DNA of 64,000 nucleotides, from NCBI GenBank assembly GCA_963749705.1, contig CAVVNQ010000004.1, positions 250,204 to 314,203 on the forward strand, written 5' to 3'. The notes beneath the pieces were generated by a model that made no database searches, was not told where the DNA came from, and worked only from the letters and a program-made list of their open reading frames with translations. Within the stretch, counting starts at the first letter, position 1. Each line of letters begins with the position of its first letter. This document shows positions 1 through 64,000 of the stretch, one piece after another. This DNA is from an uncultured Chloroflexia bacterium (GTDB lineage Bacteria; Chloroflexota; Limnocylindria; Limnocylindrales; CSP1-4). Made by a program: the position numbers and the translations under genes.

Positions 1-341
1 GCAACCAGGGCTGGCGTGACCGCGCGGACCTGGAACGGCGTTCCGGGCGCGACCAGCACGACCGGGGCTGGAACGTCTTCGAATACGGAGCTCCGGCTGC
101 CGACGTTGTTGAATACGAGCGAGCCCGCGACGATCCCAACGGCCCCCTCGAGCACGACGACAGCGACCTCGCGTTCGTCGCCCGACCGATTGATGGTCTG
201 ACCCGGGATCATCGTGTGAGCGACGAACGAAATCCAATGCCATCCGCGGTGGGCAAGGGTCGGAGGTTCAGCCGATGGATCGATGACAACGCCAACGCCA
301 TCGCGGCCCGACGATACCGATCGACGGAGGAGCCTGCTCAT
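1..341 (-). CDS. iolB: 5-deoxy-glucuronate isomerase (N-terminal part; runs off the window)
   Basis: Manual translation from ATG 341: MSRLLRRS...GWHWISF...DEREVAVVVLEG...VGSRSSVFEDVP, typical of the IolB N-terminus; directly downstream of iolD. Confidence 0.8.
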   Translation of the reverse strand, partial: MSRLLRRSVSSGRDGVGVVIDPSAEPPTLAHRGWHWISFVAHTMIPGQTINRSGDEREVAVVVLEGAVGIVAGSLVFNNVGSRSSVFEDVPAPVVLVAPGTPFQVRAVTPALV

Positions 342-467
342 CCGTCGGCTTGCGCGAGCAGAGGCTCGCTGGTGGCAGGCGTGGTCCTGCACGGGCGACC
401 CTGCGAGCCAGGTGCCGATTTCGGGCCCGTCCCGCCGCCCTCCGGTTGGCCGGCAGTAGCGCGAGTC

Positions 468-2345
468 TCACACAAGCCGTCGCTCCGTCGCTACGCGCTC
501 CTCGTACGCTCGGCGGGCCTTGCGCACCGATGAGAAGCCGCTGACTTCCGCGACCGGGACATCCCACCACGACCCGTACGCCTGGACGCTCACGGTTGGG
601 TCGATCTCGACGACGATCACCGTGGTCCGGTCCGAGGTTCGCGCATCCGCGAGGGCGCCCGCAAGCTCATCGGGCGTGTCGGCTCGCAGGACGCGCGCGC
701 CGAGGCTCCTGGCGTTGGCTGCGAAGTCAATCGGCAGGTTGGCTCCGGTCAGGCGGCCGCTCGCGGAGTCTCGGAAGCGGAACGAGTTGAACTCATTGTG
801 GACGCCGCAAGCGCTGGCGAGGTTCTTGATGCACTGGAACCCATGGTTGTCGAGGACGACGACCGTGAGCCGGATCCCCTCCTGGACCGAGGTCAGCAGC
901 TCTGACGACAGCATCAGGTAGGAGCCATCACCCACGAGGACGAAGACCTCCGAGTCAGGCGATGCCATCTTCGCCCCGAGGCCGCCCGCGATCTCGTAGC
1001 CCATGGTCGAGTAGCCATACTCGACGTGATAGTCACCCGGCCGGGACGTGCGCCAGAGCTTGTGCAGGTCCCCGGGCAGTCCCCCGGCGGCCTGCACCAG
1101 GACATCCCCGGGGCGAGCCGCACGATTGACGATCCCGATCACCTCCGGCTGGGACAAATGGTCGTGGCCACGCATCATCAACACGCGGTCCACCTCCAGC
1201 TGCCATGCCTCCCGGAGCGTGGCCATATGGCTGCGCCGCTCGGTGGTGGCCCCAGCCCAGCCGCGCGCCTCCAGCGCCGTCTGCAGGTCGGCCAGGCCGG
1301 ATCGCGCGTCCGCGACCAATCCGATGGCCGCGGCCTTCGCCGCGTCAAGCTCAGCAACGTTGAGCGCGATGAATTGGACCCCCGGGTCCTGCCAGGCCGT
1401 CCAGCTCGCGGTCGTGAAATCGGCAAGTCGCGTCCCGATCGCCAGGACGAGATCGGCGTCGCGCGCGGCCGCGTTGCCGGCCGAGCCACCGGTCACCCCG
1501 ATCGCCCCGAGCTGCATCGGATGATCCCAGGGGAGCGCGCCCTTGCCACCTTGCGTCTCGACGACCGGCAGCCCGAACCGTTCCGCGAACATGCCCAACT
1601 CGGCGCATGCATCGCTGTACAGCACCCCGCCCCCGGCAATCACCAGCGGCCGTCGGCTCGAGATCAGGAGGTCCGCCGCGCGCACGAGCGCCGCTTCATC
1701 GGGGCGGGGGCGGGGAATGTGGTGGACACGCCGCTCGAACAGCTCGACCGGGAAGTCGAATGCCTCCGCCTGTACGTCCTGCGGCAAGGCAAGGGTGACC
1801 GCTCCAGTCTCGGTTGGGGAGGTGAGAACGCGCATGGCGGCCGGCAACGCGGAGATCAACTGTTCCGGGCGGTTGACGCGATCCCAGTATCTCGATACGG
1901 GACGCAGACAGTCGTTCACCGAGATGTCCTGCGTCTCCGGCCGCTCCAGCTGCTGGAGCACGGGCGCCACGCGGCGTGTCGCGAAGATGTCGCCGGGCAG
2001 GAGCAGGACGGGAAGCCGGTTGACCGTGGCGGCAGCCGCCCCGGTCACGAGGTTTGTCGCCCCAGGCCCGATCGAGGTGGTGCACGCGAACGCCCCGAGC
2101 CGGCGTCGTCGCTTGGCAAAGGCGACGGCCGCATGCACCATCGCCTGCTCGTTGCGCGCCTGGATGAACCGGATCCGATCCTGTGTCGCATGGAGTGCCT
2201 CGCCCAGACCGGCGACGTTGCCGTGCCCAAAGATCCCAAACACGCCATGGAAGAAGGGGGCTTCGGTCCCGTCACGTTCCACGGACTGCGCGATCAGGAA
2301 CTCGATCGTCGCCCGGGCCGCCGTGACCCTGCGTGTCCTGTGCAT
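468..2345 (-). CDS. iolD: 3D-(3,5/4)-trihydroxycyclohexane-1,2-dione acylhydrolase (TPP-dependent)
   Basis: GIFGHGNVAGLGEAL, RNEQAMVHAA, LPGDLHKLW, YHVEYGYSTMGYEIAG, GDGSYLM TPP motif, SWWDVPVAEVS; GGAGG RBS before ATG 2345. Confidence 0.95.
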   Translation of the reverse strand: MHRTRRVTAARATIEFLIAQSVERDGTEAPFFHGVFGIFGHGNVAGLGEALHATQDRIRFIQARNEQAMVHAAVAFAKRRRRLGAFACTTSIGPGATNLVTGAAAATVNRLPVLLLPGDIFATRRVAPVLQQLERPETQDISVNDCLRPVSRYWDRVNRPEQLISALPAAMRVLTSPTETGAVTLALPQDVQAEAFDFPVELFERRVHHIPRPRPDEAALVRAADLLISSRRPLVIAGGGVLYSDACAELGMFAERFGLPVVETQGGKGALPWDHPMQLGAIGVTGGSAGNAAARDADLVLAIGTRLADFTTASWTAWQDPGVQFIALNVAELDAAKAAAIGLVADARSGLADLQTALEARGWAGATTERRSHMATLREAWQLEVDRVLMMRGHDHLSQPEVIGIVNRAARPGDVLVQAAGGLPGDLHKLWRTSRPGDYHVEYGYSTMGYEIAGGLGAKMASPDSEVFVLVGDGSYLMLSSELLTSVQEGIRLTVVVLDNHGFQCIKNLASACGVHNEFNSFRFRDSASGRLTGANLPIDFAANARSLGARVLRADTPDELAGALADARTSDRTTVIVVEIDPTVSVQAYGSWWDVPVAEVSGFSSVRKARRAYEERVATERRLV

Positions 2346-2362
2346 GGTCGCTCCCCTCCTGC

Positions 2363-3121
2363 TCACCGCGCCCCGGGTTCCGCCTCAGGACCGCAGATGT
2401 ACGGTCGTCGTCGAGGTCCGGGAAGCCCTCCCTCATCGACCCGGTCGCGCAGCCATGCCTCCACGTCCTCGAAGGTCGACCAGGGCTCGAAAGCCACCCC
2501 CCGCTGGCGGCAGATGGCCACCAGGTTTCCCTTGGCGAAGACGGTGTCCGCATAGGCGACCGCGTACTGATCGCTGAAGCCATCGCCGACGAACACGACG
2601 TGACGGCCGGCCGCCTGCTGCGCCAGGACCCGGGATCGCTTGCAGGTACCACAGACGGGACAATCGGGGTTGCCCGCGGGGAAGCTGATCCTCGGCCTCG
2701 CACCCCCGAACTCGATGCTTGCCGTGAACACCGGGATCTCGCCCAGGCCGAGTGCAGCCACCGCCGGCGACACGAAGAATCCGAGCCCGTCGCTAACGAT
2801 CTCGATGACCGCGCCGAGGTCCCTGGCGGCGGCCACGAACGGGCCGAAGGTCGGGTCGTGTCCCTGATTCCGCAAGACCTCGCGAAGCGTCGATGGGTCC
2901 TGCGGCAGGAGGCCTGCCTCCGCCTCGAGGAGAGCGCGAGTCCCGATGGTTCCGGCACGGTACGCCTGCTCCAGGTCAAGCCATGCTCGCTCCGACGAGG
3001 CGACACGGACCAGCTCGTCGGTCACGTCGATGGTCGCGATCGTGCCGTCGTAGTCGATGAGGAAGGCCAGGTCGGGCGCGCGCTGACCGGGATCGCCGCT
3101 GGCGAGTTCGGAAGTCGACAT
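2363..3121 (-). CDS. HAD-IB phosphatase (MtnX-like)
   Basis: DYDGT motif I, VSDG motif II, CxxCGxCK, GDGFSD motif IV. Confidence 0.85.
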   Translation of the reverse strand: MSTSELASGDPGQRAPDLAFLIDYDGTIATIDVTDELVRVASSERAWLDLEQAYRAGTIGTRALLEAEAGLLPQDPSTLREVLRNQGHDPTFGPFVAAARDLGAVIEIVSDGLGFFVSPAVAALGLGEIPVFTASIEFGGARPRISFPAGNPDCPVCGTCKRSRVLAQQAAGRHVVFVGDGFSDQYAVAYADTVFAKGNLVAICRQRGVAFEPWSTFEDVEAWLRDRVDEGGLPGPRRRPYICGPEAEPGAR

Positions 3122-3234
3122 GTCGAACGAACGATCCTTGTCGGCTGGGACGGGCCCGGGAGTAAGACTGGCTCACGTCGGCGGTGGGCCGACACACGGT
3201 CGGCCCACCGCCATTTGACGCGGCGCCGGTGAGA

Positions 3235-4447
3235 CTACTTGAGCAGGACGTTCTTGGTGTACTCCTGAGCAAGCTCGGTCTTGTACGGAGCGGGGATCCA
3301 GGCGACGCCGTTCTGCGCCCGGTCCGCCTCGGAGATGATCGAGGGGATGCTGGTGAGGTCGGTCCGCGACGGGATCGAGCCCACGGTCTGGTTCATCAGC
3401 GTCTGGATCTCAGGGCTGGTGAGGAACTCGAGGAACAGGATCGCACCGGCCTTGTTGTGGGCATTCTTGACCACGCCGGCGGTATCACCACCGCCCGGAA
3501 GACCGAACGCGGGGATGTACATCTTGGTGCGCTGTGGAAGGGTCCCGTTGGCGACCGCAGCCTGCGAGTCGTCATCCCAGGCGACCGCCATCGAAGCGGA
3601 GCCCTGGTTGATCATGTCCATGTCCTCGCCGTTGGACAGCGTGACGTTCATGTTCGGGTTGTTCGTCTTGAGCCAGTCCCACGCCAGGTTCCAGTTCGCG
3701 ATCTTCGCCGGGTCGACTTCCGTGTCGCCCACGTACTTGTCGAGCCCGCCGGTGAGGGCGCCGATCACGGACTGGACGAAGCCCCCGCCGGCGCCGCCCT
3801 TGTTCGGATCCGGATAGGCGAAGCCCTTCGGGTTTGCCGCAACCCAGGCGGCGAACTCATCCCAGGTCTGCGGCGGGGTTCGGGACGGCGGTGGGGTCAT
3901 ACAGCATGCCGATCTGGTTGCGGTAGATCGGGACAAGATAGCCACCCGTCTGGACGCCTTCCTGGACGGCCGCGAGCTTGGGATCGATGAGGCTGTGATC
4001 CGGCAGGGCGTCGTACACGGGGCCGTACCAGAGACCGGCGTCGATGGACGTCTTGACGTCCGCCCCGCCGATCAGCTGGACGTCGATCGTCCCCTGGTCG
4101 CGGTCCTTCTCGGCCAGGATCTTGTCGATCGCGTTGTTGCCGATCAGGATGCGCGCCTCGACCCCGTACTTCGCGGTGAACTGCTTGGCGACTTCCTTCC
4201 AGAAGCCCTCTCCCCACCAGGCCCCGAAGACAACGTCGCCTTCAACCTTGGCGGCCTCGAGCAGCTGATCCTGCGACATGGTCAGGTAGTCGGGAGCAGC
4301 ACTCGGCGCTGCGCTGGACTCAGCCGCCTGGGAGGCGGCCGGTTCGGAGCTGGCCGGCGCCGTCGGAGTGCTCGCGGGCGTGCTGGAACATGCGGCGAGC
4401 GAAAACACGATCACGAGGGCGGCGCCGAAGTTCAATCTCTTGTGCAC
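3235..4447 (-). pseudogene. ABC transporter substrate-binding lipoprotein (PotD/YnjB-like) split by a 1-nt frameshift
   Basis: ORF 3857-4459 (lipobox LAAC) and ORF 3235-3945 join as ...LYDPTAVPN/PPQTWDEFAAW... if one base is removed from the G4 tract at 3875-3878. Confidence 0.85.
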
Positions 4448-4582
4448 GATTCCCTCCACAACGTTGGGACACCTCTGGCGGGGCTCGCGAGGATGGGCCT
4501 CGCCCCGCAGAGCAGCGATCAGGTGATTCAGTGGCTTCGTGAGGCCATCCTCCTTTCGGTGAAGTGACCGGTCACGCCGGGG

Positions 4583-5413
4583 TCATGGCGACTCGGTGGC
4601 TCCGGGGCGCGATCGATTCCGCGGGTTGCCGGCTGGCATGTCCCACCGGATCGCAGAGTCAGGACCTGCATCCAGGTGAGGACCCCGACGGTGGATGACG
4701 AACTCGAACACATCTGACGCGTAGTGCTCCCAGGTGAGCAGCAGCCGCCGCTCAGCCGCGTCTCGGTCGATCTGCTCGATCACGAAGATCAGCGTTCCCG
4801 GCTCGACGTTGAGGCTGCTCGCCAATGACGTCGAGGCGATGTCGGGGCGGATCCAAGCGGTGCCGTCGACGACGGACAGACCGAGGCGCTCGGCCATGAA
4901 CCGGTAGACCGACAACCCGTCCGCACGCAGGTCGTCCGGGTCGACGCCCGCCGCAGTGAACAGGGACGATGGAAAGACATCTCGCGTGAAGACAACGGGC
5001 CGACCATCGGCCGTGCGAACGCGCTCAAGCACGATGACGGGAGCACCGTTCTCGAGTCCCAGGCGCTCGGCCTCGTGCGCGGTCGCAGCCTGCCGTTGCA
5101 GGCGCAGATCGCGCGTCCCTGGCACCATCCCGTGCGCCCGGATCAGCTCCGTCGCGCTGAGGTTCACATCGAGGCTGCTGTGGAGGACATGGAGCGACCG
5201 GCGCACGAACGTTCCGTGCCCGTGGCGCCGGATCAACAGGCCGTCCTGCTCGAGCTGCATCACGGCCTCGCGCAGCGACGTGCGGCTCACGCCAAGGGCT
5301 CGAGCGAGCTCGATCTCTGGCGGGAGCTGGCTCCCCGGCGCCAGCTGGCCGTCGACGATGCGGGCCCGTAGATCCTCACGAACTTGTGACGTCAAACTTG
5401 ACCGTGCTACCAT
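4583..5413 (-). CDS. GntR-family (HutC/UTRA) transcriptional regulator
   Basis: N-terminal GntR HTH (LPPEIELARALGVSRTSLREA...RRHGHGTFV) and C-terminal UTRA domain. Confidence 0.9.
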   Translation of the reverse strand: MVARSSLTSQVREDLRARIVDGQLAPGSQLPPEIELARALGVSRTSLREAVMQLEQDGLLIRRHGHGTFVRRSLHVLHSSLDVNLSATELIRAHGMVPGTRDLRLQRQAATAHEAERLGLENGAPVIVLERVRTADGRPVVFTRDVFPSSLFTAAGVDPDDLRADGLSVYRFMAERLGLSVVDGTAWIRPDIASTSLASSLNVEPGTLIFVIEQIDRDAAERRLLLTWEHYASDVFEFVIHRRGPHLDAGPDSAIRWDMPAGNPRNRSRPGATESP

Positions 5414-5507
5414 TCGCCACCAAAGGTATGATGTCTAAGGTCTGAGGTCCGGACAGTAGCAGCGGCCGGACCGTCCTGTCAACGCCGACAACGAGGGATC
5501 GAGGCGA

Positions 5508-6308
5508 GTGAGCTTGTCGTGGATCCGGCCTGGGCGGCCGCTGGTCGTGGCGCATCGAGGGCTCCGAGCGCGGATCCCTGAGCAGACGATGCCGTCGTTC
5601 CGCGCGGCCATCGAGCACGGCGCCGAGATGATCGAGGCCGATGCCCTGCTCAGCGCCGACGGAGAGCTCGTCCTGATGCATGACGACACGGTCGATCGGA
5701 CCACCGACGGGCGCGGCCGCGTGGCGGAGATGTCATGGGACGAGCTGGCGCGCCTCGACGCCGGGACCTGGTTCGGACCGGAGTTCGCCGGCCTGCGGAT
5801 CCCGCGGGCCGTGGAGCTCATCGATCTCGCCCGGTCCGCCGGGATCGGACTGTGCCTCGAGGCGAAGGGCTCGACGACGGCCGAGGCGACCGCCGTCGCG
5901 GTCGCGCTCGCGAACCTGGTGGCCGCCCACGACGCGACCGCGTGGGCGTTCATATCGGGCTTCGACCACGCCGCCCTCGCTGCAGCCCGGGCGGCCGAGC
6001 CAGCGGTGCTCATGGCACCGGAGCGACTGCCAGAGCGTGGAGTCCAGCTGCCCGAGGAGACGCTGCGACAGGCGCTTGCCCTTGGATCGCCCGTGATCCA
6101 GCATCGATGGGAGCTGATCTCCGCGGACCTCGTCGACCACCTTCACGATGCCGGAATCGGGATCTGGGCGTGGAACACCAACGACCTGGGTAGTGTTCGC
6201 CTCTCGGTCGCGCTCGGGGTGGACGGCGTCATGGGCGACGACGTCGACCTGCTCCTCGCGGGGCGGTCGGACGCCGGAGCATGGCTCAGGCCCGAGATCG
6301 AGCGGTGA
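5508..6308 (+). CDS. glycerophosphodiester phosphodiesterase family protein
   Basis: AHRG, PEQT, IEAD, LMHDDTVDRTT motifs of the GDPD fold. Confidence 0.9.
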   Translation: MSLSWIRPGRPLVVAHRGLRARIPEQTMPSFRAAIEHGAEMIEADALLSADGELVLMHDDTVDRTTDGRGRVAEMSWDELARLDAGTWFGPEFAGLRIPRAVELIDLARSAGIGLCLEAKGSTTAEATAVAVALANLVAAHDATAWAFISGFDHAALAAARAAEPAVLMAPERLPERGVQLPEETLRQALALGSPVIQHRWELISADLVDHLHDAGIGIWAWNTNDLGSVRLSVALGVDGVMGDDVDLLLAGRSDAGAWLRPEIER

Positions 6309-6336
6309 GAGCCCCCAACACGGAGCGCTGCGTGTC

Positions 6337-7383
6337 GTGGCAGTCCTAGAGATCGTCGACCTGTACAAGGAGTACGGGGGCCAGATCGCGGTAGACCATC
6401 TGACGCTGAGCGTTCAGCAGGGTGAGTTCGTCACCCTGCTCGGACCGTCCGGCTGCGGCAAGACGACGACGCTGAGGGCAATCGCGGGGCTCGTCGAGAT
6501 CGACGGAGGTGAGATCCGCTTTGACGGCCGCCTCATGAACGATGTGCCCCCGCACAAGCGGTCGACGGCGATGGTCTTCCAGTCATACGCGCTGTTCCCG
6601 CATATGACGATCGCAGAGAACATCGCGTTCGGCCTGCGGATGCGCCACGTCGCGGGACCAGAGCGCCGGGAGCGGGTCGCCGAAGCGATGGCCATGGTCG
6701 GCCTGGAGGGGCTTGAGAAGCGCAAGCCGACGGAGCTCTCGGGGGGGCAGCAGCAGCGCGTCGCACTCGCCCGCGCCATCGTCACGCAGCCCGACATCCT
6801 GCTGTTCGACGAACCACTGTCCAACCTGGACGCGAAGCTCCGGGAGCGGCTCAGGATCGAGATCCGGGAGCTGCAGCGACGACTTGGCATCACGTCGATC
6901 TATGTCACCCACGACCAGGCCGAGGCACTCGTCATCTCGGACCGCATCGTCGTGATGAACAAGGGCCGCATCGAGCAGATGGGCGACCCGCTGCAGATCT
7001 ACCGGCATCCGGAGACGCCCTTCACCGCGGAGTTCATCGGCCAGGCCAACGTCCTCGATGCGACGCTTGTCTCCGAAGACCCGGACGGCTGCCGGCTCGA
7101 GTCGCCGATCGGCACTCTGGTCTCCCGAGCACGACCGGCTGCCGGCGAGCGCGAGGTGCGCATCTCGTGGCGACCCGAGGACATGGTCCCGTTCGACGAG
7201 GGGGCGGGCAACCGGATCGTGGCGACCATCGCGCGCGTGACCTTCATGGGCAACCTCACCGACGTGGCCATCGACGTCGGAGGCACGACGATGCGCCTCG
7301 AGCGGCCCGGATCGGTCCAATGGCAGGTCGGCGACACCATCGAGCTGAGCCTTCCGGCCGATCGGATCCAGATCCTGCGATGA
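6337..7383 (+). CDS. ABC transporter ATP-binding protein (PotA/MalK type, TOBE domain)
   Basis: Walker A GPSGCGKT, LSGGQQQR signature, FDEPLSNLD Walker B; GTG start inferred. Confidence 0.92.
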   Translation: MAVLEIVDLYKEYGGQIAVDHLTLSVQQGEFVTLLGPSGCGKTTTLRAIAGLVEIDGGEIRFDGRLMNDVPPHKRSTAMVFQSYALFPHMTIAENIAFGLRMRHVAGPERRERVAEAMAMVGLEGLEKRKPTELSGGQQQRVALARAIVTQPDILLFDEPLSNLDAKLRERLRIEIRELQRRLGITSIYVTHDQAEALVISDRIVVMNKGRIEQMGDPLQIYRHPETPFTAEFIGQANVLDATLVSEDPDGCRLESPIGTLVSRARPAAGEREVRISWRPEDMVPFDEGAGNRIVATIARVTFMGNLTDVAIDVGGTTMRLERPGSVQWQVGDTIELSLPADRIQILR

Positions 7384-7414
7384 GGGCCGCGATGATCATC
7401 GGGACGCCGTTCTC

Positions 7415-8269
7415 GTGAGCCGACGGGACCATCGACTTCTGATCGGCGTGCTGATGCTGCCGGCGGTCGGGTTTGTCGCGCTGTTCCTTGCAGCCGTCCT
7501 GGTGATGACGGCGATGCAGAGCCTCGGCTTCTTCAGCTTCACGTCCACCGAGGAGGTTGGCCTGGGAAGCTGGGCAGCTGCCATCACCGGAGAGACGTGG
7601 GACTCCTTCTTCTACTCCGCCAAGATCGCGTTGGTGAGCGCCTTCGGGGCGCTCGTGATCGCCTATCCGCTTGCCCTCTATCTGCGCCGCAGCTTCGCCG
7701 GCAAGGGCGCCCTCAACGCGCTCATCCGCGTGCCACTGTTCATGCCGGCCCTGGTCGCGGCGTTCCTCATCCTCAACATCATGTCGTTCCACGGCATCTT
7801 CAACGAGGTGCTGGTGAGGATCGGCCTCCTTGCTGAGCCGCTGCGGCTCACGCACGATGACTGGGGCCTCGGCGTCGTCATGATCCAGATCTGGAAGAAC
7901 CTGCCGTTCATCGCGCTGATCCTCACCGCGGTCATGGCGAACATCCCCGCCGACCTCGAGGCTGCGGCTCGAAATCTCGGCGCCGGCCCGTGGCGCGTGT
8001 TTCTCCACGTCCTGCTGCCCCTATCGATCCCAGGCGTCCAGACCGGCATCACGCTCGTGTTCATCGGCGTGTTCGGGGACTATGCGGTGAACGCGATCGC
8101 AGGCCCGCTCTACCCCGCATCGCTGTCGATCCGGATGTACCTGCTCGGACGGAACTTCGGGGAATGGGGCCAGGCCGCGGTCGTCGCGGTCCTGATCATG
8201 GCTGGCTCGCTGCTCTTCGCATGGCTGTTCGCGATCCTGGCGAGGGTCACGGTGAGGGTCGTCCGGTGA
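7415..8269 (+). CDS. ABC transporter permease (PotB type)
   Basis: Multiple TM segments; EAA loop LEAAARNLGA. Confidence 0.9.
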   Translation: MSRRDHRLLIGVLMLPAVGFVALFLAAVLVMTAMQSLGFFSFTSTEEVGLGSWAAAITGETWDSFFYSAKIALVSAFGALVIAYPLALYLRRSFAGKGALNALIRVPLFMPALVAAFLILNIMSFHGIFNEVLVRIGLLAEPLRLTHDDWGLGVVMIQIWKNLPFIALILTAVMANIPADLEAAARNLGAGPWRVFLHVLLPLSIPGVQTGITLVFIGVFGDYAVNAIAGPLYPASLSIRMYLLGRNFGEWGQAAVVAVLIMAGSLLFAWLFAILARVTVRVVR

Positions 8270-9132
8270 CGACCGGGCGCACACAGTCGAGGCCGCTCGG
8301 GGCGAGGCTGGCACTCGCGATACGGGAGCACGCCGTGCCGGTCGCCCTGATCATCGTGGCGCTGGTGGTGGTCGGGGTCCCGATCCTCATGGCGGTCGCG
8401 TGGTCGCTCGTCGACCCGAACAACGGATGGTCCTACCCGGACATGCTCCCGCCCTCGGTGTCGCTCTACCAGTGGGACTACGTCTTCCGGTCCACCGACA
8501 TCGTGCTTGCGATCGTCACGAGCTACGCGCTTGCCTCGGTTGCGACGCTCCTGGCCTTCATCGTCGCGCTGCCGATGGCGTACGCGATGGGCCGCTGGGC
8601 ATTTCGCGGAAAGGAAGCGGTCAGGATCCTGATGCTCCTGCCGCTGGTGATGCCCGGGATGGTCGTGGCCCTGTTCCTGAGTCGCGTGTTCAACTTCTTC
8701 GGCCTGGTCCAGACCTTCCACGGCCTGGTCATCGCGCACACGTTGCTTGGTCTCCCGTACATGGCGCGACTGCTGTCCACGAGCTTCGAGGCGATCCCGG
8801 CCCAGGTGTCTGACGCGGCGAGCAACCTCGGCGCATCCGAGCTCGTCAAGCTCCGAACGATCTACCTTCCGCTCGTCCGGCCGGGGATCTTCGCCGGGGC
8901 CATCTTCACGTTCATTGCGAGCCTCGAGGAGTTCTCGCTGACCTATGTCATCGGAACCCCCGACTACCAGACGATCCCGACGATCCTGTTCTCCTTCCTC
9001 GGCCAACGTTTCGTTCGGACACAGGCATCTGTCGTCTCACTGGTGCTCCTGATCCCCAGCCTCGCGCTGCTGTTCCTGGCGGACCGCTTCCTCAAGAGCG
9101 ACTACCTGTCCTCGGGCTTCAGCAAGCTCTGA
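8266..9132 (+). CDS. ABC transporter permease (PotC type)
   Basis: GTGA overlap with the previous gene; TM segments; SDAASNLGAS EAA-like loop. Confidence 0.9.
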   Translation: MTTGRTQSRPLGARLALAIREHAVPVALIIVALVVVGVPILMAVAWSLVDPNNGWSYPDMLPPSVSLYQWDYVFRSTDIVLAIVTSYALASVATLLAFIVALPMAYAMGRWAFRGKEAVRILMLLPLVMPGMVVALFLSRVFNFFGLVQTFHGLVIAHTLLGLPYMARLLSTSFEAIPAQVSDAASNLGASELVKLRTIYLPLVRPGIFAGAIFTFIASLEEFSLTYVIGTPDYQTIPTILFSFLGQRFVRTQASVVSLVLLIPSLALLFLADRFLKSDYLSSGFSKL

Positions 9133-9171
9133 CGCGCCGATCTCATCGACATGCACACGGAAGGACCAACC

Positions 9172-10119
9172 ATGCAGCTTTCTCTGTACACCGACTCCGT
9201 CGGCAAGCTCTCGCTGGAAGGGGCCCTGGATCTGGCCGTCGAGATCGGTGCGCCCGCTGTCGAGATCGCGGCCGGCGGTCAGTCATCTGCGCCCCACATG
9301 CGTATCGAGCGCCTCCTGGCAGACGCCGGTGAGCTCGAGCGCTTTCGCCGCGCGCTCGACTCCCGCGGGCTCCGGATGGGTGCGCTGAACTGCTCGTCCT
9401 GGGTGATGCACCCGGTGCACTCCGACCGACACGAGGGCATCATCCAGTCGACCATCGACCTCGCAGGGCGGCTCGGCGTGTCGACGATCGTGAGCATGTC
9501 GGGCTGCCCCGGCGATGGCCCCGGGTCAACGACGCTCAACTGGATCTGGTATCCGTGGCCGCAGGACGCCGTCGACCTCCGGGAGCGCCAATGGGACGCG
9601 ACGGTCGCAGTCTGGCGACGGCTCGCCCGGCGTGCCGAGGACGCTGGGGTCACCCGGATCGCCTTCGAGCTCCATCCGCTGCATCTGGTCTACAACGTCC
9701 CGACACTGCTCCGGATGCGCGATGAGGTGGGGCCGATCATCGGCGCCAACCTGGATCCATCCCACCTGTTCTGGCAGCAGATGGATCCGCTGGCGGTGAT
9801 CCACGCGCTGCGAGATGCCATCTATCACGTGCACCTCAAGGACACCCAGCTCGTCCCGGAGCAGGTGGCGCTCGCAGGGGTATTGGACGGGCGTCCGTTC
9901 GAGAGTCCGGCTGAACGCGCCTGGACGTTCCGCACCGTGGGCGTCGGCCATGGGCCGGAGTTCTGGTCGGCCTTCGTCGAGGGCCTCCGGGCTGTGGGAT
10001 ACCAGGGCGTCCTGAGCATCGAGAACGAGGACCCGTACCAGCCTGCGGAGGAGGGCGTACGTCAGGCAGCGGCGTTCATGCGACCGTTCCTGGCCGATCA
10101 GCCCAGCCGGGCCAGATGA
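9172..10119 (+). CDS. sugar phosphate isomerase/epimerase (xylose-isomerase-like TIM barrel, inosose isomerase/IolE-like)
   Basis: FELHP, NLDPSH, HVHLKD, LSIENED metal-binding motifs. Confidence 0.85.
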   Translation: MQLSLYTDSVGKLSLEGALDLAVEIGAPAVEIAAGGQSSAPHMRIERLLADAGELERFRRALDSRGLRMGALNCSSWVMHPVHSDRHEGIIQSTIDLAGRLGVSTIVSMSGCPGDGPGSTTLNWIWYPWPQDAVDLRERQWDATVAVWRRLARRAEDAGVTRIAFELHPLHLVYNVPTLLRMRDEVGPIIGANLDPSHLFWQQMDPLAVIHALRDAIYHVHLKDTQLVPEQVALAGVLDGRPFESPAERAWTFRTVGVGHGPEFWSAFVEGLRAVGYQGVLSIENEDPYQPAEEGVRQAAAFMRPFLADQPSRAR

Positions 10120-11279
10120 GCTCCCTGGCGCGCGGCGTTGCGGTCGTCGGCTGCGGCAACATCGGCCTCAGCCGCCATATCCCCGCCTGGCTCGAACAGC
10201 CGAGCGGCTACCACCTTGCCGCCGTCGCCGACCCGGATCCGGGCCGTCGGCAGGCTGGAATGGCGGCCGGGGGCCTTGCCGCAGGTGACGCCGTCGCCGA
10301 CGTGGCCGAGCTCCTCGAGCGGCCGGAGATCGGGGTCCTCGACCTCTGTGTGCCTCCGAACCTGAGGCCGGCGATCGTACGGGAGGCGGCGAGGCGAGGA
10401 AAGCACATCCTGACCGAGAAGCCCCTGGCGATCTCCCCGGCAATCGGAGAAGCCATGGTCGCTGACTGCGAGACCTCGGGCGTCACGCTCGGGGTGGTTC
10501 ACAACTTCCTGTTCTTCCCCGAGATCGCCACGGCCTTGGGGCTGATCGGTTCGGGCGCGATCGGCGACGTCGAGGTCGTGATCCTCAACTACCTCGGTGC
10601 CGCAGACAACCCGGGTGCAGCCGCGTATCGACCCGCCTGGCGCCACGAACCGGCCGCATCGGGCGGTGGGGTCCTCATGGACCTGATCCATGTCGTCTAC
10701 CTGGCAGAGGCGTTCCTGGGTCGGCCGATCGAGACCGCGTCAGGATTCGTCACGGCGCGGTCGGCAGGGGGCGTTGAAGGTCTGGCCATCTGCCGCTTCG
10801 AGAGTCGCGATTCCGTGGCCCTGGCCAACGTCGGCTGGGGAGACGGACCGGGAGGCATCGAGATCAGCGGCACCGAGGGACGGATCTCCATTCGATATGC
10901 CAACGGCGGAACGAGCCCATTCGCGCCGTTCGAACAGCTGGAGCTGACCGACCGTGGCGGCAGCCGCATCGTCGAGGTACCGCCGAGTGCCGGCTTCCTG
11001 AGCCCGGCGATCACCGACTTCGCTGCCGCGCTCGACCAGCGTGGGACGCCGGCAGCGGACGGCCGGCATGCGCTCCACATCCTCGAGGCCACGCTCGCGG
11101 CGTACGAATCCGCCGCGACCGGACGCGAGGTCGCGCTGCCCCTCGACCGGCGTGATCCGGTGTTCCTCGATGGGGCCCTCGGTATCGCCCGGCTCGACCT
11201 GTCGCCGCGGAGCGCCATCGTGCGACGACGGATCTTCGGGGTCGGCCTGGAGGGAGGCGGATCGGGGGTCCGGGCATGA
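10116..11279 (+). CDS. Gfo/Idh/MocA family oxidoreductase
   Basis: VVGCGNIG Rossmann motif, HILTEKPLA, GGGVLMDLIH. Confidence 0.9.
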   Translation: MSSLARGVAVVGCGNIGLSRHIPAWLEQPSGYHLAAVADPDPGRRQAGMAAGGLAAGDAVADVAELLERPEIGVLDLCVPPNLRPAIVREAARRGKHILTEKPLAISPAIGEAMVADCETSGVTLGVVHNFLFFPEIATALGLIGSGAIGDVEVVILNYLGAADNPGAAAYRPAWRHEPAASGGGVLMDLIHVVYLAEAFLGRPIETASGFVTARSAGGVEGLAICRFESRDSVALANVGWGDGPGGIEISGTEGRISIRYANGGTSPFAPFEQLELTDRGGSRIVEVPPSAGFLSPAITDFAAALDQRGTPAADGRHALHILEATLAAYESAATGREVALPLDRRDPVFLDGALGIARLDLSPRSAIVRRRIFGVGLEGGGSGVRA

Positions 11280-12907
11280 CTGGCGGACGGCCGATCCTGG
11301 GGATCGACATCGGCGGCACCAACCTGGGTGCCGCGGTCGCCACGGCCGATGGGCGTGTCCTGGCCAGTCTTCGTCGACCGAGTCAGGCGGCCGACGGTCC
11401 GGACGCGATGATCGCCCGGGTCGTCGACATGGGCCGAGCGGTCATCGCCGAAGCGACCGTCACGTTGGAGGACGTCGAGGCGATCGGGATCAGCTGTGGC
11501 GGGCCGCTCGATCCGGCCCGTGGCGTCGTGCACAACGCCCTCAACAACCCGGGCTGGATCGACATTCCGGTGGTCGATCGGGTCCAAGCCGCGCTCGGCC
11601 GACCCGCATACCTCGAGAATGACGCGAATGCCGCCGCGCTCGCGGAGCATCGCTTCGGGGCCGGACGGGGCGTGAGGAACCTGGTGTACCTCACGATCTC
11701 CACCGGGGTGGGCGGCGGCGTGATTGTCGATGGGCGACTCATCCACGGCGAGAACGGCAACGCCGGCGAGCTTGGTCATCTCGTCGTGCGTGCCAACGGC
11801 CGGCCCTGTCACTGCGGGTCCGTTGGCTGCATCGAGGCGTACTGCTCCGGCACCAGCATCGCGGAGCGCGCGCGAGAGATGCTGGTGGCACCCGGGTCAA
11901 CCAGCAGCCTGCACGCGGCCGGGGGTTCCGATGTTCGCGCCGAGGATGTGGTGCTCGCCGCTCGTGCCGGCGACCCGATGGCACGTGCGCTCTGGGACGA
12001 GACCATGGACATGCTCGGAGCCGGCATCGTGAGCATGATCCACGCGTTCAATCCACACCTCGTGCTTCTCGGCGGAGGCGTGGCCAAGGCCGGCGACATG
12101 CTGTTCGAGCCCATTCGCCGGATCGTCTCCGACCAGGCGATGCCGTGGCTGGCGGACGGCGTCACCATCGAGGCGGCCCAGCTGGGTGACCTGGCGGGGA
12201 TGCTGGGCGCGGTGGTCGTCGCGCTCGATGGTCGTGAGGCGCAGCGGAGCGGAGGATCCCAACATGAGGTCGGCGGCAGATTCCGCGTCGTCGACCCGGC
12301 TGACGACGGGGCGGTGTGGGACGAGCACCAGCGGGTCGTGTCGGACTCGAGTGCGCTCCGTCCGCAGGTACGGGCAATCGCCGAGCAGCTGTTCCGGGCG
12401 CTGAATGCCGGCCACAAGCTCATCGCCTTTGGGAACGGGGGAAGTGCCGCTGAAGCCCAGCATTTCGCCGCCGAGCTTCTCGGTCGTTTCAGCGCACCAA
12501 GGCGACCGTTGCCGGCCATCGCCCTGTCCAGCGACCCATCGACGGTCACCGCCATCGCGAATGATTTCGGGTATGAAGAGGTGTTCGCGCGACAGATCGA
12601 AGCGCTGGCGGAGACCGGCGACATCGCGATCGGGATCACGACCAGCGGGGGGAGCGAGAGCGTCGTGCGCGGTCTACGGGCGGCACGTGCGCGGGGGGCC
12701 GTCGCCGTTGCGTGGACAGGCGCCGATCCCGGACGCGCCGGTGAGGCTTCCGACCTCGTGCTCGCCGTACCTTCGATGACAACCGCGCGGATCCAGGAGG
12801 TTCACTCGCTGGCGATGCATACGATCTGCGGGATCGTGGATTCGCTGGCGTCGGAACATCGCGACAGCACGCCGCCGGGCCGCCCTCCCCTATCCGATCG
12901 TCAGTAG
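11276..12907 (+). CDS. ROK-family sugar kinase fused to a SIS/GmhA-like phosphosugar isomerase
   Basis: N-term GIDIGGT, LENDANAAALAE, GELGH, CHCGSVGCIE; C-term FGNGGSAAEAQHFAAEL, TAIANDFGY, ARIQEVH. Confidence 0.88.
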   Translation: MTGGRPILGIDIGGTNLGAAVATADGRVLASLRRPSQAADGPDAMIARVVDMGRAVIAEATVTLEDVEAIGISCGGPLDPARGVVHNALNNPGWIDIPVVDRVQAALGRPAYLENDANAAALAEHRFGAGRGVRNLVYLTISTGVGGGVIVDGRLIHGENGNAGELGHLVVRANGRPCHCGSVGCIEAYCSGTSIAERAREMLVAPGSTSSLHAAGGSDVRAEDVVLAARAGDPMARALWDETMDMLGAGIVSMIHAFNPHLVLLGGGVAKAGDMLFEPIRRIVSDQAMPWLADGVTIEAAQLGDLAGMLGAVVVALDGREAQRSGGSQHEVGGRFRVVDPADDGAVWDEHQRVVSDSSALRPQVRAIAEQLFRALNAGHKLIAFGNGGSAAEAQHFAAELLGRFSAPRRPLPAIALSSDPSTVTAIANDFGYEEVFARQIEALAETGDIAIGITTSGGSESVVRGLRAARARGAVAVAWTGADPGRAGEASDLVLAVPSMTTARIQEVHSLAMHTICGIVDSLASEHRDSTPPGRPPLSDRQ

Positions 12908-13828
12908 CCGTCGCGGGTTGTCGATCGTGATCCGGTCGATCTCGGCGTCGGACACCCCGGCGGCCCGAAGGCGCGGCAGGAACGTCAGCTGCAGGTGCGT
13001 GTAGCCATTGCCCTCGAATTGGCGCAGCTGGCTGTTGTGGCACACGTCCTGGCTGAGCAGGACGCGATCGATGTGGCCGCGGTGGAGCAGCTCGAGCACG
13101 AGCTCGACGACCTTGCCCTCGCCGTACTTCTCCATCGGCGTGAACGACATGCCCAGGAAGTCGAACTCGATCGAGGCGCCGCGATTGATCAGTGACAGGT
13201 AGTGGTCGAGCACCGGGTAGCTGTCGGCGTGACCGATGACGATGCGGCCGGGATCGACGCCCTCATCCTCGAGGATCGTCAGCTGCGCGGCGCCGACATC
13301 GCTCTGCACGGCGTGGGTCGAGACGGCCAGCCCGGTCCGGCGCGCCGCCCGGGCGACCGCCCGGAACACGCGCTCCTCGGCAGGTGAGACCCATGGCTTG
13401 TCGGTGCCGACCTCCCCCAGGATCCCGGTCCGGATCCCGGTGTCCCCCACCCCGACGGTCGCGTCGGCGACGAGCTCCTCGGCCAGGGAGTCGACCGATC
13501 GGCGGTCGATCATCGCCTCTGGCGGGTAGTACGCGGTCCGGTACCAGCCGCCGCCCATCACGATGTGGAGGCCGCTTTTCTCGGACAGCGTGCGCAGCCA
13601 CAGTGGATCCCGCCCGTTCCCGGGCAGCGTCAGGTCCGCGAGCGCGGTCCCGCCCGCCTCGCGGAACAGGCGAAGCTCCTCCAGGATGACCGGCTCGTCG
13701 CGGGTCAGCTCCCAGTAGTCCCAGCGGTTCTGGATGTGCCACAGCGCGATCTGGGTGTGCTCGTGCGGCAGCGTGAACCCGAGCGTGCCCGGATCGACGG
13801 GCCCGCGGACGGTCATGACGTGCGACAT
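12890..13828 (-). CDS. phosphotriesterase-related (Php) amidohydrolase
   Basis: MTVRGPV, TLPHEH, GILGEVG, STH, IGHAD, LLSQD, NPRRLL. Confidence 0.88.
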   Translation of the reverse strand: MSHVMTVRGPVDPGTLGFTLPHEHTQIALWHIQNRWDYWELTRDEPVILEELRLFREAGGTALADLTLPGNGRDPLWLRTLSEKSGLHIVMGGGWYRTAYYPPEAMIDRRSVDSLAEELVADATVGVGDTGIRTGILGEVGTDKPWVSPAEERVFRAVARAARRTGLAVSTHAVQSDVGAAQLTILEDEGVDPGRIVIGHADSYPVLDHYLSLINRGASIEFDFLGMSFTPMEKYGEGKVVELVLELLHRGHIDRVLLSQDVCHNSQLRQFEGNGYTHLQLTFLPRLRAAGVSDAEIDRITIDNPRRLLTIG

Positions 13829-14089
13829 GGAGCAAGCGTAGTCCGGGAGCGGACGCCCGGCTGCCCCGTCGCGGCGGCGGAGGATTGCGAATGGCCGACG
13901 GCCGCGGCGCACGGGGCACGCGCGGTCTGGCGCAGGGGGCACGGCGGACTGGGGCGGGCTCCCGCGGCGGACCCACGCCGGCACAGACCGGGATCCACGG
14001 TGCACCGAGCATCGATGCTCGGTATCGTCCTCCTTGCCGTCCCGCGCGTCCGGCGGCCCACGTCCCGCTCACCGTCACTCGGAGTCCTG

Positions 14090-16417
14090 ATGTTCAGCCG
14101 CTGGGGTGCGTTCGTCTACCGGCGACGCCGGATCTTCCTCGTCCTTGCCATCGTGGTCGGCCTGGCCGGCGCGACCGGTGCCGGCCGCGCCGCCTCCGTC
14201 CTGTCGGCCGGCGGCTGGCTCGACCCGGGCTCCGAATCCGCCCACGTCTCGGATCGCCTTGCCGCCCAGTTCGGCGCGGGTCGCGGCACGCTGATCGCCC
14301 TGTTTCGCGGGCCCGCCGGCGCCGACGCGACGAGCGCCGCGTTCCAGTCCGCGATCACGCGCTCGCTCGCCGACCTGGTGACCGACCCGGATGTCGCCGG
14401 CACGGTGGGCTACGCGCAGACGGGCGATTCGCGGTTCATCGCCACCGCCGGGAACGCGGCCTACGTGGTGATCAACCTGACCGTCACCGACGAGGAATCG
14501 GTACCCCTGCTGTCACGCTTCGAGTCCCGGATCCGGCAGCCGGGCGACGGCATCCAGCTGCTGCTGGGTGGGTACGCGCCGCTGACCCGCGATTCGGCGA
14601 AGCAGTCCGAGGAGGACCTGGTCCGCGCCGAGACGGTGTCGCTGCCGATCGCCGCGCTCGTCCTCGTGCTCGTGTTCGCCTCGCTGCTCGCCGCCGGCAT
14701 CCCGCTCCTGGTCGCGGGTCTCGCGATCCCCACCACCCTGGGCCTGGTCTGGATCGTCGGACAGCAGGTGGAGATGAGCATCTACGTCCAGAACGTGTCG
14801 ACGATGCTGGGCCTCGCCCTCGCGATCGACTACTCGCTGTTCATGGTCAGCCGGTTCCGCGAGGAGCTGCACCGCGGGCGCACCGTGGGCGACGCCGTCG
14901 AGATCGCGGTCGCCACGTCGGGCAAGGCCGTCACGTTCTCGGGCATCGCGGTCGCGACCGGGCTGGGCGGGCTGCTCGCGTTCAGCGCCCCCGCGCTCCG
15001 GTCGTTCGGCATCGGCGGGATGCTGACCGTCGCGGCATCGCTGTTCTTTGCGCTCACCTTCCTGCCGGCGCTGCTGGGCATGCTCGGCACGCGGGTGGAC
15101 GCGCTGTCGGTCGGCGGCCTGGTCGACCGGCTTCGCGGCCTGACCGGGCGAGCCCCACGGTCGGACGAAGGGCCGGCTCGCTCGCGGTGGGAGCGGGTCG
15201 CGAACGCCGTGATGGCGCGTCCGATCGTCGTCCTCATCCCGACCCTGACGCTGCTGATCGCCGCGGGCACGCCGTTCCTCCAGCTCGAGCAGGGCATCCC
15301 GGACGCGTTCGTGCTGCCCGCAGGGCTCGAGAGCCGCGATGCCGCGGTCGCACTTCAGCGCGACTTCGAGCCGGGCACGACCACGCCGATCATCGCGCTC
15401 GTGGACGTGCCCGGCGATCCCGCCTCGAGCACCAACGTCGCGGCGCTCGTCGGGTACGCGGACAAGCTGGCCGCCGTCGACGGGGTCGAGCGGGTCGAGA
15501 GCCCGTTCAGCAACATCCCCAACCCGGCCACCGGCCAGCCGCTCACCGCGCAGCAGCTGGCCGCCCTCTACGGGCAGCCGAAGTCGACCTGGCCGCCACA
15601 GCTCGTGGAGCTGTGGGATCGATACGTCCAGGGCTCGACCGTCCGCTTCGATGCCATCAGCCCCCTCCTCACGTCCTCGCCCCAGGGGACGGCGATCATC
15701 CCGGTCATCCGCGCGATCGACCCGGGTGCCGGCCTGTCCGCCGCGGTGGGCGGGTTTGCCGCGACCGGCCACGACTTCCTCCAGGCGCAGGCCGACCGCA
15801 CGCCGATCGCGGTGGGCGTCGTCCTGATCGCGATGGGCGCGATCCTGTTCCTCCTGTTCGGGTCGGTGGTGCTGCCGGCAAAGGCGATCGTGATGACGCT
15901 GCTGTCGATCAGCGCGTCGTTCGGCGCCCTGGTCTGGATCTTCCAGGAGGGCAACCTCAGCGACCAGCTCGCGTTCACCTCGCCCGGGTTCACGATCGCG
16001 GGCAACCCGATCATCATGTTCTGCGTCCTGTTCGGGCTGTCGATGGACTACGAGGTGCTCCTCCTGTCGCGGATCCAGGAGGCCTACCGCCGCACGGACG
16101 ACAACCGCGCGTCGGTTGCGGAGGGGCTGGCGAGGACCGCGGGCGTCATCACGGGCGCCGCAGCGATCATGGTCTCGGTGTTCGCGGCATTCGCCCTGGC
16201 CGAGACGATCACGATCAAGAGCATCGGCGTCGGGATGGCGATCGCGGTCCTGGTCGACGCGACGATCGTGCGCATCCTGGTGGTTCCGGCCACGATGCGG
16301 CTGCTCGGCCGCTGGAACTGGTGGGCGCCGGGGCTGATGTCCCGGTTCGCGGATCGGGTCGGGTTCAGCCACGTCGAGGACGAGGTGGCGATCCCCGCCC
16401 GCGACGCGCCGGCCTGA
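14090..16417 (+). CDS. MMPL/RND-superfamily transporter
   Basis: Two TM bundles with GLALAIDYSLF and FGLSMDYEV motifs; LLGRWNWWAP tail. Confidence 0.92.
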   Translation: MFSRWGAFVYRRRRIFLVLAIVVGLAGATGAGRAASVLSAGGWLDPGSESAHVSDRLAAQFGAGRGTLIALFRGPAGADATSAAFQSAITRSLADLVTDPDVAGTVGYAQTGDSRFIATAGNAAYVVINLTVTDEESVPLLSRFESRIRQPGDGIQLLLGGYAPLTRDSAKQSEEDLVRAETVSLPIAALVLVLVFASLLAAGIPLLVAGLAIPTTLGLVWIVGQQVEMSIYVQNVSTMLGLALAIDYSLFMVSRFREELHRGRTVGDAVEIAVATSGKAVTFSGIAVATGLGGLLAFSAPALRSFGIGGMLTVAASLFFALTFLPALLGMLGTRVDALSVGGLVDRLRGLTGRAPRSDEGPARSRWERVANAVMARPIVVLIPTLTLLIAAGTPFLQLEQGIPDAFVLPAGLESRDAAVALQRDFEPGTTTPIIALVDVPGDPASSTNVAALVGYADKLAAVDGVERVESPFSNIPNPATGQPLTAQQLAALYGQPKSTWPPQLVELWDRYVQGSTVRFDAISPLLTSSPQGTAIIPVIRAIDPGAGLSAAVGGFAATGHDFLQAQADRTPIAVGVVLIAMGAILFLLFGSVVLPAKAIVMTLLSISASFGALVWIFQEGNLSDQLAFTSPGFTIAGNPIIMFCVLFGLSMDYEVLLLSRIQEAYRRTDDNRASVAEGLARTAGVITGAAAIMVSVFAAFALAETITIKSIGVGMAIAVLVDATIVRILVVPATMRLLGRWNWWAPGLMSRFADRVGFSHVEDEVAIPARDAPA

Positions 16418-16429
16418 CATGGCCGGGGG

Positions 16430-16476
16430 CGGCCGAGGCACGGGCGCCGGCCGAGGCACGGGGCGGCCGAGGCACG
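16430..16476. repeat. three copies of CGGCCGAGGCACG
   Basis: Copies at 16430, 16448 and 16464 between the MMPL stop and mug. Confidence 0.7.
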
Positions 16477-16519
16477 CGGGGCGGCGACCGAGCCGGCGGC
16501 GCGCGTCGGGGGAGCGGGA

Positions 16520-17034
16520 ATGCCCCCGAAAGGTCGGCGGTCCCCGACATCCTGGCGCCTGGGCTGCGGCTGGTGCTCGTCGGGATCAATCCGGGCCGCG
16601 TGTCCGCCGCCGCGGCCGCCCACTTCGCCAATCCGCGCAACGACTTCTGGCGGCTGCTCTACGCCTCGGGCCTGACGCCGCGGCTGCTCGAGCCGCGGGA
16701 GCAGGAAGAGCTGCTCGCGCTGCGCATCGGGATCACCAATGCCGCGCTGCGGACGACGCCCGGGTCCGGCGACCTGCGGGCGGCGGACTTCGCGGGCAGC
16801 GCGGCTCGGCTGGAGCGGATCGCGCTGGTGCTCCAGCCCGCGGTGCTCGCATTCGTGGGCAAGGAGGCATGGCGCGGGGTGTTCGGACAGCGGCCGGAGC
16901 TCGGCCTGCAGGCGCGCCGGATCGGGGACACGCGGCTTTTCGTCCTGCCGTCAACCTCGCCCGCCAACGCCGCAGTCCCGTGGCCGGAGCGGCTGCACTG
17001 GTTCCGCGAGCTGGCCGCGATCGTCCCCGCCTGA
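16520..17034 (+). CDS. mug: G/U mismatch-specific uracil-DNA glycosylase (start ambiguous, possible frameshift)
   Basis: VPDILAPGL, VGINPG, HFANPRNDFW, LPSTSPANA. No in-frame start precedes PDIL; ATG 16520 (with RBS) is off-frame across the C5 tract 16523-16527. Confidence 0.8.
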
Positions 17035-17074
17035 CCGCGCTACGCTCTGCGACGACGCAGCGGAGGATGGGCGG

Positions 17075-17635
17075 ATGAGCGATCGACGGGACGAGCCGGT
17101 GCGGGGCGATGTCCTGGACGCGGGCCGGGTACGAGCCTACGGCTGGGAATGGACCGAGTTCGGCGGGTCGCGCAATCGAACCCGGCTGCCCTGGTTCGGG
17201 ATCTTCCTGGTCGTGTTCGGCGGGCTCCTGCTGCTGCGCCAGGTCTATCCGTCGCTCGACACGGCGGGCTCGCTCCTGTTCCTCGCAGCGGGCGTCGCGT
17301 TCCTCGTCTCGTGGCTGGTCAACCGCGGCATCGGGTCGCTGTACCTGGGCTCGATCATCACCGCGCTCGCCGCCCCCGACCTGCTCGCGGCCGCCAGGAT
17401 CGTCGAGGGGCCGGGGGTGGGCACGTTCTGCCTGGGTGTCGCGTTCCTGTTCATCGCGGCCGTCCGCGCGGCGAGCGGCGCGGGCTGGGGATGGCAGGCC
17501 GGCCTGGGCGTGATCCTCGCGGCGATCGGCGGGTCGAGCATCGCGGTCCCCGAGTTCAACGACCTCGTGTGGCCGATCCTGCTGGTCGTGCTGGGCGGGA
17601 TCCTGCTCATCCGCGCATCGCGCGTCCGCGCCTGA
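17075..17635 (+). CDS. membrane protein (LiaF/DUF5668-like TM repeats)
   Basis: About 6 hydrophobic helices; WFGIFLVVFGGLLLL and WPILLVVLGG motifs. Confidence 0.65.
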   Translation: MSDRRDEPVRGDVLDAGRVRAYGWEWTEFGGSRNRTRLPWFGIFLVVFGGLLLLRQVYPSLDTAGSLLFLAAGVAFLVSWLVNRGIGSLYLGSIITALAAPDLLAAARIVEGPGVGTFCLGVAFLFIAAVRAASGAGWGWQAGLGVILAAIGGSSIAVPEFNDLVWPILLVVLGGILLIRASRVRA

Positions 17636-17671
17636 GGCGGGTCGCTCAGGGCGCCGCACCTTCCGCGCGTC

Positions 17672-19018
17672 CTAGCCTCGCGTCGCCGCCCCGATCTCCG
17701 CGAGCGCGAGGTCGATCGCATCGCCCAGCCCGCCCGCGATCCGAACGAGCTCGTCGTCCGTGATGACGAACGGCGGCCCGAGCACGATGACGTCGCCATC
17801 GACGCCGTCGGCGTTGCCGGTGCCCGAGTACAGGAGCAGCCCGCGCTCGCGCGCGATGCGCACGATCGTCTCCGCCAGCCGCGATGCCCGCGGGTAGGGC
17901 TCGGTCGTCTCGCGGTCGCGCACCAGCTCGACCCCCACCATCAGCCCGCGGCCCCGGATGTCACCGACCGAGGGGTGGTCGCCGAGCCGGTCGCGAAGCA
18001 GACCGAGCAGCCGCTCCCCCTTGACGGCGGACGCCTCGACGAGCGACTCCGCCTCGAGGATCCGAAGGACCTCGCGAGCCACCGCCGCGCCCGTGGGCTG
18101 GTGCGAGTAGGTGAAGCCATGGACGAACGGACCGGCGCCGGTGACGGTGTCGTGGAGCTCGCCCGAGGCGGCGACGAAGCCGAACGGCCAGTACCCGGAG
18201 GTGGCGCCCTTGGCCGCGACGAGCAGGTCGGGCCGGACCCGCTCATGGTCCATCCCGAACCACCTGCCGGTGCGCCCGAAGCCGGTCATCACCTCGTCGG
18301 CGATCAGCAGCACCCCGTGCTGGCGGCAGACGTCGGCAACCGCGGGCCAGTAGCCGGGCGGCGGGGCGACGGCGCCCAGGGTGGCGCCCACGACCGGCTC
18401 GCCGACGAACGCGGCGACGGTGCCCGGACCGGCGGTGGTGAACGCGCGGTCCAGCTCATCCACCAGCTCCTGCGTCGTGCCCAGCGACTGGGACCCTGCG
18501 TAGGCGCCGCGGTAGGGGTATGCGGCGCTCACGTGCCGGAACCGACCCAGCCACCCCTCGTACGGCCGGCGCAACGGCCGGCGCCCGGACAGGTCGAGCG
18601 CCCCCAGCGTGTTGCCGTGGTAGCTGCCCCAGCGCGCGAACACGATCCAGCGGTCCGGCTCGCCGCGCGCGATCTGCGCGGCGCGGGCCAGCTTGAGCGC
18701 GGTCTCGATCGCCTCCGAACCGCCCGACACCGGGTAGATCGCCGGGTCCTCGACGGGAAGGTGGGCGGCCACCTCGGTGGCATACGCCTCGAGCGGCGCG
18801 GTCGTGAATGCGGATCCGTGCGCGTACGACAGGCGCGCCGCCTGCTCTGCGATCCGATCGGCGATCTCCCGCCGGCCGTGGCCGACGTTCACGACGACCG
18901 CGCCACCCGCGGCATCGAGGTACTCCCGGCCCTGTGCGTCGACGATCGTGGAGCCATGCGCCTCGACCGCGACCGCGGGGTTGGGCGACGAGGAACGGAG
19001 GAAGACGCGGCCGCTCAT
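17672..19018 (-). CDS. class III PLP-dependent aminotransferase
   Basis: YLDAAGG, SGGSEAIETALK, SYHG, ADEVMTGFGRTG, AKG, HGFTY. Confidence 0.92.
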   Translation of the reverse strand: MSGRVFLRSSSPNPAVAVEAHGSTIVDAQGREYLDAAGGAVVVNVGHGRREIADRIAEQAARLSYAHGSAFTTAPLEAYATEVAAHLPVEDPAIYPVSGGSEAIETALKLARAAQIARGEPDRWIVFARWGSYHGNTLGALDLSGRRPLRRPYEGWLGRFRHVSAAYPYRGAYAGSQSLGTTQELVDELDRAFTTAGPGTVAAFVGEPVVGATLGAVAPPPGYWPAVADVCRQHGVLLIADEVMTGFGRTGRWFGMDHERVRPDLLVAAKGATSGYWPFGFVAASGELHDTVTGAGPFVHGFTYSHQPTGAAVAREVLRILEAESLVEASAVKGERLLGLLRDRLGDHPSVGDIRGRGLMVGVELVRDRETTEPYPRASRLAETIVRIARERGLLLYSGTGNADGVDGDVIVLGPPFVITDDELVRIAGGLGDAIDLALAEIGAATRG

Positions 19019-19225
19019 CGGCGCGCGACGGCATGGGGTTGGGTCACGCGCCGATTGTAGGCGGCACGGTCGGGCGGCGGGTCTCACGCATCCACGGCAC
19101 CCGGCGCTGCGCCGGGCACCACGGCGCCCCGGGTTGATGCGGACCGGGGGAAGGGAGGCCGGTTCCGCGCCCGGGGCGTCGGGTTGTGTTGGGTGGACGG
19201 CCCGCGGAATCGGGCCCGGTCCGGT

Positions 19226-20425
19226 CTAGACGCGTCCCTTCGGCACGGTGTGCCAGTACGTCTTGTTGAACACGATCTTGCCCAGGTGCCACAGCTGGTT
19301 CGGCTTGGGCGGCCGGGGCGGATGGTCGTAGTCGAACTGGAGCAGCGTGCCCTTGCCGTCGCCGACCTCGAAGAAGCACATGACCTTGCCGCCATAGGTC
19401 GAATGCTTGCCCGCCGGCTTCTTGCCGAGCACCGCGGCGGCGACCCGTTCGGCGATGACGGGGGCCTCGAAGTGGGCGGTCGACCCCGCCTTCGAGAGGG
19501 GCAGGTCCGTGGTGTCGCCCAGGGCGTGGATGTTCGGGTAGCGGGGAATGTCCTCGTCGGCCTGGCCGGGCGCGGCCTTGGCGACGGTCTTGACCTGGAG
19601 CGTGTGGCGGTCGGTGGGCAGCCAGCCCGACTTGGGCGCGAGCCCGGAGTCGATCAGGAACTGCGCGCCCTTGTGCGGAGGCACGACGATCAGGAGGTCG
19701 TACGGATGCTCCTCGAACGCGTCGGTGATGGCCACCTTGCGCTGGGGGTCGATCTGGGCGATGCCCGCGAGCAGCTCGAGGTGGATGCCCTTCTGCTCGA
19801 AGATCGGGGTCACCATCTCGGACACGCTCTCGATCGTGAACGCCCGGTTGATCGGCGACAGGAACGTGATCTCGCTCTTCTCGCGCAGGCCGCGGGCACG
19901 GAGCTCGGACTCGATCAGGAAGGCGACCTCGAGCGGCGCCGGCGGGCACTTGTAGGGGATGCCCGCGATGCCGATCACGATCCTCCCACCCTGGAAGGCA
20001 TCGAGCGCCTTGCGCAGCTTGGCCGCCGCGCCGGGGGTGTAGAAGTGATGCGCCTCGGTGTCGAAGCCATCGGTCAGCTCGGGCATGATCCGTGAGCCGG
20101 TGGCGATCACCAGCTGGTCGTACCGGAGCGTCTCGCCCGACGCAAGCTCGACCGACTGCCCCGTCGCATCGATGCGGGTGACCTTGTCGACCACGAGATC
20201 GACGTTGCCGTCGAGGAGCGACTTCTCCGACCGGACGAGACGTTCGGGCTTCTCGTTGCCCATGGCGATGTACATGTAGCCGGGCTGGTACGTGTGGCGG
20301 CCGGTCGCGTCGACGACGGTGACCCTGGCCTCCTGGCGCGCGATGGGCCCCTTGAGCTTGCGTGCGATGAGGTTGGCGGCGAGGGTCCCCCCCACCCCGC
20401 CGCCCAGGACGACGACCCGCTTCAT
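19226..20425 (-). CDS. sqr: sulfide:quinone oxidoreductase (type III-like)
   Basis: GGGVGG FAD motif, YQPG, PYKCPPAPLE, VPPHKG, GD..DLPLSKAGS, YGGKVMCF second Cys; amphipathic C-terminus. Confidence 0.85.
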   Translation of the reverse strand: MKRVVVLGGGVGGTLAANLIARKLKGPIARQEARVTVVDATGRHTYQPGYMYIAMGNEKPERLVRSEKSLLDGNVDLVVDKVTRIDATGQSVELASGETLRYDQLVIATGSRIMPELTDGFDTEAHHFYTPGAAAKLRKALDAFQGGRIVIGIAGIPYKCPPAPLEVAFLIESELRARGLREKSEITFLSPINRAFTIESVSEMVTPIFEQKGIHLELLAGIAQIDPQRKVAITDAFEEHPYDLLIVVPPHKGAQFLIDSGLAPKSGWLPTDRHTLQVKTVAKAAPGQADEDIPRYPNIHALGDTTDLPLSKAGSTAHFEAPVIAERVAAAVLGKKPAGKHSTYGGKVMCFFEVGDGKGTLLQFDYDHPPRPPKPNQLWHLGKIVFNKTYWHTVPKGRV

Positions 20426-20429
20426 GGGG

Positions 20430-20693
20430 CTACCGCACCTTCTCGACGATGATCTCGTCGAAGCCGTCGCGGGTGAACACGCCGATCAGGTTGTGGCCGG
20501 CCTTCTCGATCCACTTGGGGATGTCGGTCTTGCTTCCCTTGTCCGAGGACAGGACCGACAGGACGTCGCCGGTCTCGGCCTCGCGCATGCCCCGGATGAG
20601 CTCCATCAGGGGTCCGGGGCAGAAGCTGCCGCGGGCGTCGAGGGTGGTGGTGATGGCGGGAATGGTGGTGGGGGCGGTTGCGGTCTCAGTCAT
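20430..20693 (-). CDS. tusA: sulfur carrier protein, TusA family
   Basis: LDARGSFCPGP motif; SSDKGSKTDIPKW. Confidence 0.88.
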   Translation of the reverse strand: MTETATAPTTIPAITTTLDARGSFCPGPLMELIRGMREAETGDVLSVLSSDKGSKTDIPKWIEKAGHNLIGVFTRDGFDEIIVEKVR

Positions 20694-20773
20694 CGGAATG
20701 TCCCTTCCGGGGGATGCGGGCGATCGGAACCGGTACGGAGGGGGCCCGCACCGTTCGCCCGATCGGTTGGCGT

Positions 20774-21322
20774 CTAGATGAACAGCGGGGACGAGCCCTC
20801 GCCGACGTAGGACAGGTAGGTGGCGGCCCCGACGGGCTCGCCCATGCCCTCGATCAGGTCCTCGCGCTTGATGCCGAACATGTCCATCGTCATCTGGCAC
20901 GGGATGAACTCGACGCCCATCGACTGGGCGATCTCGAGCAGCTCCTTGGGGCTGGCCACGTTGTACTGCCTGGCCAGCTTGCGCATCATCCACGGGCCCA
21001 TGCCCAGGAAGTTCATCTTCGAGAGCTTGCGGTGGCTGATGCCCGGGCGCTGCATGAACGACATCATCTTCTGCATCCAGTTCTCGCCCGTGATGCGGAC
21101 GTCGTCCCGGACGAAGGTCTGGAGGCCCCAGAAGGTGACGAACACCTTGGTCGGCATCGCCATGGCGCCGGCTGTGGAGGCGAGGATCATGGCCGCCCAG
21201 GTCTTCTCGAGATCACCGCTGTAGCAGATGATCGCGAGGCCCTTGGGCTGGACCTCCGCCTCCGGCGCGGGTGCCGGCTCGGGCAGGGTGTCGGGGGTGA
21301 CGGGGAGGTCTGCGACAACCAT
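20774..21322 (-). CDS. DsrE/DsrF/DrsH-like sulfurtransferase (DsrE2 type)
   Basis: YSGDLEK, FVTFWGL, PCQMTMDMFGI with the conserved Cys. Confidence 0.88.
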   Translation of the reverse strand: MVVADLPVTPDTLPEPAPAPEAEVQPKGLAIICYSGDLEKTWAAMILASTAGAMAMPTKVFVTFWGLQTFVRDDVRITGENWMQKMMSFMQRPGISHRKLSKMNFLGMGPWMMRKLARQYNVASPKELLEIAQSMGVEFIPCQMTMDMFGIKREDLIEGMGEPVGAATYLSYVGEGSSPLFI

Positions 21323-21330
21323 CGTGTGGC

Positions 21331-21567
21331 CTACTTTCGGCGAAGGACGAAGCGGAACACGCCGCCGTCCGCGCTCTGCTCGACGATCTCGTTGCCGGTC
21401 GTCTTCGACCAGGCGGCGAAGTCCTTGACGGACCCCGGGTCGGTCGCGATGACCTCCAGGGTCTGACCGGATGCGAGGCCCTTCATGGCCTGCGCGGTCT
21501 TGACGATCGGCATCGGGCAGTTGAGCCCCTTCGCATCGACCGTCACATCTGCGGTGACCGTGCTCAT
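21331..21567 (-). CDS. tusA: sulfur carrier protein, TusA family
   Basis: VDAKGLNCPMP, ATDPGSVKDFAAW. Confidence 0.9.
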   Translation of the reverse strand: MSTVTADVTVDAKGLNCPMPIVKTAQAMKGLASGQTLEVIATDPGSVKDFAAWSKTTGNEIVEQSADGGVFRFVLRRK

Positions 21568-21607
21568 TCGTTGCTCCTTCCCGCGGCGAAGCTCGCCGCC
21601 ATGTGGG

Positions 21608-22021
21608 CTAGATGAAGACGACCTGGCCCTCGCCCGCGTTGAGGTAGAAGGCGGTCACGCCCTCCACGCCATCGACGAGCGGGTCGAGGTCCTCGGCCTC
21701 GAGGTGGAGGAGGTCCATCGACAGCGAGCAGGCCTGGATGTCGACCGAGCCGAGGTCCTTGGCCTGGCGGAGGGTCTCCGCCCAGCTGGCCTGGCCGGCC
21801 TTCGCCAGGGCATCGACGGCGGCCCGGCCACCGGGGCCGGCTTCCGGGGCGAGCCCGTGGTCGGCGTCGATCCTGGCCTTGCTGAACGCGTCGAGCGCCC
21901 AGTACTGGAGGAACACGTTGACCTGCTTGCCCAGCGCGGCTGCACCGGCGGTCAGCACGGCGGCGGCCTGGAGCTTGTCGTCGGTCCCGGAGAACAGGAC
22001 CAGGTTGAGGGGTTCGTCCAT
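21608..22021 (-). CDS. DsrE-family protein
   Basis: FSGTDDK, FLQYWAL, ACSLSMD. Confidence 0.82.
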   Translation of the reverse strand: MDEPLNLVLFSGTDDKLQAAAVLTAGAAALGKQVNVFLQYWALDAFSKARIDADHGLAPEAGPGGRAAVDALAKAGQASWAETLRQAKDLGSVDIQACSLSMDLLHLEAEDLDPLVDGVEGVTAFYLNAGEGQVVFI

Positions 22022-22040
22022 GATGTCGTGCCTCGCTCAG

Positions 22041-22385
22041 CTACTGGATCTCGACAAGGTCTGACGTGACCTGATCAACGCTGGACAGGCGTCCGAGGCG
22101 GGAAAGCCGGCGGGTGAGGACGCCGCGCATCACGCCACAGGCGACGATCACGTCGGGATCCGACAGCCGGTAGCGAACCTCGCGGCCGTCACGCTCGGCG
22201 TCCACCAGGCCACTGGCTCGCAGCACCGACAGATGCTGGGAGATGTTGGGCTGGCTGACCCCGAGCTCGTCGGCGAGCCGGCTGACCTCGCACGGGCCTT
22301 CCGAAAGGCGGTGGAGGATCTCCAGCCGCCGGGGGCTCGCGAGGGTCTTCAGGATGTCTGCCTGCAGCACCAAGATCTCGTCCAT
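22041..22385 (-). CDS. ArsR/SmtB-family repressor (BigR/SqrR-like)
   Basis: LKTLASPRRLEIL, VSQPNISQHLSVLR, RDGREVRYRL; Cys in GPCE and in helix 5 (VACG). Confidence 0.88.
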   Translation of the reverse strand: MDEILVLQADILKTLASPRRLEILHRLSEGPCEVSRLADELGVSQPNISQHLSVLRASGLVDAERDGREVRYRLSDPDVIVACGVMRGVLTRRLSRLGRLSSVDQVTSDLVEIQ

Positions 22386-22441
22386 GGCCCAAGCATCGCC
22401 ATATGCGCAGATGCGCATGAGTGCCGTGGGTCATGTGGTGG

Positions 22442-22477
22442 GGTGCCGCAGCCCCCGGTCGAGGGGCCGGTCGGCCC
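22442..22477. promoter_or_regulatory. tandem DosR/DevR-box-like sites
   Basis: GGTGC-CGCA-GCCCC (22442) and GGGCC-GGTC-GGCCC (22464), 22 bp apart, between divergent genes. Confidence 0.45.
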
Positions 22478-22699
22478 GGTTCGCGCCGTGCGGATCGGCC
22501 TCCGCTCGGTTCGACGCCGGGCCGGGCGTTCGGCAACGGGCCATCGGCCATCGTCGACGCCAACCGATGCCACTCGCCGGTGACGGGCGGCACATCCATG
22601 CTGAGGATGGATCGGACGCCCGGAGACACCGGCTCCGACGCAATCGCCCGGGACACGAGGCGCGACGGTCGCCCCCTGGCCCGGTGATCGGAGGCGTCG

Positions 22700-23158
22700 A
22701 TGCACGCGCAGACCGCCGAGGCCGCGACAACCCTCGTGTGGATCGACAGCGAGGAGGCGATCATCGTCCGCTGGGCCGACCGCGCGGCCGTCGAACGGAT
22801 CCGCTCCGACGTACCCGGCCGGCATCGGTCGACCCCGCACGTGCGGGTCGATCCGACGACGCGTCACGGCGGCGGTGGCGCGACCGCGGATGCCGCCGAG
22901 CGGGCGCGGCGCAGCCACCTGCGGGCGTACCTGGATGACGTCGCCCGCCATGTCCCGGACACCGACGACGTGACGGTCGTCGGCCCCGGGATCGTGCGTG
23001 AACGGCTGGAGCGCAACCTGCGCGCCGAGGACCGGCTTCACGGGCGTCGGCGGCACGTGCGCTCCTCGGCGGCGGAGCGGCTGACCGAGCAGGAGCTCGT
23101 CGCCCGCGTGCGTGCCCTGGCGGGCGACGCACCGCGCCGCCAGGGGTTGGCGGGGTAG
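22700..23158 (+). CDS. stand-alone eRF1/pelota domain-2-like protein (baeRF/host-attachment-like)
   Basis: VWIDSEEAIIV, His/Gly loop RHGGGG, YLDDVARHV...VVGPG, RLTEQELVARVR; GGAGG RBS. Confidence 0.65.
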   Translation: MHAQTAEAATTLVWIDSEEAIIVRWADRAAVERIRSDVPGRHRSTPHVRVDPTTRHGGGGATADAAERARRSHLRAYLDDVARHVPDTDDVTVVGPGIVRERLERNLRAEDRLHGRRRHVRSSAAERLTEQELVARVRALAGDAPRRQGLAG

Positions 23159-23287
23159 CCCCGGGACGGCGCGTGGTCGCACGACCGACAGGCAGGGATG
23201 GTCGGGCGCTCCGGCCCGCCGCGGGCAGTACTTCGGCCCTGCCGAAGCCCGCCGGACGGGGGCATCCTCGAGGTCGGAGGTGCCTGC

Positions 23288-23572
23288 ATGGCCATGTCCA
23301 CCCCGCTCGTCGATGCCCCACTTCGGCAGCTCGATCGCGGTGTCCCGGCGTTCCAGCCGGTCGTTGTCTCAACCGAGCGGTGCAAGGGCTGCGGCCTGTG
23401 CGTCGCCGCGTGCCAGCCCCACGTTCTCGAGCTCGATGTCGGCGTCGTCAACGCGATGGGCCACCATCCCGTCCGGCTGACCGACGCCGCGGGATGCACC
23501 AGCTGCGCCAAGTGCGCGCGGGTGTGTCCTGACGCGGCGCTCACGATCTTCGCCCGACCCAGGGGGGCGTGA
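23288..23572 (+). CDS. 2x[4Fe-4S] ferredoxin, delta subunit of 2-oxoacid:ferredoxin oxidoreductase
   Basis: CKGCGLCVAAC and CTSCAKCARVCP; GGAGGT RBS. Confidence 0.9.
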   Translation: MAMSTPLVDAPLRQLDRGVPAFQPVVVSTERCKGCGLCVAACQPHVLELDVGVVNAMGHHPVRLTDAAGCTSCAKCARVCPDAALTIFARPRGA

Positions 23573-24728
23573 CGATGACCGCACACACGAAGGTCGCACC
23601 CAGGGCCGGCAAGCGCCCGCTCGTCGCACCCGGGGCCGGATCCGACCGGCCCGCGGAGGAGCGGGTCCTGATGAAGGGCAACGAGGCGATCGCCGAGGCC
23701 GCGATCGCCGCCGGCTGCGACGCCTACTTCGGCTACCCGATCACGCCCCAGGCCGAGCTGCTCGAATGGATGGCGCGCCGGATGCCCGAGGAGGGCCGGG
23801 TGTTCGTCCAGGCCGAGAGCGAGCTGGCCGCGATCAACATGGCGCTGGGTGCATCGGCCGCGGGCGCCCGCGTGCTGGTATCGAGCTCCAGCCCCGGGAT
23901 CAGCCTCATGGCCGAGGCGATGTCGTACATGGCGGGCTCGCGCCTGCCGGTGGTGCTGGTCAACGTCATGCGCGGCGGACCGGGGCTCGGCAGCATCGGT
24001 GCCGCCCAGGGCGACTACCTCCAGGCGACCAAGGGCCACGGCCACGGCGACTACCGGACCCCGGTGCTGGCGCCGTCGTCGATCGCGGAGGCGATCGAGC
24101 TCGTCGGCGACGCGTTCACGCTGGCCGAGCGGTACCGCACCCCGGTCATCCTGCTCGCGGACGGCATCCTGGGCCAGGCCATGGAGCCCGTCGCGCCGCG
24201 GTTCCGGTCGATCGAGCGCACGCCGGCCGACTGGACGCTCGGCGGCGCCGAGGACCGCGCGCCGCGGGTGGTCAGGTCGCTCCACCTGCTGCCCGAGGAT
24301 CTCGAGCGGCACAACGACACGCTCCAGGCCGTGTACGCGGACATCACCGAGCACGAGCGGCGATGGGCCGGCGAGGCGCTCGAGGATGCCGAGGTCGTGC
24401 TCGTCGCCTATGGGACGGCGGCGCGCATCGCGCGCACGGCCGTCGAGCGCGCCCGGGACGACGGGCTGCGGGCCGGGCTGTTCCGTCCGATCACGCTGTG
24501 GCCGTTCCCGGCGCCCGAGCTCCGCAGCGCGGCTGCCGGTGCCCGGGCGGTGCTGGCCGTCGAGCTGTCCGCCGGGCAGCTGGTCGAGGACGTCCGGCTG
24601 GCGATCGAAGGTGCCGTGCCCGTGTTCCACCACGGCCGGACGGGCGGCATGGTGCCCAGTCCCGACGAGGTGCTGGCGGCAACACGCCGCGCCTGGTCGG
24701 TGACCCCGATGACGAAGGAAGGTGTGCG

Positions 24729-24732
<4 letters not shown>
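23569..24732 (+). CDS. vorB: 2-oxoacid:ferredoxin oxidoreductase alpha subunit (VorB type)
   Basis: MKGNEAIAEAA, GYPITPQ, QAESELAA, SSSPG, MRGGPGLG, RPITLWPFP. Confidence 0.9.
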
Positions 24733-25603
<871 letters not shown>

Positions 25604-25607
<4 letters not shown>

Positions 25608-26161
25608 CGATGGAACGCTCCACGCTGTTCGCCGGGTTCGGCGGTCAGGGGATCCTGTTCGCCGGCAAGGTGCTCGCCCAGGCGGCCGTGCTCGAGGGAC
25701 GCGAGGTCATCTGGATCCCCAGCTACGGCCCCGAGATGCGCGGCGGGACCGCGTCGTGCACGGTCATCGTCGCCGATCGGCCGATCGGGTCTCCCGTCGT
25801 GGATCGTGCCGACCACGCCGTGGTCCTCAATCCCCCGTCGATGGCCAAGTACGAGCCGCTGGTCGCCCGTGGCGGGCTGCTGGTCGTCAACACCACGCTG
25901 ATCGAGGCGGAGCCGCGGCGCACGGACATCGAGGCGCTGCAGGTTCCGTGCACCTCGCTCGCCCGTCGCGCCGGCGACGACAAGCTGGTGTCGGTCGTCG
26001 CGCTGGGTGCCCTCATCGGCCGGCGCCCGTTCGTCGAGCGCGAGAGCGTCCACGAGGCGCTCAGCGTGCTGCTCGGGTCGCGCCGCGCGGAGATGGTGGA
26101 GCTCGACGTCGCCGCGTTCGATGCCGGCTACGAGGCGGGTCTGGAGTCGGTCATCGCCTGA
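25604..26161 (+). CDS. 2-oxoacid:ferredoxin oxidoreductase gamma subunit
   Basis: AGFGGQG, PSYGPEMRGG. Confidence 0.9.
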
Positions 26162-26312
26162 TCCCGCGCCGCCGCGGGAGGGCACCGGCCGGCCCGACCG
26201 CACGACCGGTCGGGCGCGGGGACCCACCCGGTCGTGACGATCAGCCCTCGGGCCCGGGCGTCCGGCACTGGATGCTGGTGACAGGTCCGCGACGGCGGAC
26301 CGGGAGCTGACG

Positions 26313-29084
26313 TTGACCGTACCCGCTCACGCGCGCCTGCCACCTTCCGCTTCCGCCACGGCGGATCCGGGATCCGGTCCCGTGCCGGCGGCGGCAATCG
26401 AGGGGCCGTGGCGTCTGCCGGCCGAAACGGTCGCCACCCGCCTGGGCACGGATCCCGGACGCGGGCTCGACCCCGCGGAAGCCGGAAGCCGCCTGGTCCG
26501 TTTCGGCCGCAACGAGCTGCTGGACCGCAGACACACGTCCGTCTGGCAGGTCCTGGCGCGGCAGGTGACGAGCCCGATGATCCTGGTGCTGATCGGAGCG
26601 GCCGCGATCGTCGCGTTCATCGGCGACCTCAAGGACACGGCCGTCATCCTGGCGATCGTCGTGCTCAACGCCCTGATCGGATTTACCCAGGAGTATCGCG
26701 CCGAGCGGGCGATGGCGGCGCTGCGGCGGCTCACCTCCCCTGTCGCCACCGTGATCCGGGGCGGCATGTCGCTCAGCGTTCCGGCCCCGGAGCTCGTCCC
26801 CGGGGACCTGGTCTCGATCGCGGTGGGCGACTTCGTGGCGGCCGACCTCCGACTGGTTTCCGCCAAGGCGCTGCGCATCGACGAATCGACGCTGACCGGC
26901 GAATCGGAGCCGGCCGACAAGTCGACGGATCCCCTGCCCGATGTCACGGCGGCGCTGCTCGGCGACCAGGTCAACATGGCGTTCAGCGGCACGGCCGTCA
27001 CCTTCGGGCGCGGCACCGGGATCGTGGTCGGCAGCGGGATGGCGACGGCGATCGGCCGTGTGGCGGATCTGCTGCAGGGGCAGGCGGACCAGCAGACCCC
27101 GCTCCAGCACCGCCTCGCCCGCCTGGGGGCACAGCTGGCCGGGATCGCGGTCGCCGTGTGTGCGGTGGTGTTCGCGATGGGCATGGCGCGGGGCGAAGCC
27201 GTCGAGACCATGTTCCTCACCGCTGTCAGCCTCGCGGTCGCCGCGATCCCCGAGGGCCTGCCGGCCGTGATCACCATCGCGCTCGCCCTCGGCGCCCGGC
27301 GGATGGCCGCACGACGGGCGCTCGTCCGCCGGCTGCCGGCGGTGGAGACACTGGGGTCCGTCAGCGTGGTCTGCTCGGACAAGACGGGCACGCTCACCGA
27401 GAATCGGATGCTCGTCGAGCGGGTCTGGACCCCGGCCGCGGAGTACCGGACGACGGGGGACGGCTACGGCCCCGGCGGCACCATCGAACCGGCGCCCGAC
27501 GGTGACGAGCGGTTCGACGCCCTGCTGCGGGTCGCGGGCATCTGCAATGACGCTGCACTTGTGCCGCCGGTCGATCCTGGTGGCGCGTGGTCGATCACGG
27601 GCGACCCGACCGAGGCCGCCCTGCTGGCGCTGGTCGCCCGGCACGGGACAGATCGCGATGCGCTCTGCGAACGCCACCCGCGAAGCGAGGAGCTGACCTT
27701 TGACGCGAGCCGCCGCCGGATGATGACCCTCCACGCGGATGGTGATGGAATCCTCGTTGCGCTCAAGGGTGCGCCCGAGGCCGTGATCCCGCTGCTGGCG
27801 CCCCAGGAGGCAGGCCACGCGGCGGAGGCCCTCGAGGTTGCCGCGCGCCTCGCTGCCGACGGGTACCGCGTGCTTGCCCTCGCCGATCGACGGCTGGCGG
27901 CGATCCCGGCACCGATCGCGGCAGCCGAGCATGACCTCAGGCTGGTCGGCCTGGTGGCCATGCAGGATCCTCCGCGACGCCAGGTCGCGGCTGCGATCAG
28001 CGCCTCCCGCGCTGCCGGGATCACTCCCGTGATGATCACCGGGGACCATCCCCTCACCGCGGGCGCGATCGCCGCGCGGATCGGCATCCTGGGCGACGGC
28101 CGCATTGCCGTGACCGGAGCCGACCTCGAGGCGATGAGCGCGGACGAGCTCGCGCAGTCGATCGACCGGATCGGCGTGTACGCCCGGACCAACCCGGAGC
28201 AGAAGCTCGACATCATCGCGGCCTGGCGCCGCCGCGGCGCGGTCGTCGCGATGACCGGCGATGGCGTGAACGACGCCCCGGCGCTGCAGCTCGCCGACAT
28301 CGGCGTCGCAATGGGGATCACCGGGACCGAGGTCAGCAAGGAAGCGTCGGACATGGTCCTCGCGGACGACGACTTTGCGACCATCGTGGCGGCGGTCGAG
28401 GAGGGCCGGCGGATCTACGACAACATCCGTCGCTTCCTGCGCTACATGCTGACCACGAACTCGGCGGAGATCTGGGTCATGGCAATGGCGCCGGTGCTCG
28501 GGCTGCCGATCCCGCTGCTCGCGGTCCAGATCCTGTGGATCAATCTCGTCACCGACGGTCTGCCCGCGCTCGCCCTGGGCGTCGAGCCGGTGCATGCCGG
28601 GACGATGTCGCGACCACCACGGCGACGCGACGAGTCGATCCTCGGTGGCGGTCTGTGGCAGCAGGCGCTGTGGGTCGGCGCCCTGATGGCGGCGGCGACG
28701 CTCGTCCTGCAGAGGGTCGCGATCGAGGCGGGCTGGGCGTGGCAGACGATGGTGTTCACGACGCTCGCGCTCCTCCAGCTGGGCAACGCGGTCGCGGTCC
28801 GCTCGACGACGGCCAGCACGCTCAGCCTCGGGATGCGCTCGAACCTCCCGCTCGCCGGAGCCGTCCTGGGCGGCGCGCTGCTCCAGCTGGCACTGGTCTA
28901 CGTCACACCGCTCCACGCACTGTTCGAGACTCAGACGCTTGGCCCGCTGGAGCTCGCCGTCGTCCTCGGGGTGTCGACGGTCGGCTTCGTCGCGGTGGAG
29001 CTCGAGAAGCTCGCCCGCCGCCACGGCTGGCTCGCCCGGCGCAGCGAGCGCGCCCAGTGCCGGCCGGGCAGGACGCCCGCGTGA
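26313..29084 (+). CDS. P2A-type cation-translocating P-type ATPase (CtpF-like)
   Basis: [43 protein letters not shown]; start approximate. Confidence 0.93.
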
Positions 29085-29116
29085 GCCACGCCGCCGAGCG
29101 TCCGCGCTGGCTGCGC

Positions 29117-29197
29117 GCCGGATGGCGCGACCTACGCCGCCGGATGGCGCGACCTACGCCGCCGAACGCCCGAGTGAGCTACGCGCCGGATGGCGCG
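29117..29197. repeat. 22-bp tandem repeat copying the 3' end of the CBS gene
   Basis: GCCGGATGGCGCGACCTACGCC at 29117 and 29139; partial copy at 29185-29197 inside the CBS gene end. Confidence 0.8.
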
Positions 29198-29664
29198 GGA
29201 CCGACCTCGGGCGCACCGGGCGCGGCCGGCGGAACCTCGGCGTCGTAGACCGCGGACATCGCGCGGACCAGGTCCGTCGTCGAGATCACGCCGATCGGCA
29301 GGCCGTCGTCCCCCGGGGCGACGACGACCAGGCGATGGACGTGGTGCCGCTCCATCTTGCGGGCGGCCAGCACCAACGGGGCATCGCCGTGCACGGTCAG
29401 GGCGGGGCTCGTCATCAGGTGCCGGACCCGCAGGTCGGACCAGTTCGCCCACAGGTACTCGGTGGCGCGGGCGCGCAGCAGGTCGGTCTGGCTGATCACC
29501 CCGACCAATGTGCTCGCGCCGTCGACGACCGGGAGACCGTGCACATGGCGGCTGTCCATGAGCCGGGCCGCCTCGGCCAGCGGCGCGTCGGCACGCACCA
29601 GGACCGGGTCGATCGCCATCAGGTCGCCGACCTGGCGCGGCGCATTGGGTGTCACGGCGTTCAC
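29179..29664 (-). CDS. tandem CBS-domain protein (Hrp1/Rv2626c-like)
   Basis: Two CBS repeats (VGDLM...LPVVD...GVISQTD; VRHLMT...RLVVV...GVISTTD); GGAGG RBS. Confidence 0.88.
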   Translation of the reverse strand: MNAVTPNAPRQVGDLMAIDPVLVRADAPLAEAARLMDSRHVHGLPVVDGASTLVGVISQTDLLRARATEYLWANWSDLRVRHLMTSPALTVHGDAPLVLAARKMERHHVHRLVVVAPGDDGLPIGVISTTDLVRAMSAVYDAEVPPAAPGAPEVGPAPSGA

Positions 29665-29779
29665 GCTCGCACCTCCGCGGGCGGCTGCCCGCACCCGGCG
29701 GCCCGGCGCATGGCGACGGGACGCCTCGTTTGGGCCGTTTCGGCCACGTGGATCACGGTCATCTCCCCTCCCGTCCGCG

Positions 29780-30298
29780 CTACCCGGATGCGGTCGGCTT
29801 GCCGGGCACCCGTGTCAGCCGGCTCAGCTCCGCGGCGATGGCCGCCTGGAACGCGGGCATGTTGAGACGCACCGAGCGCGACAGCGGCCGGCCATAGCCG
29901 AACCGTCGCCCGCCGATCCCGACGAACGAACCCTCGGGCAAGCCACCCGGCCGGAGGGTCTGCGCGAGACCCAGGACCTGGTCGACCGGCAGCTCGTGCG
30001 ACGATCGCGGCGTTGGCGCGTCGGCGTCGCCGACGATCTGGTGGATGGGCAGGGTCACCACGTGGCCGGGGGCGATCCCGACCGCCGCGTCCACGACGAT
30101 CGCGAGCTCGCCGGCCCGGACGTCGATCAGGTCCTCGACCCGCAGGTGGCCGCAGCGGCGCACCTCCAGGCGCTCGAGCATGGCCGTCGGCAGCGATGGC
30201 AGCAGTGTGGCGATCGCGCTCAGGGCCGCACCGTCGTCACCGCGGTCCGCGTTGCCGCACACGAGCAGTCGAACGGTCGGCGGAGCGAGCTGGGTCAT
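29780..30298 (-). CDS. hydrogenase maturation endopeptidase
   Basis: CGNADRGDDG, IVVDA, SSHE; follows the hydrogenase large subunit. Confidence 0.88.
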   Translation of the reverse strand: MTQLAPPTVRLLVCGNADRGDDGAALSAIATLLPSLPTAMLERLEVRRCGHLRVEDLIDVRAGELAIVVDAAVGIAPGHVVTLPIHQIVGDADAPTPRSSHELPVDQVLGLAQTLRPGGLPEGSFVGIGGRRFGYGRPLSRSVRLNMPAFQAAIAAELSRLTRVPGKPTASG

Positions 30299-31650
30299 TC
30301 GAACCCCTCCCCTGCCCCCGCGTCCGCGATCCGGAGATCGAGGAAGTGGGTGGCGCAGCTGATGCACGGGTCGTAGGCCCGGATCAGCATCTCGAGGCGA
30401 TGGGTCGCCTCCGCATGCGGGAGATCGAGGATGCTCGGGGCGAATGCCGCGAGGTCGGCCTCGATGGCCCCCTGGTTCTGGCTGGTCGGCGGGACGATCT
30501 GGGCGTGCACGACGTGCCCCCGCTCGTCCACCTCGTACCGGTGATGGAGCAGGCCTCGCGGTGCCTCCGTTGACCACGCCGCCACGCCGGCACGGGGCGT
30601 GAACTCGACCTTCGGCCGGCTGGGCGGGCGGTACCCGTCGATCAGGTCGCGGGCCTCGGCGCAGGCGTGGAGCAGCTCGACGGCGCGGGCGACGATCGAG
30701 CGGTGGATGTTGACCCGGATCTCGTCGCGCAACCCGGTCGCCTCGAGGGCCTCGCGGGCCATCGGGTGCAGCGTGTCCGCGGTGAGCGCGATCCGCGCCG
30801 TGGGACCGAGCAGGTACACCCGTCCGTCGCGGGTGCGCGCATGGAGCGCGTTGGTGCCCTCGATGTGGTGCTCCTCGAAGGCCTCGCCCCAGGCGCCGGG
30901 CGCGAGGTCGAGCCCGTCCGTGGACACGATCCGCCCGTCGTTGTAGGGATACTCCGTCGTGTGCCGCATGGCCACCAGCGGCTGCTCGTGGACCAGCGCC
31001 GGGGGGTCCCAGGTCGCGACCAGGCGAACGGTCGCCGCCGCCTGGTCGACCGCGGCGTCGAGCGCCTGCCGCACGGTGTCGAGGTCCGCCCGCCGGGGCA
31101 CCCGCGAGAACCCGCCGACACGCACCGAGATCGGGTGGACGGGCCGGCCGCCAAGCGCGGCGATCAGCTGGTTGCCGACCCGCTTGATCGCCAGCCCCTG
31201 CTCGACGACCTCGCGGTGGTCGGCGGCCATCGCGAGCGCGGACGGATAGCCCAGGAAGTCCGGCGCGTGGAGCAGGTAGATGTGGAGCGCGTGGCTCTGG
31301 ATCCACTCCCCGCAGTACAGGACCCGGCGGAGGGCTCGAACGGCCGGGTCGATCTCGATCCCGTACAGGTCCTCGAACCCGTGGACCGCGGACATCTGGT
31401 ACGCGATGGGGCAGATCCCGCAGATCCGGGCCACGATGTCGATGACCTCGTCGCCGGTGCGGCCCACGACCAGCCGCTCGAAGTACCGCGGCGCCTCGAA
31501 GATCTTCAGTCGCGCCTCGACGACGTCCGTCCCGCGGACCTTGAGGCTGAGGGTGCCCTCGCCCTCGACCCGGGTCAGGTAGCCGACCTTGAACTCGCGC
31601 TCGCCGCCCGGGGCGTCGACGACGAGCGTGCCGCCGTCATCGCCGTGCAT
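30295..31650 (-). CDS. hydA: group 3b [NiFe]-hydrogenase large (alpha) subunit
   Basis: TRVEGEG, L1 ARICGIC, EAPRG, VPPT, L2 YDPCISCATH followed by a cleavable tail. Confidence 0.93.
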   Translation of the reverse strand: MHGDDGGTLVVDAPGGEREFKVGYLTRVEGEGTLSLKVRGTDVVEARLKIFEAPRYFERLVVGRTGDEVIDIVARICGICPIAYQMSAVHGFEDLYGIEIDPAVRALRRVLYCGEWIQSHALHIYLLHAPDFLGYPSALAMAADHREVVEQGLAIKRVGNQLIAALGGRPVHPISVRVGGFSRVPRRADLDTVRQALDAAVDQAAATVRLVATWDPPALVHEQPLVAMRHTTEYPYNDGRIVSTDGLDLAPGAWGEAFEEHHIEGTNALHARTRDGRVYLLGPTARIALTADTLHPMAREALEATGLRDEIRVNIHRSIVARAVELLHACAEARDLIDGYRPPSRPKVEFTPRAGVAAWSTEAPRGLLHHRYEVDERGHVVHAQIVPPTSQNQGAIEADLAAFAPSILDLPHAEATHRLEMLIRAYDPCISCATHFLDLRIADAGAGEGFE

Positions 31651-32506
31651 CGTCGGCTCCTTCCGTCGGTTCGTCCGTGCCGGCGGCGACCGGCGGCGTC
31701 GCGGGCAGGACCCCGGGTGGGCCTCCGTGCTCGTCGATGACCCCGCGGAACGGCGCCGACCAGGCCGTGAACCCGGCAAACAGGCGGCTGACCTCGACCC
31801 CCTCGCGGCCGTCCGCCGCGAACGTCCGCCCGAGGCTGGCCGGGTTGGCCTGCTCGCGCGGGCCGTAGCAGCCGTAGCAGCCGCGCCCGAACCGCGGGCA
31901 CAGCGCGCCGCAGCCGCTTCGGGTGACCGGCCCCAGGCACGGGATTCCCTGCGAGACCATCACGCACACGACGCTCCGGCGCTTGCACGCCAGGCACACC
32001 GCCTCGTCGCGGATCTGGGGGCGTCGCCCGACGGCCACCGACACCAGCAGCTCGCGCAGCTGGTCGGCGCTGATCGGGCACCCGTGGAGCTCGGCGTCGA
32101 CCTCGACGTGCTCCGAAACGGGGGTGGCCGTGGCCAGCGACTCGATGTACTCCGGGTGCGGGTAGACCGCCGCCCGGATCGCATCGTGGTCCGACCAGTT
32201 GCGCAGGGCCTGGATGCCGCCGTAGCTCGCGCACGCGCCGATGGTCACCAGGCGCTTGGCCTGCTTGCGCAGCTCCACGATCTCGGCCGCCTGGTCGGGC
32301 GTGCTGACCGAGCCCTCGACCAGCAGCACGTCGTACGGGCCGGCCGAGCGGCTGGAGCTCGCCTCCGGGAACTCGACGATCTCGAAGCGCTGCGCCAGGT
32401 CCAGGAGCTCGGTCTCGAGATCGAGCAGCGTGAGCTGGCAGCCGTCGCAGGAGGCCATCTTGACGACGCCCACCCGCAGCCGGGGCTTGGTGGCGGTCGA
32501 CGGCAT
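31637..32506 (-). CDS. hydD: group 3b [NiFe]-hydrogenase small (delta) subunit
   Basis: SCDGCQ, VEGS, GACA, GCP, C-terminal Cys cluster (CLAC...CLGP...CGALCP...CYGC). Confidence 0.92.
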   Translation of the reverse strand: MPSTATKPRLRVGVVKMASCDGCQLTLLDLETELLDLAQRFEIVEFPEASSSRSAGPYDVLLVEGSVSTPDQAAEIVELRKQAKRLVTIGACASYGGIQALRNWSDHDAIRAAVYPHPEYIESLATATPVSEHVEVDAELHGCPISADQLRELLVSVAVGRRPQIRDEAVCLACKRRSVVCVMVSQGIPCLGPVTRSGCGALCPRFGRGCYGCYGPREQANPASLGRTFAADGREGVEVSRLFAGFTAWSAPFRGVIDEHGGPPGVLPATPPVAAGTDEPTEGADDARR

Positions 32507-34545
32507 CAGATCCCCTCCCGGCCGAAGATGTCGCCCAGCTCGGACAGGGCGAACACCGGGCCGTCCTTGCATACGAACAGCCGACCCATCTGGCAATGGC
32601 CGCACAGGCCGATCCCGCATTGCATGTGCCGCTCGAGGGTGACGAAGATCCGGTCCGGGGCGAGCCCGCGGTTCTCCAGCGCGTCGACCGTCGCCTCCAT
32701 CATCCGCTCCGGCCCGCACACGAACGCGAGCGAACGACTGCCGTCCCAGGTGGCCCGGTCGAACAGGTGGGTGACGACGCCGACCGGACCCGTCCACTCG
32801 TCGCCCGCCCGGTCCACCGTGAGCTGGACGTCGATGTCGCCGCGGGCCGCCCAGGCCCGCAGCTCCGCCTGGTACAGGTGATCGGCCGGTGTCCGCGCCC
32901 CGTAGTAGAGACGGATCGCGTCGAACCGGTCGCGCTTGGCCAGCAGCCCGTCGATCAGCGGGCGCAACGGCGCAAGGCCGATGCCGCCGGTCACGATCAC
33001 GACGTCGTGGCCGATCGCGCGCTCGATGGGCCACGAGGAGCCGAGCGGGCCGCGCAGGCCGATCTCATCGCCGGCACCGAGCCCCACGAGCGCAGCCGTC
33101 GCAGGACCCGCCGCCCGGACGGTGAACTCGATCGAATCGCGGCCGAAGCGCGAGATCGAGATCGGCAGCGGCGGGAAGGCCGGGATGTCGATCATCGCGA
33201 ACTGGCCGAACTCACCGCCCAGGAACGCGGCGTCGACGTCGCCCACGGTCAGCGTGGTCACATCCGCGGTCTCCGGGTGCACGGCCAGGACCCGCGCCGT
33301 CACGTACGAGCCCGGGGTCGCGGCAACCGGTGCCGGCTTGGCCGGCTCCGGGCGAGCCGCGAGCGGCGGGGCGATCGCGAGCAGCTCCTCGCGCACGTCG
33401 ATCCCTACCGGGCACCAGGTGATGCATCGTCCGCAGCCGACGCAGCCGGAGGTGCCGAACTGGTCGATCCAGGTCGCGAACTTGTGGGTCAGCCACTGGC
33501 GGTACCGGTCTCGCGGCCGGCTCCGGAAGTTGCCGCCGGCGACCCGCGCGAAGGCGGCGGTGAAGCACGAGTCCCAGACCCGCTCGGAGGTGGACGTCTT
33601 GCCCTCGAGGTCCGTCTGCTGGATGACGCTGTTGCAGAAGCAGGTGGGGCAGACCATCGTGCAGTTGGCGCACGACAGGCAGCGCTCGGCGATCTGCGCC
33701 CAGCGGGGGCTGTCGAACTGGGCCATCAGGCGGTCATGGAGGCCCGCGGTGGGCACCGGATCGCCCATCCGGGTCGCGACGGCGGCAACCGCGTCGGTGG
33801 CGGTGGTCACCTGGGCCGTGTCCGCGCCGCGAACCGGCAGCCGGGCCAGGATGTCCGCGCCCGCCGGCGTGCCCACCTTGACGACGAACCCGTCATCCAG
33901 CTCGGTGAGCGCGAGGTCGTAGCCGGATCGCACCTCGGGACCCGTGCCCATCGAGGTGCAGAAGCAGGTCGACGACGAGGTCGTGCAGTTGACCGCGATC
34001 ACCAGCACCTGGGCCCGTCGCGCGCGATAGTCCTCGTCGGTGTACGGGCCACCCAGCAGGACGCGGTCGTGGATCCCCATCGCGGCCAGCTCGCACGCCC
34101 TGACGCCCAGGAACGCCAGCCTGGGGGGGTCGACCGGGACGCGCTCGAACGACACGGCCTTGCCCTCGCGGTGGCCGACGTTGAGCGTGACCGGAGACGG
34201 GAACGTCCAGCGCTTGGGGCTGATCGGGCCGACGGTGTAGCCGAACACCCGCTCGTCGTCTCGATCGACGAGGCGGTAGCTGCCGGGCGCCTGCTCCGCG
34301 CCCATGCCGACCGGCAGGTCGTCGGCGCTCTCGATCTCGGCGTACGTGATCGCTCCGTCGACCAGCGTCGGGCCGACGACCGTCCGGCCGTCCCCGCGCA
34401 GCAGGTCGATCAGGACGCCGAGGTTCGCGCGCGCGAGGAACCAGGCGCCGGCGGTCCGGCCGGCCGCATCGTCGGCGGCCGTGACGGCCGTCGCCACACC
34501 CGCGGGTCCGGGGTACGGGAGGTAGGACGGATGGTCACCGTTCAC
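32506..34545 (-). CDS. fused sulfhydrogenase beta (Fe-S) and gamma (FAD/NAD(P), 2Fe-2S) subunits
   Basis: N-half CLSCANCTMVCPTCFC and CVGCGRCITWCP; C-half RGPLG, TGGIGLAP, CGPERM, CGIGLCGHC...CKDGP; one continuous ORF. Confidence 0.9.
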   Translation of the reverse strand: MNGDHPSYLPYPGPAGVATAVTAADDAAGRTAGAWFLARANLGVLIDLLRGDGRTVVGPTLVDGAITYAEIESADDLPVGMGAEQAPGSYRLVDRDDERVFGYTVGPISPKRWTFPSPVTLNVGHREGKAVSFERVPVDPPRLAFLGVRACELAAMGIHDRVLLGGPYTDEDYRARRAQVLVIAVNCTTSSSTCFCTSMGTGPEVRSGYDLALTELDDGFVVKVGTPAGADILARLPVRGADTAQVTTATDAVAAVATRMGDPVPTAGLHDRLMAQFDSPRWAQIAERCLSCANCTMVCPTCFCNSVIQQTDLEGKTSTSERVWDSCFTAAFARVAGGNFRSRPRDRYRQWLTHKFATWIDQFGTSGCVGCGRCITWCPVGIDVREELLAIAPPLAARPEPAKPAPVAATPGSYVTARVLAVHPETADVTTLTVGDVDAAFLGGEFGQFAMIDIPAFPPLPISISRFGRDSIEFTVRAAGPATAALVGLGAGDEIGLRGPLGSSWPIERAIGHDVVIVTGGIGLAPLRPLIDGLLAKRDRFDAIRLYYGARTPADHLYQAELRAWAARGDIDVQLTVDRAGDEWTGPVGVVTHLFDRATWDGSRSLAFVCGPERMMEATVDALENRGLAPDRIFVTLERHMQCGIGLCGHCQMGRLFVCKDGPVFALSELGDIFGREGI

Positions 34546-35060
34546 CACGGCTGGATCTCCCGCCGTCCCCACTCCTCGCGGGCGAACAGGTCGAGCAGCT
34601 GGAGCCGGGTCGCGGAGAGGCGCCGGCTGACGGCCACGAGGATCCGTGGATAGACCGACGCCGCAAGCGCGTGGTCGGAGCGCAGCAGCGCGCGAAGCCG
34701 CTCGCCCTCGAAGTCGAGCAGGCGCACCGGCTCGATCGCGACGGCCGTCGCCGTCCCCCGGTGGGGAGGCACGACCGCCGACCAGCCGAGGACGTCGCCC
34801 GGCTCGACGGTCAGGATCGTGACCATGCCGCGCTCCGGGATCAGCATCCGCAACGCGACGCGCCCCGACAGCACGATGGCGAACGCCTCGGTGACCTGTC
34901 CCTCGCGCGTCAGCTCCGCGCCCGGGTCAACGTCCTTCAGCTCGGCGATGCCCGCCAGGCGAGCGACGGTCTCGGGCGACAGCCCCGCTCCGAACCACGA
35001 GGCGCTGAGGGCCGCGACGGGATCCGTGGACGGCAGGGAGGGCGACGACGAGGCTGACAT
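34542..35060 (-). CDS. cyclic-nucleotide-binding (Crp/Fnr-type sensor) domain protein, no HTH
   Basis: REGQ, LSGRV, PGDVLGWSA, TATA cNMP barrel; first gene of the hydrogenase operon. Confidence 0.85.
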   Translation of the reverse strand: MSASSSPSLPSTDPVAALSASWFGAGLSPETVARLAGIAELKDVDPGAELTREGQVTEAFAIVLSGRVALRMLIPERGMVTILTVEPGDVLGWSAVVPPHRGTATAVAIEPVRLLDFEGERLRALLRSDHALAASVYPRILVAVSRRLSATRLQLLDLFAREEWGRREIQPW

Positions 35061-35159
35061 CGAGGCTGACCTCACTCGTTGTGGGTTCGGACTGCGCGAT
35101 CGGATCGCGCACGCCGGGCCCGCACGGCAATGCTCCGCCGCGGGCGGGCCGAGCCGGGA

Positions 35160-35195
35160 GTGCCGTCGGTCCCGGTGCGCCGGGCCGGTCGGCTG
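35160..35195. promoter_or_regulatory. tandem DosR/DevR-box-like sites upstream of the hydrogenase operon
   Basis: GTGCC-GTCG-GTCCC (35160) and GGGCC-GGTC-GGCTG (35182), 22 bp apart. Confidence 0.5.
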
Positions 35196-35262
35196 GAGCA
35201 CCGCGCCGTCGGGCGCGGGCAGGGTGACGCCGCGCACGCAGACCGGCCGACTGCCGCGAGAC

Positions 35263-35622
35263 TCACGCGAGCCGCCTGAGGCGCGCGACCAGGCCGGCCG
35301 CGTCGACATCGGCGGACGCGGACTCTTCGCGGATCGACTCCGGCCGGTGCCCGATCGCGACGATCTCGCGCTCGAGCGCCGTGCGCAGGTCGTCCACTCC
35401 GAGGACCACGACCCGGTCGACGTCGCCGATCCGACGCGCGATCTGCGCGAGGACGGGCGGCATGTCGCCGGATGCGCGCGGCATCGGGAGGTCGAGGGAG
35501 ACCGGCTCCCCGGTGGCGGCGCCGCGGACGATCATGGCGTGCCCGCGGTCGATCCAGACCACCGCATTGACACCGGACCTGGCGTGCTCGCGGGGCGGGC
35601 GGGTGCGTGTGGTTCCGTGCAT
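35263..35622 (-). CDS. second, shorter eRF1-domain-2-like protein (paralog of 22700)
   Basis: VVWIDRGHAMIV, LAQIARRIGDVDRVVVLG, LVARLRRL; GGAG RBS. Confidence 0.55.
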   Translation of the reverse strand: MHGTTRTRPPREHARSGVNAVVWIDRGHAMIVRGAATGEPVSLDLPMPRASGDMPPVLAQIARRIGDVDRVVVLGVDDLRTALEREIVAIGHRPESIREESASADVDAAGLVARLRRLA

Positions 35623-35831
35623 GGCGTTGTCTCCTGGGGGCGACTCCATCGTCGATCCGGCCGGCCTTCGGCTTCGCCTGCCGTTCGTCCCGATCGAGCC
35701 GCCGCACGGTCCACCGGATCAGTGACCCGTCCCGGCAGGGGCATGACGTCAAGCCCGCTGCAACCCGGGCCGGTCCGGGCCTTCGGTCATTGCGTCGTGC
35801 CGTCTCGGGCTGCGAGGACTACCCTCGCGAC

Positions 35832-36839
35832 ATGCGCGCAATGGTGCTCGAGGCACCCGGACCGGCCGGCTCCAGCCCCCTGCACGCCCAGGATCGGCCG
35901 CTGCCGAGCCCGAGTGAGGGTGAGCTGCGGATCCGGGTCTCGGCGTGCGGCGTGTGCCGGACCGATCTCCAGATCTGCACCGGCGACCTCGCGCCGCGAC
36001 GGTTGCCGATCGTGCCGGGTCACCAGGTGGTGGGCGTCGTCGACGCGCTCGGGCCCGGCGTCGACGGCTGGGCCGTCGGCGAGCGCGTCGGGGTGACCTG
36101 GCTGGCCGCGACCGATGGCACGTGCCGGTTCTGCGCCAGCGGTCGCGAGAACCTGTGCGAGGCCGCGACGTTCACCGGTTGGGATCGCGACGGCGGGTAC
36201 GCGGAGGCCATGGTCGTCCGTGCAGCATTCGCCGTCCGCCTGCCGGCCTCGTTCCCGGACCTGTCGGCGGCACCCCTCCTGTGCGGCGGGGTGATCGGGT
36301 ACCGGGCGCTTCGGGTTGCCGGGATCGGCCCATCCGCCGCCGGTGCCCGCCTGGGCCTGTACGGGTTCGGCGCGTCCGCGCGACAGGCGCTCCAGGTCGC
36401 CCGCGCGTGGGGTGTCGACGTCTACGTGGCCACCCGCTCGCCGGTGGAGCAGCGGCGGGCGCTCGAGCTCGGCGCACGGTGGGCGGGCGGCATCGAGACC
36501 CGTCCTCCGGTGGCGCTCGACGCGGCCGTGACGTTCGCGCCGGTGGGTGTCGTGGTTGCCGCGGCGCTTCGAGCGCTCGATCGTGGCGGGATCGTCGCGA
36601 TCAACGCGATCCACCTGGACCAGCTGCCCGCGATGCCCTACGACGACCTGTGGTGGGAGCGATCGATCCGGAGCGTGGCCAATGTCACCCGCGAGGATGC
36701 GACCGAGTACCTGGAGCTGGCGGCGCGGATCGGGCTCGCGACGGACATCGAGACGCATCCGCTGGCCGATGCGAACATCGCCCTCGCGCGACTGGCGTCC
36801 GGGCAGGTGGCCGGGACCTCGGTCCTGACCTGCACCTGA
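35832..36839 (+). CDS. zinc-dependent alcohol dehydrogenase family protein
   Basis: CGVCRTD, PGHQVVG, CRFC...NLC, APLLCGG, GFGASA. Confidence 0.9.
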   Translation: MRAMVLEAPGPAGSSPLHAQDRPLPSPSEGELRIRVSACGVCRTDLQICTGDLAPRRLPIVPGHQVVGVVDALGPGVDGWAVGERVGVTWLAATDGTCRFCASGRENLCEAATFTGWDRDGGYAEAMVVRAAFAVRLPASFPDLSAAPLLCGGVIGYRALRVAGIGPSAAGARLGLYGFGASARQALQVARAWGVDVYVATRSPVEQRRALELGARWAGGIETRPPVALDAAVTFAPVGVVVAAALRALDRGGIVAINAIHLDQLPAMPYDDLWWERSIRSVANVTREDATEYLELAARIGLATDIETHPLADANIALARLASGQVAGTSVLTCT

Positions 36840-36915
36840 GCGAAGTTCGAACGATCGGCACCGGTCGAGCGTCCATCCGGGAGCAAGTTCCAGACCTGCA
36901 TTCCGGGGAGGGGCC

Positions 36916-37440
36916 ATGCTCGACCGGACGATGACGACCGCGACCGCCGACGATGCCGTGCAGCGGATGCTGCACGCCCGGATCGACGACGCGTTCCGGC
37001 TGGCCACGTTCATCCTGCGCGACCGACAGCTCGCCGAGGACTGCGTCCAGGAGGCTGCGCTGCTCGCGTGGCGACGACGCCGGTCGTTGCGCGACAGCGC
37101 CGCCGTCGACGGCTGGTTCACCCGGATCCTGGTCAACGTCTGTCGCGACGAGCTCCGACGCCAGGCGAGGCGGCCGCGCGTGGTCGCACTCAACCCCGCG
37201 GTCGAGGCGGGCGCGGGCTCGCCACCGGACCGGGTCGACCTCGGTCCCGCGATCGGCCGCCTGAGCGCGGACGAGCAGGCGCTCCTCGCGCTGCGGTTCG
37301 GGCGCGAGCTCACCGTTCCTCAGATCGCGCAACGGCTCGAGCTTCCCGAGGGAACGATCAAGTCGCGGCTCCACACCACGCTGCAACACCTGCGCGCGGC
37401 GCTCGACGCGGAGCGTCGCCTGGAAGGGGCAACCCGATGA
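36916..37440 (+). CDS. ECF sigma factor
   Basis: Region 2 (AEDCVQEA...WFTRILVNVC) and region 4 (IAQRLELPEGTIKSRL). Confidence 0.9.
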   Translation: MLDRTMTTATADDAVQRMLHARIDDAFRLATFILRDRQLAEDCVQEAALLAWRRRRSLRDSAAVDGWFTRILVNVCRDELRRQARRPRVVALNPAVEAGAGSPPDRVDLGPAIGRLSADEQALLALRFGRELTVPQIAQRLELPEGTIKSRLHTTLQHLRAALDAERRLEGATR

Positions 37441-38780
37441 CCGACAACGAGCTCGAACAACATCTGCGCAACCATTACCGTTCGCTCGACCCGTCCACCG
37501 CCCCCCGCGGGCTCGCCCTCCGGATCGAGGACGCGATGACCCGTCCCGCGAGCCGATGGGCGTTCCTCGGCCGGATGCCTGCCGTTGCAACGGGGATCGC
37601 GGCGGTCGCCGTCGTGGCGCTGGTCGTCGCGTTCCGGCCCGGCGGGCTGCTCGCCCCGGTCGGGGCGAGCCCGTCACCCGAAACCCCGACGCCCGCGGCC
37701 TCGGCCACCCCCCATCCATCGCCCGCCATCTCCCCTGCACCGACGCCGAGCCCGAGCCTCGGTGTGCCGGGCGGATCGATCCCACCGGTGTCCACATTGC
37801 CCTGGACCTCGCTCGACCTCGCGCCGGCTTCGGGGAACCCGCGGCCGTGGTCGGTGGTCGCCTGGTCTGGCGGCTACCTCGCGCTCGGCGCGACGACCGG
37901 CGACAGGAGCCCACTGCCGGCCTGGATCTCGAGGGATGGCCGCAGTTGGACCACCCTGCCGGAGGGCACGCTCGGATCAGCCAGCTCGGTGCTGGCAGCA
38001 CCCGCTCCTGATGGGATCCTGGTCGTGACGGAATCGGCCACGGGCGTGACGACCGCCTGGCACTCGGCCGATGGGACGACCTGGTCCTCGACACCGGCTC
38101 CTGCGCTCCGCTTCGGCCGCGAAAGCGATATTGCAGGCGGCCCCGGCGGCATCGTCGCGGTGCTCGCGGAGACCCGCAATCGGATCGACGTCAGCACCGA
38201 TGGGCGCACGTGGCGGGCCGTGTCGCTGCCCGGGCCCGCGACGGCTGAGGTGCAGGGCGTGGCAGCGTTCCGGACCGGCTTCGTCGCCGTCGGGGACACG
38301 GGCACCGGGACGGGGTCACCCATTGCCTGGTGGTCGGGCGATGGCCTTGCCTGGTCGCTCGCCACGGTCCAGCCACATCCGGACGACGGGTTCAGCGCCG
38401 TGCACGCCGGCGGCAGCGGGCTGGTGGCAATCAGTTCGACCGCCACCGTCCCCGGCCTCGCCTCGTTCTGGGCGTCCTCGGACGGACGAACCTGGTCTCT
38501 CGCAACGGACCCTCTGGGCCTGTGGCAGCAGGGCGAAGGCGCCGGCAGCGCGAACGGGCTGTTCTCTGGAGACGGGATCCGCGTCCTCGGCTACGGGATC
38601 CGTGCCGACGGCCAGCCCACCGAGTACTGGACCTCGCTCGACGGCATCAACTGGACGCAACTCACCCTGACCGGCGACACGTCGGCTGCCACGACAGGGC
38701 AGGTCAACCCGTTCCTGATGCGCGACGGGATCCTGTTCGTTGGGGACGGCGGACCCTGGTTCGGTAGCGCTGGGAGCTAG
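37437..38780 (+). CDS. putative membrane anti-sigma factor with Pro/Ser/Thr linker and BNR-like (SxDGxxW) repeat domain
   Basis: ATGA overlap with the ECF gene; one TM; repeats SRDGRSW, SADGTTW, STDGRTW, SGDGLAW, SSDGRTW, SLDGINW. Confidence 0.75.
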   Translation: MTDNELEQHLRNHYRSLDPSTAPRGLALRIEDAMTRPASRWAFLGRMPAVATGIAAVAVVALVVAFRPGGLLAPVGASPSPETPTPAASATPHPSPAISPAPTPSPSLGVPGGSIPPVSTLPWTSLDLAPASGNPRPWSVVAWSGGYLALGATTGDRSPLPAWISRDGRSWTTLPEGTLGSASSVLAAPAPDGILVVTESATGVTTAWHSADGTTWSSTPAPALRFGRESDIAGGPGGIVAVLAETRNRIDVSTDGRTWRAVSLPGPATAEVQGVAAFRTGFVAVGDTGTGTGSPIAWWSGDGLAWSLATVQPHPDDGFSAVHAGGSGLVAISSTATVPGLASFWASSDGRTWSLATDPLGLWQQGEGAGSANGLFSGDGIRVLGYGIRADGQPTEYWTSLDGINWTQLTLTGDTSAATTGQVNPFLMRDGILFVGDGGPWFGSAGS

Positions 38781-39078
38781 TCCTGTCTGAACGGCCGGCC
38801 GGACCCGTGGGGCGCGCTGGGATGGCACGCAGCGGGGCGGCTCGCTCGCCGTCCCCGCTCCGATCGCGGATGTGGCAGATAGTCGCTAAGCGACTGCTCG
38901 TCCACGACGCGAGCGCACGACGGTCGAAAACCGAGTCGCCCAGGCGCACCACGACTACTTGACCCGAATTCGGTGCCCGGTCTTCCGAATCCGGCGACGA
39001 CCAGCCGTTTCAGTGCTGGATGACCCGAACCGTCCTGCCGGCGGGCTCGGGGCCCCGGGGATGCCGCAGTGAGCGACC

Positions 39079-39108
39079 GTGTCGCGGACCGGGGTGTCGC
39101 GGACCGGG
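39079..39108. repeat. 15-bp tandem duplication
   Basis: GTGTCGCGGACCGGG twice. Confidence 0.7.
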
Positions 39109-39257
39109 GTGCCGGCAAGCGGTGCCGCGGATGGGGCGCCGGCGAGCCATGCCGGCGCCGCCCGCGACCGCCGAGCCGCGCGGATGCGCCGCGGCGAGCC
39201 GGGCAAGGACCGGCCCGGCCGCACCGTCGGCGGCCGGGCCGGTCCGGAACGAACGGT

Positions 39258-40598
39258 TCAGCGAGCCGCGGCGAGCGTCGCCTTCGCGCGGGCGATGACC
39301 GGGGCCAGCGGCGCCTCGAGCGTTCCCGAGACGGGCTCCAGCTCGTAGCGGACGCGGACGATCGGCTTGGGGACCGACAGCACGCGGGTGAGGTCGATCG
39401 GCGTCGCCGCCAGCACCACGTCAGCCGGGATCGCGGTCAGCGCGGCCTCGAGCTCGTGGATCTGCTTGTCGCCGTAGCCCATCGCCGGCAGCAGCCGCTC
39501 CAGCGCCGGGTACTTGGCCAGCGTTGCGGCAAGCTCGCCCGTCGCATATGGCCGGGGATCCACGACCTCGGCAGCCCCGAACCGCTTCGCCGCGACGATC
39601 CCGGCACCGTACGTCATGCCACCGTGGGTGAGCGTGGGTCCATCCTCGACGACCACCACGGACCGCCCGTGGATGTCGCCACCCTCGAGCGCAAGCGACG
39701 ATCGGGCCTCGACGATGGTCGCGCGCGGGTTGAGCTCGGCGATCCCGGCACGAACGGTCGCCAGGGCTTCCGGCGTCGCTGAGTCGACCTTGTTGATCAC
39801 GATCACGTCGGCCATGCGCACGTTGGCCTCACCCGGGTGATAGCGCAGCTCGTGGCCGGGCCGCAGCGGGTCCACGACCACGATCTGGACGTCCGGGCGG
39901 TAGAACGGCAGGTCGTTGTTGCCGCCGTCCCAGATGACGACGTCGGACTCGGCCTCGGCGGCCCGCAGGATCTGCTCGTAGTCCACGCCGGCGAACACGA
40001 GGCGACCCGCGTCGAGATGCGGCTCGTACTCCTCGCGCTCCTCGATCGTGGTCTCGTACCGGTCGAGGTCCGCGTACGTCTCGTAGCGCTGGACGCGCTG
40101 CGCGACCAGGTCCCCGTAGGGCATCGGGTGCCGGACGACCGCCACCTTGAGCCCCTGGGCCTCGAGCAGCGACGCGACATACCGGCTGGTCTGGCTCTTG
40201 CCGGAGCCGGTTCGCACGGCGCACACGGACACGACCGGGCGGCTGCTCTCGATCATGGTGCGCGCCGGGCCGAGCAGCTCGAAGTCCGCACCGGCGGCCA
40301 TCGCGCGTGATGCGGCGTGCATGACCTGCTCGTGGCTGACATCGCTGTAGGCGAACACGACGGTGTCCACCGCCAGGTCGCGGATCAGGGCTTCCAGCTC
40401 GCCCTCCGGGCGGATCGGGATCCCGGCCGGGTATCGCTCGCCGGCCAGCTCGGCCGGATACCTGCGATCGGCGATCCCGGGGATCTGCGTCGCCGTGAAG
40501 GCGACGACCTCGACCGACGGGTCATCGCGATAGACCACGTTGAAGTCGTGGAAATCGCGGCCCGCGGCGCCCATGATGAGCACTCGTTCGGTGCGCAT
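39258..40598 (-). CDS. P-loop NTPase of the cyclic 2,3-diphosphoglycerate synthetase family (COG2403-like)
   Basis: MGAAGRDFHDFN, AVRTGSGKSQT, RHPMPYG, TIEEREEYE, WDGGNND, INKVD, EDGPTLTHGGM. Confidence 0.85.
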   Translation of the reverse strand: MRTERVLIMGAAGRDFHDFNVVYRDDPSVEVVAFTATQIPGIADRRYPAELAGERYPAGIPIRPEGELEALIRDLAVDTVVFAYSDVSHEQVMHAASRAMAAGADFELLGPARTMIESSRPVVSVCAVRTGSGKSQTSRYVASLLEAQGLKVAVVRHPMPYGDLVAQRVQRYETYADLDRYETTIEEREEYEPHLDAGRLVFAGVDYEQILRAAEAESDVVIWDGGNNDLPFYRPDVQIVVVDPLRPGHELRYHPGEANVRMADVIVINKVDSATPEALATVRAGIAELNPRATIVEARSSLALEGGDIHGRSVVVVEDGPTLTHGGMTYGAGIVAAKRFGAAEVVDPRPYATGELAATLAKYPALERLLPAMGYGDKQIHELEAALTAIPADVVLAATPIDLTRVLSVPKPIVRVRYELEPVSGTLEAPLAPVIARAKATLAAAR

Positions 40599-40742
40599 GG
40601 TCGACCTCGTGGGGAGGGGCGTGCCCGGCGCTCGCGCCGCCCGTCCGGCCAGCAGGCGAATGCGGCGGGGCCTACCTCCGCGTCTGCCCAGCATGACCCA
40701 CGGGCCGCTCGCCTGTCCCTGGCCGTGCCGCCCCACGACGGG

Positions 40743-40778
40743 GTGCCGCAGGTCCCGTCAACGCGGTCCGATCGGCAC
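40743..40778. promoter_or_regulatory. tandem DosR/DevR-box-like sites
   Basis: GTGCC-GCAG-GTCCC (40743) and GGTCC-GATC-GGCAC (40765), 22 bp apart. Confidence 0.45.
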
Positions 40779-40790
40779 TCACGCGTGCCA

Positions 40791-40895
40791 CCCGGCTAGC
40801 CGAGACTGCCCGGTGAGGTGGGTGCCGGAGGGGACGCCCGGCACCCACCCGAAACCTTGCCCTCGCCCTGTGGCGGGGGCTTTGTCTTGCCGGGG
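40791..40895 (+). ncRNA. candidate structured RNA (multi-stem junction), family unknown
   Basis: Closing stems CCCGGC/GCCGGG and GAGAC/GTCTT enclose hairpins GGTGGGTGCCGG/CCGGCACCCACC and GCCCTCGCC/GGCGGGGGC. Confidence 0.4.
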
Positions 40896-41011
40896 AGCTC
40901 GACGGCTCCGAGCGGCGGCGACGGCTCGAAGCGGCGGCGCCGGCAGTCGGCGACGAGCCGGCGCCAGCCCGGCGCAAGTCCAGGCGCAGCCGGCGCGGCG
41001 TGGATCGCGCG

Positions 41012-42286
41012 CTACAGCTCCAGGTGCTTGCGGGCCTCGAACATGAGCCGGTCGCGGTGGTCCGGGTGGGCGATCGCGATCAGCGCCCTGGCGCGCTCGC
41101 GCAGGCTCCGCCCCCACAGCTCCGCGACCCCCCACTCGGTCACGACCGTCTGCACGTGGGCGCGCGTCGTGACGACCCCGGCCCCTTCCTTGAGCGCCGG
41201 CGTGATCCGCGACAGCGAGCCGTCGCTGCCGCCGGTGGACGGCATCGCGATGATCGGCCGCCCGCCGCGGGCCAGCGCCGCGCCACGCATGAAATCCATC
41301 TGCCCACCGATGCCCGAGTACATCCGGTAGCCGATCGAATCGGCCACCACCTGACCGGACAGGTCGACCTCGATCGCCGAGTTGATCGCGATCATGTTGT
41401 CGAACGAGCGGATGACGTGCGTGTCGTTGGTGAAGTCCACCGAGCGCATCTCGACCATCGGGTTGTCATCTACGAACTCGTACAGCCGCCGGGTACCCAT
41501 CACGAACGCGACCACGAGCTTGCCCCGGTTGCGGGCCTTGCGGTCGCCGGTCACGACGCCGGCCTCGACGAGATCGACCACGGCGTCGGTGAACATCTCG
41601 GTGTGGATGCCCAGGTCCTTCTTGTCCGTGAGCAGCTCGGCCGTGGCCGCCGGGATCGCCCCGATCCCGAGCTGGAGCGTGGCGCCGTCGGGGACGAGGT
41701 CCGCGATGAACCCGCCGATCCGGCGCTCCAGGTCGCCGATCACCGGGCGTGCGACCTCGTACGGCGGCTGGTCGACCTCGACCGCGAGATCGATCTGGCT
41801 GACGTGGATGAACGACTCGCCCAGCGTGCGCGGCATGGCGTGGTTGAACTGGACGATGACGGTCCGTGCGGCGTCGATCGCGGCGTGCATCGCCTCGACG
41901 GACACGCCCAGGGAGCAGAACCCGTGCGAGTCAGGTGGCGTCGCGTTCACGAACACGGCGTCGAGCGGGAGCGCGCGGCTCCGGAACAGCTCGGGCACGT
42001 CCGACAGGAACACGGGCACGAAGTCGGCGCGGCCCTCGTTGACGGCCTTGCGGGCGTTGGGGCCGATGAACAGCGCCCGGTGCCGGAAGTGGGGCGCCAT
42101 CTCGGGGGCGAGATGCGGGCCGGGTCCTTCGCAGTGAAGGTGGGCGATCGACACCGCCTCCAGCTCCGACGCGCGGGCGACCAGCGCATCGAGCAGGACG
42201 GACGGCGTCGCGGCCGCGCACTGGAGATAGATCTGATCGCGGGACCGGATCCCCGCAACGGCTTCCTGGGGCGAGACGATACGCAT
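41012..42286 (-). CDS. acetyl-CoA hydrolase/CoA-transferase (4-hydroxybutyrate CoA-transferase family)
   Basis: LQLGIGAIP, GIHTEM, SGIGGQMDF, VVTEWG, IAHPDHR. Confidence 0.92.
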   Translation of the reverse strand: MRIVSPQEAVAGIRSRDQIYLQCAAATPSVLLDALVARASELEAVSIAHLHCEGPGPHLAPEMAPHFRHRALFIGPNARKAVNEGRADFVPVFLSDVPELFRSRALPLDAVFVNATPPDSHGFCSLGVSVEAMHAAIDAARTVIVQFNHAMPRTLGESFIHVSQIDLAVEVDQPPYEVARPVIGDLERRIGGFIADLVPDGATLQLGIGAIPAATAELLTDKKDLGIHTEMFTDAVVDLVEAGVVTGDRKARNRGKLVVAFVMGTRRLYEFVDDNPMVEMRSVDFTNDTHVIRSFDNMIAINSAIEVDLSGQVVADSIGYRMYSGIGGQMDFMRGAALARGGRPIIAMPSTGGSDGSLSRITPALKEGAGVVTTRAHVQTVVTEWGVAELWGRSLRERARALIAIAHPDHRDRLMFEARKHLEL

Positions 42287-42313
42287 GCCGCGAGCATAGG
42301 GTGACGTCGCGCC

Positions 42314-42349
42314 GGACCGTCCGGCCGGATGGCAGGGTCCGCGGGTCCG
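42314..42349. promoter_or_regulatory. tandem DosR-box-like sites (weaker)
   Basis: GGACC-GTCC-GGCCG (42314) and GGTCC-GCGG-GTCCG (42336), 22 bp apart, upstream of the CoA-transferase. Confidence 0.35.
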
Positions 42350-42413
42350 GTGGACCCTGCGCCGGCGGGACGCACGGGTTGCTGGCGGGGGGACCCCATG
42401 AGCGCGACGCCCG

Positions 42414-42761
42414 TCACGCAGGATCGGGCGTCCGCCTCAGCTCGAACGCCGGCCCGGCGCCCAGCGACTCGGATGGCGTCCCGTAGCGCAGGATCAGGTC
42501 GCGAACCGCGGCCTGGTGCTCGGCGCCGTCGAGCTCCCGCGCCTGCGCCTCGAACACGTCCTCGCCGATCGTGACCCGGCAGGCCGGGTCGGACCACAGG
42601 TTGCGTGCCCAGTCCGCATCCGGCGAGCCGGCTGCGACCACCAGCGTCCCGTCGGGCCGTTCCACGTACCCGACGACGGCTCGCGCCGGGCGGCCGGACA
42701 CGCGTCCACGCGTCTCGATCCGGAGCACGCGACCCCAGCCGACGAGGTCGTCTTCCATCAT
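42414..42761 (-). CDS. deazaflavin (F420)-dependent nitroreductase/quinone reductase family protein
   Basis: LRIETRGRVSGRPAR and DWARNLWSDP motifs (DUF385/Ddn-like). Confidence 0.75.
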   Translation of the reverse strand: MMEDDLVGWGRVLRIETRGRVSGRPARAVVGYVERPDGTLVVAAGSPDADWARNLWSDPACRVTIGEDVFEAQARELDGAEHQAAVRDLILRYGTPSESLGAGPAFELRRTPDPA

Positions 42762-42775
42762 TGGGATTGCCCGGC

Positions 42776-42868
42776 CGTCGGGCGGCTCGCGGCCGGCGTC
42801 GGGCGGCTCGCGGCCGGCACCGGGCGCCGCCGGAGCGTGCTGGCCGCCGTCGGGCGTCGCCGGAGCGT
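42776..42868. repeat. short intergenic tandem repeats
   Basis: CGTCGGGCGGCTCGCGGCCGG x2 (42776, 42797), then CGGGCG(C/T)CGCCGGAGCGT x2 (42821, 42851). Confidence 0.7.
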
Positions 42869-42869
42869 C

Positions 42870-43547
42870 CTACCCGCCGCCGCGGTCCAGGCGGTGCTTG
42901 GCGACGAACGCGGCCGCCTGCGCGCGCCGCTCGAGGTTCAGCTTCGAAAGGATCGAGCTGACGTAGTTCTTGACCGTCTTGTCGGACAGGAACACCTCGG
43001 CCGCGATCTCCTTGTTCGTCTTGCCCTCGGCGACGAGGAGCAGGATCCGCTGCTCCTGCGCGGTGAGCTGCGCCATCTCGTCCGTGTAGGCACCGGTCGC
43101 GATGCGGCGGACGCGCTCGAGGACCTTCTCCGTGACCGCGGGGTCGAGCAGCGACTCGCCGCGGCCGACCGATTCCAGCGCGGCGACGAGGTCCCGGGCG
43201 CGGATCTGCTTGAGCAGGTAGCCCGAGGCACCGGCGACGATCGCGGACAGCACCGCTTCCTCGTCCGGGTACGAGGTGAGCATCACGACCCGCGTGGCCG
43301 GCAGCTCGGCCCGGATCTCACGGCACGCCTCGATCCCCGATCCATCGGGCAGCCGGACGTCCATGACCACGATGTCGGGCTGGAAGCGGCGGGCCTGCTC
43401 GATCAATTCGGCGGCGGTTCCGGCCTCGGCCACGACCTGGAAGCCTTCGCGGCGATCCAGGAGCGCGACGAGACCCTGGCGTACGACCTCGTGGTCATCG
43501 ACCACGAGGAGTCGCAGGGGACGCGAGCTGGGGTCGGTCACTGTCAC
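42870..43547 (-). CDS. NarL-family response regulator, DosR/DevR-like
   Basis: VDDHEVVRQG, DVRLPDGSG, LTS, GASGYLLK; HTH GKTNKEIA..FLSDKTVKNYVSSILSKL..ERRAQAA closely matches DevR. Confidence 0.9.
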   Translation of the reverse strand: MTVTDPSSRPLRLLVVDDHEVVRQGLVALLDRREGFQVVAEAGTAAELIEQARRFQPDIVVMDVRLPDGSGIEACREIRAELPATRVVMLTSYPDEEAVLSAIVAGASGYLLKQIRARDLVAALESVGRGESLLDPAVTEKVLERVRRIATGAYTDEMAQLTAQEQRILLLVAEGKTNKEIAAEVFLSDKTVKNYVSSILSKLNLERRAQAAAFVAKHRLDRGGG

Positions 43548-45160
43548 TCTTCCTCGGTGCCGGGGGGACGGCGGTCCCCGGATGCGGCGTCCGACGACGC
43601 CGGCACTCGGACGATGATACGCGTGCCGGGCCCGTCCGGGCGCTCGATCGCGAACGTCCCCCCCATGCCGACGGCTCGATCCCGCATGTTGGTGAGCCCC
43701 TGGTGGCGCCCGAGCGCGTCCGGCCCGGCGATCGTGGCCGGGTCGAACCCGCGGCCGTTGTCGTCGATGACCAGCACCAGCTCGGCGTCGTCCCGGGCGA
43801 GCACCAGGGCGGCGCGGCTTGCGCTCGCGTGCCGGGCGACGTTGGACAGCGCCTCGCGAGCGATGAGCAGCAGGTCGGACGCACGATCCGGCGGCAGGCG
43901 TCGCATCGCCTCGGCGCCCCCTTCGAGATCGACCTCGAGGTCGACCACCGCGTGCAACGTGAACTCCTCGCCCAGCCGGGCCAGCGCCTCCACCGGGTCC
44001 TCGTCCCCGCCCGTCGCCGACCGCAGGCGCAGGATGTACGACCGGATCTCGTTGATCACGAGGTTGAGGGCATCGATCGCGCGGTCGATGCGGGCGATCG
44101 CGTCGGCTCGCCCGCCTTCGTCCTCGACCAGCTCGGGCACGTCCTCGAGCGACAGCCCGACGGCATAGATGCTCTGGATGATCCCGTCGTGGAGGTCCTT
44201 CCCGATCCGCTCGCGCTCCTCGACGATCGCGAGCCGCTGCACCTGGTCGTGGAGCCGGGCGTTCTCGATCGCGATCCCCGCGTGCACGCCGAACATCTCG
44301 ACCAGCCGCGCATCGTCCTCGGTGAACGGCTCGCCGCCGCTCTTGTCGGTGAGGTAGAGGTTGCCCACCGAACGCCCCTTGACGGTCACCGGGGCGCCCA
44401 GGAACGAGGTCATCGCCGGATGGTTCGGCGGGAAGCCGTAGCGGGCCGGATGCGTGCTCATGTCCGCGGCCCTGACCGTCTGACCCTCACGGATGATCAG
44501 CCCCAGCAGGCCGTGACCCCGGGGAACGTCACCGATCGCGGCGCGCTCCTCGGCGGTGATCCCGCTGGTGATGAACCGCTCGATCCGGCCGCGGCCGTCG
44601 GCGATGCCCAGCGCGGCGTACCGTGCGCCGATCAGGTCGCGAACACGGTCGACGATGAGCTGGAGCACGCGGTCGATGTCCAGCTCCGCCGCCACCGCCC
44701 GGGTGGCCGCCTCCAGCGCGGCCAGCCGCTCCGCCCGAGCGTGAACCTCGGCGCGGGACCAGGCCGCGTCGACGGCGAGCTCGATGATCCGGACCACCGC
44801 GTCCACGGCGCCCTCCGGCGCATCGAGGAACAGGCGCCCCAGCGCGTCGTGACCCTCGTGCGAGCCGAGGGTGTACATCGCCAGTGCGGCACGCTCGCCC
44901 TCGGGCGGCAGCGCGGCCAGCGTCCCCGCGCCGACCTCCAGGGCCGGCAGGGGTGGCGCGCAGATCTCGAGCACCGCCCCGCGCGCGCTGGCGAGCTCGA
45001 GGATCCCGTGGAGCGCGCCGGCGACGGCGGTCCGGTGCTCGCTCGACGGGTCGCGCTGCCACGCCTCGAGCGCCTCGAGCGCCCGCACCAGCGGGAGGTT
45101 CTCGTCCACCGAGGCAGTCCGGACGGGCGCAGCCGAGCTGGCGCTTGATCGCGTGGTCAT
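43544..45160 (-). CDS. GAF-domain sensor histidine kinase, DosS/DosT-like
   Basis: GAF with ARYAALG, PRGHGLLG, HPARYGFPPNHPAMTSFLGAP; HisKA_3 ERERIGKDLHDGIIQ; HATPase EALSNVARH, DNGRGF, GLTNM. Confidence 0.9.
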   Translation of the reverse strand: MTTRSSASSAAPVRTASVDENLPLVRALEALEAWQRDPSSEHRTAVAGALHGILELASARGAVLEICAPPLPALEVGAGTLAALPPEGERAALAMYTLGSHEGHDALGRLFLDAPEGAVDAVVRIIELAVDAAWSRAEVHARAERLAALEAATRAVAAELDIDRVLQLIVDRVRDLIGARYAALGIADGRGRIERFITSGITAEERAAIGDVPRGHGLLGLIIREGQTVRAADMSTHPARYGFPPNHPAMTSFLGAPVTVKGRSVGNLYLTDKSGGEPFTEDDARLVEMFGVHAGIAIENARLHDQVQRLAIVEERERIGKDLHDGIIQSIYAVGLSLEDVPELVEDEGGRADAIARIDRAIDALNLVINEIRSYILRLRSATGGDEDPVEALARLGEEFTLHAVVDLEVDLEGGAEAMRRLPPDRASDLLLIAREALSNVARHASASRAALVLARDDAELVLVIDDNGRGFDPATIAGPDALGRHQGLTNMRDRAVGMGGTFAIERPDGPGTRIIVRVPASSDAASGDRRPPGTEEE

Positions 45161-45193
45161 CGGCGTGAGCCTAGCAGCCTCGCTCGTGCTCGC

Positions 45194-45232
45194 GTGCCGG
45201 CGGTCCCCGCCCTTTGGGCCATTCGTCCCTTC
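45194..45232. promoter_or_regulatory. primary and secondary DosR/DevR-box-like sites between the kinase and laccase genes
   Basis: TTTGGGCCATTCGTCCCTTC (45213-45232) resembles TTSGGGACTWWAGTCCCSAA; GTGCC-GGCG-GTCCC lies 22 bp upstream. Confidence 0.6.
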
Positions 45233-45295
45233 GCAGCACCATGCTGGCCCCGGGACCATTCGCAGACCAACCGTCCCCCCCGCACCGGAGATCCC

Positions 45296-46585
45296 GTGCC
45301 CGTGGAACCCACCGACGTCCCGACCTCCGCAGCTCCGCCGGAGGGTCCCGCCCGCGATCCCGTCGAGATGGCGATGCACTCGCTGAGCCGGCGTGGCTTC
45401 CTGCGCGTCGCGGGCCTTGCCGGCGGCGGCCTGATGGCGGCCGGCGTTGCGGCCTGCCAGGCCGCGACCACGCCGGCCTGGAGCTTCGGTGCCGTCGCCG
45501 CCCCGGGGGCAGCATCGGCCGTACCGTCCGTCGCAGCGGCGACCCCGCCGGCCTCGGCCGCGCCGTCGCTCGCCCCGTCGCCGTCCGCCTCCCCCGCCCA
45601 GGCGCTCCCCGCCGGCTGGACCGACCACGACGTCAATGCCCAGGCCAAGGTCCGGCGCTTCGTGGGCAACCTGTCCGGCCCGCTGGGCCTGAGCGAGATC
45701 CTGGACAACATCCTGCCGCCGTCAACGGAGGACCCGGAGTTCACCAAGGTCGTCCAGGGCAACCAGCCCCTCGAGCCGACCATCGACGCCGACGGGGCGA
45801 AGGTGTTCGAGATGACCGTGGACGACATGGAGTGGCCGATCGACGCGGTCAACCCGCCGGTCAAGGCGCTCGGGTTCAACAAGATGTGGCCGGGCCCGAT
45901 GCTGCGGGTGATCGAGGGCGACCGGGTCAAGGTCAAGTTCACCAACAACCTCGCCGAGACCACCAGCATCCACTTCCACGGCACGGAGCCGGTCGACTTC
46001 CGCCAGGACGGCGTGGCCTTCGTCAACCAGATCCCGTTCGGCCCGGGCGAGACGTTCACCTACGACTTCGTCGCGACGCCGTCCGGCTCGCACATGTACC
46101 ACTCGCATCACAACGCGACCGACCAGGTCGGCCGCGGCCTGCTGGGCGCGTTCATCGTCGACCCCAAGGATCCCAAGGAGCGCTACGACAGGAAGTACGG
46201 GATCACCCAGGAGGTCGTGTTCATCCACAACGACGCGCTGGGTGGGTTCACGATCAACGGCCACGGCTTCCCGGCCACCACGCCCATCGTCGCCAAGCAG
46301 GGCGACAAGGTCCTGATCCGGTTCATGAACGAGGGCACGATGACGCATCCGTGGCACACCCACGGGTTCCGGATGCGCGTCGTCGCCCGCGACGGGGCCC
46401 CGCTGGGGTCGGCTGCGTTCAGCTGCGACACCCTGGGCGTCAATCCGGGCGAGCGCTGGGACGCGATCATCGATTGCCAGCGACCGGGCGTATGGGCGTT
46501 CCACTGCCACATCCTGCCGCACGCCGAGGGGCTCGACGGGATGTTCGGCATGGTGACCGCGCTCGCCATCCTGCCGCCGGGATGA
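45296..46585 (+). CDS. Tat-exported two-domain multicopper oxidase (type B, small-laccase-like)
   Basis: SRRGFL Tat motif, AAC lipobox-like; HFHG, YHSH, HPWHTHG, HCHILPH...GM. Start is GTG 45296 or ATG 45368. Confidence 0.88.
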   Translation: MPVEPTDVPTSAAPPEGPARDPVEMAMHSLSRRGFLRVAGLAGGGLMAAGVAACQAATTPAWSFGAVAAPGAASAVPSVAAATPPASAAPSLAPSPSASPAQALPAGWTDHDVNAQAKVRRFVGNLSGPLGLSEILDNILPPSTEDPEFTKVVQGNQPLEPTIDADGAKVFEMTVDDMEWPIDAVNPPVKALGFNKMWPGPMLRVIEGDRVKVKFTNNLAETTSIHFHGTEPVDFRQDGVAFVNQIPFGPGETFTYDFVATPSGSHMYHSHHNATDQVGRGLLGAFIVDPKDPKERYDRKYGITQEVVFIHNDALGGFTINGHGFPATTPIVAKQGDKVLIRFMNEGTMTHPWHTHGFRMRVVARDGAPLGSAAFSCDTLGVNPGERWDAIIDCQRPGVWAFHCHILPHAEGLDGMFGMVTALAILPPG

Positions 46586-46607
46586 CGCGGGCACCGATGG
46601 GACGACC

Positions 46608-47084
46608 GTGACGTTCGCAGCCGCCCGTCCCGCCCCGCCGCCGAAGGTCGAGAAGCTGCTGCTCGCGACCGACCTGAGCGAGGCGTCGTCGGCGGCCACC
46701 GAGCAGGCATTCGAGCTGGCCGGCCGGCTCGGCGCATCGCTGCTCGTGGTGTCCGTGATCGACCCGGGCTCGCTGCTCCTGCCCGGGGGCCGGTTCCACT
46801 CGCGCATCGACCAGGTGCGCGAGCGCCGGGCCGCGATCGCGCAGTCGCTGGTCGAGCGCGGGCGCACCGAGGGGATCCCGGTGTCGTTCCTGGTATGGGA
46901 CGGCGACCCGGGCGACATGATCGTGTCCGCCGCGGAGGCCGAGCACGCCGACATGGTCGTCGTCGGCAGCCATGGGCGCGGCGCCGTGGGCCGCCTGTTC
47001 CTGGGCAGCGTGTCCGAGCACGTCGTGCGCAATGCGCGGTGTCCCGTGCTCGTGGTACGGCCCGGCGAGCCGGGCCAGGGCTAG
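46608..47084 (+). CDS. universal stress protein (UspA family)
   Basis: LLATDLSEAS, GDPGDMI, VVGSHGRG...LGSVSEHVV...CPVLVV. Confidence 0.92.
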   Translation: MTFAAARPAPPPKVEKLLLATDLSEASSAATEQAFELAGRLGASLLVVSVIDPGSLLLPGGRFHSRIDQVRERRAAIAQSLVERGRTEGIPVSFLVWDGDPGDMIVSAAEAEHADMVVVGSHGRGAVGRLFLGSVSEHVVRNARCPVLVVRPGEPGQG

Positions 47085-47117
47085 CCACCCGCCCGATCGC
47101 AGGGGGGTCCGGCTGCC

Positions 47118-47987
47118 CTACTTCGTGTAGACGCCGCCCGGATCGAGCTCCTCGCGGACCAGCCGCAGCTCGTCGGCGGTCGGGGCGGGGGTGGTCGCGA
47201 GGTCCTGGCTGATCCGCGGCTCCCAGGCGATCGTCGCCCGGACCTCGTCAAGCGTCGCGCCCGGATGGAGCGAGTCGAGCCGCATCTCGCCGTCGTCGTC
47301 GAAGTGCCAGATCCCGAGGTCCGTGACGACCACGCTCGGACCGCGCCCATGCCAGCCGCCCGCCCGCCGGATCCGCTCCGCCTGCTCCGCGCCACCGAGG
47401 TTGCCGGGCGAGGTGCGGAAGTCGATCCGCTCCACGAACGAGCGCGCGGACTGGCGCATGATCACGAACACGTTGCGGGCGTTGATCGCGATCTCGCACG
47501 CGCCGCCGGAGCCCGGCAGGCGCGTCTTCGGGTGGTCGTAGTCGCCGATCACGGTGGTGTTGATGTTGCCGAACCGGTCGATCTGGGCGGCGCCCAGGAA
47601 GCCCACGTCGATCAGCCCGCGCTGGAGGTAGAACGCGAACAGCTCGAACATCGAGACCACGGCGGTCGCGCCGGTCACGATGGTCGGGTCACCGATGCTC
47701 AGCGGGAGACGCGCCGGTCGCGCCCCGAACACCCCCGCCTCATACACGAGCTCGAGGTCCGGGGCGACCGTCCGCTTGGCGAGGTTGACGGCGATGTTGG
47801 GCAGCCCGACGCCCACGAAGCACACGTGCTGGCCGGCCAGCTCGCGAGCCGCGGCCACGATCATCATCTCGGACTTCGAGAAGGCGGGCGTGCCTCCGGC
47901 GGCGGCCGCGGCGGCCGCGGCGGCCGCGGTGGCCGCGTCGCCTGCGCCCGCCGCGCCCGTGCGCGTGCCCGCCGGATCGCCGCTCAC
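47118..47987 (-). CDS. CoA-transferase subunit B (GctB/PcaJ family)
   Basis: FVGVGLP, VYEAG, GAAQIDRFGNIN, RLPGSGGA, VVTDLG. Confidence 0.88.
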   Translation of the reverse strand: MSGDPAGTRTGAAGAGDAATAAAAAAAAAAGGTPAFSKSEMMIVAAARELAGQHVCFVGVGLPNIAVNLAKRTVAPDLELVYEAGVFGARPARLPLSIGDPTIVTGATAVVSMFELFAFYLQRGLIDVGFLGAAQIDRFGNINTTVIGDYDHPKTRLPGSGGACEIAINARNVFVIMRQSARSFVERIDFRTSPGNLGGAEQAERIRRAGGWHGRGPSVVVTDLGIWHFDDDGEMRLDSLHPGATLDEVRATIAWEPRISQDLATTPAPTADELRLVREELDPGGVYTK

Positions 47988-48910
47988 CGGTAGTCTCCGT
48001 ACTCGACGGATCCCGACGGCGCCGGCCCCGGACGCAGCGAGGCGATCCGCTCGGCGCCCAGCTTCTCGACGTAGGCTGCCCGGTCATCGAGGTCGTACAC
48101 CCAATCGCGGAGCCAGGCCTGGGTCTTGTCCTCGTCGCGGCTGATGGGGTCCCAGTCGAGGTAGAACCGGTTGTCGCGGTCATAGGCGCCCTGGACGTAG
48201 GAAGGGTGGGCGCCGTAGGGCTCGACCACGACCGCGTCCACGATCAGGCCGGGGATCACGGTCCGGTTGGGATCCGCGCGGATCACCGCCTCGTCGACCA
48301 GCTCCTCGACCACCACGATCAGGCGGTCGGCCGCAAAGGCGGCCTCCTTCTGGCAGCCGAGGAGGCCCCAGATCTGGGTGTTGCCGGCGGCGTCGGCGCG
48401 CTGCGCATGGATGATCGAGACGTCCGGGTTGAGCGGCGGGACCGCGTACACCGTCTCGTCCGAATAGGGCGAGCGGATCGGGCGGATCAGCGGGTTGGCC
48501 GCCGGCAGGTCGGTCTCGAAGTAGGAGCGCAGGGGCATGAACGGCAGGTTGGCGGCACCCGCCGTGTACCGGGCCACCATCCCGAAATGGCTGTACTCCT
48601 CGATCTCGAGCGGCGTCCCGTCGCCGACCGCGGCGGGCTCGATCCGCCGGCGGATGGCGTTGAGCCCGCCGACGCCCGGGTTGCCCAGCCAGCTGAAGAT
48701 GAGCTTGCGGGCGACGCCACCAGCGATCATCTGGTCGTAGATCAGGTCCGGGGTCATCCGGGCGAGCGTCAGGTCACGCTTTCGCTGGCGGATGATCTCG
48801 TGACCCGCGGCAAAGCCGATCAGGTGCGTGAACCCCTCGATCGCGACCGTGTCCCCGTCGCGGACGATGTCCGCGACGGCATCGCGCATCGATGCGACCT
48901 TGCCGGACAT
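47984..48910 (-). CDS. CoA-transferase subunit A (GctA/PcaI family)
   Basis: IEGFTHL, HEIIRQ, EEYSH, HAQRAD, PYGAHPS, YDRD. Confidence 0.88.
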   Translation of the reverse strand: MSGKVASMRDAVADIVRDGDTVAIEGFTHLIGFAAGHEIIRQRKRDLTLARMTPDLIYDQMIAGGVARKLIFSWLGNPGVGGLNAIRRRIEPAAVGDGTPLEIEEYSHFGMVARYTAGAANLPFMPLRSYFETDLPAANPLIRPIRSPYSDETVYAVPPLNPDVSIIHAQRADAAGNTQIWGLLGCQKEAAFAADRLIVVVEELVDEAVIRADPNRTVIPGLIVDAVVVEPYGAHPSYVQGAYDRDNRFYLDWDPISRDEDKTQAWLRDWVYDLDDRAAYVEKLGAERIASLRPGPAPSGSVEYGDYR

Positions 48911-48915
48911 GGCGG

Positions 48916-50274
48916 TCAGCCCGCGGATTCGATGCCGGGTGTCGCCAGCCCCTGGCGAACCTCGAGCTCGACCTCGTCCAGATCCTCGGGCAGATGCGCG
49001 GCGACATGCGCGACCGCTTCGCTGAAGATGCGCACGGCCGTCGCCGCCTCCGCCTGGGTGACGACCAGCGGCGGGGACATCCGGACGCAGTCGTCGCCGG
49101 CTTCGAGCACCAGCAGGCCACGGTCGAACGCCTGCATCTGGACCGCCTCGGCAATCTCACCGCTGTCGAGCTGGATCCCGATCATGAGCCCCTTGCCACG
49201 AACGTCCTTGACCAGCGACGGATAGCGACCGAGCAGCGGCCGCAGCCCTTCCTGGATCTCGCGGCCGCGGATCGCGGCGTTCGCGATGAGCCCGTTCTCG
49301 AGCAGCCGGATCGTCTCGAGCAGGGCGGCGAGCGCGACCGGGTTGCCACCGTAGGTGCTGCCGTGCGCGCCGGCACCCCAGGTCATGACCTCGGACCGCG
49401 CGATCATCGCGCTCACCGGCATCCCGGAGCCGATCCCCTTCGCGGTCAGCAGGATGTCCGGCTCGACGTCCCAGTGCTGGATCGCCCACATCTTGCCGGT
49501 GCGCCCCGCGCCCGACTGGACCTCGTCGGCGATCAGCAGGATCCCGTGGCGGTCGCACAGCTCGCGCAGGCGGGCCAGGAAGTCGTCCTCGGGGACGACG
49601 TAGCCGCCCTCACCCTGGATGGGCTCCACGATCACGGCGGCGAACTCGTCCGCCGGCATGAGGCGCTTGAAGATCCGGCTCTCGATCTCGTCGAGCCCGT
49701 CGTTGCCGTACGGGACGTGGTAGACGCCGGGGAGCATGGGCCCGAAGTGGTCGTGGTACTTCGCCTTGCTCGCCGTGAGGCTGACGGCGCCCATGGTCCG
49801 CCCGTGGAACGCGCCCAGGAACGCGATCAGGTTCGGTCGTCCGGTATGGTGCCGGGCGAGCTTGAGCCCAGCCTCGACGGCCTCCGCGCCGGAGTTGCCG
49901 ATGAACACCTTTGCGGGGCCGCGGAACGGTGCGATGCGGGCCAGCTCCGCGGCCGCCTGCGCATAGATCGGCAGGTAGAAGTCGCTGGCGCTGAAGTGCT
50001 GGAGCTTCGCGGCCTGCTCCTGGATCGCGGCCACCACGGCCGGATGGCTGTGCCCGGTCGAGTTCACGGCGATCCCGGCCGTGAAGTCGAGGAACACGTT
50101 GCCATCGATGTCCTCGAGCGCGCAGCCGAGTCCCCTGACCGGCACGATCGGATACGCCCGCGGAAGGCTGGGGCTCGTCCAGGCGTGGTCGAACTCGATG
50201 TGCGCACGCGCCTTGGGGCCGGGCGGCGGCGTCACGATGTCCGGGACGGGTCGTGCCTCGAGCGGGCTGGTCAC
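48916..50274 (-). CDS. class III aminotransferase (4-aminobutyrate/ornithine aminotransferase-like)
   Basis: FLDFTAGIAV, NSGAEA, FHGRT, EPIQGEGG, DEVQSGAGRTG, AKG, STYGGN; AGGAGG RBS. Confidence 0.9.
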   Translation of the reverse strand: MTSPLEARPVPDIVTPPPGPKARAHIEFDHAWTSPSLPRAYPIVPVRGLGCALEDIDGNVFLDFTAGIAVNSTGHSHPAVVAAIQEQAAKLQHFSASDFYLPIYAQAAAELARIAPFRGPAKVFIGNSGAEAVEAGLKLARHHTGRPNLIAFLGAFHGRTMGAVSLTASKAKYHDHFGPMLPGVYHVPYGNDGLDEIESRIFKRLMPADEFAAVIVEPIQGEGGYVVPEDDFLARLRELCDRHGILLIADEVQSGAGRTGKMWAIQHWDVEPDILLTAKGIGSGMPVSAMIARSEVMTWGAGAHGSTYGGNPVALAALLETIRLLENGLIANAAIRGREIQEGLRPLLGRYPSLVKDVRGKGLMIGIQLDSGEIAEAVQMQAFDRGLLVLEAGDDCVRMSPPLVVTQAEAATAVRIFSEAVAHVAAHLPEDLDEVELEVRQGLATPGIESAG

Positions 50275-50331
50275 GGGGCCTCCTAGCGGATCGCCGCGTC
50301 GGGCAAAGCTCACATCCAGCGACGCAGCAAC

Positions 50332-50346
50332 GCATAGATGTTATGC
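50332..50346. promoter_or_regulatory. palindromic operator candidate
   Basis: GCATA-GATGT-TATGC in an AT-rich patch upstream of the aminotransferase. Confidence 0.35.
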
Positions 50347-50722
50347 ACAGTGAATACGAGGATAACAGAGCGGACCGGGCCGGCGATCACCCGGACGTCC
50401 CGATCCCGGTCCGCGCGACGAACCGCGCCCGGGCGGGTGCTGCGTCCGGCGCGACGGGCGAGCTCACGCCCGGCCCGGGCGATGTCCCACAGGCGTCACG
50501 ATCGGGGCGCGGGCGTCAACATGACGCCCGGCGCCGGTCATGTCGACCCGGTCGGCGCTCGAACCGGGCGCGACGATGCCCGGCGGGCGTCAGGGCGACC
50601 GGTCGGACCCAGCCGCGACGCCGCGCAGGCATCAACGGCGGGGTCGGTCAGTCGCGAACGCCGCGCGGGCTTCACCCGCGGGGTCCGTCGGCCGCGACGC
50701 CGGGCGGGCATCGCGCCCAGGA

Positions 50723-52294
50723 TCAGTCGACGACGGTGTGGCTCTGCTCCCGCAGGAACTGCGCGACGTAGTACATCGACAGCCCGGACTTGCCGGTCGA
50801 GCCGGAGCCCTTCCAGCCGCCGAACGCCTGGACGCCCGGCCAGGCGCCGGTCGTGGCGCCAGCCCGCCGGTTGACGTACAGCACGCCCGCCTCGATCTCC
50901 TCGAGGAAGCGCTGGACCTCCGACGGCTCCTCCGAGTAGACGCCCGCGGTCAGCCCGTAGACGTTGTCGTTGGCGAGGGCCAGGGCCTCGTCCAGCGAGT
51001 CCACGGCGTGGACCGCGGTGAACGGCGCGAACAGCTCGTCCTTGAACAGCCGATGGGTCGCCGGCAGCTTGCCGACCACGGTCGGCTCGACATAGAAGCC
51101 GCGCCCGAGGGCGCCATCGGTGACGTGCTCGCCGCCGGTGAACACGGTGCCGTCGCGGCGTGCCTCGGCGACCGCCTGCTGGTGGCGATCGACCGCGCGC
51201 TGGTCGATGACCGGGCCCAGGAACGCCGTCCGGGGCAGCGGGTCGCCCAGGGCCAGCTTCTCCGTCTTCTCGACCAGGATCCGGACCAGCTCGTCATGCA
51301 CGGGCTTCTCGACGTAGACCCGGCTGTTCGCCGAGCACTTCTGCCCGCCGAAGCCGAACGCGGCGCGCATGATCCCTTCGGCCGCCTCTTCGAGGTCCGC
51401 GCTCTTGAGCACGATCGCCGGGTTCTTGCCGCCCATCTCCACGATGCACGGCCGCGGATACCGCGTGGAGAAGTTGCGGAACAGCTCGAAGCCGACCTCG
51501 TACGAGCCGGTGAACACGATCCCGTTGATCCCCTGGTTCTCCTGCAGCTCCTGTCCGACCGTGTCGCCGGGACCCATGACCAGGTTGAACACGCCGTCGG
51601 GGACGCCGGCGTCGCGATACGCCTCCTTGATCGCGACCGCGGTCATCGCGGACACGGTCGCCGGCTTGAACACCACGGCGTTGCCGGCCATCATCGCGGC
51701 CGCGCTGGGGCCGACCGCGAGCGCCATCGGGAAGTTGAACGGGCTGATCACCGCGAACACGCCGTGCGGGCGAAGCACCGATCGCGTGTGGACGGTCGCG
51801 TCGCCCAGGTTGTCCATCGGGTGGTCGTAGTAGCCGTTGTCCTCGGCCGTCCTGGCGTAGTAGCGGATCAGGTCGGCCGCCTCCTCGACCTCGCCCAGCG
51901 CCTCCAGCCGGGTCTTGCCGACCTCGATCGCCATCAGCCCGCCGTACTCCATCTGGCGCTCGGAGATCAGCTCCGCGGCAGCCTTCAGGATCTCGAGCCG
52001 CTTCTCCCAGCCCAGCCGGAACCAGGCCGGCTGCGCCCGATGGGCCGCCGCGATCGCATCCTGTACGTCCTTGCGCGTTCCGCGCGCGAACGTGCCCACC
52101 AGGATCTCGCTGTCGATCGGCGAGCGCACCTCGAACGTGCCATCGCCATCGCGCTCGACGCCGTCGATGAAGTTGCGGTGGTACGCGCCGAGCCGCTGCT
52201 TCGCCTTCTCGAGACCTGTCTCGTACAGGGCGTGCAGCTCCTCGTTGTCGGCGCGCAGGGTCGCGTAGGTGATCTTGATCCGCTGGGCGGTCAT
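50723..52294 (-). CDS. aldehyde dehydrogenase (1-pyrroline-5-carboxylate dehydrogenase-like)
   Basis: ISPFNFP, FTGS, EMGGKN, GQKCSA, ELFAP, YGLT, QAFGGWKGSG. Confidence 0.9.
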   Translation of the reverse strand: MTAQRIKITYATLRADNEELHALYETGLEKAKQRLGAYHRNFIDGVERDGDGTFEVRSPIDSEILVGTFARGTRKDVQDAIAAAHRAQPAWFRLGWEKRLEILKAAAELISERQMEYGGLMAIEVGKTRLEALGEVEEAADLIRYYARTAEDNGYYDHPMDNLGDATVHTRSVLRPHGVFAVISPFNFPMALAVGPSAAAMMAGNAVVFKPATVSAMTAVAIKEAYRDAGVPDGVFNLVMGPGDTVGQELQENQGINGIVFTGSYEVGFELFRNFSTRYPRPCIVEMGGKNPAIVLKSADLEEAAEGIMRAAFGFGGQKCSANSRVYVEKPVHDELVRILVEKTEKLALGDPLPRTAFLGPVIDQRAVDRHQQAVAEARRDGTVFTGGEHVTDGALGRGFYVEPTVVGKLPATHRLFKDELFAPFTAVHAVDSLDEALALANDNVYGLTAGVYSEEPSEVQRFLEEIEAGVLYVNRRAGATTGAWPGVQAFGGWKGSGSTGKSGLSMYYVAQFLREQSHTVVD

Positions 52295-52442
52295 CGCAGG
52301 CTCCCGTGGGGCACGACCCGCGTGATCGGCGGGCGCGCGGCTCGAATCGGTCGTTGACGCCAGTCTAGTCCCGGCAGACCGGGCCGCGGGAGTGCGACTC
52401 GGCACACGTCGCGCGGGCCGTTCCCTGGAGGTCCGATCGAGA

Positions 52443-52982
52443 TCAGCCGAGGTCGGCGCGCACCAGCGAGAACAGGTCGGCGTCGTGGTAGCGACCGTGG
52501 AGCAGCAGCCGATGGCGAAGCGTGCCCTCGTGCGTCGCACCGGCACGCTCGGCGACCCGGCGGCTGGGCCCGTTCTCGATCGACATGATGATCTCCACGC
52601 GCTCGAGACCCACCTGGGTGAGGCCGTGACGCGCCACCAGACGCGTCGCGCGCGTCGCCCAGCCGCGACCGGTCCGGTCGGATCGCAGCCAGTAGCCGAG
52701 GTTGGCGTAGTGGTTCACGTGGTTGAACATGTTGAGGCCGCAGCCACCGGCCACCTCGCCGTCATCACCCACGATCACGAACCGCAGCTCGTCCGGGTCA
52801 ATCTCCCCGCGGAGCCACGTCAGCGCCGCCTCCACGTCGTAGCCCGGCGTCGCCCACGGCATGAACCGCTCCAGCTCCGGGAGCGAGGAAGCCACGGCGG
52901 CCACGATGGCCGGGGCGTCGGCCTCGGTCGGCGGCCTGAGCGTGATCACGCCGTCGGTCAGGACGGGTCCAGCAGGCTCCAT
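52443..52982 (-). CDS. RimJ/RimL-type GNAT acetyltransferase
   Basis: NLGYWL, TGRGWAT, ENGPSRRVAERAG. Confidence 0.85.
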   Translation of the reverse strand: MEPAGPVLTDGVITLRPPTEADAPAIVAAVASSLPELERFMPWATPGYDVEAALTWLRGEIDPDELRFVIVGDDGEVAGGCGLNMFNHVNHYANLGYWLRSDRTGRGWATRATRLVARHGLTQVGLERVEIIMSIENGPSRRVAERAGATHEGTLRHRLLLHGRYHDADLFSLVRADLG

Positions 52983-53067
52983 GGCGCGAGTGTGCCACGA
53001 CACCCGAGGGGCGGCCCGACCGGCGGGCGATGCCTGGCTCCCTGCGGCCGGAACCCGACCGCCCGCC

Positions 53068-53949
53068 TCAGCCCAGCGCGGCCACGACCTCCGCGATCGA
53101 CGGCGCGACCGCGTCCGGGCGCACCGGCCGGCGTGCCGCCGCGGCCGCGTCCAGCTCCGCGTCGCCGTGCTTGCCGGTCCGGACGAACACGGTTCGCAGG
53201 CCGGCGCGTCGCCCGCCACCGATGTCCGAGCCCACATCGTCCCCGACCATCGCCAGGTCGGCTCGTCGCAGCCGCGGCTCACCGCGCGCCGCCGCCTCCG
53301 AGGCAAGCCGCTCGATCGCCACGCGGAAGAACGCCGGCGAGGGCTTGCCGACGATCCGGGCCTGTCGCTTGGTGGCCCATTCGAGCGCAACCAGGAACGC
53401 GCCGGCGTCGAGCGTCGGGCCCTCGGGGGTGATCCACCACGGGTTTCGGTGCATCCCGATCAGGGCCGCGCCGCCGCGGACCAGCCGGAACGCACGATCG
53501 AGGTTGGCCTTCGTCAGCTGGTCGGGCGAGTCGCCCAGGATCACGGCGGCGACCTCGTCCGGTGCGGCATCGGCGCCCGGGCCGTCGACGACGGTGAGCC
53601 CGGCGAACTCGGCGCGCGCGTCGTCCGAGCAGATCACGTAGACCGGCCGGTCGCCATACTCGCGTCGCACCAGCCCCGCCGACGCCGAGAGCGCCGACTG
53701 GAAGCGATCGGGCGGCGTCGTGAACCCGATGCGGCTCCCCCACCCGGCAAGCGATGCCCGCGACACGAGCGACGTGTTGGTCACGACCAGGTACGGGAAC
53801 CCCCGCCGGTCGAGCTCGGCCAGCGCCTCCGGCGCGCCGGGCACGGCCTTCCCGGCCAGGACCAGCACGCCGTCGAGATCGAGCAGCAGCCCGCGCACCC
53901 CGTGCAGCGCTGCACGCAGGACGTCGTCGGCACCGGGCGAGTCGGGCAT
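53068..53949 (-). CDS. HAD-IIA hydrolase (NagD/LHPP-like)
   Basis: DLDGVL, VTN, GKPS, MVGDD..SDI, VRTGK. Confidence 0.88.
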   Translation of the reverse strand: MPDSPGADDVLRAALHGVRGLLLDLDGVLVLAGKAVPGAPEALAELDRRGFPYLVVTNTSLVSRASLAGWGSRIGFTTPPDRFQSALSASAGLVRREYGDRPVYVICSDDARAEFAGLTVVDGPGADAAPDEVAAVILGDSPDQLTKANLDRAFRLVRGGAALIGMHRNPWWITPEGPTLDAGAFLVALEWATKRQARIVGKPSPAFFRVAIERLASEAAARGEPRLRRADLAMVGDDVGSDIGGGRRAGLRTVFVRTGKHGDAELDAAAAARRPVRPDAVAPSIAEVVAALG

Positions 53950-53981
53950 GATGCGCGCAGGGTAACGGAGAGGAGCTACGC

Positions 53982-54761
53982 ATGGGTCTGCTCGACGGGC
54001 GGAACGCGCTCGTGTTCGGGGTCGCGAACGACCATTCGATCGCCTGGGGCATCGCCAGGGCGTTCCACGACCAGGGGGCGAGCCTCGGGTTCTCGTCGGT
54101 CGAGAGCCTCATCGAGCGCCGGGTGCGCCCGCTGGCGGCGTCGATCGGCAGCACGTTCGTCGAGCCGTGCGACGTGGGATCCGACGAGCAGATCCGGGCG
54201 GTGCTGGACAAGTGGGCCGCTGCCCATGGGACCGTCGACATCCTGGTCCACGCGATCGCGTACGCCAAGCGCGAGGACCTCGACGGATCGTTCGTGGACA
54301 CGTCACGCGACGGGTTCGCGCTGGCGATGGACGTGTCCGCCTACTCGCTCGTCGCGCTCGCGCGCGAGGCCCGGCCGTACCTCCGCCCCGGCAGCTCGAT
54401 CCTGACCCTGTCCTACTACGGCGCCGAGAAGGTCGTCACCCACTACAACGTGATGGGGGTGGCCAAGGCGGCATTGGAGGCCTCCGTCCGATACCTCGCC
54501 GCCGATCTCGGGCCCGAGGGCGTCCGCGTCAACGCCATCTCGGCAGGCCCCATCCGAACCCTGTCCGCGGGCGGGATCGCCGGCTTCCGCAAGCTGTACG
54601 GCCCGTTCGACGAGATCGCGCCGCTGCGCTCCCACATCACGATCGAGGACGTGGGCAAGACGGCCGTCTACCTCGCCTCTGACCTGTCCTCCGCCGTGAC
54701 CGGTGAGATCGTGTACGTCGACGGCGGCTTCAACATCCTGGGCGTGCCCTCGATCGACTGA
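53982..54761 (+). CDS. fabI: enoyl-ACP reductase
   Basis: GVANDHSIAWGIA, YNVMGVAKAALE, NAISAGPIRT, VDGG. Confidence 0.93.
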   Translation: MGLLDGRNALVFGVANDHSIAWGIARAFHDQGASLGFSSVESLIERRVRPLAASIGSTFVEPCDVGSDEQIRAVLDKWAAAHGTVDILVHAIAYAKREDLDGSFVDTSRDGFALAMDVSAYSLVALAREARPYLRPGSSILTLSYYGAEKVVTHYNVMGVAKAALEASVRYLAADLGPEGVRVNAISAGPIRTLSAGGIAGFRKLYGPFDEIAPLRSHITIEDVGKTAVYLASDLSSAVTGEIVYVDGGFNILGVPSID

Positions 54762-54812
54762 CGGCACCCGGGAACGTCCCGCCCTCGTGCTGAACCAGGA
54801 GATCCGGCGACC

Positions 54813-55652
54813 ATGATCCCCACCTCCGGGCGGCCGTTCGATGTCGGCGTGCTCAATGCCGTGGAGGACTGGGGTGCCTCGACGGCCGCGATCGCCGTGG
54901 TCGACGGCCGGGGGCTCGTTGCACGCCACGGTCCGCCCGACCGGTCGATGCGCTGGGCGTCGATCACCAAGATGCTGACTGCCTACGTCGTGCTGATCGC
55001 CGAACGCCGGGGCCTGGTCGGCCTCGACGATCCGGCCGGGCCGCCCGGCGCCACCGTCCGGCACCTGCTCGCGCATGCGTCGGGCCTCCCGTTCGACGAT
55101 CCGGTCCCGGTCTCCCCGCCGGAACGGACGCGGATCTACTCCAACACGGGGTTCGACACCCTGGCGAGCGTGGTGTCCGCGGCCGCCGGGCGCCCGTTCG
55201 ACGCCGTGCTCCGCGAATGGGTCCTCGACCCGCTGGGGATGGACGGCGCGCGGCTGCTGGAGCGGCCATCCCAGGGCATCCACGGGACGCTCGACGATCT
55301 CGTGTCGTTCGCGGCCGAGCTGCTCCGCCCGCGGCTGCTCCCGCGCGAGACCCTCCGGCTGGCAACGTCGGTCGCGTTCCCGGGACTTCGCGGCGTGCTG
55401 CCCGGCGTGGGCCGGTTCGATCCGCTGGACTGGGGACTGGGCTTCGAGCTTCGAGACGGCAAGACGCCGCACTGGACCGGATCCCGGAACTCGGCCGCCA
55501 CGTTCGGGCACTTCGGCGGCAGCGGCACGTTCCTGTGGGTCGATCCGGAGGCGGATCTCGCGCTCGCATGCCTGACCGACCGGGAGTACGGGCCGTGGGC
55601 GCTCGAGGCGTGGCCCGCGATCTCGGACGCCGTGCTCGCCGCTGCCGGCTGA
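54813..55652 (+). CDS. serine hydrolase, beta-lactamase-like
   Basis: SITK (SxxK), LLAHASG, YSN, FGHFG. Confidence 0.85.
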   Translation: MIPTSGRPFDVGVLNAVEDWGASTAAIAVVDGRGLVARHGPPDRSMRWASITKMLTAYVVLIAERRGLVGLDDPAGPPGATVRHLLAHASGLPFDDPVPVSPPERTRIYSNTGFDTLASVVSAAAGRPFDAVLREWVLDPLGMDGARLLERPSQGIHGTLDDLVSFAAELLRPRLLPRETLRLATSVAFPGLRGVLPGVGRFDPLDWGLGFELRDGKTPHWTGSRNSAATFGHFGGSGTFLWVDPEADLALACLTDREYGPWALEAWPAISDAVLAAAG

Positions 55653-55713
55653 CGCCACGCGTCGCCAGCCGCCTGTCCGCGGTCACGATCCGCAGCCGGC
55701 GTCGGCGCAGTCG

Positions 55714-56247
55714 CTACCAGCCCCGGCTGCCGGGCTCGCCCTTGACCGGTCCCACGATTCGCGAGGTCATCCAGCCGCCGTAGAAGCCGCCGGGCTGCGG
55801 CGTCGCCCGCTCGTCCCCGACCCACGCCTCGTCGACCCTGGCCGCGTAGAACCCGAGATGGCCACGGATGGCCGTGAACTCCTGGCTCGGCTGCTCGTAG
55901 GACCATGCGATATCGGGAATTCGCCGGCCGTCAGCTTCGAGCGACCAGTAGCCGGCCGTGCCCTTCCACTCGCACACGCTCGTGCTCCGTGAAGGGCGCA
56001 GCAGGTCCATCCGAACGTCATCGGGCGGCACGTAGTACACCGGGGCACCCGCGGTCTCGAGCACCCGCATCGCGCGCGTCGAGTCCGCCAGGACCGTGTC
56101 CCCGACGACCACCCGGATCCGCTCCCCGACGACCTCGACCCGCGGCGGTCGCGGGTAGTCCCAGACCGACTCCTGGCCGAGACCGGGGATCACGGGCACG
56201 ACGCCGGCCGGGATGCGGCCGGCGAACCGGTATCCGGACGCTGCCAT
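55714..56247 (-). CDS. DUF427 family protein
   Basis: ESVWDYPRPP, VLET, CEWKG, AWSY, FYGGW. Confidence 0.85.
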   Translation of the reverse strand: MAASGYRFAGRIPAGVVPVIPGLGQESVWDYPRPPRVEVVGERIRVVVGDTVLADSTRAMRVLETAGAPVYYVPPDDVRMDLLRPSRSTSVCEWKGTAGYWSLEADGRRIPDIAWSYEQPSQEFTAIRGHLGFYAARVDEAWVGDERATPQPGGFYGGWMTSRIVGPVKGEPGSRGW

Positions 56248-56254
56248 CGTCGCC

Positions 56255-56725
56255 TCAGCCCTCCGACCGCGTCGCAACGCGGCATGTCGCGCACACCCCG
56301 GCCACCGACAGGTGCGACAGATCGACCGTGAACCCGCGCGCGCGAGCCAGCTCGGCAACCAGCGTCGCCGCCTCGGCCGGTCCGATCTCCCATGCGCCAT
56401 GGCACGCGGTGCAGTGGAGGTGGCCGTGCTCGACGGCCGGGCGCACGTGGAACTCCTCGCGCCCGTCGACGCCATGTGCATGGCGGATCACGCCGAGGTC
56501 CTCGAGCACGTCGAGCGTCCTGTAGACGGTCGACGGGATAGTGGTCGGATCGAGCTCGCGGCATCGTTCGACCAGCTCGCTGCCGGTGACGTGCCCGCTC
56601 GTCGTCGCCAGCACCTGGATCAGCGTCCGGCGTTGCGGGGTCCAGCGCAGCCCGCGCGCGCGGAGGCGGCTGGGCACGTCATCCCAGCCGGTCCCGGTCG
56701 CGGCGGCGCGCCCCGTGCCCGTCAT
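56255..56725 (-). CDS. Fur-family metalloregulator (Nur-like)
   Basis: RWTPQR, STVYRTLDVLE, HAH, HGHLHCTAC, CATC; translationally coupled to the Ni permease. Confidence 0.85.
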   Translation of the reverse strand: MTGTGRAAATGTGWDDVPSRLRARGLRWTPQRRTLIQVLATTSGHVTGSELVERCRELDPTTIPSTVYRTLDVLEDLGVIRHAHGVDGREEFHVRPAVEHGHLHCTACHGAWEIGPAEAATLVAELARARGFTVDLSHLSVAGVCATCRVATRSEG

Positions 56726-57729
56726 GCGGGCGCCGCCCCGAGAAGCTGCTGGAGGTCGGGCAGCAGGTTGCTTCCGCCCAGCAGGAACGTCAGGCCGATC
56801 GCGATGCTGAACGTCCCGGCGAGCACGCCGATGGAGATGTACAGGGGCCTGCGGACCTGCCCGGCCACGAACCCGGTCGCCGACACGATGACGATCGCCG
56901 TGTTGGAGGCGACGAGCCCGACGACGAAGGCCAGCAGCATCGGGATGCCCAGTCCGGCGCCGGACGCTCCGCCCACCGCCGCGATCAGCAGGGCCTGCGA
57001 TCCGGTCTCCGCCCCGATGCCGTGGATCATGCCGACGCCGAACGCGGTCCGTGGCCCGTAGGAGCTCATCTCGAGCGGGGCGACGTGCTCGTGCCCGTGG
57101 AGCCGCGCCTGGAACCGGCGCCAGCCAAAGCGGGCGCCGTCGAACACCAGCATCCAGCGGCTCCGAAGACGGAACTCCGTCCCGTTTCGGAGGTACTGGT
57201 AGAGCGAGACGAACACCCAGATGCCGAGCACGAGCAGGGTGATCCCGACCACGCGACCCATGATCGGGTCCACCCAGTCAGGGAGGATCGCGCCGAACGC
57301 CAGCGCCAGCATGCCGAGCGCGAACACGACCAGCGCGTGGCCGAGCGCGTACAGGGTGCCCAGCGCGATGGCGTGGCGCTGCTCGGTGATGAACCGGGGG
57401 CGATCCACCGGCATGCTCGCGAGGCCGGGCAGGACTGCGGCACCGGTTCCGCCGGCACCGTCATGGACGGAGATCTCGGCCGCTCCCCCATGGCCGTGCG
57501 CGTGGTCGTGGGGATGGACGCGATGCTCCGCCTCGTGGAGCTCGGCCCCCACGTCGGCGGCCGCGGACGTCGAGGTGATGTCGGTGATCGCCGCGATGTG
57601 ATCCCAGTCGAAGCCGTGTCGAACGCCGAGCAGGAGCCCGGTGACCAGCACGCCGACGCCACCGGCGGTGACGGCGGCCACCGGAACATGGATGAGCGAG
57701 AGGTCGAACGCGGGCAAGCGGGTCTCCAA
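56722..57729 (-). CDS. NiCoT/HoxN-like nickel/cobalt permease
   Basis: GVRHGFDWDHIAAI signature, His-rich loop, GH in TM, HGIGAE. Confidence 0.82.
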   Translation of the reverse strand: METRLPAFDLSLIHVPVAAVTAGGVGVLVTGLLLGVRHGFDWDHIAAITDITSTSAAADVGAELHEAEHRVHPHDHAHGHGGAAEISVHDGAGGTGAAVLPGLASMPVDRPRFITEQRHAIALGTLYALGHALVVFALGMLALAFGAILPDWVDPIMGRVVGITLLVLGIWVFVSLYQYLRNGTEFRLRSRWMLVFDGARFGWRRFQARLHGHEHVAPLEMSSYGPRTAFGVGMIHGIGAETGSQALLIAAVGGASGAGLGIPMLLAFVVGLVASNTAIVIVSATGFVAGQVRRPLYISIGVLAGTFSIAIGLTFLLGGSNLLPDLQQLLGAAPA

Positions 57730-57762
57730 TCCCGGTCGGCGCGAACGTCCGACGGGGCTTCA

Positions 57763-57782
57763 TATTGCGACGAGTTGCAATA
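57763..57782. promoter_or_regulatory. Fur/Nur-type operator candidate
   Basis: TATTGCGA-CGAG-TTGCAATA inverted repeat (7/8 match) 34 bp upstream of the permease start. Confidence 0.55.
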
Positions 57783-57856
57783 GCATCGGCTAGCATCTCG
57801 ACGCCGTCAACTGGCCGCCTGCCGCTCGTATGCGAGGGTGCGAAACCCGTGCGGGA

Positions 57857-58360
57857 TCAGCCGATCCGGTTGAGCGCCGGAACCTCGAGCGGGACGAGCC
57901 GGTCCGCGCGGCGAAACAGCCGGGCGAAGGCCGTCGGGACCCACCAGCGCAGGAAGTACAGCCGGCATCCGACGCAGATTCCCGTTGTCGCGAGCAGCGT
58001 CTGAAGGCCCGCCACCGCGCCCGCCAGCAGCCAGCCGACGGCCGTCAGATCGCCCAGGAAGGCGAGCGCCGCCAGCCCGATGAACACGGCACCCAGCGCC
58101 TGTGCGAAGCGCGGCGGGTACTCGTGCTCGGGCTCAGCGGGTCCGAGGCGCAGCGTTCGGCGGATCAGCGGCCACGCCCGCCCCGGCAGGAACAGCCGGG
58201 TGCCGAGCGCGGACGACAGGGCGAGGTTGAGGCCGACCAGCACGGCCAGCCAGGGTGAGCCGGCAAGGAACGCAACGCCGAGCACGATCGCCGACACGCC
58301 GGCGCCGAAGCGCTGGCCGCGCGGATCGATCTGGCGGGCGCGGGGGGTGAGGATGGACAC
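57857..58360 (-). CDS. DUF4395 family membrane protein
   Basis: IDPRGQRF, PPRFAQALG, GICVGC; AGGAG RBS before GTG. Confidence 0.85.
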   Translation of the reverse strand: MSILTPRARQIDPRGQRFGAGVSAIVLGVAFLAGSPWLAVLVGLNLALSSALGTRLFLPGRAWPLIRRTLRLGPAEPEHEYPPRFAQALGAVFIGLAALAFLGDLTAVGWLLAGAVAGLQTLLATTGICVGCRLYFLRWWVPTAFARLFRRADRLVPLEVPALNRIG

Positions 58361-58455
58361 GGGTTCTCCTGGGTCAAACAGGGGCGCGGCGCGCACGAAC
58401 ACGCACCGATCGACGAGGATCGCGAGGCCCGGGAGAGGAGAAGGAGGGCGGTCGC

Positions 58456-58548
58456 TCAGGCGTGGACCGCGCGCTCGACTCCCACCGGCTCTCGCCGGCG
58501 ACAGGAGCAATGCTGGTCCATACAGCCCGTGAGGGCGAACGTCATCAC
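58456..58548 (-). CDS. putative leaderless Cys-containing leader peptide (30 aa)
   Basis: MMTFALTGCMDQHCSCRRREPVGVERAVHA; GTG start lies 7 nt after a -10 box; upstream of DUF4395. Confidence 0.6.
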   Translation of the reverse strand: MMTFALTGCMDQHCSCRRREPVGVERAVHA

Positions 58549-58555
58549 GTCGCGA

Positions 58556-58583
58556 AGGGTAGCAGCCCTGCTTGCATCGTCAA
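58556..58583 (-). promoter_or_regulatory. sigma70-type promoter for the leaderless short ORF
   Basis: TTGACG-N16-TACCCT with an extended TG (TGCTACCCT). Confidence 0.6.
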
Positions 58584-59842
58584 CCATCTGCCGGCGTCGC
58601 GGGGGTGCTTCCGGGCCCGGCCGGCGGATCGCCGAGCAGTGACCCGTACAGCTCGAGCGTCCGGCGCGCGATCGAGGCCCAGCTGAAGTCCTCCTCGGCC
58701 CGCCTGCGGCCGGCGCGGCCCATCGCGGTCCGAAGCCCCTCGTCGAGCCCGACCTCGTTGATCGCCGCCGCGAGCTCCCGTGAGAACTGCGCCGCGTCCG
58801 ACGGGTCGAACGTGCCCTCGCGGATCCGCGGATCGACGAGCAGCCCGGTCTCGCCGGGCACGACGACCTCCGGGATCCCGCCGACCGCGGATGCGACGAC
58901 GGCCGTCTCGCACGCCATCGCCTCGAGGTTGATGATCCCGAACGGCTCGTAGACCGACGGGCAGCAGAACACCGCGGCGTGCGAGTACAGCTGGATGGCG
59001 GCCTCGCGCGGCACCATCTCGCGGATCCAGGTCACGTCCGGTCGGGCGGCGCTGACCTCGGCGACCCGCTGCTCCATCTCGGCACCGATCTCGGGGGTGT
59101 CGGGGGCGCCCGCGCACAGGACGACCTGGAGGCCCCGATCGATGTCGGGGATCGCGTTGACCAGGTGGATGATCCCCTTCTGGCGAGTGATCCGGCCCAC
59201 GAACAGCACGTACGGCCGATCGGGATCCACGCCGTACCGCTCGAGCACGTCGGTTGCGGGATCGGGCGCGTATTGCGCGAGATCGATGCCGTTGTGGATC
59301 ACGTGGATCCGCGCGGGATCGACCGGGAAGAAGCGCAGGACGTCGGCCCGCGTCTCCTGCGACACGGCGATGATCGCGTCCGCATCGAGCATCGCGGTGC
59401 GCTCCATCCAGCTCGACAGGTGGTACGCGTTGCCCAGCTGCTCGACCTTCCACGGCCGGAGCGGCTCCAGCGAGTGCGTGGTCAGGACGAGCGGCACACC
59501 CCACAGCTTCTTGGCGATGAACCCGGCCATGTCCGCGTACCACGTGTGGCAGTGGACAACGTCGGCGTCGAGGGTGTCCTTGGCCATCGACAGGTCGCGC
59601 TGGAAGGCGTCGAGCGCACCCCTGAACCGGGCGTCGGTCTCGTGCGTCGCCGCGGCCCACGGGCCGTAGCCACGGACCCGCAGGTTGGGCTCGTCGATGT
59701 CCTGGTCGCCGAAGCAGCGGATCTCGACCGGGACCAGCTTCGCGAGCTCCCGGCTCAGGTACTCGACGTGGACGCCCGCGCCGCCATAGACGTGCGGCGG
59801 GTACTCGTTCGTGAACAGCGCGACCTTGCCGGGCGTCGACAC
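58580..59842 (-). CDS. glgA: glycogen synthase/maltose-1-phosphate synthase (actinobacterial GlgA/GlgM type, GT4)
   Basis: EYPPHVYGGAGVHV, HTWYA, HSLEPLRPWK.EQLG, GRITRQKG, YEPFGIINLEAMAC. Confidence 0.9.
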   Translation of the reverse strand: MSTPGKVALFTNEYPPHVYGGAGVHVEYLSRELAKLVPVEIRCFGDQDIDEPNLRVRGYGPWAAATHETDARFRGALDAFQRDLSMAKDTLDADVVHCHTWYADMAGFIAKKLWGVPLVLTTHSLEPLRPWKVEQLGNAYHLSSWMERTAMLDADAIIAVSQETRADVLRFFPVDPARIHVIHNGIDLAQYAPDPATDVLERYGVDPDRPYVLFVGRITRQKGIIHLVNAIPDIDRGLQVVLCAGAPDTPEIGAEMEQRVAEVSAARPDVTWIREMVPREAAIQLYSHAAVFCCPSVYEPFGIINLEAMACETAVVASAVGGIPEVVVPGETGLLVDPRIREGTFDPSDAAQFSRELAAAINEVGLDEGLRTAMGRAGRRRAEEDFSWASIARRTLELYGSLLGDPPAGPGSTPATPADG

Positions 59843-59907
59843 GGGATCCGTTGCCCTCCGCTGGCGGTTGTTCGCGGCGTCCGTCCGGTGCCGCGCGTGC
59901 GCCAAGG

Positions 59908-60438
59908 CTAGTTGGTCCGCCGGGTCCCCGCGCCGTCGCTCCCCGCGCCGTCGCCGGCGGCCGGTGCATCCCCCACCCCGGCGAGTGACTTCAGGCGGCT
60001 GCCAAACGGCTCCGGGAGCGAGGCCCAGCCCCACATCCCGGTCAGCGCCTGGCGGAACGCCGGGCTGCGACGGGCCGCGTCCAGGATCCGGTCACCGAGC
60101 GCGTCGTTGTGCGCGCGGACGATGTCCTCGAGCGGGCCGGCGGCGACGAACCCCATCGCACCGGCATCGGGGGCCCGGACGATGAGGACGAGCAGGATCG
60201 CCCACGCGGCCTCGAGCTCCGCGCCACGGCCCGACTGGATCATCTCGTGGAGGCGCCATACCGGGCGCTCGGTGCCGGCGGCCGGCGGCGGGATCGTTGC
60301 TCCGCGCGACCGGGCGAGCGCTTCCTGGTACTCGGCGAAGTAGCCGGTCACGAACGCATCGAGGGCGGCGGGGGCCATGCCCGTCGCTGCGGCGCTCGGC
60401 GGGGTCGTCGCTGGCTCGCGTCGTCGTCGGTCAGGCAT
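59908..60438 (-). CDS. hypothetical protein (DUF6869-like)
   Basis: GFVAAGPLEDIVRAH...FRQAL..MW motif; start uncertain. Confidence 0.55.
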   Translation of the reverse strand: MPDRRRREPATTPPSAAATGMAPAALDAFVTGYFAEYQEALARSRGATIPPPAAGTERPVWRLHEMIQSGRGAELEAAWAILLVLIVRAPDAGAMGFVAAGPLEDIVRAHNDALGDRILDAARRSPAFRQALTGMWGWASLPEPFGSRLKSLAGVGDAPAAGDGAGSDGAGTRRTN

Positions 60439-60459
60439 GTCAGGACCGTGCGAAGGAAT

Positions 60460-60521
60460 TGGAGCGGGAGACGGGGTTCGAACCCGCGACATGCAGCTTG
60501 GAAGGCTGCCGCTCTGCCAAC
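60460..60521 (-). pseudogene. 3' fragment of tRNA-Gly(TCC); att site of an integrated element
   Basis: GTTGGCAGAGCGGCAGCCTTCCAAGCTGCATGTCGCGGGTTCGAACCCCGTCTCCCGCTCCA retains the anticodon arm, T arm and CCA. The 5' acceptor/D strand is replaced by TCCATAGCGACCCG, which cannot pair. Confidence 0.85.
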
Positions 60522-60642
60522 CGGGTCGCTATGGACCGGATTACAACTGTAGCGAGCGTGAATACAGCAACAATCAGGTGTTGAGGCTGCCGCTCCCCGT
60601 GTCCCAGTCTCGACCCTGAGTCAAGGGCGGTAGCCTGCGACG

Positions 60643-61122
60643 ATGACCAGGCAGCGCGTTCCGTACGACATCGACAGGTTCTTCGTCTTCCTGAACTCCA
60701 AGGACGATCTGACAGCGGTCATCCACGGGCTCTCTACGGTCGAGGCGCTAATGGACGACGCATTGGAGCAACGCCTTGCTGCCGAAGGACTGAAGGGCAA
60801 CGAACTCATTGCCGCGCCCATGGTGCAGAAGGCAGCCGTCCTCACCGCATTGGGCATGTTCGACGCCGAGGCGCACGCACTGCTCATAGAACTCAGTCGG
60901 GTGCGGAACGACTTCGCCCACCGCCTGCGCGACACCTTGACCAAGCCCGATGGCGTGAAGGTGTGGGACGCACTCCCGTCTCCGGCGAAGACGCGCTCCT
61001 ATCCGCGCTTCAGCCGTGATAGCGACCCGAAGCGTCTCGTTCGATGGGGAATAGTCCTGCTGACCGTCCGTCTACAAAATCGGGCGATCAACGGCCACGA
61101 CGCCTCAGTCCCCTATTGCTGA
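60643..61122 (+). CDS. HEPN/MtlR-like (DUF4145-type) protein
   Basis: DDLTAVI...VEALM and RNDFAH (Rx4H) motif. Confidence 0.6.
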   Translation: MTRQRVPYDIDRFFVFLNSKDDLTAVIHGLSTVEALMDDALEQRLAAEGLKGNELIAAPMVQKAAVLTALGMFDAEAHALLIELSRVRNDFAHRLRDTLTKPDGVKVWDALPSPAKTRSYPRFSRDSDPKRLVRWGIVLLTVRLQNRAINGHDASVPYC

Positions 61123-61316
61123 AAGCCGAGCGCCTCGCGCGCAAGCGGTGGGATGTCTTTGCAGTCCGCCAGCGGGATGTCCCCGCGACCGATGGCGTCG
61201 ATGGCCCTCTGCCACCAGAACGGAAACCGCCAGATGGCGCCATTGAGCGTCAGGCGCTTCAGGTGCGCAGGGTCGTCGAGGTTGATGTGGACGCAGCGCG
61301 GTTGCAGGGCGTTCAT
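61113..61316 (-). CDS. small hypothetical protein (67 aa)
   Basis: MNALQPRCVHINLDD...; ATGA-coupled to the upstream small membrane ORF. Confidence 0.4.
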   Translation of the reverse strand: MNALQPRCVHINLDDPAHLKRLTLNGAIWRFPFWWQRAIDAIGRGDIPLADCKDIPPLAREALGFQQ

Positions 61317-61516
61317 TCGCGACCACCGATCATGGCGACGGCGAGGTTGACGCACCAGAGAGCGAGCCCGCCAAAGAACGCGAGGTAGAGCGCGGTCCCG
61401 ACCAGAGGCCCGATGGGCATGACGACGTACATGAGGATCAAGGCGAGGCCGATCCCAGCGGCTGGGATGGTCGATAGGACGGCGAGGCCGTAGAGCAGGG
61501 TGCGTAGCGTTTCCAC
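61313..61516 (-). CDS. small two-TM membrane protein
   Basis: Two hydrophobic helices (LLYGLAVL...YVVM; LVGTALYL...AVAMI). Confidence 0.5.
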   Translation of the reverse strand: METLRTLLYGLAVLSTIPAAGIGLALILMYVVMPIGPLVGTALYLAFFGGLALWCVNLAVAMIGGRE

Positions 61517-61740
61517 GCGTATGAGCGTAGGCCCCGCTTCCAAGCAAACCGCCATTGCCCGCCGACGTGAACGATGAACTACGCAAGCGCTGGCAGTACG
61601 TCATCCTCGATCGCACGACGTGCGCGACGCTCCCTACGCGAGCACCCAAATACCCAGTGACTGGGGACGGCGCTACCCATACGCTCGCGATGCCGTAGCG
61701 CAAGGCGCTGGTTAGGTTCGATCCGAGTGCGGGCCGACCT

Positions 61741-61815
61741 CCACGAAAAGGCACACCCGTCGCGAGGCGGGGCCGCAAAGCCACGGGACTCCATGAGTCA
61801 GCCGGGTTGCCGAAT
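61741..61815 (+). ncRNA. c-di-GMP-I (GEMM-I) riboswitch
   Basis: GAAAAGGCACA-CCCGTC-GCGA-GGCGGG-GCCGCAAAGCCACGG-GACTC-CAT-GAGTC-AGCCGGGTTGCCGAA: P2 with GNRA loop, GCAAAGC junction, P3 receptor and 3' GCCGA. Confidence 0.85.
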
Positions 61816-61829
61816 GAAGGTGTTCGACC

Positions 61830-62081
61830 ATGTTCTGGGATGGAACGCGCTGGATCGCGGTAGCGCTCGTCGGTCACTACGTGGCCACCGCGTCAATCGC
61901 CTCCCTCGCCGCGGCCGTCGTACTGCTCGTCTTGCCCGCGACGCACTCGACTCGGGTCCGCCTTCAAGCCTGGGGTCTGCGCCTGGACGTGTCCCCGCGG
62001 CCCCGGCGCAGACGACGTTCGAGCCGCCCACACGCTCGATCGACTCGCCACCGGCAACCTAGCCGCCCCGTTGCCCGCTGA
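61830..62081 (+). CDS. small single-TM protein downstream of the riboswitch
   Basis: MFWDGTRW start (WDGxxW), hydrophobic segment, AAGGTG RBS. Confidence 0.45.
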   Translation: MFWDGTRWIAVALVGHYVATASIASLAAAVVLLVLPATHSTRVRLQAWGLRLDVSPRPRRRRRSSRPHARSTRHRQPSRPVAR

Positions 62082-62254
62082 CCCGGCTGTCACTCGCGGC
62101 GCGGTGCAGAGCGTGTACCCGCGGCCCAATGGGCGCCTCATACTTACCCACGTTTCGTGCCGTGAATTGGGGGTGACATGGACTTCAACGACTGTGACGT
62201 ATCGCTCGCCATCCGTGGCATCAGCAACCAACGCGCGTGCGCCCGGTCGCACCA

Positions 62255-63154
62255 ATGACTGCGCCGAAGTCGCGCGGTAGAACACCCCGCCGTCGTCGGC
62301 CAATCCGGCCCAGTCCGGCTGAACAAAAGCAAGCCCTCGCAGCGGTTGAGGAGGCGAAGGCGCGCAACTACGAGTCGTGGGCGATAGATCCGATGAACCT
62401 CTGGCGCAGGCGAACTAAGAACGTAGTGGACCTGATCGAGGTCGCAGGCGCTGGTATCTCAATGCTGGTGGGTGCGCCAGCGTTGGTAGAAGCGCTGAAC
62501 AAGCTCGATCACGCACCTGTCGAGGATCTGACGAGAGCGCGGCATCACGAGCAACGGGAGGCGAGGGCTCACGAGCAGGCGGCATTGGCCAAGCGGGAGG
62601 TCGAGGCGGACTTTCCCCTATTGCACGCCCTCGGGTGCGCCTGGCTGTGGACTTCGCTCGAAACCCTAGTCGAGGACGTGATGGTTGCGGTGCTGGCCAA
62701 CGATCCCCTGGCTGCGGACGCGGACACAATCAGGGATCTTCGAATACCGATGTCGGCGGCGGCAACGGGCGACAAGGAACACCTTGCGTTGGCCGCGTAC
62801 CAGGAACTGGAACTGAAGAGGGGGTCAGCCTTTCGGAGCGGGGTGACGCGGTTCGAGGGGTTGCTCGGCGCCGTCGGCCTCAAGGGTCCTATTCCAACTC
62901 AAGTCAGGAATAGAGTCTTCGAACTTGGCCAGGTTCGGAACGTCGTCCTGCATCGCGGCGGCATCGCTGACCGTGCCTTCGTCGAGGCGTGCCCCTCGTT
63001 CGGACAGGAAACGGGCAAGCCGCTAGCGATCACGCATGACGTGTTCACCCTATATGTATTCGCGACCATGCACTACGCGGCGATCGTTGAGTCGCGCCTC
63101 GGCATCAAATACCCGAGGGAGCCCGCGGCGACGACCACGCCGCTTGACTCATAG
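62255..63154 (+). CDS. HEPN-domain-like protein
   Basis: WTSLETLVED helix and RNVVLHRGGIAD (Rx4H) motif. Confidence 0.6.
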   Translation: MTAPKSRGRTPRRRRPIRPSPAEQKQALAAVEEAKARNYESWAIDPMNLWRRRTKNVVDLIEVAGAGISMLVGAPALVEALNKLDHAPVEDLTRARHHEQREARAHEQAALAKREVEADFPLLHALGCAWLWTSLETLVEDVMVAVLANDPLAADADTIRDLRIPMSAAATGDKEHLALAAYQELELKRGSAFRSGVTRFEGLLGAVGLKGPIPTQVRNRVFELGQVRNVVLHRGGIADRAFVEACPSFGQETGKPLAITHDVFTLYVFATMHYAAIVESRLGIKYPREPAATTTPLDS

Positions 63155-63289
63155 CGTCGATCGAAATCCGCGGCCCTTGTTCGTCACTCGTCGCCATTCC
63201 GGTGCTTAGTCGGTAGGCCCGCAGATGCGGCCTTCTCTCGCCCATACCGCGTGGCGGTCGGTCGCTTGGGCGTCAGGGCTTCCGCTTCC

Positions 63290-63808
63290 TCATAACGCGA
63301 GGTCCACGTCCGCCAGGGTCAAGTTGGCAACTTCGGACAGCCGCGCCCCGGTAGTCGCGAGCATGAGCAGGATGGCCCGGTCACGCCGAGCGCGATAGGC
63401 GTGCTTGCTGCGCTCCACGGTGGTGCGCAGGATTGCCGCCCACTCGTCATCGGTGACGAACTCCACCGGCTGGACAACCACCTTGGGAGCGGCCACGGCA
63501 TCTACCGGGCTTTTTGTCAGGTACTCGCGCTTCACGCACCAGCCGAAGAACGTCCGCAGCGGGCGGTAGACGGTGGAGCGACCAGCCGGGGTCATGCCGC
63601 CATCGGCCAGGTCGATCAGTAGCGACTCGATGTCCTCGGTGGTGATCCGGTGGAGCGGCTTCGCCGCGGTCACGCGCTCCACCAGCTTGCCGCTGGCGTA
63701 GGCGTACGCCTTCACGGTGCGTGCGCTCTTGCCACCGACGCGCAGCGAGCGGTCCCACGCAGCCAGCGCGTCGCCCAGGGTCAGGGCTTCAGGAAGGGGC
63801 TTGGTCAT
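63290..63808 (-). pseudogene. truncated tyrosine recombinase/integrase
   Basis: SAM-like N-domain (KSARTVKAY, LRTFFGW), RDRAIL and TGARLSE (first catalytic Arg). Stops after LADVDLAL; K, HxxR, H/W and Y are missing. Confidence 0.8.
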
Positions 63809-64000
63809 TCTCGGCATCTCGGGCCTCCGTTTTCTGGCCCGGTCCATGTGTTGCGAGTGCCGATGCCTTCCTATAAAGGTAGTCGCTGCGATGTGCGGGA
63901 TTGACCGCTGTAGCCCGCAGGTTTGTTGCTCTGGACGGCTGGAGGGCCGTCTGTCTCAGCAACAGCCTTTTCGGTTAGCACGCTCAAACAGAGCGACAAA

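Follow-up and report, generated by a model that had tools for sequence, protein, structure and literature searches.

A probable DosS/DosT-DosR-type two-component system and the core of its regulon in a member of the Chloroflexota

The window, a stretch of 64,000 nucleotides, carries between positions 19226 and 47084 a sensor kinase and a response regulator beside hydrogenase, oxidoreductase and stress protein genes, which raises the question of whether a DosR-type low-oxygen programme operates outside the mycobacteria. The host of this island is most likely a member of the Chloroflexota, Ca. Limnocylindrales, in agreement with the first-pass annotation, which had proposed a regulon outside mycobacteria; the genes it had listed within ∼28 kb were all found. 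The island is a variable block bounded by conserved flanks, a CoA-transferase B gene at 47118 and an aminotransferase gene at 17672-19018, and between these flanks the gene content of relatives' loci differs widely. Very probably, the island comprises a two-component system of the DosS/DosT-DosR (OsdK-OsdR) type and the core of its regulon, with heme binding, DNA binding and hypoxic induction predicted. No paper on DosRS in Chloroflexota came up in a search of largely open-access main texts. The features are as follows.

46608..47084, + strand: universal stress protein (USP)
45368..46585, + strand: two-domain multicopper oxidase, small-laccase-like (2zwn, E 7.9e-43)
45191..45232, no strand: tandem box pair between the divergent kinase and oxidase genes (primary 45213-45232, 20.5 bits; secondary 45191-45210)
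43544..45160, - strand: DosS/DosT-like sensor kinase, 538 aa (profile and PDB matches, structure model)
42870..43541, - strand: DosR/DevR-like response regulator with KTVKNYVS (PDB match, tree)
42414..42761, - strand: deazaflavin-dependent nitroreductase-family protein, no own box
41012..42286, - strand: acetyl-CoA hydrolase/CoA-transferase (weak box pair 42319-42338 and 42341-42360)
39258..40598, - strand: P-loop GTPase-like protein (CobW-type match only; box pair 40740-40759 and 40762-40781)
36916..38780, + strand: ECF sigma factor (36916-37440) and putative anti-sigma factor (37437-38780), no box
35832..36839, + strand: Zn alcohol dehydrogenase (ADH; TIGR02822 above cut-off)
35263..35622, - strand: short protein resembling the aeRF1 middle domain, paralogous to 22700-23158 (hhalign 82.8%, E 9e-6)
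29780..35060, - strand: group 3b-type [NiFe]-hydrogenase operon with cNMP-binding protein (34542-35060), fused beta-gamma (32506-34548), delta (31637-32506), alpha (30295-31650) and protease (29780-30298) (box pair 35157-35176 and 35179-35198)
29179..29664, - strand: CBS-pair protein, no own paired box
26313..29084, + strand: type II P-type ATPase, CtpF-like by family (box pair 26231-26250 and 26209-26228)
23288..26161, + strand: four-subunit 2-oxoacid:ferredoxin oxidoreductase (delta, alpha, beta, gamma) (weak box-like site 23201)
22700..23158, + strand: stand-alone aeRF1/Pelota/Balon middle-domain protein
22418..22480, no strand: tandem array of three boxes (22418, 22440, 22461) separating arsR from the eRF1-like/Kor genes
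19226..22385, - strand: sulfur operon of ArsR, DsrE2-like, TusA, DsrE2-like, TusA and type III SQR-like flavoprotein

The kinase, whose start at ATG 45160 is set by a conserved -10 element and the alignment, shows a reduced GAF-like N-terminal domain (∼23-135), a heme GAF domain (160-299), HisKA_3 (315-382, with His324) and HATPase. The proposed DosS/DosT heme-GAF motif is present as HPARYGFPPNHPAM, and the best PDB matches of the domain are DosS GAF-A (E 3.4e-40) and DosT (E 3.1e-38), on which the modelled domain overlays at 1.7-2.1 Å. His247 and Tyr269 align without gaps with the proximal His149 and the distal Tyr171 of DosS, and Gly185 takes the position of DosS Glu87, as in DosT. Among the 80 relative loci searched, 74 of which contain a GAF match, the heme histidine is kept in all 74, the tyrosine in 73 of 73 covered and the glycine in 72 of 73; His89 is not kept, with histidine in only 3 of 73 relatives. 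The roles of these residues in DosS and DosT are treated in PMC4082495, a review in which glycine at position 87 is linked to a stable oxy complex and the point is called disputed. The kinase has a single Pfam GAF domain and no GAF-B; the heme GAF runs directly into HisKA_3, and the extra small domain is N-terminal. Judged by its sequence, the kinase is an architectural variant that would work in a DosT-like manner, binding heme and responding to O2. A homologue search among representatives returned mostly multi-GAF repeat proteins.

The regulator shows DevR as its best PDB match (E 3.9e-56), followed by VraR (2.6e-46), and alignment to 3c3w shows that the receiver aspartate and the expected DevR recognition helix, KTVKNYVS, are kept. 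A grouping with unrelated NarXL-type systems, which would have spoken against the proposal, is not seen: the regulator falls into a 99/95 clade with five DosR-type proteins from actinobacteria, all plasmid-borne in a tree that includes no mycobacterial row, and the other NarL-type regulators of the genome lie outside this clade. Under single-linkage clustering, PFOR and small receivers were drawn into one 'DosR/DosS' label, and these were separated by motif. An orphan paralogue with an identical helix is encoded at C4:7259 and could share the boxes.

A palindrome matching the DevR and OsdR boxes was found de novo, from random starts, with relatives' kinase promoters alone as input. The input comprised 63 divergent regions, of which 22 were dropped (score below 14; many gene starts miscalled), leaving 41 training sites, in which C7 of the DevR box is present in 81 of 82 half-sites and G5 in 79 of 82. 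A second box follows at +22 in 21 and at +23 in 13 of the 41 training promoters. The 22-bp-spaced boxes noted in the first-pass annotation reappear as pairs at 45213/45191, 40740/40762, 35157/35179, 26231/26209 and 22418/22440, which precede the kinase/oxidase, GTPase, hydrogenase, CtpF-like and arsR promoters, respectively. With 71% GC, the genome yields many false positives for a GC-rich motif (210 intergenic matches at 7 bits); the island contains 8 intergenic sites of at least 7 bits, compared to 1.64 expected (Poisson p 3e-4), and 4 paired intergenic sites, compared to 0.19 expected. The island figure of 7/16 with a box counts two divergent pairs twice and reduces to 5 distinct sites; without the one that has orthologues in the training set, 4 independent sites remain. 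Other spacings still reach up to 4 of 16. Weaker promoters in the window are those of the CoA-transferase (4.4), with TATGCT 6 nt 5' of its ATG, and of the ADH and the divergent eRF1-like gene (6.5), which have a single box, 35675-35694, in common. An own paired box is absent upstream of the ECF pair (5.1), the F420-type reductase (-1.4), KorA (-2.5) and CBS (1.0), the last of which is likely read through from the hydrogenase operon. A site at 46596, which overlaps the USP start and has no counterpart in relatives, was rejected as probable chance, and a fixed GGGAC-N4-GTCCC scan, a pattern that is too strict, gave one intergenic window site at ≤1 mismatch.

Orthologous promoters score at least 10 in 9/10 cases for arsR, 9/10 for the GTPase, 4/4 for KorD, 5/10 for the eRF1-like gene, 4/12 for the cNMP-hydrogenase operon and 18/55 for the CoA-transferase, relatives that are not independent samples; KorA/B (0/10) and CBS (3/11) are mostly without a box. 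Flanking-gene controls carry a box in 0/112 cases (0/37, 0/31, 0/24, 0/15 and 0/5), against a genome background of 71/1921. The box lies 32-33 nt from the start in 15 of 27 CoA-transferase and 7 of 9 arsR promoters (scoring at least 8), and 23 of 48 box-proximal genes show TAnnnT directly 5' of the start codon, versus 221 of 1942; a TAGGCT -10 element precedes the kinase ATG by 7 nt. The proximal DevR boxes of Mycobacterium tuberculosis (Mtb) lie 33-34 nt from the transcription start (PMC3177182), so the distance found here corresponds to DevR geometry if the transcripts are leaderless. Measured from these predicted starts, the proximal-box distance accompanies the conserved G5/C7 palindrome and at least two tandem boxes in helical phase as features of DevR-type promoters. 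Operator and promoter geometry match at the level of sequence, and the regulator would bind the box pairs. The idea of a physically clustered regulon stands for the core; the regulon as a whole is only partly clustered, because boxes are also conserved at off-island genes. In one sediment metatranscriptome, contigs of relatives, mostly of <95% identity, touch 28 of 30 bins (8% of words, with strand, level and condition unreadable).

The boxes could instead belong to another regulator, for example of the CRP/FNR family, with the genes clustered but not controlled by the pair. CRP/FNR operators read TGTGA-N6-TCACA, and a GTGAC half resembles a CRP box; AGTGAC is the commonest half-site (21/82), and three clear CRP-family HTH proteins are encoded in the genome. 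However, TGTGA accounts for 6 of 82 halves and GTGA..TCAC for both halves of 0 of 41 sites, C7/G12 invariance and tandem spacing are DevR features, the strongest box lies at the promoter of the pair itself and the island contains no CRP gene, making this reading very unlikely. It is scarcely credible that the kinase/USP/oxidase promoter alone is regulated, with the other sites chance GC-rich matches and the neighbours passengers. Several window sites are indeed weak, gene content varies, and the ECF/anti-sigma pair, present in 1 of 80 relative loci, is probably such a passenger, but the fixed box distance and the empty flanking controls speak against a chance origin.

A DosRS-derived pair that binds the boxes but responds mainly to sulfide, NO/CO or redox, which would make this a gas or redox regulon with the SQR/TusA/DsrE operon as direct output, is unlikely, if less so than the two preceding readings. 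Boxes precede the operon in 9 of 10 relatives, H2S binding is reported for Mtb DosS (PMC9062744), and DosS and DosT respond to NO and CO (PMC5069765). The DosT-type glycine with its disputed oxy complex and the mostly fermentative outputs argue against it, as does the operon's own ArsR with a separate ATGCGCA-type palindrome (∼22400-22417, near the arsR boxes), likely the ArsR operator; moreover, the operon occurs in only 4-10 of 80 relative loci (10-kb flanks). Motifs point to a heme-copper oxidase operon and a cydA-like gene in the genome, and O2 sensing is therefore plausible. No box lies at cydA or the first genes of the oxidase operon, as the upstream scores are 3.9 and -2.4.

In the favored DosS/DosT-DosR-type system, O2 on the cytoplasmic heme GAF would keep the kinase off. 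At low O2, or upon binding of NO or CO, His324 would autophosphorylate and, by homology, pass the phosphate to the regulator, whose dimers would occupy palindromes in tandem at a spacing of 22-23 bp, with the proximal palindrome centred near position -42 of promoters that would often be leaderless, and switch on transcription, amplifying the system itself. The fermentative kit would then provide carbon flow through 2-oxoacid:ferredoxin oxidoreductases and the CoA-transferase, with disposal of NAD(P)H by the hydrogenase and the ADH. USP, CBS, the cation ATPase and the small release-factor-fold proteins would also be induced, the sulfur operon would be under a second layer of control, probably ArsR repression, and more targets may lie elsewhere in the genome.

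The proposed group 3b hydrogenase is borne out by a large subunit with sulfhydrogenase ShyA as its best match (E 4.3e-80) and by the beta/gamma and delta subunits; all subunits show ShyA/ShyD/ShyB-type best matches below the equivalog cut-offs, and the label also leans on the RICGIC and DPCISC (L1/L2 cysteine) motifs, taken as marks of group 3b. The oxidoreductase alpha subunit scores above the VorB-subfamily cut-off. The oxidase shows a Tat-like RR signal, read from the sequence, may start ∼70 nt upstream and is probably cotranscribed with the USP. The GTPase-like protein, without a match in a PDB search, is tentatively labelled a cyclic 2,3-diphosphoglycerate synthase. The eRF1-like proteins do not correspond to Rv2629: these are stand-alone middle domains, which share the fold with Balon/Rv2629 and baeRF12/Host_attach (Z 11.6 with Dom34, 10.8 with Msmeg1130 Balon and 9.4 with Rv2629) but comprise one domain of 119-152 aa, compared to the full-length multidomain Balon/Rv2629. 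They have no Pfam or NCBIfam match and none in a sequence search of the PDB. Two Pfam models detect no full-length Balon in the genome (G000, 88% complete), and baeRF10 and baeRF3 were not found there.

The kinase is present in 24 of 24 same-genus genomes, heme-GAF homologues occur in 151 of 401 Chloroflexota genomes, and 36 of 60 family genomes encode the large subunit of group 3b; on these sequences, the system is lineage-wide and no peculiarity of one genome. This suggests that the DosR-type low-oxygen programme extends beyond Actinomycetota. Rows from actinobacteria fall within Chloroflexota in both the regulator tree and the GAF tree, the latter a quick tree with weak support, but an AU test does not reject monophyly of the Chloroflexota (p 0.105). 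As a tentative scenario, more doubtful than the identification of the system, the DosRS switch, its tandem operator and the link to an H2-evolving group 3b hydrogenase may predate Actinomycetia, be old in Chloroflexota and possibly have given rise to the actinobacterial one. On this view, the Limnocylindria that are common in soils and sediments would live as aerobes and, once O2 is exhausted, switch to a ferredoxin-based H2 fermentation under DosR control, with a simpler GAF-B-less kinase and with small release-factor-fold proteins serving in ribosome hibernation.

Work on DosR has treated it as a system of actinobacteria, and here sensor, regulator, operator, geometry and hydrogenase target appear conserved across an entire class of a different phylum. 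This offers a regulatory explanation of how the uncultured Chloroflexota of soils might cope with swings between oxic and anoxic conditions and add to fermentative H2. The weight matrix obtained is a tool to predict Chloroflexota regulons, and the natural GAF-B-less DosT-type kinase, which comes from a non-pathogen, lends itself to the study of how the heme signal passes to the kinase core.

The mycobacterial DosS/DosT-DosR (DevS/DevR) system, above all that of M. smegmatis, has in common with the island the heme GAF with proximal histidine and distal tyrosine, the HisKA_3 kinase, the NarL-type regulator with an identical recognition helix, tandem primary and secondary boxes and a similar distance of the proximal box. 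Common targets are USP, CBS, P-type ATPase, a DUF1918 protein and the group 3b hydrogenase, whose M. smegmatis counterpart Hyh is activated by DosR. In contrast to mycobacteria, the host belongs to another phylum, the heme GAF adjoins the kinase core and is preceded by a reduced GAF-like domain or none, boxes are spaced by 22-23 compared to 21 at Mtb tgs1 (PMC3177182), and the targets extend to ferredoxin-linked oxidoreductases, the CoA-transferase, SQR/TusA/DsrE and the two-domain oxidase. Several window sites agree at 12-13 of 16 positions with the consensus AGGGCCGATCGGCCCT of OsdK-OsdR from Streptomyces coelicolor, whose core regulon likewise lies beside the regulator with a USP and a Zn dehydrogenase, according to PMC5069765. 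There, genes for development and nitrate respiration are under OsdR control as well, whereas the predicted outputs here are H2 evolution, 2-oxoacid oxidation and sulfur handling.

The two-component pair and the block around it occupy the following window positions:

43544-45160, minus strand: DosS/DosT-like sensor kinase
42870-43541, minus strand: DosR/DevR-like regulator with the recognition helix KTVKNYVS
about 19226-47084: island with hydrogenase, 2-oxoacid:ferredoxin oxidoreductase (Kor), GTPase, ADH, CoA-transferase, an arsR sulfur operon and eRF1-like genes

The regulator has DevR as its top PDB match. The first-pass annotation had read it as DosR-like, and a 45-row tree agrees: five actinobacterial DosR-type proteins share its 99/95 clade, as do regulators of other Chloroflexota families, and the remaining NarL-type proteins of the genome fall away from it. 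The actinobacterial rows are nested within the Chloroflexota rows; a Chloroflexota-only clade is not rejected (AU p of 0.105; 27 rows). An orphan DosR paralogue of the source genome (G000:C4:7259-7972, contig coordinates; 62% identity) has an identical recognition helix and no adjacent kinase.

The kinase GAF domain aligns without gaps to GAF-A of DosS and DosT, and its model superposes on these at 1.7 to 2.1 Å. In the alignment, His247 and Tyr269 occupy the positions of DosS His149, the proximal ligand, and Tyr171, involved in ligand discrimination (PMC4082495). Equivalents are found in 74/74 and 73/73 covered relatives, respectively; the position of DosS Glu87 is a DosT-like glycine in 72/73, and His89 is lost in most. 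Many relatives contain shorter forms of ∼400 aa, and homologues already appear under the name DevS in some database entries. The kinase is predicted to bind heme and sense O2.

Gibbs sampling (25 random starts) of 63 divergent regions from relatives, the window left out, converged on the palindrome G[GT]GAC-N4-G[GT]C[CA]C. For the 41 sites retained for the matrix, the best second site between +15 and +30 lies at +22 in 21 and at +23 in 13. Eight intergenic window sites reach at least 7 bits, every one inside the island, versus 1.64 expected. Paired scores of at least 10 occur in 7/16 island upstream regions (5 distinct sites, 4 of them independent of training) versus 71/1921 elsewhere. The proposed 22-bp spacing is recovered, with 7/16 passing at 22 and 0 to 4 at other spacings of 15 to 30. 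Orthologous promoters pass the same paired threshold for arsR (9/10), the GTPase (9/10), KorD (4/4), the eRF1-like genes (5/10), hydrogenase (4/12), CoA-transferase (18/55) and CBS (3/11); none passes for KorA/B (0/10) or among the flanking-gene controls (0/112). These counts are patterns and not tests, because kin are not independent.

DevR boxes are tandem at all promoters, with G5 and C7 essential, proximal boxes 33 to 34 nt from the transcription start and tgs1 boxes at −42.5 and −63.5 (PMC3177182). Here, the end of the proximal 20-mer most often lies 32 to 33 nt from the start codon, and TAnnnT stands just ahead of the start codon in 23/48 box-proximal genes versus 221/1942; both features are consistent with the mRNAs being leaderless, which would put the boxes at about −42.5 and −64.5. 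The best window sites match the OsdR consensus (PMC5069765) at 12 to 13 of 16 positions. A CRP operator was considered and fits the sites poorly. The regulator is predicted to bind these boxes and activate transcription.

Every gene listed in the first-pass annotation was located in the window (G000:C4:250204-314203), in a region of ∼72% GC. Its bounds mark a variable island, since the same flanking genes enclose the block in several relatives. The relatives are the best 80 of at least 527 confirmed regulator matches (from at least 600 candidates), with 83 to 98% identity; 21 are named Ca. Limnocylindrales or Limnocylindria, 1 Ca. Binatia, and the others carry different Chloroflexota names. 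Going by these names, the host is probably a member of the Chloroflexota, most likely of Ca. Limnocylindrales. The divergent gene before the pair encodes a USP (28) or an oxidase (31) in 59 of the 69 loci with both pair and preceding gene parsed. Within 10-kb flanks, which restrict the counts, the 80 loci contain CoA-transferase/hydrolase (61), Kor subunits (18 to 20), hydrogenase beta/gamma (13) and ArsR (10). Hydrogenase beta and gamma are fused in the window (32506-35060) behind a cNMP-binding gene; in the relatives' loci L008 and L021 they are separate, with the cNMP gene in between. Relatives' islands also include a hemerythrin (L045:2359-2829; paired box in 3/3 scored promoters) and a cupredoxin/multicopper protein (L056:15603-16973). 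Toward the contig end, window positions 60378-64000 are poorly coding, drop to a GC of 0.64 to 0.66 and contain an integrase N-terminal fragment (63290-63847). Near-identical genes on two further contigs (G000:C10:65-4593 and C21:8582-13031) reflect duplication or assembly redundancy.

The eRF1-like protein at 22700 has the fold of a lone aeRF1/Pelota/Balon middle domain (Z of 11.6 to 9.4), and that at 35263 is its paralogue. The window's oxidase is of the two-domain laccase type. The arsR promoter contains a second, ATGCGCA-type palindrome (∼22400-22417) between proximal box and −10. The palindrome recurs in the kinase promoters of L023, L027, L034, L053, L058 and L071, which points to possible feedback from ArsR, a repressor, onto the kinase and regulator. 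Outside the island, paired boxes precede PFOR, a DUF1918 protein, hypF, group 1 hydrogenase, another USP, Pfk and a Rieske/cytochrome b operon. Family footprinting, which includes the genome's own locus, gives 9/25 for DUF1918, 10/20 for group 1 small subunit homologues and 4/25 for PFOR, against ∼1% in resampled sequence and 3.7% in real promoters. In many relatives, PFOR lies in the island, downstream of a small receiver gene bearing the box. At L027:12262-17359 and similar loci, PFOR and a DHOD-like flavoprotein lie within the island, downstream of the small receiver-only protein, and the box is conserved. Fermentation would be an output of the system.

The kinase is encoded in 24/24 genomes of the same genus, and a search of 16 same-order genomes (1.0 to 1.4 Mb) did not find it; the group 3b large subunit occurs in 36/60 family genomes. 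Across 401 Chloroflexota genomes, 151 contain heme-GAF homologues and 127 DosR-like DNA-binding domains, with similar family tallies. A DosR-type regulator (53 to 66% identity) adjoins the kinase in 10 of 20 distant loci; 5 have only a more distant NarL-type neighbor and 5 no adjacent regulator, which shows that some kinases of this type lie outside DosRS pairs. L112, L114, L115, L117 and L121 combine DosS-type heme-GAF kinases with non-DosR NarL-type regulators (35 to 40% identity), a possible rewiring in other Chloroflexota families.

The literature searched yielded no paper on DosRS in Chloroflexota, although supplements may hold such annotations; passages of 10.1101/2021.08.23.457424 give lineage background with DosR unmentioned. 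M. smegmatis Hyh is described as activated by DosS/T-DosR (10.64898/2026.10.24.761498; 10.1101/2023.09.11.557286), and Chloroflexota are absent from the main text of the former. The homology, residues, operator and synteny observed here support a real regulon: its mechanism is known, the phylum is new for it, its outputs are partly new and its kinase is a variant. N-terminal to the heme GAF lies a small alpha/beta domain (∼23-135) whose secondary structure suggests a reduced GAF, and, in contrast to DosS and DosT, the heme GAF runs directly into HisKA_3.
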